A stretch of DNA of 64,000 nucleotides. It comes from a virus. Lineage: Duplodnaviria; Caudoviricetes. A program made the position numbers and the translations under genes. The notes below the pieces were generated by a model, which worked only from the letters and a program-made list of their open reading frames with translations, ran no database searches and was not told the origin of the DNA. Every line of letters starts with the position of its first letter. Within the stretch, counting starts at the first letter, position 1. This document shows positions 1 through 64,000 of the stretch, piece by piece. The stretch covers positions 31,390 through 95,389 of the IMG/VR virus record IMGVR_UViG_2930248008_000005; one strand, written 5' to 3'.

Positions 1-420
1 CTGGTCGTAGTCGGACATGGACTCGGCGCGGCTCTGCCACTTGCGCGAGTGGTAGCGCCAGTACGCGGCCTGCTGCCCTTCGGTCATCTGCGCCAGCGGC
101 GTGCCCTCGGGGAATCCGTGCTCACCGTTGCCCGTGGCGGGCGCGGGGTTGGGCTGCGGAACCGGAGGGTTCGTCGGCGGCTGCGGCGCCGGCGCGGGGG
201 CCGGCGGCTGCGGCGTCGGCGCAGGCGGCGTCGGGACCGGGGCAGGCGGCGTCGACGCCTGTTCGCCGGTCGGGGCCGGGGGCTCACCGGTCGGCTGGGA
301 ACCGCCCATGACGGGCCAGATCTCGGTGCCGCGCTTGGTGACGCCGAGTGCCCGCAGAGGCTCGCCCGTGCGCGGGTGAGTCAGGTGCGGGTGAACCGGC
401 AGGTCGGGCTGAAAACGCAT
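1..420 (-). CDS. Head scaffolding protein (runs off the window edge)
   Basis: ATG at 420 with GGGAG RBS. MRFQPDLPVHPHLTHPRTGEPLRALGVTKRGTEIWPVMGG, then a Pro-rich linker and GFPEGTPLAQMTEGQQAAYWRYHSRKWQ, typical of actinophage scaffolds. Lies downstream of portal and MuF. Not in the ORF track. Confidence 0.75.
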   Translation of the reverse strand, partial: MRFQPDLPVHPHLTHPRTGEPLRALGVTKRGTEIWPVMGGSQPTGEPPAPTGEQASTPPAPVPTPPAPTPQPPAPAPAPQPPTNPPVPQPNPAPATGNGEHGFPEGTPLAQMTEGQQAAYWRYHSRKWQSRAESMSDYDQ

Positions 421-467
421 GATCTCCCCATGTCGGGTTGGTCGGATAAGCGCCCATGGCGGGCATG

Positions 468-492
468 AAAAAACCCGCCTCGATGGGCGGGT
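468..492 (-). terminator. Hairpin plus U-tract upstream of the scaffold gene
   Basis: Minus strand reads ACCCGCC-CATCGA-GGCGGGT-TTTTT. Confidence 0.6.
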
Positions 493-511
493 GAGCGGCG
501 CGTTGCGCCTG

Positions 512-1000
512 CTAGGAGCCGGAGATGATGCCCCGGGCTCGAAGGGCGACCAGCAAGGCGTTGAAGTCCGCCACCAAGCCGGCGATGTCCGTTGCGGTGC
601 TGTTGTTGACGGCAGTCGCCGAACCGGTAAGCAGCCCAGCGTGTCCGTGGCTGCCAGCGGCGGCCTGCTGCGCCCCGGTGCCCAGCGTGCGCACCGACGC
701 AGTCGCTGCCGCCTGGTCGGCGGTCAGACCGGCGTGGCTGTGGTTACCGGCGGCGGCCTGCTGCGCCCCGGTGCCGAGCGTGCGCACCGAGGCTGTTCCT
801 GCCGCCTGGTCGGCGGTCAGGCCAGCGTGGCTGTGGTTACCGGCGGCTGCGGTGGTGGCTGTTGTGCCCAGCGAGCGCAGGCTGGCGACGCCCGCCGCGG
901 CGTTGGCGGCCAGCGGGTCGCTGCCGCCCGGCTCGTGAGTGGCGGCGTGCGCTTCCAGGGCGCCGTCGCCTGCGGCCGGTCCGTACACGGTGCGGGTCAC
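512..1000 (-). CDS. Head fibre/decoration-like protein with internal repeats
   Basis: Three (L/V)R(S/T)LGT..AAAG(N/S)H.HAGL repeats and a C-terminal ATDIAGLVADFNALLVALRARGII head-fibre-like motif. Confidence 0.6.
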   Translation of the reverse strand: MTRTVYGPAAGDGALEAHAATHEPGGSDPLAANAAAGVASLRSLGTTATTAAAGNHSHAGLTADQAAGTASVRTLGTGAQQAAAGNHSHAGLTADQAAATASVRTLGTGAQQAAAGSHGHAGLLTGSATAVNNSTATDIAGLVADFNALLVALRARGIISGS

Positions 1001-1275
1001 GCGATCCCCCTCACCGACACCCGGGGCGTCCCGGTGGAGATGAGCTTGACGATCGTGTTGCCGCTGGTCCTGGGGTGCACGATCAGACCACCGATGACTG
1101 CGGGGATCACCTGCGAGCCGGTGCCGCCTACGGTCGGGTTCTGTCCGTCGGTGCGGAAGTAGACGGCTTCGGCACCGTCTACGTTCAGGACCTCCACCTC
1201 GGGGAAGTCCTCGTCGAAGGTCAGCGTGGTGACGGTGTTCGCGGCCAAGGTCGCGTGCTGCGGAGATCCGGCCAT
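997..1275 (-). CDS. Hypothetical virion-associated protein
   Basis: GAGGTG RBS; 4-bp overlap with the next gene. Confidence 0.65.
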   Translation of the reverse strand: MAGSPQHATLAANTVTTLTFDEDFPEVEVLNVDGAEAVYFRTDGQNPTVGGTGSQVIPAVIGGLIVHPRTSGNTIVKLISTGTPRVSVRGIA

Positions 1276-1338
1276 GTCACACCACCTCTCGTGATGCGGC
1301 GGGGTTGGGAACTGGCATGTCGCGACCGGATCCGTCGC

Positions 1339-1746
1339 CTAGGCGGACGCCGGCCGCTCCGCGGTGACCCGGGCGCGTCGACTCGCCTCGCACATCCACC
1401 GCACGGTGTCCTCGTGGGGCCGCTGCGGGACCGTGACGCCGTGGACGTGGAACGACGTGCGCGCGGCCACGTGCTCGTCGAGTCGGCGAGAGATCAGCTC
1501 GTCGAGCTGGCGGACGATCTCCGTCAGCATCTCGGCGGACGCCGTCGGCTCCTCGATCTCCACCGGTTCGCGGGAGACGAGACCGCCAGCGGCACCCACG
1601 GATCGCGCGAACTCGTCGAACCGGCGCGCGAACGCATCGCCCTGGGAGGTGCCGGCGGCCGGATGTCCGTCCACGACGAGCAGGAAGCGGTTGTGCATCG
1701 CTCCGTCGATCATCTGGTCGGGAAGGTTCATGACCTGAATGCGCAC
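1339..1746 (-). CDS. Hypothetical protein
   Basis: ORF in operon orientation with natural amino-acid composition. Confidence 0.55.
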   Translation of the reverse strand: MRIQVMNLPDQMIDGAMHNRFLLVVDGHPAAGTSQGDAFARRFDEFARSVGAAGGLVSREPVEIEEPTASAEMLTEIVRQLDELISRRLDEHVAARTSFHVHGVTVPQRPHEDTVRWMCEASRRARVTAERPASA

Positions 1747-1843
1747 GTCGGCGGGACTCCAAGCTGGGACGCGTGGGGATGGAGAAGGGCCGGACGGCGC
1801 GCATCCCCTCGCGCCGCCCGACCCTGGTCTGTGGACGTGACGG

Positions 1844-3151
1844 CTACACGCGGGCCAGCTGCCCGCGCACGTCGTCGATGAGCCGGTCGGCGTGCTCGAT
1901 GGCCAGCGCCAGGTTCTGCTCGCCGGCGAGATAGCGGCGGCGCAGGTCGGCGGCGTACCGCTCCAGGCCGGGCAGGCGCTCCTCGGGCGGCAGCACCCGG
2001 TAGCGTCGCTGCGCCCGGGCGGCCTGCTTGGCGGTGCGTCGACGGGAACGGCCCCGCTTCAGGGTGTCTGGGGCCTCGGCCACGATCGGACCCAGCTCGC
2101 CGTCCTCGGTAACGACCACCCTGACGTACTTCAGGGCGCCGAACTGCCGCTTGCCGCCGCCGGTGCTGCCGGCAGCCTTGTACAGCCGCTGCAGGTCCTC
2201 GTCGTTGAGCTGCAACCCCGGGTCCGCGGTGCGCCGCACCGGCAGGACTGCGCAGTTGCAGTTGGCGTGGATCTCCTTGAGGTGCTCGCGGTGGTAGAGC
2301 CGGTCGGCCGCCACCACACACAAGCCGCACGAGAGCTTGCTCTTCGACAGCTCGGGCCGCAGGATCCGACGCCAGCCGATGATCTCCCGGTCGTCGAGCT
2401 GGGTGAAGAACTCGTGCTCCTGCTCGCGGGCGGCCAGCGCGATGTCGGTCTTGGCGATGGTCTCCGCCCGGTCGAGCGCGGCCTTCTTCGCCTTCTCCTT
2501 CGTCACGCCCGTCGACACCTGGTAGCGGTACTCGGCGGCGATGCGCGAGTAGACCTCGACCATGTCGATCGGCTCGAAGTCGCCCAGCCGCGGATCCGGC
2601 TCGCGCAGCACAGGGCGGCGCGGCCGGTCGACGTCCTCGCGCTCGGGCTCCACGTCCGGGTCGAACGCCGGGTCCTCCCAGATCCCGTCGTCGTCCCAGG
2701 TGTCGTCGTCGGCCCACACATCGTCGTCGAACGGGTAGTCGTCGTCGAAGTAGTCGCCGATGCCCAGCTCGCCGGACGGAATGACCTCCAGGTCGTCGAT
2801 GTCGTCGACCACGTCGGCCAGCTCGTCGGTGAGGGCTCGCCGCAGCCGGGTGACATCCACCGCGCCGACCGGACGGTGCGTCCGGCCGGTCATCGTGGTC
2901 ATCACCCGCGCCAGGTAGGCGTCGGTGACCTCAGCCATGCGCCGCTGCGCGGGCTGCACCACCCGCAGCGCCTCCAGGGCGGCCACGGCGATCAGCCCGG
3001 TGTCGTACCAGTTGCGCAGCACCCGGAACGGCGCCAGCGCACCTGTCACCGCGAGCTGCGTGAGCTGCTCCCGGATCGTCGCGTACGTCTCGACCAGCGC
3101 GTAGATCTGCGCCAGCTCGGCGGCCGTGAGCTGACCGTCGCGGGTGGGCAC
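1844..3151 (-). CDS. MuF-like minor capsid / actinophage 'capsid maturation' protein
   Basis: GWRRILRPELSK..SCGLCVVAADRLY...IHANCNCAVLP motif; directly downstream of portal. Confidence 0.75.
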   Translation of the reverse strand: MPTRDGQLTAAELAQIYALVETYATIREQLTQLAVTGALAPFRVLRNWYDTGLIAVAALEALRVVQPAQRRMAEVTDAYLARVMTTMTGRTHRPVGAVDVTRLRRALTDELADVVDDIDDLEVIPSGELGIGDYFDDDYPFDDDVWADDDTWDDDGIWEDPAFDPDVEPEREDVDRPRRPVLREPDPRLGDFEPIDMVEVYSRIAAEYRYQVSTGVTKEKAKKAALDRAETIAKTDIALAAREQEHEFFTQLDDREIIGWRRILRPELSKSKLSCGLCVVAADRLYHREHLKEIHANCNCAVLPVRRTADPGLQLNDEDLQRLYKAAGSTGGGKRQFGALKYVRVVVTEDGELGPIVAEAPDTLKRGRSRRRTAKQAARAQRRYRVLPPEERLPGLERYAADLRRRYLAGEQNLALAIEHADRLIDDVRGQLARV

Positions 3152-3152
3152 G

Positions 3153-4751
3153 TCAGCTCACCTCCGCGCGGCTCCTCCTGGCTGTCGGCAAGCCCTGCGT
3201 CGGGTTGGCCAGCGGGTCATCCGGCGTCGGAACGTCCGGCACGCCCGGCGCGGCGCGACCGCGCTGCGGCCGAGAGCCCGGCGGACCCTGTGGCGCCAGA
3301 TCTGTGCCTGCCAGCTGCGCGGCCTGCGCGGCCAGCTGAGCCTCGAAAAGCAGCTCGTCGGCGCGCTCCGCGGCCATCCGGTCGATGTCGCCGGGCGAGA
3401 ACTCCCAGATCGTCGACATGCGGGTGCGCCACGGGATGTCGGTGGCCTTGCTCGCGGAGTCCGCGCGCTCGATCAGTGACAGCCGGTGCGGGGAGCGCCA
3501 CAGCACCTGCAGCTTGGCGAGGTCTGCGCGATCGACCTGGCGCAGCTGCTCGAAGGCGAGGCTCATCACCCACGCCCACGGGTGGGACGTGCGGGTGATC
3601 CGGTCCTCGACCTTGAACACCAGCTCCTCGCGCTGCAGCATCGCGCCCTCGGCGCTCTGGTTCGCGCCGCTCGGCATGAAGCTGTGCATCGGGGTCTTGG
3701 ACACGCCGGCGAGCGTCTGGATGTCGTCCTTGACGGCGCTGAGGATGCCAGTCAGGTCGACCTGGCCGGACTCCCAGATGTCGGCGCTGGCCGGCAGCAG
3801 CCAGAGCGCCGCCGGGTCCATGGAGAAGACCTGGCTGTAGTCGATCCTCTGGCCCGCCTTCGGGTGTCCCGCCGGGTACTCCAGCGGGACGCCTTTCACG
3901 GCCCGCTGCTTGTAGGCCTGCAGGACGGTGATCGTCATCCGCTGCAAGATCACGTTGTTGATCCGGTTGAGCAGATCGATGTGCTGCTCGAACTCGCCGA
4001 GCCCGTCCTCGTTGACGAACCGGACCACCGGCATGCGGTTGTGCGGGAGCGTCTGCCCCTCCGCCCCGCCGCGCTCGGTGTCCCAGTCCCAGGTGCGCGG
4101 ATCGAACGACAGCACCAGCGACGAAAGCACCTGGTGGGGCGAACGATCGGTCGGCGCCCACCCGGCCAGGCCGAGCCTGCTCTTCCGTGTCGCCACGTAG
4201 ACCTTGCCCGGCAGGTAGACGTACGCGCGGTCAACGCCGTCGACGTCGTCATGCTGGATCTTGAGCGCCGCCAGTGGGCGCCACGGGATCCGAGGGTCCG
4301 GCTCGGCGACCATCGTCCGCGGGTCTTCGGCGGTGATAACCGGAGCGCCGGTCTCCTCGTCGACGGGGCCCACGATGACGTAGGCCTCACCCATCGTCAG
4401 CATCATGCGGTGCAGGTCGGCCGAGCGGACGTCCATGCCGGCGCGCTTCCACAGCGCGGCGGCGTCGGCGTCACCGGTCTCGTCGTCGTCCACCGCGGTC
4501 CTGAATCCAGTCGGCGTCATCCGTTCCGACACCGCGCTGACGATCAGGCCCGCGAAGTTCGAGCGGCTCTGCTTGAGGAAGATCCGGAAGCTCTCTCGGG
4601 CCGCTTCCAGCCCGTCGGGCAGAGGGGCCTCGCCGCGGCCGAAGTCGTACAGCAGCTGTAGCCGGTTGCGCCGGTTGCGGTCCGCGAGCTGGTTGAACAG
4701 CCTGTGCAGCCACCACCCCGGAGAGCGCCGCTGACTGACGTCGATCGCCAC
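3153..4751 (-). CDS. Portal protein (SPP1 gp6-like, actinophage type)
   Basis: SRSNFAGLIVSAVSERM, PVVRFVN..GLGEFEQHIDLLNRIN and NQSAEGA motifs; follows terminase. Confidence 0.9.
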   Translation of the reverse strand: MAIDVSQRRSPGWWLHRLFNQLADRNRRNRLQLLYDFGRGEAPLPDGLEAARESFRIFLKQSRSNFAGLIVSAVSERMTPTGFRTAVDDDETGDADAAALWKRAGMDVRSADLHRMMLTMGEAYVIVGPVDEETGAPVITAEDPRTMVAEPDPRIPWRPLAALKIQHDDVDGVDRAYVYLPGKVYVATRKSRLGLAGWAPTDRSPHQVLSSLVLSFDPRTWDWDTERGGAEGQTLPHNRMPVVRFVNEDGLGEFEQHIDLLNRINNVILQRMTITVLQAYKQRAVKGVPLEYPAGHPKAGQRIDYSQVFSMDPAALWLLPASADIWESGQVDLTGILSAVKDDIQTLAGVSKTPMHSFMPSGANQSAEGAMLQREELVFKVEDRITRTSHPWAWVMSLAFEQLRQVDRADLAKLQVLWRSPHRLSLIERADSASKATDIPWRTRMSTIWEFSPGDIDRMAAERADELLFEAQLAAQAAQLAGTDLAPQGPPGSRPQRGRAAPGVPDVPTPDDPLANPTQGLPTARRSRAEVS

Positions 4752-4853
4752 CGACACCCCCTCTCGGGCTGGTTGCTGCACTCAGGCCCACAACACCGTC
4801 TCGGGACGCACTGGGCGGTGGACTGGCCCGCCGGCTCGCATCTGGCGGGCCGG

Positions 4854-5249
4854 TCACTTTTCGCGGCCCTGCAAGGCCAGCTCGCCGGCGCGCTCGATGG
4901 CGCGCCAGCAGGCGGGGTGGTTCCGGAGACATCGCCCGGCATGCCACCGGGCGTCGCACACGGCGCAGCAGCCCGGCAGGTCGTAGTCGATCTGTGGCCA
5001 GCGGCGCCCGCTGCGCACCCTGCGACTCAGCGCCACATCCCATGGCGCCGGCAGCGGAGCCCACCTGTCGAAGGCGACGCATGCGGCCGTCCAGGCGCTC
5101 TGCAGCTCGCTCTCGATGCTCCAGCGCAACCAGTCCATCGGCCCGCCGAAGACGCCCGCAGGATGCCCGCGCGCAGCGGCCCATCGGGCGCGCCGGCGGG
5201 CCTGGCGATAGTCGCGGAGGATGATCACGGGCACCCCCTCAGCGGACAC
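4854..5249 (-). CDS. Hypothetical protein
   Basis: Fills the gap between terL and portal; overlaps the terL stop. Confidence 0.45.
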   Translation of the reverse strand: MSAEGVPVIILRDYRQARRRARWAAARGHPAGVFGGPMDWLRWSIESELQSAWTAACVAFDRWAPLPAPWDVALSRRVRSGRRWPQIDYDLPGCCAVCDARWHAGRCLRNHPACWRAIERAGELALQGREK

Positions 5250-6936
5250 GCATCGGGACGAAGCTCATCCCGTCGTCAGCGCCGACGCCGGCCGCGACGC
5301 AGTCGCCCCGAGCTTCGTAGGCGAGCACGGCAGCCATGGCACCATCGATCTTTTTCGGACTTTTCGGAAAATCCTTCGAGATGGTGATGCCCGCCCGAGA
5401 GACGCGACGGCGAGCATTAAGAACGTGCGTCTTCAGCGTTGACGCGCGGGCCTTGGCGTCCTCGTCGTCCAGCTCGAACTCGGGGGTGTAGGACAGTGTC
5501 TGCAACTGGACCGCCTCGTAGAAGCGCTCCAGGGCGGCCACGATCGCCCGAGGTCGGTTCGTCCACCATTCCAAGGGTCGACCCTGGGTGGCCTTGACGA
5601 GCATCTGCTCGCCGTACTCCGAGGTCCACTTGTCGCACCACTCCTGCATGTACGGCGGGTCCATGAAGAAGGCCGCGACGCGGAAGCGCTGCATCGTGCT
5701 CGTTACCAGGGCGTCGACAGCGGCGCTGTCCACGCGCCAGTCGTCGCCGAGGTAGTCGGCCGGCCGCTGGAAGACGCCGAGAAGCTCCAGATGCCCGTCG
5801 GAGATCCTGCAGGCAACGAGCGCGACCGCATCGTCCCGGACGGCGCCGTCGAGTCCGAGCGCGACCAGGTCGCCGTCGACGAGGCGCTTGTCCGGACGCT
5901 TGCACGCCGCCCACTCCTCTGCCGCGATCCAGGCGTCGGATGCCGAGGTCTGGGCGTTCAGGAAGTACCGACGGGAGTCCGCGACCTGCTTGCGCGGGTC
6001 GTAGAACTCGTCGATGATCGCTTCGATGTCCTGCCAGGCAATCGCCTCGCCGAACGCTTCCTCGATCGCGACCCGCAGCTGGTCGGCCTTCGTCAGGTCG
6101 CTGACCTCGCCCCAGCGATGGTCATAGAGCAACCTCGATCGCCTGGTGCGGCCCTCCTTGATGGCCTCGGCCAACTCGAAGGTGCTCTCCGCGACGCTGT
6201 TCTCCCCAGGGGCGAACATGGTCGTCGTTTCCAGGTACCAGGTGCCCTCGGCCTTGCGCTTGAGCAGGTTGCGGCTCGTGGTGTCGTACATGCGCCGCAG
6301 CTCAGGGGTCGTATAGAGATGCGTCTCATCGAAGGCCACGAATGTTTCGAGGCCACCGTCCTTCGAGGCGGACGACGCGGTCGACGGCCGAATTTCCCCG
6401 CCCTCCGGCAGGAACACCCGGGTCAGGCCGGCGTCAACGCCAGGGACGTGCGCGAGCGGGCACGACGGGTCGGTCAGGTTGTAGTAGACCGAGTCGTAGA
6501 TATTCCCGCTTTGCCCCTCTTCGGTCGCCATGATCCGGACCATCGGGTACGCCACCGGCTTGCCCATCGGCTCGCCCGGCTCGTAGCGGTAGGTGAAGCC
6601 GAGCCCCCACGGGTCCCGGTAGACTTCGCCGCCCTTCGCCCAGCCAGCGAACCGACACGGACCGAGCGCCTCGAAGAGCGCGAACCGCGCCGCCAAACCG
6701 CTTTTGTCGCAACCCTTCGGCCGCGAGAAGAACACCGAGTCGTACGGTGAGCGGCCGTTCTCATCGAGCGCGTAGACGTCGACGACGAAGCCCATCATCT
6801 CGTCGCCGTGGCGGATCGGCTGGCCGATAACGCCGCCCCTGCCGTGGCGGACGAACCACTCCATCCAGGCATTGGCGAGCCACCCAAGGCTGCGGGTGCG
6901 GGTGGTGCCCGGGGCGCGCACCAGTGTGCGCGGCAT
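5239..6936 (-). CDS. terL: Terminase large subunit
   Basis: SRPKGCDKS Walker A, VAFDETH Walker B, LGLDGA...DD RNase H-like nuclease motif, C-terminal KKIDGAMA. Confidence 0.95.
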   Translation of the reverse strand: MPRTLVRAPGTTRTRSLGWLANAWMEWFVRHGRGGVIGQPIRHGDEMMGFVVDVYALDENGRSPYDSVFFSRPKGCDKSGLAARFALFEALGPCRFAGWAKGGEVYRDPWGLGFTYRYEPGEPMGKPVAYPMVRIMATEEGQSGNIYDSVYYNLTDPSCPLAHVPGVDAGLTRVFLPEGGEIRPSTASSASKDGGLETFVAFDETHLYTTPELRRMYDTTSRNLLKRKAEGTWYLETTTMFAPGENSVAESTFELAEAIKEGRTRRSRLLYDHRWGEVSDLTKADQLRVAIEEAFGEAIAWQDIEAIIDEFYDPRKQVADSRRYFLNAQTSASDAWIAAEEWAACKRPDKRLVDGDLVALGLDGAVRDDAVALVACRISDGHLELLGVFQRPADYLGDDWRVDSAAVDALVTSTMQRFRVAAFFMDPPYMQEWCDKWTSEYGEQMLVKATQGRPLEWWTNRPRAIVAALERFYEAVQLQTLSYTPEFELDDEDAKARASTLKTHVLNARRRVSRAGITISKDFPKSPKKIDGAMAAVLAYEARGDCVAAGVGADDGMSFVPMRVR

Positions 6937-6939
6937 GCG

Positions 6940-7428
6940 TCAGCCCGCCGCGACGCGGGCGCGACGCGAGTCGATACCCACGACGTTCCCGCCGAACTCG
7001 CCAGGAGCCGTCGCCGGCGACGGCTCCTCCTCGACCTCGTCGACCGGGTCTACGTACCGGATCATCAGCTTGCGGCGCGCCTCGCGGGTGGTGCCCATCT
7101 GGTCCTCGCGCCGGCGGATCTCGGTGCTCTTGGTCGAGTGCACGACGCCCGAGTGGTACTCGGCCCACCAGTCGTTCTTCATGTACGCCGTCTCCAGGGC
7201 GAACACCCAGTCCGACGGCTCCCAGAGAACGCAGTGCGGCATGCGACACACCTGCTCCCACCACGCCTCCACCTCGGGCAGCCACTTCGGGCCACCACGC
7301 TTGGGCTTCGGCAAGTCGAGGGACGGACCCTCGTACGGCAGGTTGACGACCTCGGTCCAGTCCCCAGAGGGGGCCCGTCCGTGCTTGTTGGCCTTGGCGG
7401 CCGGGCCGGTCTTGGCCATGATGATCAA
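6940..7428 (-). CDS. terS: Terminase small subunit
   Basis: Immediately upstream of terL; W...WW...P....W..SDW.FA...A and EIRRRE..MGTT...R motifs of actinophage TerS. Confidence 0.8.
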   Translation of the reverse strand: MIIMAKTGPAAKANKHGRAPSGDWTEVVNLPYEGPSLDLPKPKRGGPKWLPEVEAWWEQVCRMPHCVLWEPSDWVFALETAYMKNDWWAEYHSGVVHSTKSTEIRRREDQMGTTREARRKLMIRYVDPVDEVEEEPSPATAPGEFGGNVVGIDSRRARVAAG

Positions 7429-7492
7429 CTCCCATGGCGGGAAGGAGCCGCGGCGCCCATGCCGGGGCCGCGACTCGTGGAAGGTGCAGAAG

Positions 7493-7861
7493 TCAGGGCT
7501 GCAGAAGCGGCGTCTGCGCCGTCAGCGGCACCTCGTCGAGGTGCTCGCCCTCCACCACCAGGTGCAGCAGGTGGGGATCGTTGGTGACGTACATCCGGAC
7601 CGCGCGAGTCCCAGGCGGCAGCCGCAGGGCGTTGGCGAGCTGCGGCATCGAGAGCGTGACCTTCGCCCGTCGAGACGTCTCCGGCGTCAGCGCGCTCGTC
7701 AGCTCTGCGCACGTCGAGCAGTCCCGGTGCGCCTCGACCACCGCCGGGTTCTTCGTCATCGCCCGCAGGGTCGCCCCCGGGTTCGCGCGCATGTCAGCGT
7801 GGACCTCGTCCGGCGCGAACGGGCTGTACCTGCGCATCTCCATGCCGCCGAAGCCGCTCAT
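7493..7861 (-). CDS. Hypothetical protein
   Basis: ATGA overlap with the upstream gene; GGAGG RBS. Confidence 0.6.
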   Translation of the reverse strand: MSGFGGMEMRRYSPFAPDEVHADMRANPGATLRAMTKNPAVVEAHRDCSTCAELTSALTPETSRRAKVTLSMPQLANALRLPPGTRAVRMYVTNDPHLLHLVVEGEHLDEVPLTAQTPLLQP

Positions 7862-8415
7862 GCTGCCTCCTCGGGGGCGTCGAGAACCTCGACCTGGACC
7901 GGGCCCTGGGAGTAGATGTCGCGCCGGCAGGCAATGTCGGCGGCACCCGCCACCGCGGCAGCCGTCGGCACGTCGGTGGCCAGGAAGGCGTCCAGCGCGC
8001 CAAGCGCGACCGCCTCACCGGAGCCGATCGCCGCGCGGCCGTCCAGGTGCGCCAGGGCGGTGTGGTGGTGCAGCGTCCAGAGCAGGCCGTTCCAGCCGAG
8101 CAGCAGATGGTTGTCCATCTGCCCGTCGTCGACGATGCCAGCCTCGACCGCGGCCTTCGTGATGACGCCAGCCAGCTCGTGCGCCCAAGCCTGATAGCTC
8201 TCGCTCTCATCCGGCGCAACCGGCAGCTTCAGCTTCGACAGGAAGCCCGACAAGCCCCAGTGGCCGGACAGTCCGAGCAGGACCTCGTCGTCGCCAGCGT
8301 CCAGGCGCAGGATCTTCATGCCGAGTCCGACGACCGGCCGGTTGTAGAGCGTCAGGCAGCTGTCCGCCGCCATGAAGACCTTGCCGTCGACCGCAGCAGC
8401 GACCACCGTCGTCAC
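7858..8415 (-). CDS. Ntn-hydrolase (HslV/proteasome beta-like) peptidase
   Basis: N-terminal (M)TTVVA..DGKVFMAADS, conserved K, AIGSG and D.YS motifs. Confidence 0.75.
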   Translation of the reverse strand: MTTVVAAAVDGKVFMAADSCLTLYNRPVVGLGMKILRLDAGDDEVLLGLSGHWGLSGFLSKLKLPVAPDESESYQAWAHELAGVITKAAVEAGIVDDGQMDNHLLLGWNGLLWTLHHHTALAHLDGRAAIGSGEAVALGALDAFLATDVPTAAAVAGAADIACRRDIYSQGPVQVEVLDAPEEAA

Positions 8416-8436
8416 CGTACCTCCAGAGGCTCGGGA

Positions 8437-8739
8437 CTACAGCAGTCCGGGATGCTTGCCGACCGGTCGGCGCTCGCGCGGTCGCGCGGCAGCGCCCTCT
8501 CGGCCACTCTTCGAGCTGTGGTGTCCAGGGCAGAGCCACTGGAGGTTGTCGAGGGTGTGCAGGTCTCCGGCCTCGACGTGGTCGCAGTCTCGGCCAGCCA
8601 GCGGGCAGCGGCGACCGTCGTCGCCGACGTGCTCACATCGGCCGCCGGCGCGCTCACGCACCTCGGCCCGCAGCTGCTGCCAGTTCGGCGGCAGGCGCCG
8701 CCGGCGAGTGCTTCCCGCCCACTTCCCGGACACCGACAC
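8437..8739 (-). CDS. HNH endonuclease (packaging-associated)
   Basis: RCE...C...DCDH.......DNLQWLC.GHH..KS. Confidence 0.85.
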   Translation of the reverse strand: MSVSGKWAGSTRRRRLPPNWQQLRAEVRERAGGRCEHVGDDGRRCPLAGRDCDHVEAGDLHTLDNLQWLCPGHHSSKSGREGAAARPRERRPVGKHPGLL

Positions 8740-8757
8740 CTCCTTGCCGGCGCGCGG

Positions 8758-8991
8758 TCAGCCGCGGTCGCCCTCCCCCTGGTCCTCGTGCACCTGGGAG
8801 GTAGTCAGGAAGTCGGCGGCCACGATCGTGATGGCCAGGCATGAGAGGAACAGCATCAGCTGCTCGAATGGAGCGAACTTGCCCTGGTACGACCAGACCC
8901 ACCAGGCCGACGCCGGCCAGCCGACGATCGACCCGATCAACAGCACCCAGGCGACCCGGGTGCGGATCCTCTTCGTTCGTGGCGACGTCAC
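8758..8991 (-). CDS. Small two-TM membrane protein
   Basis: GTGA overlap with the upstream gene; two hydrophobic segments. Confidence 0.6.
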   Translation of the reverse strand: MTSPRTKRIRTRVAWVLLIGSIVGWPASAWWVWSYQGKFAPFEQLMLFLSCLAITIVAADFLTTSQVHEDQGEGDRG

Positions 8992-9359
8992 GCAGCGACC
9001 AGGGTGGAACGAGAACGCGGCGGGCGGGCTTCCTGCTGGGCCGCCCCAGTGCTCGGCGCCTGCCGCTCCTCGTGCGCGCGGACGCGGGAGGAAGAAGGAG
9101 TCGCTCGGAGCTGGGCTGCGGGCCTCGTGCCGCCTCGCCGCGAGTTCGGGTTGTGCGCGGTATCGCGCTCGGCGTCGAGGATGTCCCCGAGCCTGTAGAG
9201 CAGGTTGCCGTTCGCCAGCCGCTTCGTGGTCAGGAACTGGCGCTCTCCAGCGTCGTTCAGCCAGCCCCGAGCACGCCACTTGCCGATCGAATCGGGGCTC
9301 ACGGCGGTCACCATCGCGGCTTGGGCGCGGGTGACGAAGGCGTCCCGGTTGATCCGCAT
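8988..9359 (-). CDS. HTH DNA-binding protein (MerR/excisionase-like fold)
   Basis: VTRAQAA...VSPDSIGKWRARG...LYRLGDILDAE; GGAGGTG RBS. Confidence 0.7.
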   Translation of the reverse strand: MRINRDAFVTRAQAAMVTAVSPDSIGKWRARGWLNDAGERQFLTTKRLANGNLLYRLGDILDAERDTAHNPNSRRGGTRPAAQLRATPSSSRVRAHEERQAPSTGAAQQEARPPRSRSTLVAA

Positions 9360-9499
9360 CAGTCACCTCCCATGGAAACACTGAAGCCCCAGACCACTGT
9401 TGGCCTGGGGCTTCGTGCGCCGTGTGGGTAGAGATCACCCGTGAGCACACGATGACACGAACCGGGCAGAAACGGCAACTGACACGGAAATTCGATCAC

Positions 9500-9590
9500 C
9501 CAAAGTTTTCGAACCCGGACGCACCGCGAGGCCCAGAACGTACCGGTGCCGCGCGGCCCCGGGGGGGAGGGTACCCCCCCGGGGTATGGC
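9500..9590. other. Putative cos/genome-end packaging region
   Basis: Non-coding GGGGGGGAGGGTACCCCCCCGGGG tract between divergent arms, upstream of HNH/terS. Confidence 0.4.
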
Positions 9591-9917
9591 GGGCAGGGTT
9601 GGGCATCGTCCGGCAGGCAGGTCGGCCGGGTCAATCGTCCGAACGGGGGACAGCGAAATTCATACGTTCGTCAGCGTGTCCGATTCGGGGGGATACGTGG
9701 GTATCTAGATAAACGTCTAAAAGGCCCTCAGAGCCACGCTGAACGACTTTCACGAGGTGGCCGGTATGGAGACATGCACGGAGTCAAGATCAATTCGATA
9801 TCGGTAAATGTCCTCTAGCTATTGACTACCGGTCGGTAATGGTGTTCGATCGCGCGCCGCGCGCCGCGCACAACGCACACAAGACAACACAGTCTCAGGT
9901 CTGAAAAGGCGATCCGA

Positions 9918-10025
9918 TTGTGTCAGGGGTTGTATCAACCGGGCCGCCCCGGGGTGGAGCTGGTTTGTGTCACCCGTTGTGGCAACCAACAGGGAGGGAT
10001 CGGGTTTGTATCAAGGTTTGTGTCA
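9918..10025 (+). promoter_or_regulatory. Five TTGT(G/A)TCA direct repeats
   Basis: Copies at 9918, 9930, 9965, 10006 and 10018. Confidence 0.6.
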
Positions 10026-10030
10026 ACTTT

Positions 10031-10370
10031 GAAAACCTGGGTTGACAGACTGGCGTACCGCATCGTTTACTACTTGCGCCCCGGGCAACCGGGGCCGGTC
10101 GGATCTTTCGATTGGGCAGGCCGAAAACTCAGGTTGACAGCTAGCTCGAACGGGTGAGAGGATCGAATCCCCCGGGAAACCGGGGGCGGTCGGATCTTCC
10201 GATTGGGCAGGCTGAAAACTCAGGTTGACAGCTAGCTCGAACGGGTGAGAGGATCGAATCCCCCGGGAAACCGGGGGCGGTCGGATCTTCCGATTGGGCA
10301 GGCTGAAAACTCAGGTTGACAGCTAGCTCGAACGGGTGAGAGGATCGAATCCCCCGGGGAACCGGGGCGA
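10031..10370 (+). repeat. Three 91-bp tandem promoter units plus one diverged upstream unit
   Basis: TTGACA at 10042, 10134, 10225 and 10316. The three full units read TTGACA-N18-GAGGAT with an extended-10 TG. Confidence 0.9.
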
Positions 10371-10410
10371 CCCCCCTGGGGGAGCCGTTTCGGCGGTGAC
10401 CCTGGATGGT

Positions 10411-10440
10411 GTGTCGTTGTTTGTTGAGAACTCAAGAGCA
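10411..10440 (+). promoter_or_regulatory. rrn-leader-like boxA/CL2 antitermination motif
   Basis: GTGTCGTTGTTTGTTGAGAACTCAAGAGC resembles the actinobacterial rRNA leader motif TGTTGTTTGAGAACTCAA. Confidence 0.6.
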
Positions 10441-11340
10441 GTGGCTGCGTTCCCCGCTTTGCGACGGGGGAACTAGATTGCCAGAGCTGAACGGCCCGGG
10501 GTGCTATTGCCCGGGTGGAGACAGGGCCACCCCGTTAGGGGTGAGGGACCCTGTGGCCTGTTCAGACACCGTGACTAGGCACGTTGTGCTAGGCAACGTC
10601 ACGAACCATTCCCCCGGGGCGGAACCGGGGGAGCGACCGGCCGGTGAGATGGCGGGGTGCGTTAATGGGACCTTAGTAGGTGCATTATGCCGAACGGTAC
10701 TCCCTGTATCCCTATATCCGGCACGGCGCGCGGAAGATAGAACCTGCTACCCGGTTAGACCCGGCGCGCGTAATCGCGTGGGATGGCTATCAACGTATGG
10801 GATAGATGACGGATCAAGAGACACGCACACGTAACGGCGGATACCGAACAATCAGAACGGCGCGGGTAACCGTGCGCGGGATTGTTTCGGGCGTGGAAGC
10901 CATGGCTGCAACGTTACCGGTCGGGGGGAGTGAATGATGGGGGGAATTATACCCCGGTGGAGGCATGCGCAATTGCCATAGACGATTGCGGGATAATGCT
11001 GAAACACAAGTCGCACGGATTAATCCACGTAATAGGATTGTCTCTTCAGTGAACAAATCCGCTTAGCATGCGGGAGCATTCAAAGACAGTACCGGAGTCT
11101 GTCGGACTATCCATCCGACGGGCAAAGGCTGGCACGAGCGTGAACGCATGCGGCGCGGGCGCAAGTCTGTCCGCCACCCGGGCCGTGTCTTCCTGGCACG
11201 GATTCCCCCGGGTGGCGTACGGGATAAATCTGATCCCACCCGGGACCGTTGCCAACCTGGCACGGTCCCGGGTGGCGTTCGGTACGCGATTTGTGGAGAC
11301 GGTGCCGGGTGGTCTGGCTCAATCGGCCATCCGGCACCGT
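10441..11340 (+). ncRNA. Candidate large structured non-coding RNA/leader (~900 nt)
   Basis: No credible ORF, lower GC than flanks, many nested hairpins and long-range complementarity; downstream of the tandem promoters. Confidence 0.55.
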
Positions 11341-11376
11341 GCCTATACCTCACGTAACGAACACAAGGGGTGCATC

Positions 11377-11754
11377 ATGCGCGCTGACATCCTCAAGCCG
11401 GGCCTGGTAATCGACGGCGTCCGGATTCGGTCCCGGGTTCCGTTCGTGCAGAACCGGGCCAAGATGATCCGCGTGGTCATGGAAGACAGGACCACGCGCA
11501 CCTTTCTGGCCTCCGCCGAAGTGACGGTCGGTGGGCCGCGTCAGGAGTGGTTCCCGGCCGGTCCGGTCCGGGAGAAGGATCACCGCAGCCCGCAGCCGAA
11601 CCGGAAGCCTCGCGCGTCCGACGGCCGGTGGGAGGGCGAGTCGGGCGGGTTCCACGTGACCATGGTCAGCCGGATCTCCGCGTACGACCTGACCGGGCGG
11701 CAGCTTGCCCGGTCCGCGCAGGGTCCGTCCGGTCGCCGCTACAGCAGGCGCTGA
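11377..11754 (+). CDS. Hypothetical protein, first gene of the array
   Basis: AAGGGG RBS; stop is part of a type A repeat. Confidence 0.7.
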   Translation: MRADILKPGLVIDGVRIRSRVPFVQNRAKMIRVVMEDRTTRTFLASAEVTVGGPRQEWFPAGPVREKDHRSPQPNRKPRASDGRWEGESGGFHVTMVSRISAYDLTGRQLARSAQGPSGRRYSRR

Positions 11755-11841
11755 CCCTCCGTGCACCCCTGATGGTGTGCCGGCCCGCTCGCGGTCCGGT
11801 CGCCGTCACCTGCTGCACGGCAGGAGAATCGAGGGATCATC

Positions 11842-12234
11842 ATGCGCGGAATCGGTCAGCACATGCTTCCGGCGGCGACTCAGCCGGAGCCGGCCGACAA
11901 CACGAGCATGTACGTCTACGCCCAGGTGGAGGAGTGGCAGCGGAGCTGCCTGCCCGTACACCCGGAGATCGCCCGCGAGATCGCGGCGTGGTGGCACGCC
12001 CCCGCGCCGCACTACGCCGGCCTGACGGCGTTCGCCAGCACCGGGACCCTACTCCAGCGCGAGTGGGAGCCGGAGGACGAGCCGACCCGGGTCGAGCGCG
12101 AGCGGCCCGTGATCCTGGACGAGATCGACCGGGAGATCGGGACGGAGGACATGTACCGGCCGGAGATCACGCCGCTGTGGGCGCTGCGCCACTACGTGCA
12201 GAACGCCTGCCGCGCCGCCGGGTGGGCGTACTGA
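11842..12234 (+). CDS. Hypothetical cassette protein
   Basis: Bounded by type A repeats. Confidence 0.75.
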   Translation: MRGIGQHMLPAATQPEPADNTSMYVYAQVEEWQRSCLPVHPEIAREIAAWWHAPAPHYAGLTAFASTGTLLQREWEPEDEPTRVERERPVILDEIDREIGTEDMYRPEITPLWALRHYVQNACRAAGWAY

Positions 12235-12341
12235 CCGTGTGCTGACGGTGGGGCACCGTGCCCCGGTCGCGAACGATGCGGCCGGCCGGACCGGTGCCAC
12301 CGCCACCTGCCGCACGGGCAGGAGACTGGCGAGGTGAAAAC

Positions 12342-12710
12342 ATGGGCGCTCGGACCATCACCGAGGAGACCATCGGCGGCCTGTTCAACGAGGGCAAGCT
12401 GACCCCCCTGGAGTTCGGCCTGCGGTGGGTGGAGGTGCGCCAGTACGGCGACTGCCACCCGTCGGAACTGACCCCCTGCAAGCACGACGACGAGACCAAC
12501 ACGGTCACCGTGTCGGTCTACCACGTCTACGGGGAGCAGCGGCTCGGCCAGCCCTGGTCGGAGTACACCTGCCCGAACGTCTGGGCTACGGGTGGCGACG
12601 TCGAGGGCATCGGCGGCGAGTACGTGAACGGTGGCACGTTCAGCTACCTGGGCGACGACCGGGAGCTGTGCGACCGGATCTACCGGCGGGCGGCCGAGGT
12701 CGCGGACTGA
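12342..12710 (+). CDS. Hypothetical cassette protein
   Basis: Bounded by type A repeats; GAGGTG RBS. Confidence 0.75.
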   Translation: MGARTITEETIGGLFNEGKLTPLEFGLRWVEVRQYGDCHPSELTPCKHDDETNTVTVSVYHVYGEQRLGQPWSEYTCPNVWATGGDVEGIGGEYVNGGTFSYLGDDRELCDRIYRRAAEVAD

Positions 12711-12789
12711 CCGTGCGAGTGATGGTGGGAGCCGGGCGCGCCCCGGCTCTCCGCCACCGTCGCATGGCGGAGAAAGCGAGGGACGAGTC

Positions 12790-13158
12790 ATGTCCGTCAC
12801 GATCAACCTGTCCGACATCCTCTGCGTCACCTGCGGGCAGTCGCCAGAGGAGGGCGCGCCGCGCAAGATTGGCGAGTGGGACGATGCCGGGCACACCGAC
12901 AGCGCCCACCACCCGGCCTGGTCCCAGCGGTCGTTCCCGGGCAGCATCTGGGCCGCGCACCCGCAGCAGGCGCTGTGGTACGGGGAGGTCGTCGTGGCCA
13001 AGCCGGGCGAGGACACCGACTACTTCTACGGCTACGCGGACTGCGAGTACGAGCCGTCCGTGGACGAGCTGGTGCCAGCCGGGTGGGAGGTCCTGGAGTC
13101 CAAGGTCAAGCCCACCCCGAATAACCCGGCCTGGGAGCCGGAGCCGGAGCAGGACTGA
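12790..13158 (+). CDS. Hypothetical cassette protein
   Basis: Bounded by type A repeats. Confidence 0.75.
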   Translation: MSVTINLSDILCVTCGQSPEEGAPRKIGEWDDAGHTDSAHHPAWSQRSFPGSIWAAHPQQALWYGEVVVAKPGEDTDYFYGYADCEYEPSVDELVPAGWEVLESKVKPTPNNPAWEPEPEQD

Positions 13159-13237
13159 CCGTGCATCGATGGTGGGGCACCGACTGCGCGTCGGTGCCGC
13201 CGCCACCCGTGCATGGCGGGAGGAAGTGAGGGCAATC

Positions 13238-13420
13238 ATGCCCGACGGCAACCTGTACGACGCGCTGAAGGCCATCGAGCGGTGCGACCCGGACGGCGGG
13301 GAGCGTCAGCCCACCGAGGCGGACTATGTCGCACACGAGCGGTGGGCCGTCCAGACGTTCGGGCAGAGCGTCTGGGACACGTACCGGCGGGGCGGCTGGG
13401 GCGAACCCAGCTACGCCTGA
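13238..13420 (+). CDS. Small hypothetical cassette protein
   Basis: Bounded by type A repeats. Confidence 0.7.
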   Translation: MPDGNLYDALKAIERCDPDGGERQPTEADYVAHERWAVQTFGQSVWDTYRRGGWGEPSYA

Positions 13421-13498
13421 CCGTGCGGGTGATGGTGCGGCATCGGGTGTGCCCGGTGCCGTGCCACCGTCGCATGGCGGAGAGACGAGGTGGAGACC

Positions 13499-14068
13499 AT
13501 GGGTGGCAAGCTGCACGAGAACCCGCACGTCGAGCGGGTGCTGGTCGCGCTGGACACGGCGCGCCGGGAGGCGAACCTGGCGGGTCATCCGTACGACATC
13601 GGGTTCACTGGTGTGGACGAGCCGTACGGGATGATCGAGCGGGCGCTGAAGCGCACGCTGACCCACGCCTTCCCGGACGTGGACGCGGACGCGGTCTACC
13701 ACGCGCTGATCGACTCCGGCGAGGACATCGGGTACTGCGTGGACGCGCTGCGCCGGGAGAAGGCGGACCGGGCCAAGCTGCTCGACCCCTACCGGGAGTA
13801 CGAGCGGCCGGCGGAGTCCGGGCGCTACGGCGCGCGGATGTGGGAGCTGCCGAACGGGTGGGGCGTGTCCCTGGTGCCGTACGCCCGTCACGACGAGGAA
13901 GCGGAGCGGCACGCCATCGCGCGGGAGGACTTCGGGATGGCGATCGGGGCGTTCGTAGGCGGCGGGTTCGTGATCGACAACGAGCGGTCGGCGACCATCG
14001 CGCGGGTGGGCGGCCTGGACTTCGTCGAGACCATCCTGTCCGACACGATGGAGCTGCCGCCGCGCTGA
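13499..14068 (+). CDS. Hypothetical cassette protein
   Basis: Bounded by type A repeats. Confidence 0.75.
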   Translation: MGGKLHENPHVERVLVALDTARREANLAGHPYDIGFTGVDEPYGMIERALKRTLTHAFPDVDADAVYHALIDSGEDIGYCVDALRREKADRAKLLDPYREYERPAESGRYGARMWELPNGWGVSLVPYARHDEEAERHAIAREDFGMAIGAFVGGGFVIDNERSATIARVGGLDFVETILSDTMELPPR

Positions 14069-14147
14069 CCGCGTGTGGATGGTGCTGGCCGGGCGAGAGT
14101 CCGGCCGGTGCCACCTGCCGCGCGGGCAGGAGATTGGCGAGGTTGAC

Positions 14148-14573
14148 ATGACCACGACGACGGCCGTCAGGCACTGGCACGTGGCAACGGGCCTGGTGGG
14201 CTACGGCCCGGACGGGGCGGACGGGTACGGCACGGCGATCGAGCTGACCGACGTGGCGGACCTGATCCGCGACGAGCTGCGGCAGGCTGCCGACTCCGAG
14301 GACGAGGGGTCCCGGAGCGAGGCCGAAGCCGCGGACTTCTCGGAGGCGTGGAAGCTCAAGACGCGCGCCGAGCACCTGTCGATCCTGGCGGAGACGTTCA
14401 GCAACGACCGGGCCAACGCGCCGCTGTACGCCGGAAAGCCGGAGATGTGGGCGGACACGATCGAGACACTGATCCGGCAGCACTTCCCGCTGGACATCAG
14501 CGACCGCTCCCGGTTGTACGTGTGGCCGTGTGCGGAGCCGGGCTGCGAGCACCTGGCCGACCTGGAGCGGTGA
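14148..14573 (+). CDS. Hypothetical cassette protein
   Basis: Bounded by type A repeats. Confidence 0.75.
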   Translation: MTTTTAVRHWHVATGLVGYGPDGADGYGTAIELTDVADLIRDELRQAADSEDEGSRSEAEAADFSEAWKLKTRAEHLSILAETFSNDRANAPLYAGKPEMWADTIETLIRQHFPLDISDRSRLYVWPCAEPGCEHLADLER

Positions 14574-14663
14574 CCTTCGGCGTGCGCTGACGGTGCCGGC
14601 CGGACCGACGCGGTCCGGCCGGTCGCCGCCCGCTACACGGCGGGAGATTGACGAGGTCACCCG

Positions 14664-15044
14664 GTGAACATCGCCGAGACGAGGGAAGAGATCCGCGCGC
14701 AGGTCGCGGAGCACCTGACCATGTGGGCGGGCAAGTGCATGTCGATCGAGGTCGGGGGGCTGTCCCTCGAACTCGCGCCGAGGGTTGGCGGACACATCGA
14801 GATCAGCCGCTTCGTGGTGCCGCGCGCCATGCGCGGCGAGGGGGTCGGCACGGCCGTCATGTGGTCCGTGGCGGCCTGGGCGGACCGGATGGGGTACACC
14901 CTGACCCTGACGCCGTCGAAGGGCTTCGGCGCGACCTCCGTGGCGCGCCTGGAGAAGTTCTACGGGCGGCACGGGTTCATCAGGAACCGGGGCCGGTACG
15001 CGGATCTCACGATCAGTGAGGCCATGCGCCGCGTGCCGCGCTGA
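14664..15044 (+). CDS. GNAT-family acetyltransferase
   Basis: VVPRAMRGEGVGT acetyl-CoA motif and LEKFYGRHGF. Confidence 0.85.
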   Translation: MNIAETREEIRAQVAEHLTMWAGKCMSIEVGGLSLELAPRVGGHIEISRFVVPRAMRGEGVGTAVMWSVAAWADRMGYTLTLTPSKGFGATSVARLEKFYGRHGFIRNRGRYADLTISEAMRRVPR

Positions 15045-15123
15045 CCGTGCGCACCTGGTGCGGGCCGGGCGGAAGTCCGGCCCGTGCCACCTGCCGCGCG
15101 GCAGGAGATTGGCGAAGATCATC

Positions 15124-15489
15124 ATGTGTGAGCAGGACATCGTCGACGCCTTCAACAAGGTCGCGGACAATTACCCAGGCGGGGAGCTGTACCGGCGGCT
15201 GACCGAGGCGTCGCGCAGGGCCGTGCTGGAGGGCATGGCCACCGGCTTGACGCTGGACGACTACCGGAAGGCGAAGGAGGGGCGCGGCGACCTCCGGGAG
15301 TACGCCGACGTGGTTGGCATCTACGTCCGGGACGAGCTGCGCGAGTACATCGACGAGGTGCTGCCAGCCAACGCGCTGCGGGACATCCTGTTGAAGCTGC
15401 TCGACCTGGATGACCGGAGCGTGTCGCTGGCGCTCGGGCAGCACTACCTGCCGGACCCCGACGACATCGACGCCGGGGCGCTGGTCTGA
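15124..15489 (+). CDS. Hypothetical cassette protein
   Basis: Bounded by type A repeats. Confidence 0.7.
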   Translation: MCEQDIVDAFNKVADNYPGGELYRRLTEASRRAVLEGMATGLTLDDYRKAKEGRGDLREYADVVGIYVRDELREYIDEVLPANALRDILLKLLDLDDRSVSLALGQHYLPDPDDIDAGALV

Positions 15490-15570
15490 CCGTGCGCACC
15501 TGGCGCGGGCCGGGCTATCGTCCGGCCCGTCGCCACCTGCCGCGCGGGCAGGGATTGACGAGGGAGGGCC

Positions 15571-15702
15571 ATGTTTCCAGGAGCGTATGCCTCGGTGGAA
15601 CGCAACGAGGCTGGGGAGCCGATCGGGTGGGACTACCCGTCCTACGACGAGCCATACGACCCGGACGACTACCTACCGCAGGACGACGAGGACGAGGACT
15701 GA
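15571..15702 (+). CDS. 43-aa acidic microprotein
   Basis: MFPGAYASVERNEAGEPIGWDYPSYDEPYDPDDYLPQDDEDED; exactly fills the gap between two repeats; GGAGG RBS. Confidence 0.7.
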   Translation: MFPGAYASVERNEAGEPIGWDYPSYDEPYDPDDYLPQDDEDED

Positions 15703-15779
15703 CCGTGCGCCGATGATCCTGGCCGGGCTGCTGTCCGGCCGGGGTCACCGCTGCATGGCGGAGAGAGTGAGGAACGGAC

Positions 15780-16346
15780 ATGCACATCACGTCGCGTGAC
15801 TTGACGAACCTGATCGAGGACGTGAGCCGTGGGAAGCTGACGCCGGCCGAGGGGCATCGGGGGTCGAGCTGGGCGTACCGCGAGGTGATCGACCTGGCGA
15901 ACTCGGTCCTGACGGGCGCGCCGATCGGTGCGGTCGTCATCGACTACGAGCGACGGCACCTGATCGACGGGCGCGAGCGACTGATGACGCTCGCCGCCAT
16001 GTTCCTGCCGGCCGACGAGCGCCCGGCAATGCCCGTGGACGGCAGCGCGCCGCACCTGGTGGTGCGCGGGCTCGCCGAGGGTGACGGGTTCGAGGTGCTC
16101 ATGGTGCGGGAGGAAGACCGGGAGCCGGCCGACCTGCCGCTATCCTGCCTGCTGCGCACGAGGCGGTTCCTCGCGTGGGAGCGGGCCGTAGACGGCGCGC
16201 ACCCCGAGCAGGCGACAGGCATCAAGCGGCGCGGCGGGCGGCTCGCGCAGCGCCTGCACACGGCCAAGGTGGCCGTGATCGAGCTGGACGCCGAGGTGAG
16301 CCCGGACCGGGTCGCGCGGTTGGTGAACCGGCACCGGATCGGCTGA
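15780..16346 (+). CDS. DUF262 (GmrS/ParB-like) domain protein, divergent
   Basis: HR..SW...IDLANSVLTGAPIG...LIDGRERLMTL resembles the DUF262 QR..W / PIG / DGQQRL motifs. Confidence 0.65.
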   Translation: MHITSRDLTNLIEDVSRGKLTPAEGHRGSSWAYREVIDLANSVLTGAPIGAVVIDYERRHLIDGRERLMTLAAMFLPADERPAMPVDGSAPHLVVRGLAEGDGFEVLMVREEDREPADLPLSCLLRTRRFLAWERAVDGAHPEQATGIKRRGGRLAQRLHTAKVAVIELDAEVSPDRVARLVNRHRIG

Positions 16347-16423
16347 CCGTGCGCTGATGGTGCTCGCCCGGCTTCGGCCGGGCGGGTGCCACCGCCGCAC
16401 GGCGGAGGAAGTGAGGCGCTGAG

Positions 16424-16780
16424 ATGGCGCGGATTACCGACGAGATGGTCAGCGAGATGAACGACCGGATCGCGCAGGCCCCGACGACCGCGCAGGCGTT
16501 CCGGCTTGCGATGGGCGTCAGCGACAGGATGCTGTGGCTGCTGCTCGACCTGAACCACATCAACCAGGACGAGGTCGGGTTGGGCAGGGGTGGGCGCGAG
16601 GCACTCGCGGTGGAGGCGCACGGCTGGCACCTGTACTACCGGGACGACGACACGCCGGCTGACGGGTACGGTCCGTGCGAGCTGGGCGGGTTCGAGGCGC
16701 ACAGCCTGCGGCCGTGGGAGTGCCGGGGATGCAAGCGGCGCCCCATTGACCACCGGCGGGTGCCGGTGGCCGTGCGCTGA
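16424..16780 (+). CDS. Hypothetical cassette protein
   Basis: Bounded by repeats; stops at the internal TGA of the repeat. Confidence 0.7.
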   Translation: MARITDEMVSEMNDRIAQAPTTAQAFRLAMGVSDRMLWLLLDLNHINQDEVGLGRGGREALAVEAHGWHLYYRDDDTPADGYGPCELGGFEAHSLRPWECRGCKRRPIDHRRVPVAVR

Positions 16781-16846
16781 TGATCCTGGCCGGGCGCGAG
16801 TCCGGCCGGGGTCACCGCTGCATGGCGGAGGAAGTGAGGGCTGACC

Positions 16847-17137
16847 ATGCGGTACGTGATGGTGACCGCCACCGCTCTGGCAGCGATGCTGCCGGAGCAA
16901 TACGAGCAGTGCAAGAACGACGATCGGTGGACCCTGGTCACCTCGACCGAGGAGACGTGCGCCACGGTCGGGCGCCGCGAGAAGGTGACGCACGTGGTCA
17001 CCTGGGGTCCGCCGGACGGCAGGACCAGAGAGGGGTGCTGCGACGAGTGCGCCGGGTCCTACTCCCGACGGCCAGCGCTGGCCGCGCAGGTGCTCTGCAT
17101 CTGGGCGGGCTGGGGCTGCACGCACGCGCAGCTCTAA
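16847..17137 (+). CDS. Cys-rich hypothetical cassette protein
   Basis: Bounded by repeats. Confidence 0.7.
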   Translation: MRYVMVTATALAAMLPEQYEQCKNDDRWTLVTSTEETCATVGRREKVTHVVTWGPPDGRTREGCCDECAGSYSRRPALAAQVLCIWAGWGCTHAQL

Positions 17138-17216
17138 CCGTGTGCTGATAGTGGCGGCCGGGCCGAGGGTCCGGCCGCTGCCACCACCGCACGGGTGGAG
17201 AGAGGCAGGGCGGATC

Positions 17217-17813
17217 ATGCCGCGCACCATCACGACCACGCGCACCGTGTTCAAGTTCGAGGAGTTGAGCGAGGACGCGCAGCAGCGGGCGGTTGAGCGG
17301 ATCGCCGAGAAGATGGCGACGACCTGGTGGGACCAGCACGACAACGACGACATCGGCGCGACCATCGTCTACAAGATGGCCGAGAAGCTGCGCACGCGGG
17401 GCTGGGACACCTTCGGGGAGGGAGACTTCCCCGGAATCCCCGGGGTCGAGCTGGTCGAGTGGGACCTGGGGCGCGGGCAGGCGGTCAGCTTCAAGGGAGC
17501 GCTGGACCGTGAGAACGCCCCCGCGCTGCCCTGGGCCGATGGAGTCGAGGCCGTAACCCTCGGCGGCATCCCGGGCTACGGCATCGGCCAGTCCGTCTAC
17601 GTCGAGACAGACGGCGAGGCCGAGACCGACGAGGAGGTGGCGCGGGTCGGCGCGGCGGCGGAGGCGATGAAGAGCGCCGTCGAGGATGCCATCCACGCCG
17701 CCTGGCAGGCAGGCAAGGAGCAGGAGGAGTGGAAGGGCGGCGAGGAGCGCGCCCGCGACTGGATCGAGGCGAACGAGCCCGAGTTCGACGAGTCAGGCAA
17801 CCTCGACCACTGA
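17217..17813 (+). CDS. Conserved phage hypothetical protein
   Basis: TVFKFEELSEDAQQRA ... IEANEPEFDESG, a common phage early-protein pattern. Confidence 0.75.
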   Translation: MPRTITTTRTVFKFEELSEDAQQRAVERIAEKMATTWWDQHDNDDIGATIVYKMAEKLRTRGWDTFGEGDFPGIPGVELVEWDLGRGQAVSFKGALDRENAPALPWADGVEAVTLGGIPGYGIGQSVYVETDGEAETDEEVARVGAAAEAMKSAVEDAIHAAWQAGKEQEEWKGGEERARDWIEANEPEFDESGNLDH

Positions 17814-17893
17814 CCGTGCGCTGACGGTGGCCGCCGGGCCGATGGTCCGGCGGCTGCCACCTCCGCACGGGAGGGGAAAGCAGGGGTAGGCAC

Positions 17894-18223
17894 ATGATCA
17901 TCAACCTGGAGTCGCCGCAACGGCAGGCGTCGACCTACACGCCGGGCACCGTTCAGGACGCGGCAGAGCGCGAGCTGCGCATCATGCTGGAGGAGTTGCG
18001 CGACGAGGGCAAGGTCGAGCAGTACGGCCGGGAGCTGCGCCGGGCGGTGGTCTTCACGAGGGCCGGCAATGGTCCGACCTGCCTGGTGGTGTTCCTCATG
18101 GACTCCGACGGCGACCCGATGTCGGCGTTCGTGGACTACAGCGAGCGGCACGACGCCGCCATGCCGGTCCCGGAGCCGTACGTCCAGGAGCTGTACGACG
18201 CACTGCGCGCCTACGGGCGCTGA
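17894..18223 (+). CDS. Hypothetical cassette protein
   Basis: Bounded by repeats. Confidence 0.7.
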   Translation: MIINLESPQRQASTYTPGTVQDAAERELRIMLEELRDEGKVEQYGRELRRAVVFTRAGNGPTCLVVFLMDSDGDPMSAFVDYSERHDAAMPVPEPYVQELYDALRAYGR

Positions 18224-18303
18224 CCGCGCGCTGATGGTGGTGCACCGACCCCGGGTCGGTGCGCTGCCACCACCGCACGGGTGGAGAGAGGCAGGGCCGA
18301 CCA

Positions 18304-18549
18304 ATGGCCGACAGCGTGGAGAATTGCACGGAATGGGTCCGCAAGTGGGTGCTCAACGACCCCTCGGAGATCCTGTTCGAGGCGCAGCGACACGCCCGGC
18401 GCAGCCCGGAGGACCTGGAGGAGTTCATCGTCGGGGTGCTGCGCGCACCGAAGGAGGGTACGGCGGCGTGGTACACGCGCCGCGAGCTGTCCGACGTGGA
18501 GCTGGAGACCAGGATCGACTGGTCCGCGTTGGCCGACGACATCCTGTGA
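18304..18549 (+). CDS. Hypothetical cassette protein
   Basis: Bounded by repeats; W..ND / IDW..LA motif. Confidence 0.7.
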   Translation: MADSVENCTEWVRKWVLNDPSEILFEAQRHARRSPEDLEEFIVGVLRAPKEGTAAWYTRRELSDVELETRIDWSALADDIL

Positions 18550-18630
18550 CCACGCACTGATGGTGGCGCACCGCCCCCCGAGGTCGGTGCGCTGCCACCA
18601 CCGCGTGGTGGAGGGAGTGAGGGCAACATT

Positions 18631-19344
18631 ATGGGCCGCACCTTCGTCGAAATCGGCGAGGCGACTTACCGCGGACGGCACCCACTGCCGCACCAGTCGC
18701 GGCAGATCCGCCGCGACCTGCACGGGGAGGACATCCTCATGAACCCGGGCGCGGAGGCGCGCGGGTACCGACTCACGGCCGAGCAGATCGAGGACCGGCG
18801 ACAGGGCCGGACGCCTCGGGCCGAAGCGCCGTACGAGTTCCTGATCTACTTCCCGGGTCGGCCGTCGCTCAACTGGACGGCGTTCTACAGCCGGGCCGAG
18901 CTGGACGCCTGGCTGGACGCCTACGCGCTGACCCTGGACGGCGACCCGGAGCCCGGCGGGTATTTCGAGGTCCGCCTGCCGGCGACGGACGCCGACTGGC
19001 AGCCGGCGACCCTGGCGACGGCGTTCGAGACACTGGACGACCTGCGCCGGATGGGCGCGGCCATCCAGTGGAAGGGGACGCGGCACCTGGTCGGGCAGTG
19101 GAGCGCCACGCACGACGATGGCAAGCTGACCAGCGCCAGCGTCTGGAGCAAGACCGAGCGGCGGTGGTTGACGCTGGTCGAGCCGCGCGGCCTGCCGATC
19201 CCGGAGCATCAGCGGTGCGCGGCGACGCACCCGGACTTCCCAGAGATGCGCTGTGAGCGCCACGTACACCCCGACACCCCGAACTACCCGAACCACGTGA
19301 CCGAGCACCAGAACGGGCTCAACAAGTGGGAGTCCTGGCACTGA
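18631..19344 (+). CDS. Hypothetical cassette protein
   Basis: Bounded by repeats. Confidence 0.75.
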   Translation: MGRTFVEIGEATYRGRHPLPHQSRQIRRDLHGEDILMNPGAEARGYRLTAEQIEDRRQGRTPRAEAPYEFLIYFPGRPSLNWTAFYSRAELDAWLDAYALTLDGDPEPGGYFEVRLPATDADWQPATLATAFETLDDLRRMGAAIQWKGTRHLVGQWSATHDDGKLTSASVWSKTERRWLTLVEPRGLPIPEHQRCAATHPDFPEMRCERHVHPDTPNYPNHVTEHQNGLNKWESWH

Positions 19345-19423
19345 CCGTGTGCCGATGGTGGCGGCCGGGCTTGCGCCCGGCCGCGCGCCACCTGCCACAC
19401 GGGCAGGAGAAAGCGAGGCAGCG

Positions 19424-19681
19424 ATGGACAGCAAGACGATCCAGGAGGCATACACCGGGCGGGAGGAGGCCACCATGGACCGCGTGGTGCGCTTCCTGCG
19501 GGACAACTACGGCCACTCGGACGGCTCCCCGCTCACCGAGGAGCGCCTGCTGGAGCTGACGATCAAGCACGCCGACGTCATCCGGACCGCGATCACCCTG
19601 GGCTCGTTCGCCTACTACCCGGGCGACAAGATCGCCGCCGCAGAGAGGCTGGAGTACATCGGTCCCGACGACGAAGGCTGA
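19424..19681 (+). CDS. Hypothetical cassette protein
   Basis: Bounded by repeats. Confidence 0.7.
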   Translation: MDSKTIQEAYTGREEATMDRVVRFLRDNYGHSDGSPLTEERLLELTIKHADVIRTAITLGSFAYYPGDKIAAAERLEYIGPDDEG

Positions 19682-19757
19682 CCGCGCATGGACGGTGGCC
19701 GCCGGGTTCGCCCGGCGGCTCGCCGCCCGTCGCACGGACGGGAGAGATGAGGGCGAC

Positions 19758-20177
19758 ATGCGTAAGCCGACGTACGACGACCTGATGACGGCCCGGGGTG
19801 ACCGGATCGACCCGGAGGGGGTCTTCGACATCCTGCGCGATCTCCAGCGGACGGCAGCCGCCGCTGAGGCAGAGGAGGAGCCCGAGGACTTGGACTTGCT
19901 CGACCGGATCGAGTCGGTGAAGGCGCTGATCGAGGGACTGAACGGGACCGGCCTCGGCGCGGCGTACATCGCCGACCACCGGTGCACCCTGATCGCCGCC
20001 GACTACTTCGAGGAGTTCGCCCGCGACGAGGTCGAGGACACCTCGGGCATCCACCGCGACCACCCGGTGCTGTCGCACGTCAACTGGGCGGACTTCGCGG
20101 ACGCGCTGCGCCAGGACTACAAACCCGTGACGGTCGAGCTGGGCGAGTTCGCCGGCACGTGGTGGGTGCGCGGCTGA
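19758..20177 (+). CDS. ArdA C-terminal-like acidic protein (possible antirestriction)
   Basis: FEEFARDEVED...HVNWADFADALRQDY pattern. Confidence 0.5.
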   Translation: MRKPTYDDLMTARGDRIDPEGVFDILRDLQRTAAAAEAEEEPEDLDLLDRIESVKALIEGLNGTGLGAAYIADHRCTLIAADYFEEFARDEVEDTSGIHRDHPVLSHVNWADFADALRQDYKPVTVELGEFAGTWWVRG

Positions 20178-20258
20178 TCGTGCGGCTAATGGTGGTCGCC
20201 GGGCCGAGGTCCGGCGGCACGCCACCTGTCGCACGGACAGGAGGAAGGGAGGATCGAC

Positions 20259-20558
20259 ATGGAGCTGATCGACACTCGGCGCGAGTTCGTGGCCTTGGCC
20301 CGGCGGCTCGGAGTGCGACCGGACTGGCACGAGCCGGACGAGCGGGAGGTGGCCGCCCGCGTGCAGGGCAGCCACCTGGACAACGCGATGGGCGCAACCG
20401 GCGAGTGCGGCGAGCTGCGCGTGATCTTCTCGCAGGACGGCGAGGACATCGCAGCGGTCAATCTGGCGAACCTGTGCGCCTGGGCGAGTGTGCCCGCCGA
20501 CGAGGTGGCGGAGCGCGAGCGAGCCGAGGAGCAGATGTACGGGCGGGAGCGCGCCTGA
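20259..20558 (+). CDS. Hypothetical cassette protein
   Basis: Bounded by repeats; GGAGG RBS. Confidence 0.75.
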   Translation: MELIDTRREFVALARRLGVRPDWHEPDEREVAARVQGSHLDNAMGATGECGELRVIFSQDGEDIAAVNLANLCAWASVPADEVAERERAEEQMYGRERA

Positions 20559-20640
20559 TCGTGCACTGACGGTGCTGGCCGGACCGCGAGGTCCGGCCGG
20601 TGCCGCCCGCTGCACGGCGGGAGGATGCGAGGTCGGGACG

Positions 20641-20832
20641 GTGCCGGAGAAGACCTACGGCGAGCACAGCGCCGAGATGCGCGAGAAGTACGGAGAGGGT
20701 CTGACTGAAGCCCAGCACAACAAGGTGTACGCCTTTGCCTACGAGCGGGGGCACGCCTTCGGGTACAGCGAGGTCGAGAGCCACTACGAGGAGGTAGCCG
20801 AGTTGGCCCGAGGGCTGCTGGGGATCGACTGA
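20641..20832 (+). CDS. Small hypothetical cassette protein
   Basis: KVYAFAYERGHAFGYSEV motif; bounded by repeats. Confidence 0.7.
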   Translation: MPEKTYGEHSAEMREKYGEGLTEAQHNKVYAFAYERGHAFGYSEVESHYEEVAELARGLLGID

Positions 20833-20908
20833 CGTACGCCGACGGTGCCACGCGGGCCGCAGGGTCCGCGCGGTGCCGCCCGCGCACGGCGGGAGAATGA
20901 GGGCACTC

Positions 20909-21388
20909 GTGGACGAGAAGTTTCACAGCAGGCACCTGGGCCACGACATCTACCGGAAGCACGGGACGGGCTACTTCACGGTGTGGCTCTCCGGTAAGGG
21001 CAACCGGGTAGCGGACACGCTGGACGGCGCGCACGAGTGGGTGCGCGAGCACCTGACCGAAGAGATGCGGAAGGCCATTGACGCCGCCCGGGGGCGCGGA
21101 CTGGCGACGATGGCCCGCGAGGAGATCGAGAGCCACGCGCGGCACTCGCTGTTCTTCGTGCGGGTCGCCGACGACCTGGCCGCCGGGAGGGTGGCGGTCA
21201 ACGAGTTCTACGTCTACGCGACCCGAGACGGCGACCGCCTGGAGGCGACGCTCGGGGCGTACAGCAGGGGTGCCGACGAGGCGATCGAGCTGGCGCAACG
21301 CGAGGGCGTTTACGCCGACGAGGTGTGGGTGCTGGCGGGCCACGCCGGTGCCTGGTGTGAGGTGGAGCCTCGTCAGGGCATCGCCTGA
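20909..21388 (+). CDS. Hypothetical cassette protein
   Basis: Bounded by repeats. Confidence 0.7.
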   Translation: MDEKFHSRHLGHDIYRKHGTGYFTVWLSGKGNRVADTLDGAHEWVREHLTEEMRKAIDAARGRGLATMAREEIESHARHSLFFVRVADDLAAGRVAVNEFYVYATRDGDRLEATLGAYSRGADEAIELAQREGVYADEVWVLAGHAGAWCEVEPRQGIA

Positions 21389-21467
21389 CCGCGCGCTGAT
21401 GGTGGTGCCCGGCCGCGTGCCGGGCACTCGCCACCTCCGCGTGGGAGGAGAGAGACGAGGTAGCACC

Positions 21468-21938
21468 ATGACCATGCCGCTGACCCGGGGTGGCGTCATG
21501 CCGATCCCGGTCCCGACGACCATCAACCACCTCGTGGTGATGGGGGCCATGCCCGTCCAGGCGCGCCACGGCGAGCGCTGCCACCAGTGGGTCGTGATGT
21601 GCCACGACCCGGAGCGACCGGCGGGGCGCGACTACGTCACCTGGCGGGTCGGCTGCGACGGGCCGGGAGACCACTACGGCGCGTTCGTCGCCTTCGAGGG
21701 TGAGTACGACCTGAGCGAGGATCGGGCTCTGCGGAGCATGGTCAAGCGGGCCAAGTTCCGGCCGGTCCGAGAGGGCGAGATCACGGAGGGCGAGGAGGCC
21801 CTGGCGGCGGTGCTCGACATGGTCGCCCGGGTGCGCAACTCCCCCGACTGCGAGGAGATCACCGTCGAGGACGTGCGGGAGCTGGTACCGCACAGCGTCT
21901 TCAAGCTGCTCTGTCCGTTCCGGGTGGAGGGCGACTGA
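21468..21938 (+). CDS. Hypothetical cassette protein
   Basis: Bounded by repeats. Confidence 0.7.
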   Translation: MTMPLTRGGVMPIPVPTTINHLVVMGAMPVQARHGERCHQWVVMCHDPERPAGRDYVTWRVGCDGPGDHYGAFVAFEGEYDLSEDRALRSMVKRAKFRPVREGEITEGEEALAAVLDMVARVRNSPDCEEITVEDVRELVPHSVFKLLCPFRVEGD

Positions 21939-22020
21939 TCCGTGCGCGAACGGTGCTCGCCGGGCCGAGGTCCGGCGGGATGCCGCCCGTCGCACGGACG
22001 GGAGGAAGCGAGGCTCGACC

Positions 22021-22317
22021 ATGAGCGACGACGAGTACGTGAACCACACCTACACCTTCGACGCACCGGCCACCGTGACGCTGCACGTCGAGGCGGACAG
22101 CGAGCAAGAGGCGTGGGCCAAGGTGCGGGCGGCGCTCGGGGCGGAGAACCCCGACATCGAGTTCGCCCCCGGGGTGATCGTGCACGAGCTGGCAATCGGC
22201 GAGGCCCACGTGGACTGGAGCGTGGCCGAGGTGGCCCTGTCCAGCGGGCCGGCGGACACCGAGGACGACGGCGGGGACGACCCGGACGACGAGGTCGACC
22301 ACGACTCCACGCGCTGA
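22021..22317 (+). CDS. Acidic hypothetical cassette protein
   Basis: VEADSEQEA motif; bounded by repeats. Confidence 0.7.
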   Translation: MSDDEYVNHTYTFDAPATVTLHVEADSEQEAWAKVRAALGAENPDIEFAPGVIVHELAIGEAHVDWSVAEVALSSGPADTEDDGGDDPDDEVDHDSTR

Positions 22318-22381
22318 TGGTGCTGGCCGGGTGCTGCCCGGCCGGTGCCACCGCCGCGTGGCGGAGAAAGGCAGGGAAGCG

Positions 22382-22909
22382 GTGACTTCCTACAGCATCT
22401 ACTACCCGCAGTCCGACGACCCGCAGGAGGTGTGGCGGTCGCGGGTGGAGACCTTCCTGAGCGGCGCCGCCCGAAGCTTCCTCGACACGGCCGAGGTCGT
22501 CACCGAGGAGGAGGACCCTGCCGAGACGGAGGAGGCGTACGCCGTGTGGTGGCACTCCGAGCGGCGGGGCTGGGAACTGGACGCGATCCACCCGGACGAC
22601 CGGCCGCGGTTCGTCAAGCGGCTCGGAGACTTCGCGGGCGAGAACCCGGGCGACCTGGCCCTGGTGGTCAACCAGATCCTGGAGGACGCGCGTCGGCTCG
22701 GGCACGCCTACGTCCACGACGTCGACACCGCCTGGTACCGGGCGGGCGAGCTGTACATCTACAACTCGCAAGGCCAGGGCATCGGGCTCTGGGAGCACGG
22801 CGACGCCGGCAAGCGACTGAGCGAGCGCATCGGCTACCACCCGGTGCGCGGGTTCACCTACCCGCCGGGCGACGAGCGCGGCCGATACGTGCAGATCGAG
22901 GAAATCTGA
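22382..22909 (+). CDS. Hypothetical cassette protein
   Basis: Bounded by repeats. Confidence 0.7.
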   Translation: MTSYSIYYPQSDDPQEVWRSRVETFLSGAARSFLDTAEVVTEEEDPAETEEAYAVWWHSERRGWELDAIHPDDRPRFVKRLGDFAGENPGDLALVVNQILEDARRLGHAYVHDVDTAWYRAGELYIYNSQGQGIGLWEHGDAGKRLSERIGYHPVRGFTYPPGDERGRYVQIEEI

Positions 22910-22989
22910 CCGTGCGCTGACGGTGGGGCATCCGGTGCGGCCGGGTGCCCGCGCCACCACTGCATGGGTGGAGGAAGAGAGGGCCGGTC

Positions 22990-23382
22990 ATGGCCAACCT
23001 GTTCAGCTTCGTCGCCGAGATTCGCCGAATGGCGACCGATGGTGACCTGGCCCGCCTGGCGATGCCGGGGGTCAGGCTTTCGCAGATCAACAGGCTCAGC
23101 CTCAGCGGTACGTCGTACCTCGCCGAGGTTCGTGACGAGCTGGCCGACTTCGTTGAGGAGCACGGCCGACTCCCGCGCGAGGCGGAGCCGGACGAGATTG
23201 CCGCAGCCCCGCTGGGCACCCGCGACGACGCCCACGTATGGGCGCTGTTCGTCGGGCTGGGCGGCTGGCTCGATGAGGACGCGCCGAACCGCTCTCTGAC
23301 CACCGACGGGGCCACCCGCACGCTGGAGGGCATCGGGCGGCGGCTGGTCTACGCCCTGCTCGAACAGGCAGAGGAAGCCTGA
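22990..23382 (+). CDS. Hypothetical protein, paralog of 28322-28729
   Basis: Shared YLA..RD.LAD / W..F..L / LTTDG...LE.IG blocks. Confidence 0.7.
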   Translation: MANLFSFVAEIRRMATDGDLARLAMPGVRLSQINRLSLSGTSYLAEVRDELADFVEEHGRLPREAEPDEIAAAPLGTRDDAHVWALFVGLGGWLDEDAPNRSLTTDGATRTLEGIGRRLVYALLEQAEEA

Positions 23383-23474
23383 ACGCTCCCCGCTCGGGTG
23401 ATGGTGGCCGCCGGACTCCAGCCCGGCGGCGCGCCACCGTCGAGCGAACAACTGGACGGAGAGGGAGCCGAGAG

Positions 23475-23936
23475 ATGGGCAACAACATTGCGGACCGGCG
23501 CGACGTGGCGGTGCTGACGGTTCGCGGCCGAGGCTTCCGCGTGGAGCGGATTGCCTGGAAGAACAGCGACGGTCTGTCGTTCGACGTGCACGACGTGGCG
23601 ACGGGCGTCTGCCTGACGGCCGAGTCGTACGACTGGCAGCCGCGCGAGGGTGACGTGGTGGAGTTGCTGGACCGCCTCAAGAGCGGCCTGGAGGACGGGA
23701 CGCTCGACCCGCTCGACCACGACAGAGCCGAGCTGGCCACGGTGCTCGGCATCGAGTTGCTGCACGAGGGCGACGAGGACGGCGGCGACGACGAGGGAGG
23801 CGCGGACGGGCGCGAGGTGAACTGGCAGTGCCCGGGGTGCTTTGCCGTCTTCTACGTCGGTGAGGAAGACCTGGCGGTCGACCACGTGCAGATTCACTGC
23901 GACAAGGTCGACGGCGCGGGTCGGGCGCTGAGCTGA
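23475..23936 (+). CDS. Hypothetical cassette protein with a CxxC..H Zn motif
   Basis: Bounded by repeats. Confidence 0.7.
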   Translation: MGNNIADRRDVAVLTVRGRGFRVERIAWKNSDGLSFDVHDVATGVCLTAESYDWQPREGDVVELLDRLKSGLEDGTLDPLDHDRAELATVLGIELLHEGDEDGGDDEGGADGREVNWQCPGCFAVFYVGEEDLAVDHVQIHCDKVDGAGRALS

Positions 23937-24021
23937 CCGTACGAGTGATGGTGGCCGCCGGGCTGAGGTTCGGCGGCGCGCCACCGTCGAGCGGATGACT
24001 GACACGGAGAGAGGGCCAACG

Positions 24022-24297
24022 ATGAAGACGCCGCCGAGGGCTCGGCAGGAGACCGCCGAGGAGATGCGGAGGCACGGCTACACACAGGGTGCGGTCGACG
24101 GCATCCTGCACATCCGCAGCCTGGACGACGAACAGGTCCTCGCGGCAGCACGGAGCGTCGACAGCGACGCTCACAAGGCGATCCTCGCGCGCATGGGTCC
24201 CCGTACCAACCCGTTCTGGATCACCGGTGCGTGCGCGGAGGAGGCGTACCTGCGCGGGCTGATTGACGAACGGGAGTTCGATCACCTCAGCGACTGA
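24022..24297 (+). CDS. Hypothetical cassette protein
   Basis: Bounded by repeats. Confidence 0.7.
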   Translation: MKTPPRARQETAEEMRRHGYTQGAVDGILHIRSLDDEQVLAAARSVDSDAHKAILARMGPRTNPFWITGACAEEAYLRGLIDEREFDHLSD

Positions 24298-24382
24298 GCA
24301 CCCCGCTCGGGTGATGGTGGCGCACCGGCTTCGGTCGGTGCGCTCGCCACCTGTCGAGCGGCAGGAGGAAGTGAGGACGATC

Positions 24383-24856
24383 GTGAACGGGCGGGACATC
24401 CGGAGGACGGGGGTCGGCTACCTGGCCGACGGCTACTTCTCGGCAGCCGAGGTCGGCGAGGAGAACATCTGCGACCACGTGACCGTCGGCGAGGACGACG
24501 GCGGACGTATCCCGGTCACCATGGTCGAGATCATCCGCTGGTCGGAGTTCGAGATCGGGCCGTGGGCGAGAGCGACGGTGCGCCAGCTCGACGCGGTGAA
24601 GCGGACGATCTGCGTCAACTACGGCGCGGCCGGGGTCAACCACCGGGACGAGGACTTCACCGGCGACGGGCTGCTGGAGGTCGAGTGGGTGGCGTGGGCC
24701 GAGGGGCACAAGCCCCTCGGCGAGGTGCTGGATTTCATCCGGAGGATCGTCCCCGAGGGGCCGGTCGGCTTCCACAACAACTCCAACGGAGCGTACGGAG
24801 CGACCGGCAACGTGGTCCGGGAGGTCCGCGAGGCCGTAGCTGCGGTGGAGGGCTGA
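24383..24856 (+). CDS. Hypothetical protein (first of a two-gene unit)
   Basis: Follows a repeat. Confidence 0.7.
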   Translation: MNGRDIRRTGVGYLADGYFSAAEVGEENICDHVTVGEDDGGRIPVTMVEIIRWSEFEIGPWARATVRQLDAVKRTICVNYGAAGVNHRDEDFTGDGLLEVEWVAWAEGHKPLGEVLDFIRRIVPEGPVGFHNNSNGAYGATGNVVREVREAVAAVEG

Positions 24857-24859
24857 GCG

Positions 24860-25201
24860 GTGGACGCGCTCACGCCGGCATACGAGATCGAGCACCCGCG
24901 CGGATGGCGGCGGCTGTACCGGATGCCCAACGGACTCGGCGCGTCGGTCATCCCCCGCCAGCCAGCGATCCCCGGATACGCGGCTGGCACCGTGGACGTA
25001 CTGGTCGTCGAGTGGACCGGGAACGACCCAGACGACCACATCGAGCACCTGCCCAAGGACTGGCAGGTGGTCGAGGACTTCGTGCGAGCGGTCGACAGTC
25101 AGGGGGGTGATGTCTACTACGGCAACGGCGGATGCGAGTTGCAATGCGTCCCGGAGCACGAGCTGCTCGGGCTGCTGACGCTGATCTCGCGAATGCCCTG
25201 A
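24860..25201 (+). CDS. Hypothetical protein
   Basis: YRMPNGLGASVI motif; GGAGG RBS. Confidence 0.7.
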   Translation: MDALTPAYEIEHPRGWRRLYRMPNGLGASVIPRQPAIPGYAAGTVDVLVVEWTGNDPDDHIEHLPKDWQVVEDFVRAVDSQGGDVYYGNGGCELQCVPEHELLGLLTLISRMP

Positions 25202-25277
25202 TCGTGCGCTGATGGTGGCGCGCCGGGGTGACCGGCGCGCTCGCCACCGCCGCACGGGCGGAGAGGCGAGGTGCAAG

Positions 25278-25601
25278 GTGAGCGACAGGAAGACGGAGAT
25301 TCAGGTCGGGCTGCCTGAGCAGGAGGCGCGGCGGCCCGAGTCGGGCTACGGCCTGAGCCTGATCGCCGACGGTGTGAGCTGGCAGGGGACGAAGGCCACG
25401 ATCATCGAGAAGGCGATCAGTGACATGCTGCGCCACGACTACGACGGCGCGGTGGAGGACGTTGTGGTCTACGAGGAGGGTCCGACTAGCAGAACGGTCA
25501 CCCGGATCAGCGGCGACGTGGTCGAGGTCAACAGCCTGAGGCTCACGTTCGCCGGTGGCCGCGAGGTCGAGCTGGACGGCATCCTCGCGATCCACTTCTG
25601 A
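25278..25601 (+). CDS. Hypothetical cassette protein
   Basis: Bounded by repeats. Confidence 0.7.
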   Translation: MSDRKTEIQVGLPEQEARRPESGYGLSLIADGVSWQGTKATIIEKAISDMLRHDYDGAVEDVVVYEEGPTSRTVTRISGDVVEVNSLRLTFAGGREVELDGILAIHF

Positions 25602-25676
25602 CGTGCGCTGATGGTGGCCGCCGAGCATGGCTCGGCGGCGCGCCACCGCCGCACGGCGGAGAGGTGAGGTGACGAA

Positions 25677-26111
25677 GTGAAGATCAGCGAGTACATGGCG
25701 GCGGGAACGGCCGAGCGCGCGAAGGCACGGGCGGCGCTGAGCCGGCGGGTCAACAACGGGACGCGGCGACTGCGGCGCATGACCGAGGTCGAAATCGCCG
25801 ATGCCGCCAGGGCGCGCTTCCCCGAGGCCGTCAAGGTGCGCGTGTCGGTGGATGAGGGCGACGACGTGTGGTGCATGGCGGCAGGGATCTACGGGCCGCG
25901 CGGCAGGCGGCTGGTCCTGGAGGACTACGACCTCAACCCCCAGCTCGACCGCACCATCCAGGACCTGGTCGAGGAAGCCTGGGAGGAGGGCGGCAAGGAC
26001 GACTGGCCCCACATCGACCGCGAGGACGACGAGGACTACCCCGACAGCTTCGACGTGCGCGAAATCCGACTGCCCCGGCGGCCGAGTGGCGCAGGGCTGA
26101 CGGAGGGCTGA
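25677..26111 (+). CDS. Hypothetical cassette protein
   Basis: Bounded by repeats. Confidence 0.7.
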   Translation: MKISEYMAAGTAERAKARAALSRRVNNGTRRLRRMTEVEIADAARARFPEAVKVRVSVDEGDDVWCMAAGIYGPRGRRLVLEDYDLNPQLDRTIQDLVEEAWEEGGKDDWPHIDREDDEDYPDSFDVREIRLPRRPSGAGLTEG

Positions 26112-26189
26112 ACCGTACGGGAGATGGTGCCGGCCGGGTGACGCCCGGCCGGTCGCCACCGCCGCACGGGCGGAGGAAGTGAGGCGGAG

Positions 26190-26603
26190 ATGGATGACAG
26201 GGAGTTCCTGTTCGACGCGGCGGTGACGGCGACCTTCGCGGTGACCGCACCGACGCTGCTCGATGCGGCGGCCAAGGTCCGCGAGATCCAGGAAGCCGAC
26301 CCGGACGACCTCGACGACGGCGTGCTGCTGCGCTCGCTGTCCTGGGGCATCCAGGTCGACGGTGAGCTGGTCCAGGTAATCGACGGGGGCATGAGCGATC
26401 CGGTCACCCTCGACCGGATGAGCGACCCGGCCACGCGGGGAGAAGATGTCGACCCCGAGCGGCTGGTCGCTGCCATCGGCGAATACCGCGCCGCGCTACG
26501 GACGGGCCGGGTGGACGCGGAGGCGGGCGCGCTGCGGCTGCTGGCCAACCTGGCGCTGGAGCGATGGCCGGAGGTCGCAGAGCGACTGCCGGACGGGCTC
26601 TGA
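26190..26603 (+). CDS. Hypothetical cassette protein
   Basis: Bounded by repeats. Confidence 0.7.
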   Translation: MDDREFLFDAAVTATFAVTAPTLLDAAAKVREIQEADPDDLDDGVLLRSLSWGIQVDGELVQVIDGGMSDPVTLDRMSDPATRGEDVDPERLVAAIGEYRAALRTGRVDAEAGALRLLANLALERWPEVAERLPDGL

Positions 26604-26684
26604 TCGTGCGGGTGATGGTGGTGCGCCGGGCTGCGGCTCGGCGCGCTCGCCACCGTGGCACGACGGAGGAATGGAGGGCGGAGC

Positions 26685-26921
26685 GTGGCGGAGAGGTTCG
26701 GGCCGCTGAATGCGGCTCAGGAGCGAACGCTGGAGCATTACGAGGCGCTCGGGAGCGTGCAGACGTGGTACGCCGGCCGAGTGCGGGATGACGACTCGGT
26801 GGAGGTCGTGGGTCTGGGCGAGGACTTCATCTGGGCGCTGGTCATCGAGCACGACGGCGAGGTGGCCACCTACGAGGCGCACATCGATCCAAAAACCTGG
26901 CAGACCGGCATCACCTGCTGA
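26685..26921 (+). CDS. Hypothetical cassette protein
   Basis: Bounded by repeats. Confidence 0.7.
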   Translation: MAERFGPLNAAQERTLEHYEALGSVQTWYAGRVRDDDSVEVVGLGEDFIWALVIEHDGEVATYEAHIDPKTWQTGITC

Positions 26922-27002
26922 CCGTGTGCTGACGGTGCGGCATCGGGCGAAGGTCCGGTGCGGCGCCGCCCGCCGCACGGACGGGAGGAAGCGAGGAGTC
27001 TG

Positions 27003-27470
27003 ATGGAGATGTACACGGTCGTCGGGGTGTGGCTGAACAATGCGCCGCTCGCGGTCGCCTCGCTGGGCCGCCCGACCCGCACCGACTGGGCCGGCGGCCT
27101 GACCGATGCCTTCCCCAGTGAGTTTCCGCAGGGATCGTGGGTGGAGCTGGTCCTTGCCGACTCGCACGATGCGGCGCAGCGGCGGGCCGAGGAGCTGATG
27201 CGGGCGAACGACGAGAGCGGCGACGACGGCCAGGAGGGCGACGCGGGCGACGACGAGGGTGACGAGGACGGCCACTCCGCTGGCGACGGCTGCGGCATCT
27301 ACGACACGGGCTATTGGGTCGAGACCGATGACGGCGGCTGTGCGGTCGAGGACCTGGAGGTGGGCGACGTCTTCGAGGACCGCGCTTACCCGGGTGACCG
27401 CTGGATCGCCAGCGAGGTCGTGGTCGTGGGCGACGACGTGCACGTTGACGTCGAGCGAGCCGACGACTGA
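27003..27470 (+). CDS. Acidic hypothetical cassette protein
   Basis: Bounded by repeats. Confidence 0.7.
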   Translation: MEMYTVVGVWLNNAPLAVASLGRPTRTDWAGGLTDAFPSEFPQGSWVELVLADSHDAAQRRAEELMRANDESGDDGQEGDAGDDEGDEDGHSAGDGCGIYDTGYWVETDDGGCAVEDLEVGDVFEDRAYPGDRWIASEVVVVGDDVHVDVERADD

Positions 27471-27557
27471 TCCACCGCGCGCTGACGGTGACGGCCGGGC
27501 TACGAGCCCGGCCGGTCGCCGCCCGCCGCGCGGCGGGAGAAGGTGAGGATGGGATCG

Positions 27558-27941
27558 ATGGCGGTTCCGAGTGCGGATGAGCTGGACCGGATGTCGGACG
27601 ACGAGCTGTTGGCGGCATTGAGGGCCTACCAGGACGCATACGACCGGCGGACGGAGAGCAAGTTGCTGCGGGTCGTCACAGAACAACTGGCGGCCTCCGG
27701 CGAGCTGGAGGCCGACGAGGAGCCGATCAAGGTCCTGTTCGACCCCTACAACTACCCCAACGGCTGGTACTACAAGGAGCGCAGCGCCCGGGTCTACCTC
27801 AAGGGCGATGAGGAGCCGTTCCTGTTCGACTTCGAGGGCGATGAGGTCAGCGGCCTGCTCGGCACGCTGAGCTACGAGGCCGGGGAGAAAACGGAATTGG
27901 TCGTCAACCTGGTTGACGGCACGGTCGACCACCTGGGATGA
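27558..27941 (+). CDS. Hypothetical cassette protein
   Basis: Bounded by repeats. Confidence 0.7.
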   Translation: MAVPSADELDRMSDDELLAALRAYQDAYDRRTESKLLRVVTEQLAASGELEADEEPIKVLFDPYNYPNGWYYKERSARVYLKGDEEPFLFDFEGDEVSGLLGTLSYEAGEKTELVVNLVDGTVDHLG

Positions 27942-28022
27942 CCGCGCACTGACGGTGGCCGCCGGGCTTCGGGTCCGGCGGCTCGCCGCCTGCCGCGCGG
28001 CAGGAGAAAGGAGCGCCGAAGG

Positions 28023-28256
28023 ATGGCGCAGGCAAGCACGATCGAGTACGCGATCAGCCGGGACGGCGGCGAGACCTTCACGGTCCTGGAAGCGGGGGTG
28101 CCGTCGGAGCGGTTCACTCCGATCGTCGAACGGATCACCACGAACCGGAACACCCAGCCCGAGCTGAACAACGACGCCCTGCTGATCCGCGACCTCGACT
28201 CTCGGACCGTCTGGCGCCTGCGGGCCGAGGGAGCCGCACTGCCCGCCGCTTCGTGA
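28023..28256 (+). CDS. Hypothetical cassette protein
   Basis: Bounded by repeats. Confidence 0.7.
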   Translation: MAQASTIEYAISRDGGETFTVLEAGVPSERFTPIVERITTNRNTQPELNNDALLIRDLDSRTVWRLRAEGAALPAAS

Positions 28257-28321
28257 TGGTGGGGCACCGGCCGCCGCCGGTGCCCTCGCCACCTCCGAGC
28301 GGAGGAGAGAGTGAGGACGAC

Positions 28322-28729
28322 ATGGGAGCCTTGTCCGACCTGGAGATCGTCCTGCGGGGCCTGCGGTGCCTCCAGCCGGAAGAACTGGCCGACCTGGCCC
28401 CGATGGCCGGCACGGGTCGCCCGAGCGGGCCGGAGACGCCCGGGGCGCACTACCTGGCGAGCCTGCGCGACGTGCTGGCCGACAAGATCGAGAGAGACGG
28501 CGGTGCGCCGGATCCCGAGCTGGTGCCGGCGACGGTCAGCGTCTGGGACGTGGTTCCGGATGGGCGCACCGCCTGGGACACCTTCCTCGACCTGGAGGCG
28601 TTCCACACCGACCACGCGCGCAAGCACCACCTGACGACAGACGGCGTGCGCATCGTGCTCGAACTGATCGGGTGCGACTTCTGGCGGGAACTGCTCACCG
28701 CCCACGTGCCGGAGCGGTTCTACCTCTGA
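28322..28729 (+). CDS. Hypothetical protein, paralog of 22990-23382
   Basis: Type A repeat upstream, first type B repeat downstream. Confidence 0.7.
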   Translation: MGALSDLEIVLRGLRCLQPEELADLAPMAGTGRPSGPETPGAHYLASLRDVLADKIERDGGAPDPELVPATVSVWDVVPDGRTAWDTFLDLEAFHTDHARKHHLTTDGVRIVLELIGCDFWRELLTAHVPERFYL

Positions 28730-28799
28730 CCTGACCGCTTCCGCCGCGCCTCGAACTGCCGGGGCGCGTGCGGTGGCCGCCAGGGCCAAGATGGAGGAG

Positions 28800-29105
28800 A
28801 TGAACGTGAAGCTGACGTTCGAGTGGGACGTGGCAGAACAGCACAAGCTGGAGATCGAGCTGGACGACCTGTTCGACTGGCTGGTCCGGGAGGGCGTGCT
28901 CGACAAGAACGACCCGCGAACCCTGGAGACGCTCCAGGAGGTCTACAACGACACATGCGAAATCGAGAAGTTGCTGTGGATCTCGCAGGGCAAGGACACC
29001 GTCGTCCGTCGCGGCGTGAGAGGACTGACCTCCCACCCGTTCGAGACGCCGGAGCCCCGGGCGGAGCACCCGCACGACCACGGCGACTACAGCGACGTGC
29101 AGTGA
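28800..29105 (+). CDS. Hypothetical cassette protein
   Basis: Bounded by type B repeats. Confidence 0.7.
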   Translation: MNVKLTFEWDVAEQHKLEIELDDLFDWLVREGVLDKNDPRTLETLQEVYNDTCEIEKLLWISQGKDTVVRRGVRGLTSHPFETPEPRAEHPHDHGDYSDVQ

Positions 29106-29179
29106 TCGCCTGACCGCTTCCGTCCGGCCCGCCTGACGCGGGCCGGGCAGTGGCCGCCAGGCCAGGACGAGGAGGAGAG

Positions 29180-29356
29180 ATGGACGAGCAGCAGCCGGAG
29201 GAGCCCGCCAAGCTGGACCACCAGCAGCTCATGAACATGCTGCGTGACAAGGCCGCAGAGCACGGCTGGTCGGTCGACTGGAGCTTCAAGGGCGACCAGT
29301 ACGGCAACGGCGACCAGGAATACCAGGTCTGGTTCACGCCGACGAGCAGCACCTGA
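29180..29356 (+). CDS. Small hypothetical cassette protein
   Basis: Bounded by type B repeats. Confidence 0.7.
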   Translation: MDEQQPEEPAKLDHQQLMNMLRDKAAEHGWSVDWSFKGDQYGNGDQEYQVWFTPTSST

Positions 29357-29431
29357 CCGCTTCCGCCGCGCCCCGGGAACCGTGCGCCCCGGGGCGTGCG
29401 CGGTGGCCGCCAGGGCCAAGATGGAGGAGAA

Positions 29432-29752
29432 GTGGATCCGAAGACGAACGGCTCGACCGTGCGGCAGTTTCTCGACCTGTCGACGAGCCACCTGCCCGAG
29501 AAGGTCTGCGACGGTCTCGGCGGCTACCCCGGCGTGACGGCGTACGAGCACACGGCGTACGGCTGGTTCGTGTGGGCGCCGAGTGACCCGAACCTCGACA
29601 TCTACGAGAAGGTGCCCGAGGAAATCAAGGCGATCTGGCGGCATGCGCGCAAGCTCGGCTGCGAGTACGTGCTGCTGGAGCGGGACGCTGATGACGACCC
29701 CAACCTGCCGACGTGGAACTGGAGTACGGGCGAGCGCCACGACCCTGCCTGA
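29432..29752 (+). CDS. DUF5983-like protein
   Basis: FLDLSTSHL..YGWFVW..PE.I..I...AR..GCEYVLLERD. Confidence 0.6.
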   Translation: MDPKTNGSTVRQFLDLSTSHLPEKVCDGLGGYPGVTAYEHTAYGWFVWAPSDPNLDIYEKVPEEIKAIWRHARKLGCEYVLLERDADDDPNLPTWNWSTGERHDPA

Positions 29753-29824
29753 CCGCTTCCGTCCGGCCCGCCCTTCGGGGCGGGCCGCGGCGGTGGCCGC
29801 CAGGGCCAGGACGGAGGCAGCGAG

Positions 29825-30151
29825 ATGGAACGCGAGCCGCGACGGTGGCGAATGTACGCGGGAAGACTGAAGAGCCCGGTTGAGGGCCGGGAGTTCATGA
29901 ACTTCGGTGACCCGTGGTACGTGCGGGCGTACGGCCGAGAGCCGGTGCCCGTCGAGCTGACCGAGGACCCCGAGGGCACCTACTGGGGGTGGATCGACGC
30001 ACCGGGTCACCCGCAGGCCGATGGCATGCCGGAGATGGTCCAGCCGCACTACGGCATGTTCACGATGCAGTTCCCCTACGGCCCCGAGGCCGAGCAGGAG
30101 CGAGGGAAGGGCGAGATCGTGCGCATGTCGGTGCGCGAGGTGTCGGAATGA
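29825..30151 (+). CDS. Hypothetical protein
   Basis: Follows a type B repeat. Confidence 0.7.
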   Translation: MEREPRRWRMYAGRLKSPVEGREFMNFGDPWYVRAYGREPVPVELTEDPEGTYWGWIDAPGHPQADGMPEMVQPHYGMFTMQFPYGPEAEQERGKGEIVRMSVREVSE

Positions 30152-30582
30152 CGCGCGAGGCGGTGCGGGAGATGCTACGCAACAACCCGCGCCGCTTCGG
30201 TTACGCACTGCGCAGGGCGCTCTGGACCCACGAGGCGATGGCGTTGCTACCCGGCCCGTACGGCTGGAATGACGGCGGCTGCCTGCTGCTGGCCGAAGGG
30301 CTGGTTGAGCTGCTGGGGCGAGAGGCGCGCGTCAGGGCGGTCGTCCGGGGCGGCACGCTGTACGCCCAGCACTTCGTGGTGCAGGAGGGGCGCTGGCACC
30401 TGGACGCGGACGGGGCATGCCTGGAGGGCACCCTGCTGCGGCGCTGGGAAGAGCAGGAGTTGGTGCCGTCACCTCGGACGGCGCCGTTGCGCGCCGTCGA
30501 CATCAGCGCAGGCACCCCTCGTAGCGCTGAGGTGTCCGCCTCCGTGCGGGACTTCCTCTGTGCGCGCCTGCCTTCGGCCTGA
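30148..30582 (+). CDS. Putative papain/transglutaminase-like Cys-His-Asp protein
   Basis: GGCLLLAEGL ... QHFVV ... LDADG; ATGA overlap. Confidence 0.5.
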   Translation: MTREAVREMLRNNPRRFGYALRRALWTHEAMALLPGPYGWNDGGCLLLAEGLVELLGREARVRAVVRGGTLYAQHFVVQEGRWHLDADGACLEGTLLRRWEEQELVPSPRTAPLRAVDISAGTPRSAEVSASVRDFLCARLPSA

Positions 30583-30653
30583 CCGCTTCGGTCGGACTCG
30601 GGGCGACCCGAGTCCGGCTGTGGCCGCCAGGGCCAGGAAAGTGAGGCGAGGTA

Positions 30654-31043
30654 ATGAAGGGCGACAGCAGCCGGTGCGACCTGCCGGTAGGAACCTTCGT
30701 GGAGGTGACCGAGTACGGGGACGGCCAGCGGTACATCGCCGTGATCGTTGGCTACGACCTGGGGCGCAGCAAGTACGAGGTGGGGCACCGATACGCAGGC
30801 TGGGGCGAGTGGAGGTGGCTCGACGGTGGCGCCTGGGTCTTCCCGGGCGAGGTCGAGGAGATCAAAACCAAGGAGGTCAGCTTCGAGTCTGAAAACGTCG
30901 ACGAGAAGCCGGGCGTCGTCACCTACACCATCCCCGCCTGAGTGACGGTGAGGTGCGAGCCCGACGCGAGCGACGTGGCACTGCGCACCCGATGGGTGCT
31001 CGACGAGGGAACGACGTGGGACTCCTTCGACCACAACACCTGA
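30654..31043 (+). pseudogene. Cassette ORF interrupted by an in-frame TGA at 30939-30941
   Basis: Frame stays open for 33 more codons to the repeat-embedded TGA at 31041. Confidence 0.5.
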
Positions 31044-31117
31044 CCGCTTCGGGCGGACTCGGGGCGCACCCCCGAGCCCGCCAGTGGCCGCCAGGGCCGA
31101 GAGGGAGGACGCGAGCG

Positions 31118-32023
31118 ATGACGGAGGACAAGCGGCCCGTAACTGCCGATAGCACCCCGGCCGAGATTGACCAACGGCTGCTGGGGCTGGCGTGGGACAA
31201 GGCTCACCACCAGGCGATCCTGGGCGGCCGGAACGTCAGCGAGGAGCAGCGGGCAGCTGCGGAAGAGGCGTTGGCGCGGATCGCCGACGAGGAGAATCCG
31301 CTGGAGGCGGCATATGAGCGCCGGCGGTGGACTCGGTGGTGGTGGGTGCCGAACGGGCACCTACACCGGGAGGGTGAGTGCTCGACGCTGTTCGAGAGCA
31401 CCGAGCGGAACCTGACCCCGCGGGCTAGCGGACTGAGCGACGAGGAGTTGGTCGGCAAGTTCGGGTGGCACGTCTGCACCGCCTGCTACCCCGACGCCCC
31501 GAAGGACCCCAACTTCCGCACCCCGGGCACGTACGCGGCCGAGCAGGCAGCCGCCGACGGGTGGTGCCTGAACAAGGTGCCGGCGAGGATGAGCCGCAGA
31601 TGGCACGGCTACGGCAGTTGCGGGGAGTGTGACGCGGGCGGGGTGCCGGTGTCCAGCCGGGGCAACCTGCGCAAGCACAAGCACCAGCGGATGGCCGATG
31701 ACGCCGCCCGCGAGGCGCGGATCAACGACCCGAAGCTGATTGGCGCCGCCACTGGCGAGCCGCTGAAGGTGGACGGCTCGGAGATCAGAACCCGCCGCAC
31801 GGCCGAGATCGAGTGGGTGCGGCACATGGAGAACGGCGATGAGCGCGGTTGGGCCAGTAACCGCGCTTGGCAGGCCGAGCAGCGAGAGTTCGCTCGACAG
31901 ATCGCGGAGGCGCTGGCCGCCAAGGACGGGGTGAGCGTCGAGGAGATCGAGGCTCGACTCCAGCCGAAGCTGGAAGCCAAGATCCGCAAGTTCGAGCGCG
32001 ACCGGGAAACGGCCGGACGCTGA
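31118..32023 (+). CDS. Conserved actinophage hypothetical Zn-binding protein
   Basis: NGHLH...CSTL...LSGL...C..CYPDAP motif. Confidence 0.75.
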   Translation: MTEDKRPVTADSTPAEIDQRLLGLAWDKAHHQAILGGRNVSEEQRAAAEEALARIADEENPLEAAYERRRWTRWWWVPNGHLHREGECSTLFESTERNLTPRASGLSDEELVGKFGWHVCTACYPDAPKDPNFRTPGTYAAEQAAADGWCLNKVPARMSRRWHGYGSCGECDAGGVPVSSRGNLRKHKHQRMADDAAREARINDPKLIGAATGEPLKVDGSEIRTRRTAEIEWVRHMENGDERGWASNRAWQAEQREFARQIAEALAAKDGVSVEEIEARLQPKLEAKIRKFERDRETAGR

Positions 32024-32102
32024 CCGTACGGGTGATGGTGTGGCATCGGGCGCGAGCCCGGTGCCGCGCCACCTCCGTGCGGAGGAGAGAGTGAGGTCAG
32101 GG

Positions 32103-32627
32103 ATGACCTACGCGGTGATTGAGCGACTCCCGGATGGTCGGGAGTGCATCCTGGGCGTCGGCTTCACGGACGCGCCGGGATACCCCGACGACAGTCAGCT
32201 GTGGGCGCCGAAGCGGTGGGCGGTGCTGCTGACGCACGAGGACGTCCTGGTCGACGGGGTCTGGCGGGAGGTGGCACCGGCCGAGCCGACGGACCATGGC
32301 GTGGTGGGCGGCGACGGGCAGCTCAGTACGGCCTGGGGCCGGAGGTTCGCCCGCCGAATGCCCGACGGGTTGTGGGCGGTGATCGACCACTTCTTCTACG
32401 TCGAGACCGACGTGATGCACGAGAGCGGCGAGCGGTGGCTGACCGAGGGGATCTGGCGCACCGCCTGCCGGGACCTGCGCGACGTGGGTGGCACCGAGGA
32501 GTGGGCCGACACCCCCGAGTACAAGGGCCTGGACACGGTCGGCGAGGTCACCGACCGGGACGCCTACGGCCGGTGCGACCTGCTGACCGGCGAGTACGAC
32601 TGGAACGGGGAGAGCCTCGTCCGCTGA
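32103..32627 (+). CDS. Hypothetical cassette protein
   Basis: Bounded by type A repeats. Confidence 0.7.
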   Translation: MTYAVIERLPDGRECILGVGFTDAPGYPDDSQLWAPKRWAVLLTHEDVLVDGVWREVAPAEPTDHGVVGGDGQLSTAWGRRFARRMPDGLWAVIDHFFYVETDVMHESGERWLTEGIWRTACRDLRDVGGTEEWADTPEYKGLDTVGEVTDRDAYGRCDLLTGEYDWNGESLVR

Positions 32628-32700
32628 TGGTGGGGCATCCGTCCGGTGCCGGATGCCCTCGCCACCTCCGGACGGAGGAGAAAGGGCGCAGGTGAGCGCC

Positions 32701-33141
32701 ATGAACCGAGCCGCAATCCTCGAACTGGAAGAACTGGCAGCCCAGCCGCCGCGCCTGCCGAGCCGGTACGACGCGACGGACCACTGCCGAGAGTGCCGGT
32801 CGCTGGTCGGGACGCCGGACATGGCCAGGTGCGCGCTGGCGGTCTTGGCGGACCGGCAGGAGGCGGGCCGGCTCGTGCTGGCCGCCGAGACCATCGCGCA
32901 GTTGGCGGAGGTGCCCCGCTCGCCGTGGCGGGTAGTCGCGGCCATGCTGCGGCCGTGGAAGTCGTCGCGCCTGTTCTACCCGATGGTCCTCACCGGCAAG
33001 CCGGGGGTCTACGCGCTGAGCGGCGGCGGGGCGCGGAACTCGGCAGAGCAGGCCGAGGAGCACCTCGGCTCGATCCTCGGCGGCTACCGGGAGGGTTGGG
33101 TGGCGACGTACGCCGGGGCGTACCAGGTGTTCAGCCGCTGA
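32701..33141 (+). CDS. Hypothetical cassette protein
   Basis: Bounded by type A repeats. Confidence 0.7.
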   Translation: MNRAAILELEELAAQPPRLPSRYDATDHCRECRSLVGTPDMARCALAVLADRQEAGRLVLAAETIAQLAEVPRSPWRVVAAMLRPWKSSRLFYPMVLTGKPGVYALSGGGARNSAEQAEEHLGSILGGYREGWVATYAGAYQVFSR

Positions 33142-33206
33142 CCGCGAGGGATGACGGTGCGGGCCGGGCGCATGTCCGGCCGGCGCCGCCGGCCGCGGGG
33201 TCGGAG

Positions 33207-33527
33207 ATGGGTGGTCGAGAGGTGGACTTGGTGGGGGTTCGGCCGGACACGTTGGCCGAGATGACGGAGATGATGCGGGACCTGGACGCGGCACTTTCGT
33301 TCGGGACGTCGTGGATGGCAGGAGGCAAGCTGACGGTCCGGGCGATCAAGGGCACCTGCTACATGGTGCGGGTGCTCGGGCCGGAGCGCGCCGAGCTGGA
33401 CTGCATCGAGACGAGCCGCGGCCTGGTGCAGATGGCCGGCTGGCACGACCCGGCCGCCGGACTGTCGCTGCCGCCGAACATCGCACGCAAGGCGTGGGAG
33501 ATGTCGCAGGTCAAGCGAGCGGCGTGA
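33207..33527 (+). CDS. Hypothetical protein
   Basis: Follows the last type A repeat. Confidence 0.6.
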   Translation: MGGREVDLVGVRPDTLAEMTEMMRDLDAALSFGTSWMAGGKLTVRAIKGTCYMVRVLGPERAELDCIETSRGLVQMAGWHDPAAGLSLPPNIARKAWEMSQVKRAA

Positions 33528-33624
33528 CGACGAGGTGACGGCCCGGTTGGATCCGGCACCTGGGATGCTGTCCCAGGCGCCCGGCCCTGGCGGTTCGACG
33601 CCGGTACAAAGCGAGGAGACGGTG

Positions 33625-34080
33625 ATGATCAGAAACGAAGCCGAGCGACTCCAGCGTGCGCTGGACGAGCTGGTCGGCGCGACCGGCGTCGAGGGTATCC
33701 GGGCTGCCACCCGCCTGCGCGACGACATGCAGAAGTCGATTCAGCGGTCACGGGCGCTCATGGCGGCGGACCTGTACTACCTGAAGGGCATGTCGTCGCG
33801 GGAGATCGCGTCGGCCGTCAGCGAAGGCGGCACCCCCTACACGCAGGCCGGGGTGTTCAAGTGGCTCAAGGCGCAGATCGGCCAGGACCCGCTGGTGTAC
33901 GTGGGCGTCTGGCGGGACGGCGACGACTTCCACATGGACACCTTCCCCGCCGAGAGTCCGGACCAGATCCGCAAGGTGGTCGACGGCGGCGTGCGCCTCG
34001 CGCCCGCGACGTGGGAGCTGGATCCGAGCACGGCCGACGCTAAGGACGTGTGGCGCCGGCTGACCCGACTGGAGAGCTAA
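33625..34080 (+). CDS. Putative HTH DNA-binding protein
   Basis: GMSSREIASAV...YTQAGVFKWL; GAGGAG RBS. Confidence 0.55.
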   Translation: MIRNEAERLQRALDELVGATGVEGIRAATRLRDDMQKSIQRSRALMAADLYYLKGMSSREIASAVSEGGTPYTQAGVFKWLKAQIGQDPLVYVGVWRDGDDFHMDTFPAESPDQIRKVVDGGVRLAPATWELDPSTADAKDVWRRLTRLES

Positions 34081-34095
34081 GGAAGCGAGGAAGTC

Positions 34096-34392
34096 ATGGA
34101 CGGGCACGAGCGACAGGGGCAGGCACTGCTCGGCGACGAGCGCGTGTGGCTGATGGATGCCCTCGGGGTGTCGAACGAGCAGGCGCGGCTGGCGGTGCAG
34201 GAGGTCGGCCTGTACGTCCTCGGGGTGTCGGAGGGTGGGTTGGCGGTGCTGAGGGTCGGCCGGCACGTCCTCATGGGAACCAACGAGGCTGGCGCCCACT
34301 TTCAGGCGGTGGGCGACGCCGGCCGGGAGGCGCTGGAAGCGATCCGGGCTCGCCTGATCGAGCAGGGCTATAGCCCCAGTGACGTCCGGTGA
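34096..34392 (+). CDS. Hypothetical protein
   Basis: RBS; operonic position. Confidence 0.65.
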   Translation: MDGHERQGQALLGDERVWLMDALGVSNEQARLAVQEVGLYVLGVSEGGLAVLRVGRHVLMGTNEAGAHFQAVGDAGREALEAIRARLIEQGYSPSDVR

Positions 34393-34634
34393 GCGAGGAG
34401 GAGCGCGCCCGGCTGCTCCGGCTGATTGGCGAGGAGTACGCGGAGACGCTGGATCGGGTCGACCACTGGATCGAGCGGGAGGTGCGCCACCTCGGCCAGG
34501 TCGACGAGGTGGAGCGGTTCGCCTACCTGTGCGAGCAGTTGAGGAGGTTGCCCCCAGAGACGGTGGGTGCGGCCCCTGGGATGGCGGCGGTGCTCATCCT
34601 GCGGGAGGCGAAGGCCAAGCGGCACGAGCTGTGA
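34389..34634 (+). CDS. Hypothetical protein
   Basis: GTGA overlap. Confidence 0.6.
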   Translation: MSEEERARLLRLIGEEYAETLDRVDHWIEREVRHLGQVDEVERFAYLCEQLRRLPPETVGAAPGMAAVLILREAKAKRHEL

Positions 34635-34640
34635 CTGGGC

Positions 34641-34700
34641 GAGAACGGGGCCACGGATTGACGTGGCCCCGTTCTTTGCTCTACCTTGGATGTATTAAAT
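34641..34700 (+). promoter_or_regulatory. Terminator-like hairpin overlapping a promoter, with TTGGATGTATTAAAT motif
   Basis: GAGAACGGGGCCACG/CGTGGCCCCGTTCTT inverted repeat; TTGACG-N18-TACCTT. Confidence 0.7.
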
Positions 34701-34808
34701 ACACCTAAGCACGACGGAGCTGGCCGCTTCCGTGCTCGCCGGGAGACCGGCGGGACGCGGTGGCCGCCAGGCCAGAGCCACAACCGAACAGGAAAGGACC
34801 ACCTCAGG

Positions 34809-36026
34809 ATGACCACGACCCTTCCGGTGGATCGCAACGAGGCGTTCGCGGCCGAGCGTCGCGAGCAGCTCGAAGCCGCCACCCAGGCGCAGGCCAACTT
34901 CGATCAGCGCCTCGCCGACGGCAAGCTCCGCAACCTCGGCAACGGCCGCTTCCAGGTCACCGACCCGGGAAGCTGGGACGACGGCGAGATCCTGCTCCGC
35001 AACAACCTCGGGCAGATCATGCCGCAGCACGGCCTCGACGAGACCACGGGTTCCGTCGCCCTCTACACCACCACGCCGGCCTGGCACGGCCTCGGCAACG
35101 TCGTCCCCGGCGGCACCGCCGACATCGACACCGTCCTCAAGCTAGGCGGGATCGACTGGGAGGTCCGCAAGCGGCCGGTGCTCTTCCAGGAGGAGCTGGG
35201 CGGCCCGACCCGCGTACTTCCGGGCAAGTTCGTCACCACCCGCGGGGACACCCACGCCGGCCTCGGTGTCGTCGGCGAGAAGTACACCGTCTTCCAGAAC
35301 CGGACCCAGTTCGAGTTCCTCCAGGACCTCGCCGCGAGCCGCAAGCTGATCTGGGAGTCAGCCGGCGCGGTGCGCGACGGTCGCCGCGTGTTCGTCAGCA
35401 TGCGGCTACCCGAGAGCCTGGTCATCGACGAGGGCGGCGTGGCCGACGAGATCATCCCGTTCGTCGCGGCCATGAACTCCCACGACGGCAGCAGCAAGTT
35501 CGAGATCGTCCTAACCCCCTGGCGCCCGGTGTGCGGCAACACCGAGCGGTTCGCCCTGCGCGACGCCGTGGCCCGGTGGGGCTGCCGGCACACCACCAAC
35601 GCGCAGGAGCGCTTCGAGCAGGCCCGCGAGACCCTGGGCCTGTCCGTCGCCTACTACGAGGAGTTCGTCGCCGAGGAGACGGCGCTGGCCCAGACCGACC
35701 TGGCCATCGACGAGTTCCACAAGGTCATCGACGACCTGTTCGGCACCGTCGACGAGGACGCCTCGGAGAAGAAGCGCAAGAAGCACGAGGCGCGAAAGAA
35801 CGTGCTCACCGACCTGTTCACCACCAACGCCGAGCGGCTGGGCAACACCGCCTACGCCGGCGAGCGGGCCATCACCGAGTTCCTCGACCACAAGGTCAGC
35901 ATCCGGCCGACCGGATCCCTGAAGGGAAAGTTTGCCGCCGCCCGCGCCACCGCGGTCATGGAGGGCGACCGGGACGAGGCCAAGAACAAGGCGCACAAGC
36001 GGCTGATGCTGCTGGTCCGCCGCTGA
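34809..36026 (+). CDS. DUF932 domain protein
   Basis: PAWHGLG, YTVFQN, ESAGA..GRRVF, NSHDGS, R.VC.NT and RHT motifs. Confidence 0.9.
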   Translation: MTTTLPVDRNEAFAAERREQLEAATQAQANFDQRLADGKLRNLGNGRFQVTDPGSWDDGEILLRNNLGQIMPQHGLDETTGSVALYTTTPAWHGLGNVVPGGTADIDTVLKLGGIDWEVRKRPVLFQEELGGPTRVLPGKFVTTRGDTHAGLGVVGEKYTVFQNRTQFEFLQDLAASRKLIWESAGAVRDGRRVFVSMRLPESLVIDEGGVADEIIPFVAAMNSHDGSSKFEIVLTPWRPVCGNTERFALRDAVARWGCRHTTNAQERFEQARETLGLSVAYYEEFVAEETALAQTDLAIDEFHKVIDDLFGTVDEDASEKKRKKHEARKNVLTDLFTTNAERLGNTAYAGERAITEFLDHKVSIRPTGSLKGKFAAARATAVMEGDRDEAKNKAHKRLMLLVRR

Positions 36027-36106
36027 CCCTGACCGCTTCGGTCCGGCTCGCCCCACCCGGGGCGAGCCGGGCAGTGGCCGCCAGGGCCAAGACGGAGGAA
36101 ACCAAC

Positions 36107-36631
36107 ATGCCCGATGCACCCGCCGTGCCACTGAGCCTGAACCACCTGCCCACCGTGGCCGGGCTCGCCGTCCCGTGGATCACGCCCACACTGCCCGACG
36201 GCCGCCACCTCTTCGGGAAGGTGGACGCCTCGCGCCTGCGCGCCGCCCTCGACAAGTACCTCTGCTCGATCTGCGGCAAGCCGCTCGACGAGCGGATCGT
36301 GTTCGCCATGCGCGACGTCGACCTGCGGAGGCTTCTGTCGCCAGAGCCCGGCATGCACCCCGCGTGCGCGCACTACAGCGCGCTCGCCTGCCCCATGCTC
36401 GGCGGACGCATGGCCCGCTACGGCAGGGCTGTCGGGGTGGCCGCGGAGGTTGGGATCCCGCTGGGCGACCCCGGTAACGCGCGGGCCGGCCACGCGGCCG
36501 ATCGGTATCACCTCGTGTGGGTGAACAGCTACCGGGTCGTGACGGACCCCGCCACTGACCTTCCATCGGCGCAGGTGATGCCCTGGCAGATCCTGCGCAG
36601 CCGGCCAATCGTCCGGCAGGAGGGCGCCTGA
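36107..36631 (+). CDS. Conserved actinobacterial mobile-element protein (Cys/His motifs)
   Basis: GLAVPW...LCSICG...EPGMHPACAHYSALACPML. Confidence 0.7.
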   Translation: MPDAPAVPLSLNHLPTVAGLAVPWITPTLPDGRHLFGKVDASRLRAALDKYLCSICGKPLDERIVFAMRDVDLRRLLSPEPGMHPACAHYSALACPMLGGRMARYGRAVGVAAEVGIPLGDPGNARAGHAADRYHLVWVNSYRVVTDPATDLPSAQVMPWQILRSRPIVRQEGA

Positions 36632-36705
36632 CCGCTTCGGTCGGGCTCAGGGCGACCTGAGCCCGGCTGTGGCCGCCAGGGCCAAGACGAGGAGATTCGA
36701 GGATC

Positions 36706-37035
36706 ATGAGCGACCAGGACGAGAACGAGCAGATCGTCAGGAACTTCCTGATGGGCGCAGCGCACACCCAGGCGGCCCTCCGCAGGCGGCGGGTCATCCT
36801 GTTCGTCGACGAGTCGATGCTCACCGAGCACGGCTACGAGCCGGTGTTCGTCGCCGAAGGCGAGACCGGCTGCTACCGCCAGGGCCGCGAGAACCACCAG
36901 CAGCCCTGGTACTTCGGGCACGACTTCAAGGTGGCCAAGCGGCTCGTCGACGAGGCAAACGAGCGCCTCGGTGTGTCACCCGAGGAGGCGCACCACATCG
37001 TGATGGCGTCGATGTTCCCCGGCTACCGGCCCTGA
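36706..37035 (+). CDS. Hypothetical cassette protein
   Basis: Bounded by type B repeats. Confidence 0.7.
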   Translation: MSDQDENEQIVRNFLMGAAHTQAALRRRRVILFVDESMLTEHGYEPVFVAEGETGCYRQGRENHQQPWYFGHDFKVAKRLVDEANERLGVSPEEAHHIVMASMFPGYRP

Positions 37036-37107
37036 CCGCCTCCGTCCGGACCGCGCCCGTCGCGCGGTCCGGCGCGGTGGCCGCCAAGGCCAAGAAGGGA
37101 GGGCACC

Positions 37108-37485
37108 ATGCCCACGACACAGGACCTGATGGAGGCAGCCTTCAAGCGGCTGCGAGACAAGGGCATCACGCCGACGCTGGTGTTCGACCAGCGCGCCATG
37201 GTGCGCAGCGACTGTCTGGAGGCGTACGAGCGCGCCGCCCAGGTGGAGGGCAACCCCGGCAGGTGGGTGGGCGCATCCTTCACGGACGCCCAGTGGCGCA
37301 GCGGCATGCTGCACTACCGGGGCTCCCTGGACAGGGAGTGGCACCTGGTCCACAAGCTGCTCTTCAGCTTCCCCCGCAACGACCTCACGGTCCCGCGCGA
37401 GCTGCTGAACGCCCTCGCGGCCGAGAGGCTCCACGCGGAGTGGCAGTGCGAGGCGGCGTCAGCCGTCGAGGTGTGGCTGACCTGA
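37108..37485 (+). CDS. Hypothetical cassette protein
   Basis: Bounded by type B repeats. Confidence 0.7.
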   Translation: MPTTQDLMEAAFKRLRDKGITPTLVFDQRAMVRSDCLEAYERAAQVEGNPGRWVGASFTDAQWRSGMLHYRGSLDREWHLVHKLLFSFPRNDLTVPRELLNALAAERLHAEWQCEAASAVEVWLT

Positions 37486-37559
37486 CGGGTTCCGTGGCCC
37501 ACCCGGGGTGCGACCGGGTGGGCCGCGGTGGCCGCCAAGGGCCTGAGCGAGGAGGAGAC

Positions 37560-37802
37560 ATGGGCTTTCTGAGGGACTTCGAGCGTGGTGACCGGGTGTT
37601 CGTCGCCCAGGGCGTCGACGAGTGGCTCGGCATCGAGGTGGTGGGTGGCGACGCCGAGGAGGGCGTGGTGTACGGGCGCGTCCTGCTCACCAACGGCATC
37701 CCCGGCTACGAGAAGGGCGAAGTGATCCCGCTTGTCGAGGGCCTGCTCGCGTACCGCGAGCTGACCGTGGACGTACTACTGGCGCGCGAGGAGCGCGGCT
37801 GA
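37560..37802 (+). CDS. Hypothetical cassette protein
   Basis: Bounded by type B repeats. Confidence 0.7.
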   Translation: MGFLRDFERGDRVFVAQGVDEWLGIEVVGGDAEEGVVYGRVLLTNGIPGYEKGEVIPLVEGLLAYRELTVDVLLAREERG

Positions 37803-37892
37803 CCGATCGGGCCGCTTCGGTGGCGCCTGGGGCAACCCAGGCGCCGCAGTGGCCGCCCGGCCAACGAGGAACCGCATGAAGGAGCAAGACAC

Positions 37893-38282
37893 ATGTCCGG
37901 CCTGACCACCGTGGAATACGCAGCGCTCGATGGAGAGCAGCGCGCGCAGGCGCTCTCCGACGCCTTCCGTGAGCTGGAGAACGCGCAGTACACGCTCGCC
38001 CGGTACAAGGTGGCCGAGGCGGCGGGGCTGATCCGCCAGGAGTTCCCCGAGGCTCGCTGGGTTGCCTTTGAGCAGGGGCACGACGGCCTCGACGCCTCGA
38101 CGATAATCCACCGGGTCTATGGGGACGGCGAACAAGCCGTGCTGTTCGACCTGGAAGAGGATGAGGATGGCGAGTTCCCCAACACGGCAGCCGAGGACTA
38201 CCTGAGCGGCGCAGGCGAGGGAGGGTTCGACTTCCGCGAGCGGGGCGACCTGCTCTGGCTCGATCTGATCGAGCTGCGCTGA
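37893..38282 (+). CDS. Hypothetical cassette protein
   Basis: Bounded by type B repeats. Confidence 0.7.
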   Translation: MSGLTTVEYAALDGEQRAQALSDAFRELENAQYTLARYKVAEAAGLIRQEFPEARWVAFEQGHDGLDASTIIHRVYGDGEQAVLFDLEEDEDGEFPNTAAEDYLSGAGEGGFDFRERGDLLWLDLIELR

Positions 38283-38354
38283 CCGCCTCCGTTCCCGCCC
38301 GACTCTGGTCGGGCGGGCAGCGGTGGCCGCCAGAGCGACATGGAGGAGCGAGAG

Positions 38355-38729
38355 ATGAAGGTGCTGGCAGCGACCAGGAGAGGTCAGGGCGAGCGCCCTG
38401 GGGACTTCTCGTGGACCAACGACGGAGAGCTGGTCTTCCCCGGGTTCGTGTGCGACGCAGACCTGGCCGACCCGGAGGGTGGCTGCGGCTGCGGCCGGGC
38501 GCTGATCGGGGTCGAGTCCGCGAAGGGGACGACCACCGCGGAGGTGGTGGAGCAGGACCTAACGTTCGAGCAGCTGACGGCCATCGTGGCCAAGGCGCTG
38601 ACGGACCAAGGGTGGGGCGCTGAGGAGGGCGTGGCGGAGGCTGTCGCCGACGACATCGTGGGGCCGATAGCGGACCTGCCGGCCGGCACGATCGTCGGCC
38701 GCCGGCTCGACGAGCTGTCCGCCCGCTGA
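38355..38729 (+). CDS. Conserved actinobacterial hypothetical protein
   Basis: MKVLAAT...QG.R.GDF.W...GELV...CD....GGCGCGR...G..S...TTTA. Confidence 0.75.
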   Translation: MKVLAATRRGQGERPGDFSWTNDGELVFPGFVCDADLADPEGGCGCGRALIGVESAKGTTTAEVVEQDLTFEQLTAIVAKALTDQGWGAEEGVAEAVADDIVGPIADLPAGTIVGRRLDELSAR

Positions 38730-38806
38730 GACCTGACCGCTTCTGTGGCCGCTCCGGCGACCGGGCGGACCGCAGTGGCCGTCAGGGCCAGGACGAGGAG
38801 GACGAG

Positions 38807-39157
38807 ATGCTGTACGGGGACGGGGTCGACATGACGAAGGTCATGTTCGGCGAGAACGCCAGGCACGTCGGCGCCTGGATGTACGTGCAGAACCAGGGCC
38901 CAAGCGTGGTGTCGTTCGTAGGGGGCTCGATGGCGCCTGCGGCGGCACGACACCCATTGCGGTTCGGGTCGGAGCGGACCCACCAGTTCGTCCTGGGCGA
39001 GCTGATCGTCCGGCCGCACCTGGTGATCGCCACCGACGCGCTGCGCGGTTCCGGGCTGGCCTCTCTGGCCACGAGCGACCACGACTTCGGGCGGATGCTG
39101 AGCAGCGGCGAGGTGCTGCTCGGCGACCCAGGCGCGGCTCGCTGGAACGCCGGGTGA
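38807..39157 (+). CDS. Hypothetical protein
   Basis: Follows a type B repeat. Confidence 0.65.
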   Translation: MLYGDGVDMTKVMFGENARHVGAWMYVQNQGPSVVSFVGGSMAPAAARHPLRFGSERTHQFVLGELIVRPHLVIATDALRGSGLASLATSDHDFGRMLSSGEVLLGDPGAARWNAG

Positions 39158-39399
39158 GCGCGACGAGCGAGCGCCCCATCGACATGGGGTTGGGCACGTA
39201 CGCCCTCGCGCCCGAGGGCACCAACGAGTACGACGAGACGTTCGAGCAGGCTTGGACGCGCCACCGGGCCAACCACCCGGAGGTGGCGGCGGTATGGGGG
39301 CAGCAGAACGGCCGGTGGCCGAAGTGTGTGTGCCCCCGGTGCGATCCGGAGCAGCGCCGGCCGCGGCCAAACATCCTCGTCGAGGGCGGCGACGACTGA
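39154..39399 (+). CDS. Hypothetical protein
   Basis: GTGA overlap. Confidence 0.6.
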   Translation: MSATSERPIDMGLGTYALAPEGTNEYDETFEQAWTRHRANHPEVAAVWGQQNGRWPKCVCPRCDPEQRRPRPNILVEGGDD

Positions 39400-39450
39400 C
39401 CATGCCCGGCAAGAGCTGCCGTGCCAGAACGCAAGTTGCAGGAGGGGCAC

Positions 39451-39663
39451 ATGATCAGAAGTGTGGGCGACCTGAAGGCCGCGCTGGAGGAGTACGACGA
39501 CGACACGGCGGTGGCGCTCGCGATCTCTCCCAGGCGCCCATTCGAGCACCGGCTCGACAGTGCCGAGGAAGCCATCGTCGACGGCAAGCACGTCTTGTAC
39601 CTCGTCGACGGGGGGCAGAAGGACTACCTGCCCACCGAGGCCAGACAGGCGCTCAGCTGGTAG
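39451..39663 (+). CDS. Small hypothetical protein
   Basis: SVGDLKAALEEYDDDTAVALA..P..PFEH motif; GGAGG RBS. Confidence 0.7.
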   Translation: MIRSVGDLKAALEEYDDDTAVALAISPRRPFEHRLDSAEEAIVDGKHVLYLVDGGQKDYLPTEARQALSW

Positions 39664-39748
39664 CCCGGCGACTTCCGTGGCCCTCAGGCGTGTCCTGAGG
39701 GCGTGCGGTGGCCGCCTGGCCAGAATCACCGACAAGGAAGAGGACAGG

Positions 39749-40171
39749 ATGCGGATCAAGAAGCTGTTCGGCGTGGTCATGCTGGCCGGCGCCCTGGCCA
39801 TCCCGACGGCCGCCGTGGCCGCCTGTGCGCCGACCGAGAAGACGAGCAACGGGGCGGCGGACTGCGACGTCGACGACCAGCGCGAACGCGACGAGGACTG
39901 CGGCTACTACGACGAGGCCGGCATCTGGGTCTGGTACCCCTGGGTCGTCCAGGGCCAGGACTCGAAGCCGCCGAAGGGTTGGAAGGCGCCGAAGATCAAG
40001 ATCGGCACTCAGCCGACGGGCAAGGCGACGGGGTCGCGCACCTCGGGCGCCTCGACGCAGAAGCAGACGAGCACCACTACGCGGTCGAACACGACCAGCA
40101 CGCGGCAGTCCACGACGGGCGGCAGCCGCACCTCCGGGGGGTCTCTCGGTGGCGGTGGCCGTCGGCGCTGA
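39749..40171 (+). CDS. Putative lipoprotein with Ser/Thr/Gly-rich tail
   Basis: Signal peptide with VAAC lipobox. Confidence 0.65.
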   Translation: MRIKKLFGVVMLAGALAIPTAAVAACAPTEKTSNGAADCDVDDQRERDEDCGYYDEAGIWVWYPWVVQGQDSKPPKGWKAPKIKIGTQPTGKATGSRTSGASTQKQTSTTTRSNTTSTRQSTTGGSRTSGGSLGGGGRRR

Positions 40172-40260
40172 CGCCTTCTGTCGCGCCTCGCGCTTCCGCG
40201 CGGGGCGCGGCGGTGGGCGCCAGAGCGCGGAGAATGCAGCCAGACGAGGAGGAGGTGACG

Positions 40261-40797
40261 ATGGGGGACGTTATCCACGAGACGCGCATCGGCGCCGTGT
40301 CGCCGGTGAGCGGCGAGTACGTGGAGTCGGTGCTGGTGTGGGCGGACCGCCCCTACAGCACCTGCGACCGGTGCGGACAGCCGGTGCCCACGGTGGAGTC
40401 GGCGCCGGCGATCGCGAACCCGCTGGGGTCGGCGATGGCGGTCAGCCAGCAGCACGGCTGCGGCGAGTGGCTGAGCGTGTTCTGGACCGAGCTGCCGGGC
40501 GACGCCACGGTGGAGCAGATCACCCAGGCCAAGCACGACCTGCTGCGGCGATACCGAGCGGCGATCGAGGAGCGCACCGAGGAGATTCGCGCCGCGCTGG
40601 CTGCCGACCTGACCGAGATGCTCGAACTGTCGCCGGATGAGCGGTACTGCACGGGCTCGGAGGTGGAGCCGGGCATTTACCAGGAGTCGGGCGGCTACCT
40701 CAAGGCTGGCCCCTGGGTGGCCTGGGCGTACGCCCCGGTGGGCGGCGACGCGATCACGGTGTACGAGGAGGACCTGGGCAAAGGTCCGGCGAGGTAG
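40261..40797 (+). CDS. Hypothetical cassette protein
   Basis: GGAGGTG RBS; bounded by type B repeats. Confidence 0.7.
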   Translation: MGDVIHETRIGAVSPVSGEYVESVLVWADRPYSTCDRCGQPVPTVESAPAIANPLGSAMAVSQQHGCGEWLSVFWTELPGDATVEQITQAKHDLLRRYRAAIEERTEEIRAALAADLTEMLELSPDERYCTGSEVEPGIYQESGGYLKAGPWVAWAYAPVGGDAITVYEEDLGKGPAR

Positions 40798-40872
40798 CTG
40801 GCGCTTTCCGTCCGGCCCGGACGCGTTCCGGGCCGGGGCGGTGGCCGCCAGGGCCAAGGAGGAGGAAGGCAG

Positions 40873-41160
40873 ATGGCTGGAGGCAAGAGGTACACGGTCG
40901 TGCAGCACAGCGGCTTCGGCTACTCGGGCAAGTGCGAGTTTCAGCGGGGACTGGAGCCGGTAGCGGTCGGCAAGGGCTCCGAGGACCGGGTGCGCCGGGC
41001 CGGCGGGGTCCTGTTCGACGGATACGCGCAGGCTGACCAGTTCGCCAGGGTGGAGATGTACCCGAAGGGGCACGTCGGCCTCCTGCCGGCCGCCCCGGGT
41101 GAGTTCGCCAGAAGCGAGGTTCAGGGGCTGCGTGTCTACGTGCCGACCAAGAAGTCCTGA
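40873..41160 (+). CDS. Hypothetical cassette protein
   Basis: Bounded by type B repeats. Confidence 0.7.
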   Translation: MAGGKRYTVVQHSGFGYSGKCEFQRGLEPVAVGKGSEDRVRRAGGVLFDGYAQADQFARVEMYPKGHVGLLPAAPGEFARSEVQGLRVYVPTKKS

Positions 41161-41250
41161 CCGCTTCTGCCCCACCCGGCCGCGCCGGGTGGGGTGGTGG
41201 CCGCCAGGGCCAGCCGCGGCGATCGGCCGCGGACCCCGAAGGGACGCGAC

Positions 41251-42246
41251 GTGGCAAAGATCAAATACGAGGACTGGAGTCCGACGGCTGCGGTCCGCAG
41301 CGAGATCCGGCGGGCGGAGATGATCTGCCGGGAGTTCGCCGCGCAGGGCTACGACCTGACCCTGCGTCAGTTGTACTACCAGTTCGTCTCCAAGGACTGG
41401 ATACCGAACACCCAGCGGTCGTACGACCGGCTGGGCAGCATCATCAACAAGGCCCGCATGGCGGGCATGCTGGACTGGGACTACATCGTGGACCGCACCC
41501 GCAACCTGCGCGCCAACTCGCACTGGGAGAACCCGGACTCGATCATCGACTCCGCGGCGTACAGCTTCCAGGTCGACAAGTGGGCCGACCAGCCACGGCG
41601 GGTCGAGGTGTGGGTCGAGAAGGAGGCCCTCGCCGGCATCGTCCAGCGGGTGGCCAACCAGCATGACGTGGCCTGGTTTTCCTGCCGGGGCTACGTCTCG
41701 CAGAGCGAGCTGTGGGGCGCCGCGCGGCGCCACCTGCGCTACATCCAGGACGGGCAGGGTGTGACCGTACTACACCTGGGCGACCACGACCCGTCGGGCA
41801 TCGACATGACCCGGGACATCAAGGACCGGCTGGAGAAGTTCCTCAACCAGGACTGGCTCGACGAGCACGCCCACGAGTTCGAGGGGGACTCTGTGTGGAT
41901 CGCCGAGATCCGCCGGTCGATGCGCGAGCACGTCTCGGGCGACCCGATCGAGGTGCGGCGCATCGCGCTGAACTACGACCAGGTGGAGGAGTACGACCCG
42001 CCGCCGAACCCGGCGAAGTTGACGGACTCCCGCGCCAAGGGGTACATCGCCCAGCACGGCTACGAGTCGTGGGAGCTGGACGCGCTGGACCCGTCGACGC
42101 TGGCCGCGCTGATCACCGAGCACATCGAGGGGCTGCGCGTCGACGACCTGTATGAGCGCAGCCGGGCGATCGAGGACGAGCACAAGCGGCTGCTGGCCGA
42201 GGCGTCGAGCCGCTGGCCGGAGGTTGTCGAGTTCCTGCGGTCCTGA
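41251..42246 (+). CDS. Topoisomerase VI-A/Spo11-like wHTH-TOPRIM protein
   Basis: LTLRQLYY, VWVEKEAL, RGY.S, LGDHDPSG, RIALN and WELDAL motifs. Confidence 0.8.
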   Translation: MAKIKYEDWSPTAAVRSEIRRAEMICREFAAQGYDLTLRQLYYQFVSKDWIPNTQRSYDRLGSIINKARMAGMLDWDYIVDRTRNLRANSHWENPDSIIDSAAYSFQVDKWADQPRRVEVWVEKEALAGIVQRVANQHDVAWFSCRGYVSQSELWGAARRHLRYIQDGQGVTVLHLGDHDPSGIDMTRDIKDRLEKFLNQDWLDEHAHEFEGDSVWIAEIRRSMREHVSGDPIEVRRIALNYDQVEEYDPPPNPAKLTDSRAKGYIAQHGYESWELDALDPSTLAALITEHIEGLRVDDLYERSRAIEDEHKRLLAEASSRWPEVVEFLRS

Positions 42247-42317
42247 CGGATTCGGTCCCGCCCGGACGGCGTGCCGGGCGGGGCGGTGGCCGTCAGGGCC
42301 AATCCGAGGGCGCCCCG

Positions 42318-42360
42318 TTGCCTGGGTGCGTCTCCTCGTCTACCTTGGATGCATTAAATA
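42318..42360 (+). promoter_or_regulatory. Promoter with TTGGATGCATTAAAT motif
   Basis: TTGCCT-N17-TACCTT; same downstream motif as at 34686. Confidence 0.65.
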
Positions 42361-42374
42361 AACCTGGAGGCACG

Positions 42375-42644
42375 ATGAGTAACGAGATGTGCGCTCAGGA
42401 GGAAGTACCCCGCACCCGAACCCGCTACCGGCCGGCACCGGGAGAGCCAATGCCCGAGCAGCCGGCGCCGGTGCACCGCCCCGGCGCGACAGCAGGCCGG
42501 GTGGCGGTCGCGGTCGTGATGGCCCCGGCAGTCATCGCCGGCGCGATGGCCTACGGCATCGTCGGCGCGCTTGTCGCGCTCGCGGTAGCCGCCGCGGCGG
42601 TGGCGCACGTCCAGCCGAACGCGCGACGGGGACGGCCGCGGTGA
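42375..42644 (+). CDS. Small membrane protein
   Basis: GGAGG RBS; hydrophobic C-terminal half. Confidence 0.65.
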   Translation: MSNEMCAQEEVPRTRTRYRPAPGEPMPEQPAPVHRPGATAGRVAVAVVMAPAVIAGAMAYGIVGALVALAVAAAAVAHVQPNARRGRPR

Positions 42645-42982
42645 ACCTCAACGACTACGACTCGCGCGACGATGTCGCGGCGCTGATCGCCGACCCGCCG
42701 CTGCAGCCGCAGGCGATCACCAACTACATGATCCGTTCCAGGCCAGGCGGAAGGTACGCCAGCGACCCCTTCCCGCCACCGACGGCCTACTACAGCCGCG
42801 GCAAGGTGGAGGCCATCGACCCGGAGACCTTCTACACCGCCAAGGACCGGCCGAACCGACGCGGCAAGACACCGCTGTGGCATCACAAGCTGCGTTCGGA
42901 GATCCGAGAATGGCACGCCAGGGTCCTCGGCGGAGGGCGCCCCGGCGCACGCAAGAGCGCCACAGGAGGTGAGCGACAGTGA
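42641..42982 (+). CDS. Hypothetical protein (possible DNA-binding)
   Basis: GTGA overlap. Confidence 0.6.
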   Translation: MNLNDYDSRDDVAALIADPPLQPQAITNYMIRSRPGGRYASDPFPPPTAYYSRGKVEAIDPETFYTAKDRPNRRGKTPLWHHKLRSEIREWHARVLGGGRPGARKSATGGERQ

Positions 42983-43374
42983 GCGACCTCAGCTTTTTTC
43001 AGGTCGAGGTACCCGAATTGGAACCCGGCGGGCCGATGCGACTGTGGGCGCTGCGCGGTCCAGCCGGGGCGGTTAGCGTGGTGGCCCGCTTACTGCGGGG
43101 CGACGATCGAGCGCCCGAGGGGATGACGGTCGAGGCCCCGGACGGTGTGCGACTACTGCCGACGATCCTCGCGATCCATCGTCGGCCGCGCCCGGGGGAG
43201 GTCGACGTCCAGGATCCGTGCCACGCCCTGGATGGGCCCTGCGTCGCTGCCGGGCACTCCTTTCTCGCTGCAGATCGGGTGCTGAACGAGTGGGCCGCCA
43301 GTGGCCACGACGACGGAGTGATCCGAAGTGAGCTGGAGGGCTGGTACGAGAGCTACCTTCCACGCTCGAACTGA
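42979..43374 (+). CDS. Hypothetical protein
   Basis: GGAGGTG RBS; GTGA overlap. Confidence 0.65.
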   Translation: MSDLSFFQVEVPELEPGGPMRLWALRGPAGAVSVVARLLRGDDRAPEGMTVEAPDGVRLLPTILAIHRRPRPGEVDVQDPCHALDGPCVAAGHSFLAADRVLNEWAASGHDDGVIRSELEGWYESYLPRSN

Positions 43375-43456
43375 TCGGCCCGCTTCTGTCCGGCCCGCAC
43401 TCGCGGGCCGGCGCAGTGGCCGACCGGCCAGAGCCAACAGCAACCCGAGGAGAGTC

Positions 43457-43747
43457 GTGGAGCTGATCCTGACCCTGAACTGCGACGGCACGACCGTCAG
43501 AATCCCCATCCAGCCCGGCGATGAGCCGCAGGCCGTCGCACACGTCTACTTCCAGCCGATGACCGTCGAGCTGATCCCCGACTGCGAGGAGACCGACTAC
43601 GACCACCGCGGCGACTGCGACGGCCAAACCCGGCGCCGCCAGGTGATCCACCAGGGCGCCTACGGCCACGCCAGGGGCGAGGGTGTCTACCTCTGCACCC
43701 TGCACGGTCGGCAGGCCGCTCGCCGCGGCGAGGTCGAGGCGCTGTGA
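43457..43747 (+). CDS. Hypothetical protein
   Basis: Follows a type B repeat. Confidence 0.65.
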   Translation: MELILTLNCDGTTVRIPIQPGDEPQAVAHVYFQPMTVELIPDCEETDYDHRGDCDGQTRRRQVIHQGAYGHARGEGVYLCTLHGRQAARRGEVEAL

Positions 43748-44058
43748 GGCGCGCCAGAATCCCCGCGCACGTCGTGGAGGCATGGTCGGTTCTGCCCGAC
43801 CGGCAGTGCCCCTGCCGGTGTGGACAGCGGGCGAAGATCGTCTGCGAGGACGGCTGGCGCGACATCGGCAGCTGGCTGTCCGACGAGGTGAGCAAGGCGC
43901 CGCTGGACATGGACCTGCTTACCCAGGTCCTCATCTACTGGTCGCCGGCCAGCGAGCGGGGCGCCCCGCAGGAGCAGTACGACGCCGAGTGCGACCGACT
44001 GGAGGCGGAGCTGGACTTGATCCTGCTCCACATCATCCCCGAGGAGCTGCGGTCCTGA
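43744..44058 (+). CDS. Hypothetical protein
   Basis: GTGA overlap; ends in a type B repeat. Confidence 0.65.
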   Translation: MRRARIPAHVVEAWSVLPDRQCPCRCGQRAKIVCEDGWRDIGSWLSDEVSKAPLDMDLLTQVLIYWSPASERGAPQEQYDAECDRLEAELDLILLHIIPEELRS

Positions 44059-44145
44059 CCGACCCGCTTCCGTCCGCCCCGGGCTACCCGGGGCGGCGCG
44101 GTGGCCGACCGGCCAGAGAAATCGAAGATCGAGAGGGCACGAGGC

Positions 44146-44433
44146 ATGGACCGTTCTGTCGACCCTGACCGCAACCCCGAGTGGAGCCGCGAGGGCGAGC
44201 CGCCGGCCGAGCCAGCGCACTGGACGATGCCCGAGTGGATGGAGCCCTACCGGGACCTCATCGTCAATACCGGTGGGAACGAGGTCGAGGAGCTGATCAA
44301 CGACCTGAATACGGACAGGCGGATGATGCGTACCAACGTCGTCCGGTTTTCGCTCGCCGTGGCCGTCAGGAGTCAGGTTTCCCTGCTGGCCGGGCTGCGC
44401 GAGGCCGGGCTGCTGAGGAGGGAGTCGCAGTGA
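44146..44433 (+). CDS. Hypothetical protein
   Basis: W.MPEWMEPYR..I.NTGGN.VEEL motif. Confidence 0.7.
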   Translation: MDRSVDPDRNPEWSREGEPPAEPAHWTMPEWMEPYRDLIVNTGGNEVEELINDLNTDRRMMRTNVVRFSLAVAVRSQVSLLAGLREAGLLRRESQ

Positions 44434-44702
44434 AACTGATCCTGACTATCGATGGACGCGGCGATGTGCGCGTCAAGACCGAGGGGAACGCCGAGTTCTT
44501 CACCATCACCCCCGGCACGACGCTCAACACGTACGCAACCGTCACGTCGACGCTTCCTGGCTTGGCGACTTTCGACGGCCGGGACGTGGATGCCGCGGTC
44601 GAGCGGTGCGTGGAGCTGCTCGGCTTGTGGCTGCGCGAGCACATCGGCGGGCGCGTCCCGATCGAGGTCGTTGACCGGCGGGGTCAGGGCCCGGCCACCT
44701 GA
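44430..44702 (+). CDS. Hypothetical protein
   Basis: GTGA overlap. Confidence 0.6.
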   Translation: MKLILTIDGRGDVRVKTEGNAEFFTITPGTTLNTYATVTSTLPGLATFDGRDVDAAVERCVELLGLWLREHIGGRVPIEVVDRRGQGPAT

Positions 44703-44781
44703 GCGCCTGGCCGCTCCTGCCGGGCTGGTCTCGCACCAGCCCGGCGGTGGCCGCCAGGGCCAGGACCAGGAGGACCGAGAG

Positions 44782-45126
44782 ATGAAGAGCAAAAGGATGA
44801 CCGCGATCGTGGTCGTCGCGGCGGGGCTGGCCGCTGGCGCGGCCGGGTGCAGTAGCGCCAGCTACGACGAGCGGCGCGCGTATCTGGACAAGACAGCGCA
44901 ACGGGGCGTGGAGGCGCACCAGCGCATGGCGGCCCAGGGCGGGCAGATCGACGAGAAGCGGTGCCGGCGGGCCTTCTTCGCACTGGCGCTGGACGACCTG
45001 CCCGGCGTCGATGTCGGCAGTCACGGGGATTGGCAGCGCGAGGTGGAGCAGACCTTCATCGACAGCTGTCGGTCGGGCACGGCGGCCTCGGCGTCGCCGA
45101 GCACGCTGGTGGCCCCTACGGCGTGA
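44782..45126 (+). CDS. Putative lipoprotein
   Basis: MKSKR, hydrophobic stretch, AAGC lipobox. Confidence 0.7.
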   Translation: MKSKRMTAIVVVAAGLAAGAAGCSSASYDERRAYLDKTAQRGVEAHQRMAAQGGQIDEKRCRRAFFALALDDLPGVDVGSHGDWQREVEQTFIDSCRSGTAASASPSTLVAPTA

Positions 45127-45817
45127 CGCGGTAGACCGGGCGGACCTGGTCTGCGGGCATGACGATGTCGGCGGTCTCCACGCGGAGGTCGCCGACGGTC
45201 ATCCAGCGGGCGATGACGGTGACCCGGGAGACGCCGGGGATCATCAGCGCTGCCGCCTCGGCCTCGGTCGCCAGTCGGCAGTGCGGGCTCTCCCAGATCT
45301 CGTCGACATGGATGCCGGCGGCTGCCAGTTGCGCGACGTTGTCGCCGGCCTTCGCGGCACCGAACATGTCCTCGCGCCCGTCGACCAGCTCCAGTGGAAT
45401 GTGGCTGGTCTCCAGGCGTCGCGGACGGTCGTCGACGTAGTGGACCGAGCGCTGCCAGAGCAGCGGCGTCCCGACCTCGACGCGTAGCCGCTCGGCGAGG
45501 TCGGCCGTGGCGGGGCTGCGGTCGACGTTGTAGACGGTGAGGCGGTCGCCCCAGCCGGCGCGGTACCGGTCCGGACCGAGTTCCTGCACGGGTTGCCGGG
45601 CGCGGACCTGGGTGCCGCGGCCGACGATCGTCTCGATGAGCCCCTCGGCGCGCAGTGTTTCGAGGGCCCTCTGGAGGGTGCCTCGGGCGACTCCGTACTC
45701 CTCGGCGAGCGTGACTTCGCCCGGGAGCGTGAACCCGGCGGGCAACTCGCCCGACTCGATGCGGCTCCGGAGGGAGTCGGCGATCTGCCGGTAACGAGCG
45801 GGGTCCGCAGGCGACAT
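45116..45817 (-). CDS. GntR (HutC/UTRA) regulator, KorSA/TraR-like
   Basis: RYRQIADSLR..I.SG....G..LP.E..LAEEYGVAR.T...AL..L..EGL....GRGT plus UTRA-like domain; divergent from the transfer genes. Confidence 0.9.
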   Translation of the reverse strand: MSPADPARYRQIADSLRSRIESGELPAGFTLPGEVTLAEEYGVARGTLQRALETLRAEGLIETIVGRGTQVRARQPVQELGPDRYRAGWGDRLTVYNVDRSPATADLAERLRVEVGTPLLWQRSVHYVDDRPRRLETSHIPLELVDGREDMFGAAKAGDNVAQLAAAGIHVDEIWESPHCRLATEAEAAALMIPGVSRVTVIARWMTVGDLRVETADIVMPADQVRPVYRVTP

Positions 45818-45892
45818 GGTGATCACGGTACCGCCTCTTCTGCAAGGGCCCGGGCTGGCCGCTTCGAACACGACAGCAGACTCTAGCCCGAA

Positions 45893-45908
45893 TAGTCAGA
45901 TCTGACTA
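45893..45908. promoter_or_regulatory. Perfect 16-bp palindrome, putative GntR operator
   Basis: TAGTCAGATCTGACTA in the divergent intergenic region. Confidence 0.6.
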
Positions 45909-45942
45909 GACAGATTGGCATAGACAGGAGTACGGTGCCCCC

Positions 45943-47739
45943 ATGATCGACGCGATGAGGCCGGCCTCTGAGGCCACGAGGCCACGAGGCCACGAGGCCG
46001 CCGATGGGGCCAACGAGGCCGCAACGGTGGGCCAGGATGAGGCCGGCCCCCGTGAGGCCGACGAGGCCTCGACGGCGAGGCCGACTGAGGCCGCCGCTTC
46101 GGCCGGCCTCAACGGGGCCGACCCCATGAGGCCAGGAGCCGTGAGGCAGGCCCCCGCCTTCAAGGCCTCGCGCACGGCCAGCAACATCGCCGCGCGAGGC
46201 CAGCGGGCCATCGCTGAGGCCGAGGCCGAGGCCATCCGCCTCAGGGCCCACACCGAGCAGAAGGTGACCGTTGAGGCCACCAAGGCGAGGCAGGCTGAGG
46301 CCCGCGAGGCCAAGAGGCTGGCCCGCAAGGAGGCCAGGCGCGCGGCGATGCGTGAGGCCGTGGCCCGCACCCTTGGGGCCGCCGGCCGCGCCGTGACCTA
46401 CGCCCGGGAGCACGCCGACTCGGTGTACTCGATGGGCATCTACGGGGCTGCGGTTGGCGTGGCGGGCACCTCTCAGGCGCAGGTCGCACACGACCTGTTC
46501 GACTGGTCGTGGCCGCGCGCCATCGGCGGCGCGGCGTTCATTGAGGGCCTGGCCCTGGCGTTCGCCCTCACCGCCCACAAGCAGCGCATGCAGGGCGAGA
46601 AGGCGTTCCTGCTGCGCGGCCTGACGGCCACCGCGGCGGGCTTCGGTGCCTGGGTCAACTACACCGCCCACGCCGGCGACCCCAGCCTGGAACCCTGGGT
46701 CGCCCAGGTCATGGGCGTCGTCCTGGCCGCCTCCTCGATCGCCGGCATCGTCCTGTGGGAGATGCGGACCAACGCCCGTACCCGCAAGGAGCTGCGCAAG
46801 GCGGAGAAGAAGGCCGCGCCGAAGGCGAGCCTGGGCCTTGACCTGGCGCTTCGCTACCCGGGCACCGCGTTCTGGGCCTGGTCTGCGATGGTCGCCCGAC
46901 CGTGGGTGCGCAACCGTGCCGAGGCCATCCGGGTCGGCGCCGAGATGCGGGCCGAGCGGGCCGAGAGGATCGCTCGGAAGAAGCAGCGTCGCCAGGTCGC
47001 GCGAGCCAACGCGATCCTGCGCAAGGCCGCGGCGAAGGCCGCGGTGAAGGCCGGCAAGAAGGGTGACGCCGGCCTCGCGCTGACGCACCTGGCCCGCGTG
47101 GCCGAGGTCGGCTCGGAGGCCTTCGCGGGGCAGCCGGCCCTTGAGGCCAGCCCGGCCACTGGGGCCGGCCTCACCATCGACGGCAGCCTCGTCCCGGCCG
47201 GCCTCGCAGCCTCTGAGGCCAACGCTCAGCCCCGGCCTCACGAGGCCAGCCCGGCCTCGACGGCCCCACTCTCGCGGCCTCGGCCCCATGAGGCCGGCCT
47301 CGCCGGCGTGGCCTCGCCGGCCCCGGCCTCGCGGCCTCAGTCCCCTGAGGCCGGCCTCAGGGTGCTGGCCTCGCCGGCCTCTGGTCTCATGCCTCAGCCT
47401 CACGAGGCCGGCCTCGCGGGCGGTGGGGCCGGCGAGGCCGGCGCGGGGACCGATGGGGCCAGCGGCCCCGGGGCCTCGTCGGCTGAGGCCTCGGCCTCAC
47501 ACGGCGGGGCCGGTGAGGCCGAGGTGGGCGACCTGAGGGCCGCGCGCAACCGCCACGACTCGCGGGTCAACGAGCTGGACCTCATGTTCCCGGACTGCAT
47601 CCCGAGCCGGAACAAGGTGAAGGCGCTGGTGAAGCTGATGACCGCAGCGGGCGAGCCGCCGCTCAATGCCTGGACCAGCAACCGGGACATCGACAACGCG
47701 ATCAAGGCCCTCCGCGAGCGCCGCTCGCGGGCTGCCTGA
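45943..47739 (+). CDS. Spd/Tra-like membrane protein (DUF2637-like) with low-complexity flanks
   Basis: Four TM segments, LALRYP..AF.AW motif, EA-rich ends; first gene opposite GntR. Confidence 0.6.
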   Translation: MIDAMRPASEATRPRGHEAADGANEAATVGQDEAGPREADEASTARPTEAAASAGLNGADPMRPGAVRQAPAFKASRTASNIAARGQRAIAEAEAEAIRLRAHTEQKVTVEATKARQAEAREAKRLARKEARRAAMREAVARTLGAAGRAVTYAREHADSVYSMGIYGAAVGVAGTSQAQVAHDLFDWSWPRAIGGAAFIEGLALAFALTAHKQRMQGEKAFLLRGLTATAAGFGAWVNYTAHAGDPSLEPWVAQVMGVVLAASSIAGIVLWEMRTNARTRKELRKAEKKAAPKASLGLDLALRYPGTAFWAWSAMVARPWVRNRAEAIRVGAEMRAERAERIARKKQRRQVARANAILRKAAAKAAVKAGKKGDAGLALTHLARVAEVGSEAFAGQPALEASPATGAGLTIDGSLVPAGLAASEANAQPRPHEASPASTAPLSRPRPHEAGLAGVASPAPASRPQSPEAGLRVLASPASGLMPQPHEAGLAGGGAGEAGAGTDGASGPGASSAEASASHGGAGEAEVGDLRAARNRHDSRVNELDLMFPDCIPSRNKVKALVKLMTAAGEPPLNAWTSNRDIDNAIKALRERRSRAA

Positions 47740-47755
47740 GCAGGGAGGACATGAG

Positions 47756-47977
47756 ATGAAGGAGGAGATGGCAATGCCGACGGCAATGCCGTTACGGGCG
47801 AAGGTGTACACCCTGATCTGGGCCGTGCTGACCTTCGGGACCCTCGCCAGCAACGCCATCCACGTGGCGGTGCGCGGGTGGTCCTGGACGGTTGGAGCGT
47901 CGAGTCTGCTGCTGCTGGCGGCGCTGGCCCTCTGGGTCCACGCGACGGTTCTCCGCCGGTCCCGAAACCGGGCCTGA
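47756..47977 (+). CDS. Small two-TM protein
   Basis: Hydrophobic; RBS. Confidence 0.6.
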   Translation: MKEEMAMPTAMPLRAKVYTLIWAVLTFGTLASNAIHVAVRGWSWTVGASSLLLLAALALWVHATVLRRSRNRA

Positions 47978-48005
47978 GCTGCGAAAACGTAGAGGAGAGC
48001 ATCTG

Positions 48006-48323
48006 ATGCGACAGGAAGACGAGGACGAGGCGGGGCGGATGCTCAGCGAGCGACGGCCGTACTACGTCCAGCCCTACTACCTGGGCAAGCGGCACGCCGA
48101 GCCCATCCTCGTCACCTTCGCCCTCGGCGACGACCGGGAGGTAGCCGAGGTCCTCGCGGGAGTGGCCGCGCGCAATCAGCGCGACCTCAGCAAGGACGTG
48201 GGCCAGTACGAGATCGAGGTGTACGAGCCGCGGTTCCGCCGCGGCAAGGTTCGGTTCGGCCAGTGGGTCACGCGGTGCGCGGCCCGTGCACAGGCGAGGA
48301 GGGGTCGTGTCGGTCACCACTGA
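48006..48323 (+). CDS. Hypothetical protein
   Basis: AGGAG RBS. Confidence 0.6.
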   Translation: MRQEDEDEAGRMLSERRPYYVQPYYLGKRHAEPILVTFALGDDREVAEVLAGVAARNQRDLSKDVGQYEIEVYEPRFRRGKVRFGQWVTRCAARAQARRGRVGHH

Positions 48324-48324
48324 G

Positions 48325-48696
48325 ATGGCAATGCCATATGGCAACGCCACCGATGGCCGCGCTGAAGATCAGCACAGGTCGGAGGTGGTGATCAAGGCGC
48401 AGGGGGCAATGGAGCGCCGTGGCACCGTGGCGCGGGGCGTCGTTGAGAACGTCCGCCAGGCGTGGCTGTTCGCGCTCGCGCCGACGCCCGTCCAGAAGCT
48501 GCTGGACCGCCTGCGGAACCCGACGGTCCCCGGCGACAACGCTGCGCTGAAGCTGCTCTACCGGGTCTTCCTGGTGTCGTGGGCCATCCCGCTGACGCTC
48601 GCTTTTTACGGTCTCGCCTCAGCGCAGCAGCACCCATCTCGGGCGGTCGTCGTCAACGGCGTCCTGGTGGGACTGGCCGTGCTCTGGCTGAGCTGA
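48325..48696 (+). CDS. Membrane protein (Spd-like)
   Basis: Two C-terminal TM segments; ..QHP.R motif. Confidence 0.55.
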   Translation: MAMPYGNATDGRAEDQHRSEVVIKAQGAMERRGTVARGVVENVRQAWLFALAPTPVQKLLDRLRNPTVPGDNAALKLLYRVFLVSWAIPLTLAFYGLASAQQHPSRAVVVNGVLVGLAVLWLS

Positions 48697-48814
48697 GCGC
48701 TCCTGGCTTCTTCTCTCGCCGTCCGGGCTTCGGATCGGACGGCGGGGGTGGCCGCCAGGGCCAGATCAGGCGCCGCCGACTGGCGGCGTCGACCACGACA
48801 TCGGAAGGATCACC

Positions 48815-49228
48815 ATGGTCATCACGAGCGGCTTCCTCGTCTGGCTGACGCTGGCCGCCGTCGGCCAGCACTATGGACCGAAGATCAACCGCGGCCGGGA
48901 GAAGTGGCAGAAGGCGTACCTCTGGGCGTCGTACTTCGGGGCGCTCATGGCCGGGGCGGCGATGGTCGACACGACCCTCGGCGACTGGGCCGCGGCCATC
49001 TCCGGCTCGTTCCCGCTTCTCGGCTGGCCGCCGGTCATCATCATGATCGCCGTCATCGCCAAGGACGTCGGCGCCGACCGGACCCCGAACATCCCGGCGT
49101 GCGTCTGCACCGTGCTGCTGTGGTCGTGGACCGTCGGCCTCGGCGGCGCACTCGGCAACGGCCTGCAGAACATCGCCACGTTCCTGAACAACCTCAGCGG
49201 CAGCCTCAACGCCAACCTGTTCGGCTGA
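48815..49228 (+). CDS. Multi-TM membrane protein (Spd-like)
   Basis: About four TM segments; upstream of traB. Confidence 0.6.
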   Translation: MVITSGFLVWLTLAAVGQHYGPKINRGREKWQKAYLWASYFGALMAGAAMVDTTLGDWAAAISGSFPLLGWPPVIIMIAVIAKDVGADRTPNIPACVCTVLLWSWTVGLGGALGNGLQNIATFLNNLSGSLNANLFG

Positions 49229-49233
49229 CCGAG

Positions 49234-50304
49234 ATGCCGTTCCTGCTCTGCTTCATCATCGCGGCCGTCGTGACCGAGGGCGTCAAAGAGGCCCTCGGCC
49301 TCGGCCGGGACACCGCCAGAAAGGCCTGGGAGAAGTCCTGGGACCGCGCGGCGGAGTCCTCGCGCCAACTGCGGGAGGCCACCGACCGGCGGCTGCGGGC
49401 GATGCGCGGCCACCGGGTCGGCAAGTACGCGGCGTTCGGCGTGGCCGCCAGCTCGTGGGCGGCGCGCCTGGCCGGCCGGGCCGGCGGCCGGGGCCTGCTC
49501 TTCGGGGCCCGGGCCACTGGGGCGACCGTCCGGGCGCTGCTGCTCGGCACGGCGGCCGTGGCCGGCGCGGCCTACCGCGGCGGCCGACGCGGCCTGGTCA
49601 CGGGAGCCGGCTGGTACGAGAGCTACGCAGCCAAGCGCGGAAAGGCTCCGTCCGGCCGGGCGGCACGACTGATCGACCGCCTGAAGGACCGCGCCAGCAC
49701 GGTGGACAGCTCCGCCACCGAGCGCCCGACCACCCAGCCGCCGGCGGCACCGACGCCGCCGGTCGACGAACCGCCGACGGCCCGGCCAATGCCGGGCCCG
49801 ACCAACCCCGACCCGACCACCACCTCCGCGCCGGCGGCCATCGCTGACGCCGGACCCGTTCTTGAGGGAGAGATCGTGACCACTCCGACTGACACCGCGC
49901 CGGCCCTGGGTGCAAGCCCCGAGGTGCTGGGCCATGAGACGGCCATCGCCAACCTGCAGGCGCGCATCGAGCAGGCGAACCGCGCTGCGGAGATCGCCCA
50001 GATGATCGAGAACCTCCAGGGCGAGCTGAGCGGCATCGCCAACGACATGGCCGGCGGGCAGCAGCTGCTCACCGACCAGATCGGCGCGCTCGGCGTCACC
50101 GCGCCGAACATGGCGACCGCCGTGGAGCAGCTGCTCCTGGTGGCCGCCGCGGCCTCGCCGGACCTGATGCTCCAGACGCAGGAGGCCCTCAGCGACGTCA
50201 GCGCGGGCCTACAGGCCGACATCGACGATCTGCAGGCCCGCTTCGGTCACGCACACGAGACCGTCGTCAGCGAGGGCATCAACCCCGCCTACCTCGCGGG
50301 CTGA
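49234..50304 (+). CDS. Transfer-associated protein (TM, Pro-rich linker, coiled coil)
   Basis: Directly upstream of traB. Confidence 0.55.
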   Translation: MPFLLCFIIAAVVTEGVKEALGLGRDTARKAWEKSWDRAAESSRQLREATDRRLRAMRGHRVGKYAAFGVAASSWAARLAGRAGGRGLLFGARATGATVRALLLGTAAVAGAAYRGGRRGLVTGAGWYESYAAKRGKAPSGRAARLIDRLKDRASTVDSSATERPTTQPPAAPTPPVDEPPTARPMPGPTNPDPTTTSAPAAIADAGPVLEGEIVTTPTDTAPALGASPEVLGHETAIANLQARIEQANRAAEIAQMIENLQGELSGIANDMAGGQQLLTDQIGALGVTAPNMATAVEQLLLVAAAASPDLMLQTQEALSDVSAGLQADIDDLQARFGHAHETVVSEGINPAYLAG

Positions 50305-50389
50305 CCGCTTCCGTGGCCGCCCGGGTGACCGGGCGGTGCGCGGTGGCCGCCAGGGCCAAGAGAACCCCCGAGTAGCACGGAGAGGAACC

Positions 50390-52642
50390 ATGGCATCCAC
50401 CAGCACCCGCGCCCGCCGGCAGCCCGGCGAGGCCGCCGACAAGCGCGAGGCGCCGGCCGACCGGAAGCCGGACTCCGAGGAGGAGGCGACGCCCACCGCC
50501 CCGCTGCTGCCGTACGCCGAGATGGGCCAGCGCCTTCGCGGCGGGGTCGAGGTCCTGTCCGCCGCCGCGGTGACCGCCGCGGCCGGCCAGGTCGTCTACC
50601 AGAACCACGCCGCGATGTACGCGGCGATGGCCGTGCCGGTGTTCGGCGTGGCCGCGTGGAAGCTGTCGCCGAAGCTGATCGACAAGACCCTGGCCCGAGT
50701 GGAGGGGAAGCAGACCGCCGAGGCGATCGAGGCCGGCGAGCCGGAGGCCCTCACCCGCCGGGAGCGCATCCGCCGCGCGGTCGCTGCGGCCACCGCAGCG
50801 GCGACCGGCTGGGTGGCTGCCGCCGGCACGGTGGGACTTGAGCCCCATACCCTCGGCGGCAAGGTCACCATCACCGCCGGTGCGCTGCTGACGATGCTGG
50901 CCGGGGTGCCATACCTGCGTTTCCACCGCTTCGAGGCGATCCCGCCAGCGAAGCCGAAGCCCGACCCCCGGCCTGAGCCCGAGCCCGAACCGGAGCCCGA
51001 ACCGGAGCCCGAGCCGGCCCCGTTCGGCTGGGCCGTCGAGGTCGCGAAGAAGGTCGCCATCTGGACCACCGCGGTCGCGCTGACCGCTGGCGCGCTACCT
51101 GGCACCCACCTGGTCGAGCACACCGTCGAGGAGATCAAGGGCGGCTGGCGCGCCACGATCGCCTCCGACCTGCCGGGCACGGTCAAGCCGAGCAAGTTCG
51201 TGCAGGCCGCTGAGCAGGTCGCTGGCGCCTACGAGGTCGACATCCCCGACGTGTCGATCGAGCTGATGCCTGGCAACGCCAGCCAGGCGATCCTGACCGT
51301 ACAGAAGGAGAACCCGCTCGCGGCGATCCAGCACTGGCAGGGACCGGAGGCCACTTTCGACGTCGAGACTGGCGTGGCCCACATCGGCCTGCACGCCGAC
51401 GGGGAGCTGGTGCGCTACCGCTTCTGGTCCACTGGCGGCGCCTGGCACGACCTGATCTCCGGAGCGACGGGCTCTGGCAAGTCGGAGCTGGTCAACCTCC
51501 TGCTGGCCCTGGAGCGCCACGCCACGGTGCTGGTGCCCGAGGAAGTCGACGGCGAGACGAAGATGGTCAAGAAGGGCCTGATCGTCTCCCGGGTCATCGA
51601 CCCGCAGTTCGGCCAGAGCTTTGGCGACTGGCAGGACTACGTCGACTGGTTCGCCCACCACCTCGACGAGGCGCGGATCCTGCTGCAGAAGACCGAGCGG
51701 GAGATGTTCGCCCGCAACCGGGCCTTCGGCCGGCAGAAGTGGTACGACGAGGAGCGCAAGGTCTGGCGGCGGGGCCAGAAGAACTGGAAGCCCACGCCCG
51801 AGCTGCCGATGATCGTGATCACGATCGACGAGGCGCACATGATCCTCAAGGATCCTGAGTGCAAGCGGATCGTGGCAATGCTCGGCAAAATGGGCCGCAA
51901 GGTCGGCATCAAGCTGCGCCTGATCACGCAGGTTCCGCTGCTGACCGAGCTGGGCGGCGACATGGCCATCCGCGACGCGGTCGCCGGCGGCAACGTGATC
52001 GTCTTCCGCACCGCCAACGCCCTGTCCGGCCAGGTGGCGTTCAACGGCACCCTGCCGGCCGCCCCGCACCAGCTGCCGCGCGAGTGGCCGAAGGGCAAGT
52101 GCCGGCCGGGCGAGGAGACCACCGCAGGCATCGGCTACGTGCTGGGCGCGGCGTCCCGGTCGTCGATCATGCGCGCGTTCTACCCGGGCGAGGCGATCGA
52201 CTGGATCTACCGCGACGGCAAGCTCTACGGCACGCCGGGCGTGCTCGACGCGCTGACCCGCCGCTCCGGCACCGGCTACGAGGACCGCCTGGAGCGACTG
52301 GAGGCCATGGACAACGGCGACCTCGACAGCATCCCGCTGCCGCAAATGGGCGAGCAGGACGGCCGGCCGTGCCGCCTGATCGTGCTGGAGCGCCTCCTGG
52401 AGGCCGATAACCACACCCTGCCCCGGCAGAAGCTGCTGGACCTGGTGAAGAGCCACAGCAGCCGCATGGTCGGCAAGGTCCTCACCGACCTACGGAGGGC
52501 CAAGTGGACCGAGCCCGGCGAGGAGTCTGGCTCCCACAAGCTCACCGAGGCGGGCATCGCGGGCGCCATGGATGAGCTGGCCCAGGCCGCCGAGCAGGAG
52601 GCGGCGGCACAGGCCGAGACCGAGGAGCTTGTCGACGCGTAG
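50390..52642 (+). CDS. traB: FtsK/SpoIIIE-family conjugative DNA translocase (TraB-like)
   Basis: N-terminal TMs, GATGSGKS Walker A, ITIDEAH Walker B, GRKVGI, C-terminal wHTH. Confidence 0.85.
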   Translation: MASTSTRARRQPGEAADKREAPADRKPDSEEEATPTAPLLPYAEMGQRLRGGVEVLSAAAVTAAAGQVVYQNHAAMYAAMAVPVFGVAAWKLSPKLIDKTLARVEGKQTAEAIEAGEPEALTRRERIRRAVAAATAAATGWVAAAGTVGLEPHTLGGKVTITAGALLTMLAGVPYLRFHRFEAIPPAKPKPDPRPEPEPEPEPEPEPEPAPFGWAVEVAKKVAIWTTAVALTAGALPGTHLVEHTVEEIKGGWRATIASDLPGTVKPSKFVQAAEQVAGAYEVDIPDVSIELMPGNASQAILTVQKENPLAAIQHWQGPEATFDVETGVAHIGLHADGELVRYRFWSTGGAWHDLISGATGSGKSELVNLLLALERHATVLVPEEVDGETKMVKKGLIVSRVIDPQFGQSFGDWQDYVDWFAHHLDEARILLQKTEREMFARNRAFGRQKWYDEERKVWRRGQKNWKPTPELPMIVITIDEAHMILKDPECKRIVAMLGKMGRKVGIKLRLITQVPLLTELGGDMAIRDAVAGGNVIVFRTANALSGQVAFNGTLPAAPHQLPREWPKGKCRPGEETTAGIGYVLGAASRSSIMRAFYPGEAIDWIYRDGKLYGTPGVLDALTRRSGTGYEDRLERLEAMDNGDLDSIPLPQMGEQDGRPCRLIVLERLLEADNHTLPRQKLLDLVKSHSSRMVGKVLTDLRRAKWTEPGEESGSHKLTEAGIAGAMDELAQAAEQEAAAQAETEELVDA

Positions 52643-52733
52643 CTGGCCGCCTCCGTCGCCGCCGGGCCCCACGTCCGGCGGCGGCGGTGACCGCCAGGTC
52701 ACCGAACCCCAAAACAATGGGAGCGAGAGAAAC

Positions 52734-53237
52734 ATGACCACGACCACGTACCCCCCGCGCGAGCACCTCCTGCACGGCGTGCCGGCGAAGGTGATGGGCG
52801 ACATCGCCCTGCTGCGCGCCCACGACGCCCTGCTGGGCATGAGCGAGCCGGAGCCGCACCCCGAGCGGCCCGGCGAGATCGTCGTCAAGGTCCTGGCGGA
52901 CCCCCGGATCGCGGTGCCGATCAGCGCCCCGTCCGCCGCGGTCGCCCTGCGCGAGCGTCCGACGCCGGCTCGGGCTGTGCCGCTGCGCCACCCGGCCGCC
53001 AGGCCGGGCTGGTCGGCGAGGCGCAAGCTGACGGTCGCCGGCGGCGCCGTCCTGGCTGCCTCCGCCCTGCTCGGGTGGCTGGTCAGCCAGCTGCTGGCGC
53101 TGGACCTGCAGCAGATGGCCGCCACCGCGCTGGGCGCCGCGGCGGTGCTGGCCTTGATCGCCGGCATGGTCCGCAAGGCCACCGGCCACTCTCCGGTCTG
53201 CGTCGGCCTGCACTGCTCGGGCTGCTCGGGCCACTGA
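52734..53237 (+). CDS. Spd-like membrane protein
   Basis: Two TMs and C-terminal C.GLHC.GC; downstream of traB. Confidence 0.55.
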   Translation: MTTTTYPPREHLLHGVPAKVMGDIALLRAHDALLGMSEPEPHPERPGEIVVKVLADPRIAVPISAPSAAVALRERPTPARAVPLRHPAARPGWSARRKLTVAGGAVLAASALLGWLVSQLLALDLQQMAATALGAAAVLALIAGMVRKATGHSPVCVGLHCSGCSGH

Positions 53238-53312
53238 CGACTTCCGTGGCACCCCGGACCGCCGGGGTGCTCGCGGTGGCCGCCGGGGCCTGATCGAGAA
53301 GGGGGTCCGAAA

Positions 53313-53639
53313 GTGGGACAGGAGAAGGGCGAAACAACCTACGTCATGCTTGCAGGCGACTGCGGGCCAATGACTCGCACGAGCTACATCCCGACGGAGG
53401 ATGAGCGGAACGACTTCCAGGCGTGCGCCTGGCGCTACCGGATTCACTATCGGTACCGCACGACGACCAGCAAGGCTGACGGCTGGAGCGAAATGGGGTA
53501 CCCCACCCAGATGAAGGACGAGTACCTGGCGAGCTTCGTCGAGATTCACGAGCAGTGGCTGTCGGAGACGCCTTCGGCCGGCGGGGAGCGGCTGATTGCG
53601 GGTTCGGTGGAGGTCGTGAGGTACGAAGCCATCGCCTGA
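53313..53639 (+). CDS. Hypothetical cassette protein
   Basis: Bounded by type B repeats. Confidence 0.6.
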   Translation: MGQEKGETTYVMLAGDCGPMTRTSYIPTEDERNDFQACAWRYRIHYRYRTTTSKADGWSEMGYPTQMKDEYLASFVEIHEQWLSETPSAGGERLIAGSVEVVRYEAIA

Positions 53640-53740
53640 CCGCTTCTGCGGCCGTCCGGGCGACCGGGCGGACCGTGGTGGCCACAACAAATCGGGCCCG
53701 GATCCACGGTGGATCCGGGCCCGCTTGGCCGACGGCGCAG

Positions 53741-54001
53741 CTATGCCATCGACGGTTCTCGGCGCTTGCGCGGCTGCTTCGGGCGCCACTCGAAGCCGGA
53801 CTTGCGCCGCAGCTCTCCGAGGGCGTTGGCCCAGCCTCGCCAGTCGGAGCCGTTGGTGTCGCCCGGCAGGTTGCACAGCACTTCGTCTCCGCGCAGTACC
53901 TGCAGATGGTTGCCCCGGCTCCGCCGGAGTCTCAGACCGTAGTCCTTCATCGCGTCGAACAGCCGACTCTTCTCGCTGGGCCCCATGTTCACGTTGCTCA
54001 T
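53741..54001 (-). CDS. HicA-like protein
   Basis: GLRLRRSRGNHLQV...T.GSDWR...N....LRRKSG; GGGGAG RBS. Confidence 0.55.
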   Translation of the reverse strand: MSNVNMGPSEKSRLFDAMKDYGLRLRRSRGNHLQVLRGDEVLCNLPGDTNGSDWRGWANALGELRRKSGFEWRPKQPRKRREPSMA

Positions 54002-54121
54002 CTCCCCTGGTCGCTGGCGATGCCCGGATTCCGCCGTGCATCACCTTGTCTCACTCCGTCTAGCACTGTACCGTACGCTCTGGTACATAGAAAGACGAGA
54101 TCAAGACAAGCGAGGGAGCCG

Positions 54122-54700
54122 ATGAGCGCCGTCGAGACGATCCCGGCAGCCGCGGTGCACGAAGATGCGGCCCGCCACCGTGGGCGGCAGATCTCCACCC
54201 CGTACGGGTGGCGGATCATCCGAGACATCCGCCGGGCCCCCGACCCGGACTCCGCCGTGATCGTCGAAGTCGCCTCCGACGTCGACTCCTACGAGGCCCT
54301 GATCTTCTGGCCCGAGCGGCTGGTGCTGCTGCGCGACGACGCCCTGGAGACCGGCAACTGCTTCGGCGTCTACACCCGAGGCCAGGTCGTCGAGACCCAC
54401 CGGCTGCGCGAGCACGCCCACCTGAGCCTCGTCGACCGCGAACCCGGCTTCGCCACCGTCGTGGTCATCTGTCCGGTCCACCCGCACTACCTCGCCGAGG
54501 AGTGCAGCGAATGCGGCCCCGAGCACCTGGAAGCGGTGCTCGCCGCCGAGGACTACTCCGACGACGACCTGCTCGACGAGGAGCGGCGCACCTGCCACCA
54601 CTGCCGCGCCTGGGCCCCCGACGAGCACCTCGACACCGCCCGACACAAGGCGTTCGTCGCCCGCGCGTTCAACCTCTCCGCGCTGCCCCGCAGCGCCTGA
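54122..54700 (+). CDS. Hypothetical Zn-finger protein
   Basis: CxxH, CxxC and CxxC motifs. Confidence 0.65.
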   Translation: MSAVETIPAAAVHEDAARHRGRQISTPYGWRIIRDIRRAPDPDSAVIVEVASDVDSYEALIFWPERLVLLRDDALETGNCFGVYTRGQVVETHRLREHAHLSLVDREPGFATVVVICPVHPHYLAEECSECGPEHLEAVLAAEDYSDDDLLDEERRTCHHCRAWAPDEHLDTARHKAFVARAFNLSALPRSA

Positions 54701-54717
54701 CCCCCGAAGGACGAGCC

Positions 54718-55077
54718 ATGAAGACCTACCGCCTGTACGGTGCCTTCCTCACCCGCACCGTCGCCGAGGCCATCGGCGCCCCCGCCCACGTCAACCAGGG
54801 CGACGTGATCATCGTGGCCGACACCAAGCACAGCGCGCTGGAAATGGCCCTCGGCCGCAAGATCATGGCCACGATGCGCGACCCCAACTTCCGGGTCGCC
54901 CACGGCAACGACGTCGACGCCCTGCGCGCCGCCCAGATGCTGGAGCGCCCCACCGTGCTGGCCCACGGCAGCCCGGCCTACGGCTACGTCGTCGACATCG
55001 CCGCAGACGGCACGGCCCGCCGCATCGGCCGCCTCGCTGGCGGAGTCTTCGTACGCGTTGACGAGAACCCGTCGTGA
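54718..55077 (+). CDS. Hypothetical protein
   Basis: AAGGA RBS. Confidence 0.65.
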   Translation: MKTYRLYGAFLTRTVAEAIGAPAHVNQGDVIIVADTKHSALEMALGRKIMATMRDPNFRVAHGNDVDALRAAQMLERPTVLAHGSPAYGYVVDIAADGTARRIGRLAGGVFVRVDENPS

Positions 55078-55340
55078 CCGCGCGAGCCCGCACCCCCCGC
55101 TACAACCCCGACCTGCGCCGCCACTCCTGGGAGAAGCTGCGCGAGCACCACAAGCGGTGCCAGTTCTGCGGCATCCACGTCGAGAACAAGCCGGGCAGCC
55201 ACCGCGCCGAATGGCACCAGGAGTGGACCTGGCCCGACGGCCGAGTGGGCAACACCGAGTGGAGCACCAACAAGAAGCTGCCCACCTGCCCCGGGCCGAC
55301 CGGCACCGAGATCACCTCGCTCGCCACGACCACTGCCTAA
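55074..55340 (+). CDS. Hypothetical protein
   Basis: GTGA overlap; ends in a type B repeat. Confidence 0.65.
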   Translation: MTARARTPRYNPDLRRHSWEKLREHHKRCQFCGIHVENKPGSHRAEWHQEWTWPDGRVGNTEWSTNKKLPTCPGPTGTEITSLATTTA

Positions 55341-55422
55341 CCGGCCCGCTTCCGTCCAGCCCGCACCTCGCGGGCCGGCGCGGTGGCCGTCCGGCCAGAG
55401 CCACCGACGAGAGGTCACCACC

Positions 55423-55941
55423 ATGACGCAGATTGGCGCACGCGTCCTCGCCGTGCGCAACACCACCGACGACACCGTCTACGCCTACGGCTACGGCGTC
55501 TACGTCGGCGACCACCCCCGCCCCGGCTGGACCATCGACGACGAGGACCGAGCGATGGCTGAGCGGTCGATTCGCCGCCACGACGCCACGCCGGCCTGGG
55601 ATCCTGCCGCCCACTTCAACCAGAAGGCGGCCGACGGAGAGATGACCCAGGCCGAGGCCGATCAGTACACCGCCGAGGCCATCCAGCGCAGGGCCGAGGA
55701 GCGAGCCAGACCAATGGCCGAGCGGATCGACAGCCTCCTGCACTCTCTCTCCCTCAACCCGAAGATCGTGCTCGACGACGATGCCGGCGTCGTCTGGGGC
55801 ATGGAGTGCTGGTGGGGCGCGGCCGACGACCAGCGGTGGGCCCGGGTCTTGGAGTCTCGCCAACTCGTCACCGTCCCGGCCCCCCATCCGCCGGAGAGGC
55901 AGCCCCTGCCGGCGGCGCAGGCCAAGGCCCAGGAGGTCTGA
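55423..55941 (+). CDS. Conserved phage hypothetical protein
   Basis: GYGVYVGD ... NPKIVLD..G.VWG.ECWW. Confidence 0.75.
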   Translation: MTQIGARVLAVRNTTDDTVYAYGYGVYVGDHPRPGWTIDDEDRAMAERSIRRHDATPAWDPAAHFNQKAADGEMTQAEADQYTAEAIQRRAEERARPMAERIDSLLHSLSLNPKIVLDDDAGVVWGMECWWGAADDQRWARVLESRQLVTVPAPHPPERQPLPAAQAKAQEV

Positions 55942-55942
55942 G

Positions 55943-56179
55943 ATGGGCTCGTACTGCAGGTTCTGCGATCGGCGGTGCTTCGTCCTGCGCGTCCTCCGCG
56001 ACGGCCGGTCGATGGCGCTCGCCACCTGCGCGCGAGGAATGGCGCACGACCGCCAGAAGTGCGGGCAGGACCACACCACAGCGCTCAATCCGGCCACCGA
56101 CCAGGCCGCAATCCAGCGGCTCCTCGCGGAGATCGCCGAGCTGAAGGAACTCGCCCGCTCGGCAACCAACCCCACCTGA
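55943..56179 (+). CDS. Small Cys-containing hypothetical protein
   Basis: MGSYCRFCDRRCFV.R...ATC..G..HD. Confidence 0.7.
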   Translation: MGSYCRFCDRRCFVLRVLRDGRSMALATCARGMAHDRQKCGQDHTTALNPATDQAAIQRLLAEIAELKELARSATNPT

Positions 56180-56287
56180 CCGCCGCGCTTCCGGCCGGCC
56201 CGTCTCGCACGGGCCGGCACGGTGGCCGCCCGGCCAGCCCGGACCACCGCCGGGGCAACAGCCCGCCAGACACCGGAGGCACCACGC

Positions 56288-56545
56288 ATGTACGGCACCG
56301 CCACGACGACCCGCGTTCCTGACGGGGAGATGGACTACCTCGCGAAGGCCGGCGAGCAGCTCGACAAGGCCGCGCAGGCGATCGACAGCCGCGCCACCGA
56401 CAGGTACGTAACCAAGGAGGAGATCAGCACCGCCCGGCAGGCGATCGCAAACGGGTACGCGCTGCTTGGCGCGATCCAGCGCGGACAGCTCCCGGCCGCG
56501 CTCGCCCGGGACCTGCTCGACCGGCTCGCCACCGACAACCGCTGA
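56288..56545 (+). CDS. Hypothetical cassette protein
   Basis: Flanked by near-identical type B repeats. Confidence 0.7.
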   Translation: MYGTATTTRVPDGEMDYLAKAGEQLDKAAQAIDSRATDRYVTKEEISTARQAIANGYALLGAIQRGQLPAALARDLLDRLATDNR

Positions 56546-56628
56546 CCGCCGACGCTTCCGGCCGGCCCGTCTCGCACGGGCCGGCACGGTGGCCGACCGG
56601 CCAGCCCCCACAAAGACCAAGGAGAGTT

Positions 56629-57372
56629 ATGACCAGCCGCACCATCGAGGCCCGACAGGCGGGACCGGTCGTCGCCGACCTGAGCCTGCAGTACGGGCGC
56701 ATCGAGGTGATCGTCGAGCGCCGCGACCGCGCCGAGGTCACCCTGACCACCCCCGCCAGCCGCGGCCCCGCCGTCGACGCCGTCAAGGGCTTCGCGCTGC
56801 GCGACACCCGCGACGGCTTCCGCGCCCACCTGGAGATCCCCCCGACCGTGGTCTCCGGGGGCGGCACCACGGTCATCCAGGGCGGCGGCAGCGTCGTCGT
56901 CCTCGGCGACAACATGCACCAGGTCAACCACTTCTCTGGTAGCGGCTCGGTGGTCCAGATCGGCGGCAGCCACGGCAGCGTGGTGGTTGGCGGCGGGAAC
57001 GTCTCCATCGGCGGCGGGAGCACCGTTGAGATGCAGGTTCGCCTGCCCGAGCGGTCCGCGATCGTCGTCGACGCCGCCCACTGCCCGGTTCTCACCCAGG
57101 GCCGCCTGGGCGCCGCCTCGATCAATTTTCGGCACGGCAACGTCCAGATCGACGAGGTTGGCGCCCTGAACGTCCAAGGCGCGCACGGCAGCGTCACCGT
57201 CAATGCCCTCGACGGTGACGCGAACCTCCACGTCACCCACGGCAACATCGACATCCACGCGCTGCGCCCCTGCCGGGTGCGGGCGCGCACCCGACACGGC
57301 AACATCACCGTGAGCGGCGCCCGCGTCGACCTGGACGCCTCCGCTCAGCACGGCTCGGTGCGCAACCGGTGA
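56629..57372 (+). CDS. DUF4097/adhesin-like beta-repeat protein
   Basis: Repeated ..HG(N/S)(V/I) beta units. Confidence 0.7.
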   Translation: MTSRTIEARQAGPVVADLSLQYGRIEVIVERRDRAEVTLTTPASRGPAVDAVKGFALRDTRDGFRAHLEIPPTVVSGGGTTVIQGGGSVVVLGDNMHQVNHFSGSGSVVQIGGSHGSVVVGGGNVSIGGGSTVEMQVRLPERSAIVVDAAHCPVLTQGRLGAASINFRHGNVQIDEVGALNVQGAHGSVTVNALDGDANLHVTHGNIDIHALRPCRVRARTRHGNITVSGARVDLDASAQHGSVRNR

Positions 57373-57545
57373 GGGAGTTCTGGGCGAAGATCCTCGCCTC
57401 CGCGCTGCTGACCCTGCTCATCAAGGGCGGGGTCGCCCTGGCCGGCCACTGGATCGCCTGGTGGTTCGCCGCCCTCATCTCGCTGGTCGTCGTCTTCGGC
57501 GGCTGGTTCATCATCACCGGCGACTGGGACGAGGTGTTCCGCTGA
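57369..57545 (+). CDS. Small membrane protein
   Basis: GTGA and TGATG overlaps; two TMs. Confidence 0.6.
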   Translation: MREFWAKILASALLTLLIKGGVALAGHWIAWWFAALISLVVVFGGWFIITGDWDEVFR

Positions 57546-57886
57546 TGACCACCACTACGGTCTTTCGCGCCGACCCCGTCCAGTCTCACGATGCGTGCGG
57601 TGGCGGCGACCCGTGCGCGCACTGCAAGGCCGGACGCCCGGGGGTACCACGCTGGATCATGGGGGTGAGTAGCCCTACGCAGTCCGTCTGGGAGCTGGAC
57701 GAGGAGGTGCGCCTGGCCCTGCCGCCGCGCTTCCACGTGCCGCACTACATCGACACCTGCACGCCCGCCGGCTGGTTCTGCGCCAGCTGCTGGGGCGACG
57801 GCTGGATGTCGAGCTGGCCCTGCGACGTCGCCCTGCGGCACCCCAGGCACATCGGCCCGCTCGCACCCACGCGCACCTCGAACTGA
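57545..57886 (+). CDS. Hypothetical Cys-containing protein
   Basis: H.P....W.C..C......WPC motif. Confidence 0.65.
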   Translation: MTTTTVFRADPVQSHDACGGGDPCAHCKAGRPGVPRWIMGVSSPTQSVWELDEEVRLALPPRFHVPHYIDTCTPAGWFCASCWGDGWMSSWPCDVALRHPRHIGPLAPTRTSN

Positions 57887-57967
57887 CCGCTTCCGTCCCG
57901 CCTGGCCAAAAGCCGGGCGGGCGCGGTGGCAGCCAGGCCAAAGCAACCGATCGAGCAAGGAGAGAGC

Positions 57968-58618
57968 GTGTCCACCACCGAAACCGCGCTGACCGCGGAC
58001 GAAGTCAAGGCCGCCGTCGCCGAGTGGCGCAAGGCGCACCCGGACGGAGTGCCGGTCCTGCACTGGCTGGGCGGCGACCGCGAGGACGAGCCCGAGATCG
58101 ACTTCGCGTACAGGCCCGAGGCGGGAAGTGAGCCGACGGTGATGCTGTACGGCGCCTTCCGGCCGGTGCCGATGGCCCACGTCGAGCCCCACCCACTGGC
58201 GTCCGAGGTGGCCGCGCTGTCGAAGCCGGAGGAGCGCGAGCTGGAATTTCCGTACCCGCCGTGCCCGTTCTGCCGGGTCGACACGTATCACAACGGCGAC
58301 AACTTCCAGTGCGGCTACTGCAGCGCGATCTTCGACAGCCACAGCAACCTGTCCACCCGCCGATGCGTGGAGGACTGCGGTGAGGACGCCACCGTCGTCG
58401 GCTCCGACAAGCAGCCACGATGCGTCACCTGCGAGGTGCGGGTGCGCGCCGGCGAGCTACGCGCCAACGAGCCGTACCCGTGCACACGGTGCAAGAGCGA
58501 GGTTGTTGGCATCCCCGTCCGCATGGAGCCGCACAAGCGCAAGCTCTGCCCCGGGTGCCTGGAGCGGGAGCTGCACCAGGAGCAGGTCGCCGAGATCCTC
58601 GCCCGCCGCAGCAGCTGA
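57968..58618 (+). CDS. Multi-CxxC zinc-finger protein
   Basis: Five or six CxxC pairs; follows the last type B repeat. Confidence 0.7.
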   Translation: MSTTETALTADEVKAAVAEWRKAHPDGVPVLHWLGGDREDEPEIDFAYRPEAGSEPTVMLYGAFRPVPMAHVEPHPLASEVAALSKPEERELEFPYPPCPFCRVDTYHNGDNFQCGYCSAIFDSHSNLSTRRCVEDCGEDATVVGSDKQPRCVTCEVRVRAGELRANEPYPCTRCKSEVVGIPVRMEPHKRKLCPGCLERELHQEQVAEILARRSS

Positions 58619-58670
58619 TCTAGCCGACGCCCGCTGGGTCCGTGGCCTCAGCCACGAGCCCGGCGGGCAT

Positions 58671-58698
58671 CCTCGTCTACCCATTGGATGTATTAAAT
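58671..58698 (+). promoter_or_regulatory. Third copy of the TTGGATGTATTAAAT motif
   Basis: CCTCGTCTACCCATTGGATGTATTAAAT, preceded by a hairpin at ~58627-58669. Confidence 0.6.
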
Positions 58699-58805
58699 GA
58701 TGCCAAGGTGGTGACCCGCCGAATTGCCGCACCTTCGGCCGCCGGCTTGCCTGTGGGATGGCCTCCGCCTGGCCGCGAGCTGGGCACCATCCCCAAGGAG
58801 AGCGC

Positions 58806-59573
58806 ATGCACGCCGCCCAGCCGCAGGTCAAGCTCATCGCCTGGACCAGCTTCGCCCCGCCGGACAACGTCCCGTGGAACCCCGACTTCAACGCCTACGG
58901 GGGCGCATCTGGGGGCCAGTCTCTCGCGGAGTTCGCCGGCCGCGCCTGCTACCAGAGCTGGAGCCGACCGAACCCGGCCACGGCCACCAACGCCGGCTAC
59001 CTCGCGCACATCCTGGAGGTCGGACACCTCTCGGTGCTGGAGCACGCCTCGGCCAGCTTCTACTTCACCGGCGTCTCCCGCTCGTTCACCCACGAGTTGA
59101 TCCGCCATCGGCACTTCTCGTACTCCCAACTGTCCCAGCGGTACGTCCGGGAGCGCGACGCCGCCATGGTTGAGCCCGGCGTCATCGCCTCCGACCCCTA
59201 CCTGCACCGCCGGTTCACCGAAGCCACCGACGCCGCCGTGGCCGCCTATAACGAGCTGCTGCACGGCCTGGAGCGCAAGTTCGCCGACGTGGAGAACGCC
59301 ACGCTGCGGCGCAAGCAGGCCCGCCAGGCGGCCCGCGCCGTCCTGCCCAACGCCACCGAGACGCGGATCGTGGTCACCGGCAACTACCGGGCCTGGCGGC
59401 ACTTCATCGCCATGCGCGCCACGGAGCACGCCGACGTCGAGATCCGCGAGCTGGCGGTGGAGTGCCTGCGTCAGCTCCAGGAGATCGCTCCGAACGTCTT
59501 CGGCGACTTCACCATCAGCCGACTGTCCGACGGCACGGAGGTCGCCGCAACCCCACATGCAGAGCAGCACTGA
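58806..59573 (+). CDS. thyX: FAD-dependent thymidylate synthase
   Basis: [32 protein letters not shown] and [11 protein letters not shown]. Confidence 0.97.
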
Positions 59574-59938
59574 TGCCCGAGCACATTGAGCAGCCCCTGC
59601 CGACGCCGAACGGCGGACGCTCGATCCAGTCGATGGTGCGCGCCGACCTGCTCGACGCGATCCCGCCGGTGGCCGCCGACGTCAGCGCCGACCTGCTCGA
59701 CCGCGAGCAGTTGGGCATCGAGCGCTACGGCACCTACCTGCAGGCCAACAACGGTCGCGACGCCCTGCGCGACGCCTACGAGGAATGCCTCGACCTGGCC
59801 GTCTACCTCAAGCAAGCCATCGTCGAAGGCCACGACCTGGTAATCGCGTACTACGCGACGCTGACCATGGCCATGCACATCAAGGAGAACATGCTGGCCC
59901 GCGACGCCGCGAAGGGAACCGGCGATGCTGCTGTCTGA
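59573..59938 (+). CDS. Conserved phage protein (MazG-like helical motif)
   Basis: R..LG.ERYGT.LQ.NNGRDALRDAYEE.LDL.VYL. Confidence 0.7.
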   Translation: MPEHIEQPLPTPNGGRSIQSMVRADLLDAIPPVAADVSADLLDREQLGIERYGTYLQANNGRDALRDAYEECLDLAVYLKQAIVEGHDLVIAYYATLTMAMHIKENMLARDAAKGTGDAAV

Positions 59939-60518
59939 CCGGGACCTGCGCCAGGCCATCGCCGAGCAGCGGCTGGCCATCGACCCGTTCGAGCCCGAGC
60001 TGATCCAGCCAGCCAGCATCGACCTTCGCCTCGACCGCGACCTGCTGCTCTGGCCGAAAATCCAGCCCGACGAGCCTTACCCGGTGGTCGATCCGGCATG
60101 TGAGCCGAAGATGCTGCCCTTCAAGATCCCCGAGGGCTGGTCCTTCCGGCTGGAGCCCGGCCAGTCGGTGCTCGCCTGCACCGTCGAGACCGTCACCCTC
60201 GACCACAGCCTCGCCGGCCGATTCGAGGGCAAGAGCAGCATCGGCCGCCTCAGCCTGGCCACCCACATCACCGCCGGGTTCATCGACCCCGGCTTCTCCG
60301 GCCAGATCACCCTGGAGCTGGTCAATCACAATCCCCGCCCCATCCTGCTGCACCCCGGCATGCTCATTGGCCAGCTGTGCGTCCTGCCGATGTTCACCCC
60401 CGCCGAGCACCCCTACGGCTCCGCGGCGGCCGGCTCGCGCTACAACGGCCAGCGCGGCCCCACCCCGAGCCGATCGTGGCGCAACTGGCGCGTCTGGCCC
60501 ACCCAGGAGGCGGCGTGA
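59925..60518 (+). CDS. dcd: dCTP deaminase
   Basis: LLSDRD, IQPASIDLRL, EGKSSIGR, TAGFIDPGF.GQITLE and IGQL. Confidence 0.95.
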   Translation: MLLSDRDLRQAIAEQRLAIDPFEPELIQPASIDLRLDRDLLLWPKIQPDEPYPVVDPACEPKMLPFKIPEGWSFRLEPGQSVLACTVETVTLDHSLAGRFEGKSSIGRLSLATHITAGFIDPGFSGQITLELVNHNPRPILLHPGMLIGQLCVLPMFTPAEHPYGSAAAGSRYNGQRGPTPSRSWRNWRVWPTQEAA

Positions 60519-61002
60519 GCTGGCTGAGCGAGCGAGCCTACGAGCCGGTCGTCCTCGACCAACTGCGCGTCGGCATCCGGTCGGATCTCGGCGCGTTCGC
60601 CGCGGACCGGCTGGAGATCCGCCGGCGGCTCGACGAGATGGTCTACGACCTCACGACCTACGTCCTGGCCCGGCAACTGCCCGACGAGCGGGTCACCGAG
60701 CGCCGCCGCGAGCAGATCGAGAGACGGCACGGTTCGCCACCTGGTGGGACCACTTCAAGGCCACCTACCGGGGTCGGTGGTGGATGCGGTGGCGCCGCTG
60801 GCCGGTCCGGCAGCTCGTCGACACCCACGAGATCGAAGCCGTCGCCGTGGTCGACCTGACCCGCCACTGGACCTTCCCTCGCGCCGACATCGCCGCCCCC
60901 GAGCTGGGCGACCCGGTGCCCGCGATGACGTACCTGATGGCTCGGGACGTGCCGCCCTCACCGCGGGTAACGCGTGCGGCCCCTGACCGCACGGAGCGTT
61001 AG
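60515..61002 (+). pseudogene. Frameshifted hypothetical gene
   Basis: Natural-looking protein switches frame at the GAGAGA run near 60718-60724. Confidence 0.55.
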
Positions 61003-61012
61003 GCTGTCTGCC

Positions 61013-61825
61013 GTGACCTGGACCGGCGAAGGCATTACGAACCCGCACCTGTGCGACGTGTGCGACGTGATTGTTGTGCCCGCCGGCGACGGCTGGGAAC
61101 ACCCCGAGGAACTGCGGGAGAAGTTCTCCCAGACCATCTGCAACGAGCCCGGCCCCGGCCGGCCGCCGAAGCCCCGCGAACTGGCCTACGGCCGCGGCCG
61201 GCAGGTCTCCCGCGACAAGCAGGCCATCCAGGGCCAGATCCCCGGCTTCGAGATCGCCGAGGACGTGCCGATCGTCGTCGGCTGCAACGGCTCCCACAAG
61301 CACAACCCCGCCGGACCGCCCTGGTACCCGATCAGCTGGGGCTACGTCGCCGAGAACGGCCAGTACGGACTCGGCACCGCCACCCAGCCCAAGGCCGTCG
61401 TCGGCGACCGCGCGTTCGGCTCCGAGCTGCGCGCCATCTTCTGGGCCCTGGAGCAGCTGCCCAACGCCAACCCCGTCTCCGTGATCACCAACTCGCAGGA
61501 CGCCGTCGCCCTGATCGAGCAGTGGCGCGCCGCCGGCCAGACGCCCGGCTGGACCGCCGAGAACCTGCCGATGCCCCCCGGCTACACCACCGAACGCGCC
61601 AGCGGCAACGAAGCGAAGATCCTGCGCCTGGCCAAGCAGTTCGCCGAGGCCCCTGACCTGCTCACCGCCACCTGGCACCGCGCCAGCGAACACCCCCTGC
61701 AGGACGCCGCAGACAAGCTCGCGAAGATCGCCCGGCTCTGGGCAATCCGCGAAATCACCAAGGAGCAGGCAGAGGTGGCCGCCGAGCGCGCCGCCCGGCA
61801 CGTCCTCACCCGCGCCAGCCAGTAA
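61013..61825 (+). CDS. RNase H-like domain protein
   Basis: VVGCNGS...WGYV...SELRAI..AL...VITNSQDA...HPL..AAD.LA; Asn in place of two catalytic Asp. Confidence 0.65.
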   Translation: MTWTGEGITNPHLCDVCDVIVVPAGDGWEHPEELREKFSQTICNEPGPGRPPKPRELAYGRGRQVSRDKQAIQGQIPGFEIAEDVPIVVGCNGSHKHNPAGPPWYPISWGYVAENGQYGLGTATQPKAVVGDRAFGSELRAIFWALEQLPNANPVSVITNSQDAVALIEQWRAAGQTPGWTAENLPMPPGYTTERASGNEAKILRLAKQFAEAPDLLTATWHRASEHPLQDAADKLAKIARLWAIREITKEQAEVAAERAARHVLTRASQ

Positions 61826-61970
61826 GCCAGGTCAAACCGCCAAAGCGGGTAGGCACCACCGGGTTCGATGTCGTATCGTGACGCACGAAGTGATCTTCCG
61901 GTTACAAAACCGAAGACTCTGCACTGGCCCACGTTGCCGACGGACCTACCCCCGCCCGGAGGTGATCGCC

Positions 61971-62921
61971 GTGACCGCACGCCTTGCCCGAACCGCGCTG
62001 CGACTCGGCCTCGCCGGAGCGGGCGCCATTCTCGGCTTCGCCCTCATGGCCGCCGCCGACGACCCGGCCTACGCCAACGACCAGCCCCCGCGCGCCCTGC
62101 CCGCCCCGACTGTCAAGCCACCCAAGGGCTTTGCAAGTCAGGCGCCAGAGGCCGTGAAGCCCCAAGGGCCGGACCGACGAGCCAACAACGGCAAGCCCCG
62201 CGCCACGCAGGAAAACCCGGTCGAGCACCTGACCACTGAGGTCACCCGCCCGATCCGACACGCGCTGCAAGAGACGCAGCGCGCCACCGAGCCCGTCACG
62301 CAGCTTGTCGGCGAGGTGCTCGACGCCGCACCCGAGCCGGTCCGCACTCCGCTGACCGCCATTCGAACGCCGGTCGCCACCACCGTCGACACCGTTGGCG
62401 AAGACGTCGGAACGATCTCCCCGGCACTCGGCGACACCGTCGACGACGCGACGGCGCCGCTGGCTCCCATCCTCGGCACGCCGAGCCCTGACGACCAGCC
62501 ACTTCTGCCGCTGCCACTTGAGCTGATCGAAACCGAAGAGCCAGCGGCGCCCACACCAGGAGCCACCTCATCGCCGAGCGCCGGGGCCCCGACACCCGAA
62601 CCGGCAAGCATGCCCACCGGCACCTACGCCGAAAGCAGGCCGACGACAGAGGGCCCCAGGGCCGACTCGGGAGGCGCTCAGCGCATATCCGAGCCCGCCG
62701 GTGATTCCCGCGAACCCGCTGACGCCTCTGGCGAGCTACCGGACCCGACGGGCCAACCCGCGCCCCTGAGCCAGGCCGCGCAGCACAACTGCTTGGACAG
62801 CAGTCCGGCCGCGCTTCCTACGCAGCCCACCCTGCCCGTCCTGCACGGCACCATCGCTCCCGCCAGTGAGCCGCACCGGCCTGCCGGCCGCGCACCGAAA
62901 CCGACCCCCGGCCCCGCGTAG
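61971..62921 (+). CDS. Secreted Pro/Thr-rich protein
   Basis: GGAGGTG RBS, signal-peptide-like N-terminus, low complexity. Confidence 0.6.
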   Translation: MTARLARTALRLGLAGAGAILGFALMAAADDPAYANDQPPRALPAPTVKPPKGFASQAPEAVKPQGPDRRANNGKPRATQENPVEHLTTEVTRPIRHALQETQRATEPVTQLVGEVLDAAPEPVRTPLTAIRTPVATTVDTVGEDVGTISPALGDTVDDATAPLAPILGTPSPDDQPLLPLPLELIETEEPAAPTPGATSSPSAGAPTPEPASMPTGTYAESRPTTEGPRADSGGAQRISEPAGDSREPADASGELPDPTGQPAPLSQAAQHNCLDSSPAALPTQPTLPVLHGTIAPASEPHRPAGRAPKPTPGPA

Positions 62922-63012
62922 CAGGGAACGACGCCGCAGCCGCCGGCTCGGGCAGCAGCCCGACGCCGCCAGGCCGTTTCCCTGAACTTCAGCGCGATCG
63001 GAGCACATCCCC

Positions 63013-63384
63013 ATGAAGAGCATCACCCGCACCATGGCCTTCACTGGCTCCGTCCTGGACATCGGCGCCGGAATGTGGTTCGCCGTCATGGCCAAGGACG
63101 TTCTCGTAGACGGCGCAGAACTGACAACGGGCCACCTGATGGTGACCGTCGGCGTGGCCACCCTCGCAGTCATCGGCGGAGCCCTGCTCGTGGGCGCCAT
63201 CATCATCACCGCCATCGAATCCGCCGTAGAACGCTCCTGCTTCGACTACGCCGACGGCGTACTGCACGGCGTGCACGAAGCCATCGAAGCCGGCCTCGGG
63301 CAGCTCCTCCACGCGCTGCCTCCCCCCAGGGACAACGTGCGCCCCCTCCGGCCTCACCCTTCGGGGCACCGCTTCCGTCCGTAA
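63013..63384 (+). CDS. Membrane protein
   Basis: GGAG RBS; TM segments. Confidence 0.6.
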   Translation: MKSITRTMAFTGSVLDIGAGMWFAVMAKDVLVDGAELTTGHLMVTVGVATLAVIGGALLVGAIIITAIESAVERSCFDYADGVLHGVHEAIEAGLGQLLHALPPPRDNVRPLRPHPSGHRFRP

Positions 63385-63518
63385 GTTCGCACGCCGCAGG
63401 CCGGGCCCCAGCCAAGAGCTGGGGACCCGGCTCGGACGCAAGGCCAGGCCGCCCTCAGACCCTTGGGCAGCCTCGCCTCGATCGACTTGGGCGCACACAA
63501 CGCGCCCTGGCAGGATAT

Positions 63519-63534
63519 TCGAACATATGATCGA
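63519..63534. promoter_or_regulatory. Putative LexA (SOS) box
   Basis: TCGAAC-ATAT-GATCGA, one mismatch from the actinobacterial consensus TCGAAC-N4-GTTCGA. Confidence 0.55.
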
Positions 63535-63616
63535 CTGGTGCGGCCCGGTCGGAGGGAAGCTCAGCAGCCACGACGTCCGCCGGTCAGCCAGCGACAAGCA
63601 CAGAACGGAGCACCAC

Positions 63617-64000
63617 ATGATCAAGGCCGGGAAGGCGCAGGCCGCCGCGTGGGCTTTTCGGATCGACCTCCGCAGGATTGGCATCTGGATCGGCTGGATG
63701 TTGTTCTCGATCTCGCTACTGTCGGTCGTGGTCATCTACGCCGTGGCCCTGAGCAACCCCGAGTGGAAGGCGAGCATCGCAACCAGCCTGACGATCGCCC
63801 TGGTCGTCGGCCTTGGTGTCAGTGCCGTGATCATCTGGGGCTTCACCCTGTCGATCCGGGCCATCGCCCGGACCATCGACGCGTACCAGCAGGGCGTTCA
63901 GGACGCCGTCGCGCGCCTGGCTGACGCGATCCCGCCGGCTAGTGATTCACGTCACACGAGCACCCGGCGCCAGCGTGGGCACCTGCGCAGCATGACCTAG
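63617..64000 (+). CDS. Two-TM membrane protein
   Basis: GGAG RBS; two TM segments. Confidence 0.6.
   Translation: MIKAGKAQAAAWAFRIDLRRIGIWIGWMLFSISLLSVVVIYAVALSNPEWKASIATSLTIALVVGLGVSAVIIWGFTLSIRAIARTIDAYQQGVQDAVARLADAIPPASDSRHTSTRRQRGHLRSMT

What the first reader, a model, noticed from the sequence alone, without database searches (positions are those of the whole stretch)
28731..57945. Type B repeat: different sequence, same architecture, with attC-like ends
Seen: CTGRC-CGCTTC-[hairpin]-GTGGCC-GYCAG-GGCCA. The 5' pentamer can pair with the loop of the 3' TGGCC/GGCCA hairpin: CTGAC/GTCAG at 38733 and 42243; CTGGC/GCCAG at 34720, 40798 and 44707; CGGGC/GCCCG at ~37808. The commonest pair, CTGAC/GCCAG, has one mismatch. 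Hairpin loops include UUCG (~29774), GCAA (~37832) and GCGA (~30603, ~36652). The ends RYCTGAC...GYCAGGGC loosely echo attC RYYYAAC...GTTRRRY, where the stop codon also often lies in the inverse core. Two unrelated sequences sharing one topology suggests one function carried by two lineages of element.
Basis: partly seen in the sequence, partly recalled or inferred. Interest (0 to 1): 0.75.

Follow-up and report, generated by a model that had tools for sequence, protein, structure and literature searches.

The report
Folded repeat between mobile-element genes
About thirty copies of a 55-66-base folded repeat fill the gaps between neighbouring genes of a prophage fused to a plasmid-like transfer module; it most likely acts on the messenger RNA as a gene-boundary signal and does not look like an integron recombination site.

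Summary
A covariance model finds 28 strong and 3 weak type B copies, all on the + strand, from 28731 to 57941. Each starts at or just after the upstream stop codon and ends 13-38 nt before the next start codon.

Each copy folds into a long imperfect rod. The 5' CTGRC pairs with the 3' GYCAG, and the apical hairpin varies and covaries. The 3' strand of the rod can instead form a small hairpin.

Both helices are kept in other genomes. The small hairpin is kept there with different sequences, so the two-state layout is under selection.

Type A (39 copies) has the same topology and no meaningful model cross-hit.

Conserved U-G pairs, a more stable sense strand, excess GNRA/UUCG loops and strict co-orientation with genes point to RNA, not folded DNA.

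The attC reading fails. There is no integron integrase, no attC core motifs, and the strand logic is wrong. No copy has a U-tract, so these are not canonical terminators.

Type B also occurs at 1-4 copies in 27 of 151 Micromonosporaceae genomes and in 34 metagenome contigs, often bracketing FtsK-like transfer genes.

Function is untested. Earlier notes of this scan report analogous intercistronic elements in other phages.

The parts
28731..28788 (+). type B copy, CTGAC/GCCAG
   Evidence: R1 61.7 bits; upstream stop TGA 4 nt before the element
29110..29164 (+). type B copy, CTGAC/GCCAG, 4-nt loop in the 3' hairpin
   Evidence: R1 64.8 bits; stop 7 nt upstream
29353..29418 (+). type B copy; the element's own TGA is the in-frame stop
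   Evidence: R1 54.3 bits
29749..29808 (+). type B copy, UUCG apical loop; own TGA is the stop
   Evidence: R1 61.4 bits
30579..30635 (+). type B copy, GCGA loop; own TGA is the stop
   Evidence: R1 76.1 bits
31040..31099 (+). type B copy, last of the first B block
   Evidence: R1 64.0 bits
34720..34774 (+). type B copy, CTGGC/GCCAG perfect base, upstream of the DUF932 gene
   Evidence: R1 59.6 bits; rod is the minimum-energy fold; DUF932
36029..36089 (+). type B copy after the DUF932 gene
   Evidence: R1 70.3 bits; stop 5 nt upstream
36628..36684 (+). type B copy, GCGA loop; apical stem differs from the 30579 copy by compensated changes
   Evidence: R1 75.4 bits; sequences
37032..37092 (+). 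type B copy, CCTCC variant of the 5' strand, GCCAA loop
   Evidence: R1 52.8 bits
37482..37544 (+). type B copy found only by the model
   Evidence: R1 45.0 bits; sequence
37808..37863 (+). type B copy, CGGGC/GCCCG (compensated base), GCAA loop
   Evidence: R1 64.4 bits
38279..38338 (+). type B copy; 3' hairpin broken (GAGCGA tail)
   Evidence: R1 59.9 bits
38733..38790 (+). type B copy, CTGAC/GTCAG (compensated)
   Evidence: R1 64.3 bits
39665..39723 (+). divergent type B copy (CCGGC.../GCCTG)
   Evidence: R1 38.7 bits
40168..40228 (+). type B copy with a shifted small 3' hairpin (GCGC/GCGC)
   Evidence: R1 51.2 bits
40798..40856 (+). type B copy, CTGGC/GCCAG, stop TAG directly before it
   Evidence: R1 57.4 bits
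41157..41212 (+). type B copy; own TGA is the stop
   Evidence: R1 67.6 bits
42243..42301 (+). type B copy, CTGAC/GTCAG (compensated)
   Evidence: R1 62.8 bits
43376..43431 (+). type B sub-family copy (CGGCC ... GACCG-GCCAG)
   Evidence: R1 39.9 bits
44060..44116 (+). type B sub-family copy (CGACC ... GACCG)
   Evidence: R1 34.1 bits
44707..44762 (+). type B copy, CTGGC/GCCAG
   Evidence: R1 62.4 bits
48703..48763 (+). type B copy, CTGGC/GCCAG, inside the transfer module
   Evidence: R1 62.8 bits
50301..50358 (+). type B copy directly upstream of the TraB/FtsK-like gene
   Evidence: R1 64.9 bits; TraB-like and FtsK hits
52643..52701 (+). type B copy directly after the TraB-like gene; 3' hairpin changed on both arms (TGACC/GGTCA)
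   Evidence: R1 55.5 bits
53234..53291 (+). type B copy, CTGAC/GCCGG
   Evidence: R1 52.7 bits
53636..53685 (+). truncated type B copy: the 3' strand is cut short after GTGGCC and a different perfect hairpin follows
   Evidence: R1 21.4 bits at 53641-53683; sequence
55342..55398 (+). type B sub-family copy (CGGCC ... GTCCG)
   Evidence: R1 37.9 bits
56186..56235 (+). weak type B sub-family copy; apical hairpin identical to the 56549 copy
   Evidence: R1 24.3 bits at 56186-56227
56549..56603 (+). weak type B sub-family copy
   Evidence: R1 26.9 bits
57883..57941 (+). last type B copy; own TGA is the stop
   Evidence: R1 58.4 bits
11754..28319 (+). first block of type A copies (same topology, different sequence)
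   Evidence: 36 of the 39 R2 matches at 42 bits or more lie here
32019..33217 (+). second, short block of 3 type A copies between the two B blocks
   Evidence: R2 67.9, 53.8 and 47.4 bits
45116..52642 (.). plasmid/AICE-type transfer module inside the B block: GntR regulator (- strand, 45116-45871), DUF2637 protein (45943-47739), TraB/FtsK-like protein (50390-52642)
   Evidence: Pfam and NCBIfam hits

Best explanation
Type B is a strand-specific cis-acting RNA element of about 55-66 nt that marks the boundary between two cistrons of a long polycistronic message.

Shown:
- It begins at the upstream stop codon.
- It folds into a long imperfect rod. The parts are a basal helix (CUGRC:GYCAG), a C-C mismatch, a second short helix with a conserved U-G pair, and a freely covarying apical hairpin.
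- It ends 13-38 nt before the next start codon, so there is no room for a promoter. Every downstream gene must therefore be transcribed through the element.
- The 3' strand of the rod can instead pair with the nucleotides that follow it and form a small hairpin. In most window copies the two folds differ by about 0.5 kcal/mol.
- Both folds are conserved across genomes.

Inferred:
- The rod protects the 3' end of the upstream cistron, or is cut by a host double-strand RNase such as RNase III.
- After such a cut, or while a terminating ribosome holds the 5' strand, the 3' strand snaps into the small hairpin. That hairpin would sit at the 5' edge of the next cistron just before its ribosome-binding site.
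- Each small gene thereby becomes an independently stable and independently translated unit.

The repeated element probably also serves as a joint for homologous exchange of genes between mobile elements.
For: Copy number and strand:
- 31 of 31 copies are on the + strand, which is the strand of the genes.

Link to the stop codon:
- 12 of 17 CTGAC copies use the element's own TGA as the in-frame stop. The binomial P against a 1/3 chance is 0.002.
- Of the other five CTGAC copies, four have a stop 4-7 nt upstream; for 31040 my ORF caller found no upstream ORF.
- In other genomes 13 of 31 copies use their own TGA, and 6 more have a stop 4-16 nt upstream.

Covariation of the rod:
- Window copies: 83.5% of cells paired against 72.7% in shuffles, and 14 of 21 pairs carry double changes. 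0 of 500 shuffles reach these values, and slid controls pair 34-54%.
- 59 copies from the window and other genomes: 87.3% against 72.4%, and 17 of 21 pairs carry double changes.
- In that set basal pair 2 reads UA 48, GC 6, CG 1. Pair 4 reads GC 10, AU 3, unpaired (mostly A-C) 46.

Signs that the fold is RNA on the sense strand:
- Conserved U-G pairs at two positions, in 47 and 48 of 59 copies.
- The sense strand folds better than the antisense strand in 21 of 30 B copies and 24 of 35 A copies.
- GNRA or UNCG loops in 6 of 31 B copies and 9 of 39 A copies.

The alternative 3' hairpin:
- Present in 26 of 28 window copies.
- Present in 28 of 31 copies from other genomes at -5 kcal/mol or better, there with different sequences. 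The control gives 16.0 +/- 2.5, with a maximum of 22 in 200 resamplings.
- The same holds in type A: 36 of 38 against 25.2 +/- 2.9.
- Rod and alternative fold differ by about 0.5 kcal/mol in the CTGAC/GCCAG copies.

Against termination and promoters:
- No T run in 30 of 30 copies.
- No sigma-70-like promoter between 28 and 47.9 kb.
- Four tandem TTGACA promoter-like units lie at the head of the array.

Precedent: clustered hammerhead ribozymes flank single genes in prophages and are thought to cut long phage transcripts into gene-length mRNAs (PMC3088659, passages read).
Against: - There are no RNA data. No RNA run holds this DNA, so no cleavage, 3' end or transcript has been seen.
- All genes here are on one strand, so orientation alone cannot separate RNA from DNA function within the window.
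- The flanks are conserved in sequence far beyond what pairing needs. The TraB-like protein next to a copy is only 26% identical to its counterpart next to a copy in another genome. This suggests recognition by a protein, which could just as well bind DNA.
- Masking the 5' strand does not consistently open the ribosome-binding site. Mean unpaired probability is 0.61 unmasked against 0.70 masked, with changes in both directions.
- No RNase gene was found among the 76 array proteins scanned.
- The copies are paralogues, so the shuffle controls overstate significance.
- The A-C mismatch in the basal helix is the majority state.
Confidence: 0.5

Rival explanations
1. Recombination joints for gene shuffling, like the PeSL motifs of T4-type phages. 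The repeated element provides short homology at which genes are swapped between phages, plasmids and integrative conjugative elements. This may hold in addition to an RNA role.
For: - The same element lies next to mostly unrelated genes in other genomes. All-against-all BLASTP of 40 flanking products gives only small clusters.
- Of the 83 window array proteins compared, only the TraB-like one has a homologue beside a copy elsewhere.
- Families A and B occur in blocks in the order A-B-A-B.
- The 56186 and 56549 copies have identical apical hairpins and flank one small gene.
- PeSLs are described as composite motifs that mediate modular shuffling (PMC4122927, abstract read).
Against: No closely related genome was available, so no exchange junction has been mapped. 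Homology-driven exchange does not explain the covarying hairpin, the U-G pairs or the conserved alternative 3' hairpin.
Confidence: 0.25
2. Hairpin terminators or attenuators without a U-tract. They would insulate neighbouring genes, for instance the potentially lethal transfer gene, from read-through. In the phage array the antitermination leader would override them.
For: - Each copy is a strong GC-rich hairpin placed directly after a stop codon.
- Copies bracket segments encoding FtsK-like transfer proteins in 4 of 4 tested metagenome contigs.
- Relatives of the DUF932 gene are also followed by strong hairpins in 10 of 14 loci, judged by eye.
- A promoter cluster with an rrn-leader-like sequence heads the array. 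The resemblance to an rrn leader is recalled and not tested.
Against: - 30 of 30 copies have no T run, and none coincides with a terminator-like site in the scan.
- The gap to the next start codon is too short for a promoter. Efficient termination would therefore silence about 30 consecutive genes.
- Termination does not explain the conserved flank sequence or the alternative 3' hairpin.
Confidence: 0.15
3. Selfish palindromic repeat, like REP or MITE elements, that spreads into intergenic gaps and is merely tolerated.
For: High copy number in one element and 1-4 copies in many genomes. Neighbouring copies are very similar to each other.
Against: - No Y1/RAYT transposase in the record.
- No terminal inverted repeats or target duplications were seen.
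- The register with stop codons is precise.
- Two helices are conserved across genomes by compensatory change.
Confidence: 0.08
4. Double-stranded DNA site for the TraB/FtsK-like translocase or the GntR regulator. It would be a transfer locus (clt) or a polar guide sequence, with co-oriented copies directing DNA pumping.
For: - Copies are associated with FtsK/SpoIIIE genes in genomes and metagenomes.
- Copies lie directly before and after the window's TraB-like gene.
- The flanks are conserved in sequence.
- All copies are co-oriented.
Against: - A DNA-binding site needs neither a covarying hairpin, U-G pairs, stable RNA tetraloops nor register with stop codons.
- As I recall them, known TraB sites are tandem 8-bp repeats. 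No such repeats are present here.
Confidence: 0.07
5. attC-like site of an integron-like cassette system. Folded single-stranded DNA would be recombined by a tyrosine recombinase.
For: The shape is an imperfect palindrome with conserved ends, a variable centre and conserved mismatches. The array looks cassette-like, with small promoterless genes.
Against: - There is one tyrosine recombinase in 95 kb, at the far end of the record. It scores 51 bits on the integron-integrase model against a cut-off of 265.
- There is no serine recombinase.
- There are no AAC/GTT cores.
- The wobble pairs favour the top (sense) strand.
- The element begins at stop codons and abuts ribosome-binding sites inside an operon.
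Confidence: 0.03
6. A new class of self-cleaving ribozyme, playing the part that hammerhead arrays play in other prophages.
For: The position is the same as that of clustered hammerheads between prophage genes (PMC3088659, passages read). Two competing helices are conserved.
Against: Nearly all conserved nucleotides are base-paired in the rod, so there is no conserved unpaired core. No ribozyme family matches at Rfam thresholds, nor at E up to 1.
Confidence: 0.03

Closest known systems
Clustered hammerhead ribozymes flanking single genes in prophages (Perreault et al. 2011, PMC3088659)
   Same: Repeated structured RNA elements sit at nearly every gene junction of prophage accessory operons. 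They are thought to cut long transcripts into gene-length mRNAs.
   Different: There is no hammerhead or other ribozyme match and no conserved unpaired catalytic core. Any cleavage would need a host enzyme.
RNase III processing sites between early genes of phage T7
   Same: Intercistronic irregular double-stranded rods of more than two helical turns in one long early transcript. After cutting, hairpins remain at the new RNA ends.
   Different: About 30 copies of one sequence family with conserved flanks. The stop codon lies inside the basal helix. An alternative 3' hairpin is conserved. Cleavage has not been shown.
Start-associated sequences and extended SAS of Cluster K mycobacteriophages (PMC3203893)
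   Same: Actinophage repeats restricted to the non-structural half of the genome, in one orientation, tied to translation start sites. The extended form is an imperfect inverted repeat with a variable spacer. Function is unknown.
   Different: SAS is a 13-bp motif at the ribosome-binding site, and its spacer is 4-13 bp. Here the conserved arms enclose a 25-40-nt covarying hairpin and are anchored to the upstream stop codon, not to the start.
PeSL promoter/stem-loop motifs of T4-type phages (PMC4122927, PMC2839356)
   Same: Repeated intergenic stem-loop motifs flank small variable genes and appear to act as points of genetic exchange.
   Different: PeSLs contain an early promoter. Type B has no promoter-like sequence and no room for one.
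Integron attC sites
   Same: Imperfect palindromes with conserved ends, a variable centre and unpaired bases, lying between promoterless genes.
   Different: No integron integrase, no R/L core sequences, sense-strand rather than bottom-strand folding, and placement inside a phage operon.
REP/BIME elements and mycobacterial MIRUs
   Same: Short repeats in intercistronic gaps of operons, co-oriented with the genes. REPs can stabilise upstream mRNA (recalled). MIRUs overlap stop and start codons (PMC12548453, passage read).
   Different: These are chromosomal and genome-wide. MIRUs carry small ORFs. No RAYT was found here. Type B is confined to mobile elements.

Membership tests
Integron attC site / integron | An adjacent integron integrase (IntI-type tyrosine recombinase) | tested here: not met
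   There is one PF00589 protein in the 95-kb record, at G000:611-1777, about 58 kb from the first copy. TIGR02249 scores 51.2 bits against a cut-off of 265, and NF011946 scores 28 bits against 435.
Integron attC site / integron | R''/R' cores RYYYAAC ...
   The ends are CTGRC ... GYCAG. No AAC/GTT is present in any of the 22 aligned copies.
Integron attC site / integron | The functional fold is on the bottom strand as single-stranded DNA | tested here: not met
   Conserved U-G (G-T) pairs lie on the coding-sense strand. The sense strand is the more stable in 21 of 30 copies.
Integron attC site / integron | Cassette junctions at one fixed nucleotide in relatives | not testable with these tools
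   No close relative of the record was found. IntegronFinder is not available.
Canonical intrinsic terminator | GC-rich hairpin followed by a U-tract | tested here: not met
   At most 2 T in the 15 nt after the rod, and no T run longer than 2, in 30 of 30 copies. None of the 9 terminator-like sites at 28-47.9 kb is a type B copy.
Self-cleaving ribozymes catalogued in Rfam (hammerhead, twister, pistol, hatchet, HDV-like) | Match to a family covariance model | tested here: not met
   No match at gathering thresholds over the whole window. At E up to 1 over 36000-38900 there is only a chance-level miRNA hit.
REP element with RAYT | An associated Y1 (HUH) transposase | tested here: inconclusive
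   No PF01797 match in the provirus record. The host chromosome was not available.
PeSL | An early promoter joined to the stem-loop | tested here: not met
   No sigma-70-like site at 28-47.9 kb. This scan covers only that promoter type.
RNase III processing site | Irregular double-stranded RNA of about 20 bp or more that is cleaved by RNase III | tested here: inconclusive
   The rod has about 21 modelled pairs with conserved mismatches. Cleavage cannot be tested, and no RNA run is listed.
Same family as type A | Cross-recognition by covariance models | tested here: not met
   R1 scores on A copies are at most 16.7 bits. R2 scores on B copies are at most 21.6 bits, against at least 42 bits on A copies. 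The topology is equivalent.

The most novel reading that the evidence does not exclude
Types A and B are two independently evolved versions of a bistable intercistronic RNA switch gated by the stop codon. A ribosome terminating on the 5' strand of the rod releases the 3' strand, which refolds into a small hairpin next to the following ribosome-binding site. Each boundary would thus report whether the upstream gene is being translated, and would set processing, stability or re-initiation for the next gene. Type B would be native to the transfer modules of actinomycete integrative conjugative elements. In this phage-plasmid hybrid it has been amplified about ten-fold, so that a roughly 46-kb early transcript becomes a string of about 70 self-contained, exchangeable gene units.
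Probability: 0.3. Interest if true: 0.8.

Novelty: new variant of a known kind. Interest (0 to 1): 0.6.

Why it matters
If the RNA reading holds, this is a compact and portable module that lets a mobile element string dozens of unrelated small genes into one transcript while keeping each stable and translatable.

Two unrelated sequences have converged on the same two-state fold. The fold is also conserved by compensatory change across a bacterial family. Together these argue for a defined mechanism that is not yet described and is absent from Rfam 15.

The finding also links phage accessory-gene arrays to the transfer modules of actinomycete conjugative elements. It offers a marker (model R1) for finding such modules.

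In practice the element could serve as an intercistronic insulator for operon design in high-GC actinomycetes.

Tried and rejected
Relatives by DNA:
- Megablast of 34000-42000 against phages found nothing.
- A gapped pattern scan of viral contigs gave 56 single matches, which look like chance.
- The same pattern in 401 Micromonosporaceae genomes matched 18. The reversed control pattern also gave scattered single matches, so I moved to the covariance model.

Relatives by protein:
- The DUF932 protein alone found no viral-contig relative.
- An alignment of homologues gave 30 genome loci at 48-64% identity.
- Those loci do not carry type B. The top repeat in two Streptomyces loci was a CRISPR array.
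- In the annotated phage and plasmid collections all matches are below 60% identity.

Expression: no RNA holder is listed for this DNA.

Ribosome-binding-site gating in type B: masking the 5' 14 nt changes the mean unpaired probability only from 0.61 to 0.70, with changes in both directions. This is inconclusive.

Small 3' hairpin in the window alignment A2: the tool shows no covariation, because the one compensated copy (52643) is shifted by a gap. The support comes from other genomes.

Literature: seven searches gave no paper describing this element. One search (five terms) returned nothing. These searches are too narrow to show that the element is not in print. The phiC31 early-terminator papers and the T7 RNase III sites are recalled only.

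Gene calls are from my own crude GC3-based ORF caller. Counts that rest on it are approximate. Of 74 called junctions, 32 carry A, 26 carry B and 16 carry none, and several of the 'none' are overlapping miscalls.

Supplementary files of papers were not requested.

Full report
CONTEXT

The window is bases 31390-95389 of a 95,389-bp record that IMG/VR classes as a provirus. It has about 70% G+C.

My GC3-based ORF caller puts large genes on the minus strand up to about window 9.4 kb. From about 11.8 kb to the end, nearly all genes are small and on the plus strand.

Homologues of one array protein (DUF932, 34809-36026) are best in Micromonospora, Dactylosporangium, Actinoplanes and relatives, at 56-64% identity. 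The host is therefore probably a member of the Micromonosporaceae.

Inside the plus-strand array lies a plasmid/AICE-type transfer module:
- a GntR regulator on the minus strand (45116-45871);
- a DUF2637 protein (45943-47739);
- a TraB/FtsK-like protein (50390-52642).

Four TTGACA units spaced 91-92 bp apart lie at 10042-10316, upstream of the array. I saw the sequence but did not test that reading.

The 5' motif has 23 matches against 4.4 expected. The 3' motif has 17 against 0.44.

A covariance model built from 22 copies finds 28 plus-strand matches at 34-76 bits and three weaker or truncated ones. No independent minus-strand match appears.

ANATOMY

The element starts at the stop codon of the upstream gene:
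- In 12 of the 17 CTGAC copies the TGA inside CTGAC is the in-frame stop.
- In four of the other five CTGAC copies the stop lies 4-7 nt upstream. For the fifth (31040) my caller found no upstream ORF.
- The six CTGGC/CGGGC copies have a stop 3-13 nt upstream. For 34720 the TAA was seen by eye.
- Against a 1/3 chance of being in frame, 12 of 17 has P = 0.002.

The element ends 13-38 nt before the next start codon in most copies, and a purine-rich ribosome-binding site lies in between. That gap has no room for a promoter, so the downstream gene must be transcribed through the element.

RNAalifold and single-sequence folds give a long imperfect rod. From base to tip it consists of:
- CUGRC paired with GYCAG;
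- a C-C mismatch;
- G-C, C-G and U-G pairs;
- a U-U mismatch;
- an apical hairpin of 11-16 pairs that differs from copy to copy.

COVARIATION

On the 22 window copies:
- 83.5% of cells pair, against 72.7% in shuffles and 34-54% when the partner is slid.
- 14 of 21 pairs show changes on both sides.

On 59 copies from the window and other genomes:
- 87.3% of cells pair, against 72.4% in shuffles.
- 17 of 21 pairs show changes on both sides.
- This alignment was fitted to the model, which favours the structure.

The basal helix is mostly invariant but shows real compensation:
- Pair 2 reads U-A 48, G-C 6, C-G 1.
- Pair 1 has one U-A.
- Pair 4 reads G-C 10, A-U 3, unpaired (mostly A-C) 46.

The A of the mismatch is the A of the TGA stop codon. 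That explains why the mismatch is tolerated. Where the stop lies elsewhere, the position is often G and the helix is perfect.

The copies are paralogues, so the shuffle controls overstate significance. The slid controls and the compensations seen in other genomes are the stronger evidence.

THE SECOND FOLD

- It forms in 24 of 28 window copies.
- At 52643 both arms have changed together (TGACC/GGTCA).
- The hairpin uses the same bases as the basal helix, and its five-base loop would have to pair completely with the 5' pentamer. The two folds are therefore most likely alternatives and not a pseudoknot. This is inference from helix geometry.
- In the CTGAC/GCCAG copies the two states differ by about 0.5 kcal/mol. 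In copies with a perfect base the rod wins by several kcal/mol.

The strongest evidence comes from other genomes:
- There the GGCCA tail is not conserved.
- Yet 28 of 31 copies can still fold their 3' strand into a small hairpin of -5 kcal/mol or better. They use different partner sequences such as CGCCA/TGGCG, CCGCC/GGCGG and GCCGCCA/TGGCGGC.
- When the tail is replaced by random local sequence, the count is 16.0 +/- 2.5, with a maximum of 22 in 200 resamplings.

TYPE A IS EQUIVALENT IN TOPOLOGY BUT NOT IN SEQUENCE

- Model R2 finds 39 plus-strand type A copies of at least 42 bits, at 11754-28319 and 32019-33217.
- The best B copy scores 21.6 bits with R2, and the best A copy scores 16.7 bits with R1.
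- In type A the 5' strand (CCGUGCG, just after the TGA) pairs with the loop and adjoining bases of a 3' hairpin. That helix is 91.7% paired, and 6 of its 7 pairs have changes on both sides.
- The 3' hairpin stem itself takes many complementary forms. It forms in 36 of 38 copies, against 25.2 +/- 2.9 in the control.
- The order along the array is A, B (28.7-31.1 kb), A (32.0-33.2 kb), B (34.7-57.9 kb).

RNA OR DNA?

Four observations favour a fold on the sense-strand RNA:
1. Two U-G pairs are conserved in 47 and 48 of 59 copies, with C-G as the usual alternative. On the other strand these would be A-C mismatches.
2. The sense strand is the more stable in 21 of 30 B copies and 24 of 35 A copies, by a mean of 2.5 and 5.6 kcal/mol.
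3. GNRA or UNCG tetraloops cap 6 of 31 B copies and 9 of 39 A copies. That is 15 of the 33 four-base loops, where about 5% would be expected at even base composition. The folding program gives these loops a bonus, which may inflate the count a little.
4. The element is in register with stop codons and co-oriented with the upstream gene in other genomes too. There 13 of 31 copies use their own TGA as the stop, 6 more have a stop 4-16 nt upstream, and 12 were unresolved by my caller.

WHAT IT IS NOT

Not an attC site:
- The record holds one tyrosine recombinase, at its far left end. It scores far below the integron-integrase cut-offs.
- There is no serine recombinase.
- The core motifs are absent, and the strand preference is the opposite of that of attC sites.

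Not a canonical terminator:
- No T run follows any of the 30 copies examined.
- None of the scan's terminator-like sites is a copy.

Not a catalogued RNA family.

No Y1 transposase is present in the record.

DISTRIBUTION

- R1 matches 27 of 151 sampled Micromonosporaceae genomes at E of 0.001 or less, with 1-4 copies each and scores up to 60 bits.
- It matches 4 of 151 genomes sampled across the class.
- Type A matches only 7 of 151 family genomes, and weakly, with a best score of 38 bits.
- An exact-pattern scan of metagenome contigs gave 34 contigs, carrying 52 model matches at 1-3 per locus.
- Flanking genes in other genomes are mostly unrelated to each other. Those with Pfam hits are typical of conjugative elements: SSB 4, FtsK/SpoIIIE 3, DUF2637 3, DUF6197 2 and NUDIX 1, out of 39 scanned.
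- Pairs of copies about 1.7 kb apart bracket segments encoding FtsK/SpoIIIE proteins in 4 of 4 tested contigs.
- In the window, copies sit directly before and after the TraB-like gene.
- Of the 83 window array proteins compared, only that TraB-like one has a homologue beside a copy elsewhere, at 26% identity.

The element's flanks are therefore far better conserved than its neighbouring genes. Type B looks native to transfer modules and is amplified about ten-fold in this record.

MECHANISM

Shown: a sense-strand, two-state structured element that fills the gap between stop codon and ribosome-binding site, and that transcription must read through.

Inferred: it works as a cistron-boundary module.
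- The rod (about 21 modelled pairs) could block 3' exonucleases or be cut by RNase III.
- The small hairpin would then cap the 5' end of the next cistron.
- A terminating ribosome covers the 5' strand and would favour the same refolding.

Two published observations bear on this:
- Structure just after a stop codon lowers translational coupling (PMC12548453, passage read). This fits an insulating role.
- Hammerhead arrays occupy the same position in other prophages (PMC3088659, passages read).

I could not show that the ribosome-binding site is gated. I found no RNase among the 76 array proteins scanned. No RNA data exist for this DNA. The confidence of 0.5 applies to 'RNA-level boundary element'. 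The specific steps are less certain.

NOVELTY

The kind is known: repeated structured elements between genes of phage or mobile-element operons. Examples are hammerhead arrays, T7 RNase III sites, SAS/ESAS and PeSLs.

This family, its stop-codon anchoring, its conserved pair of competing helices, its twin type A and its link to transfer modules were not found in the papers I searched or in Rfam 15.

Earlier unchecked notes of this scan report analogous intercistronic hairpin or pseudoknot families in other phages. The phenomenon is therefore recurrent, and this is a large and unusually informative example.

Noticed in passing
window 10031-10440: Four TTGACA units at 10042, 10134, 10225 and 10316, three of them near-identical 91-92-bp repeats. 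A GTTGTTTGTTGAGAACTCAAGAGC stretch follows. It could be a tandem promoter cluster with a leader at the head of the plus-strand array.
   Followed up: partly
window 45116-52642: A plasmid/AICE-type transfer module (GntR regulator, DUF2637 protein, TraB/FtsK-like protein) sits inside a record that also carries phage-like structural genes on the minus strand. This suggests a phage-plasmid hybrid or two adjacent elements that share one repeat family.
   Followed up: partly
window 53636-53730: One type B copy is cut short after GTGGCC and is followed by a perfect hairpin (GGGCCCGGATCCACGGTGGATCCGGGCCC). A minus-strand ORF at 53741-54001 comes next. This may be the end of a transcription unit.
   Followed up: no
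window 45872-45942: An AT-richer gap with palindromic TAGTCAGATCTGACTA lies between the divergent GntR and DUF2637 genes. It looks like an operator.
   Followed up: no
window 56186-56603: Two weak type B copies with identical apical hairpins flank one 107-codon ORF (56222-56545). This suggests a recent local duplication or gene conversion.
   Followed up: no
L089:12964-13818 and L090:14208-15074: CRISPR arrays (29-nt repeat, 61-nt period, about 15 units each in the arrays proper) lie a few kb from DUF932 homologues in two Streptomyces genomes. They are unrelated to the finding.
   Followed up: partly
L066, L067, L068, L072, L073 and other DUF932 loci, first 110 nt after the stop codon: In about 10 of 14 relatives the DUF932 gene is followed directly by a strong GC-rich hairpin, without type B flanks. 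In several of these a second conserved hairpin containing GCGCATCGAGCACGCC follows.
   Followed up: partly
window 11842-63997 (plus-strand array): Of 76 array proteins scanned, only a few have Pfam matches: ThyX, dCTP deaminase, GNAT, the GmrSD N-terminal domain, DUF5983, DUF7715 and DUF6891. The rest are orphans, as is typical of phage accessory or anti-defence arrays.
   Followed up: partly
window 34389, 39154, 43744: Some neighbouring array genes overlap by ATGA and have no element between them. So not every junction carries a repeat.
   Followed up: no
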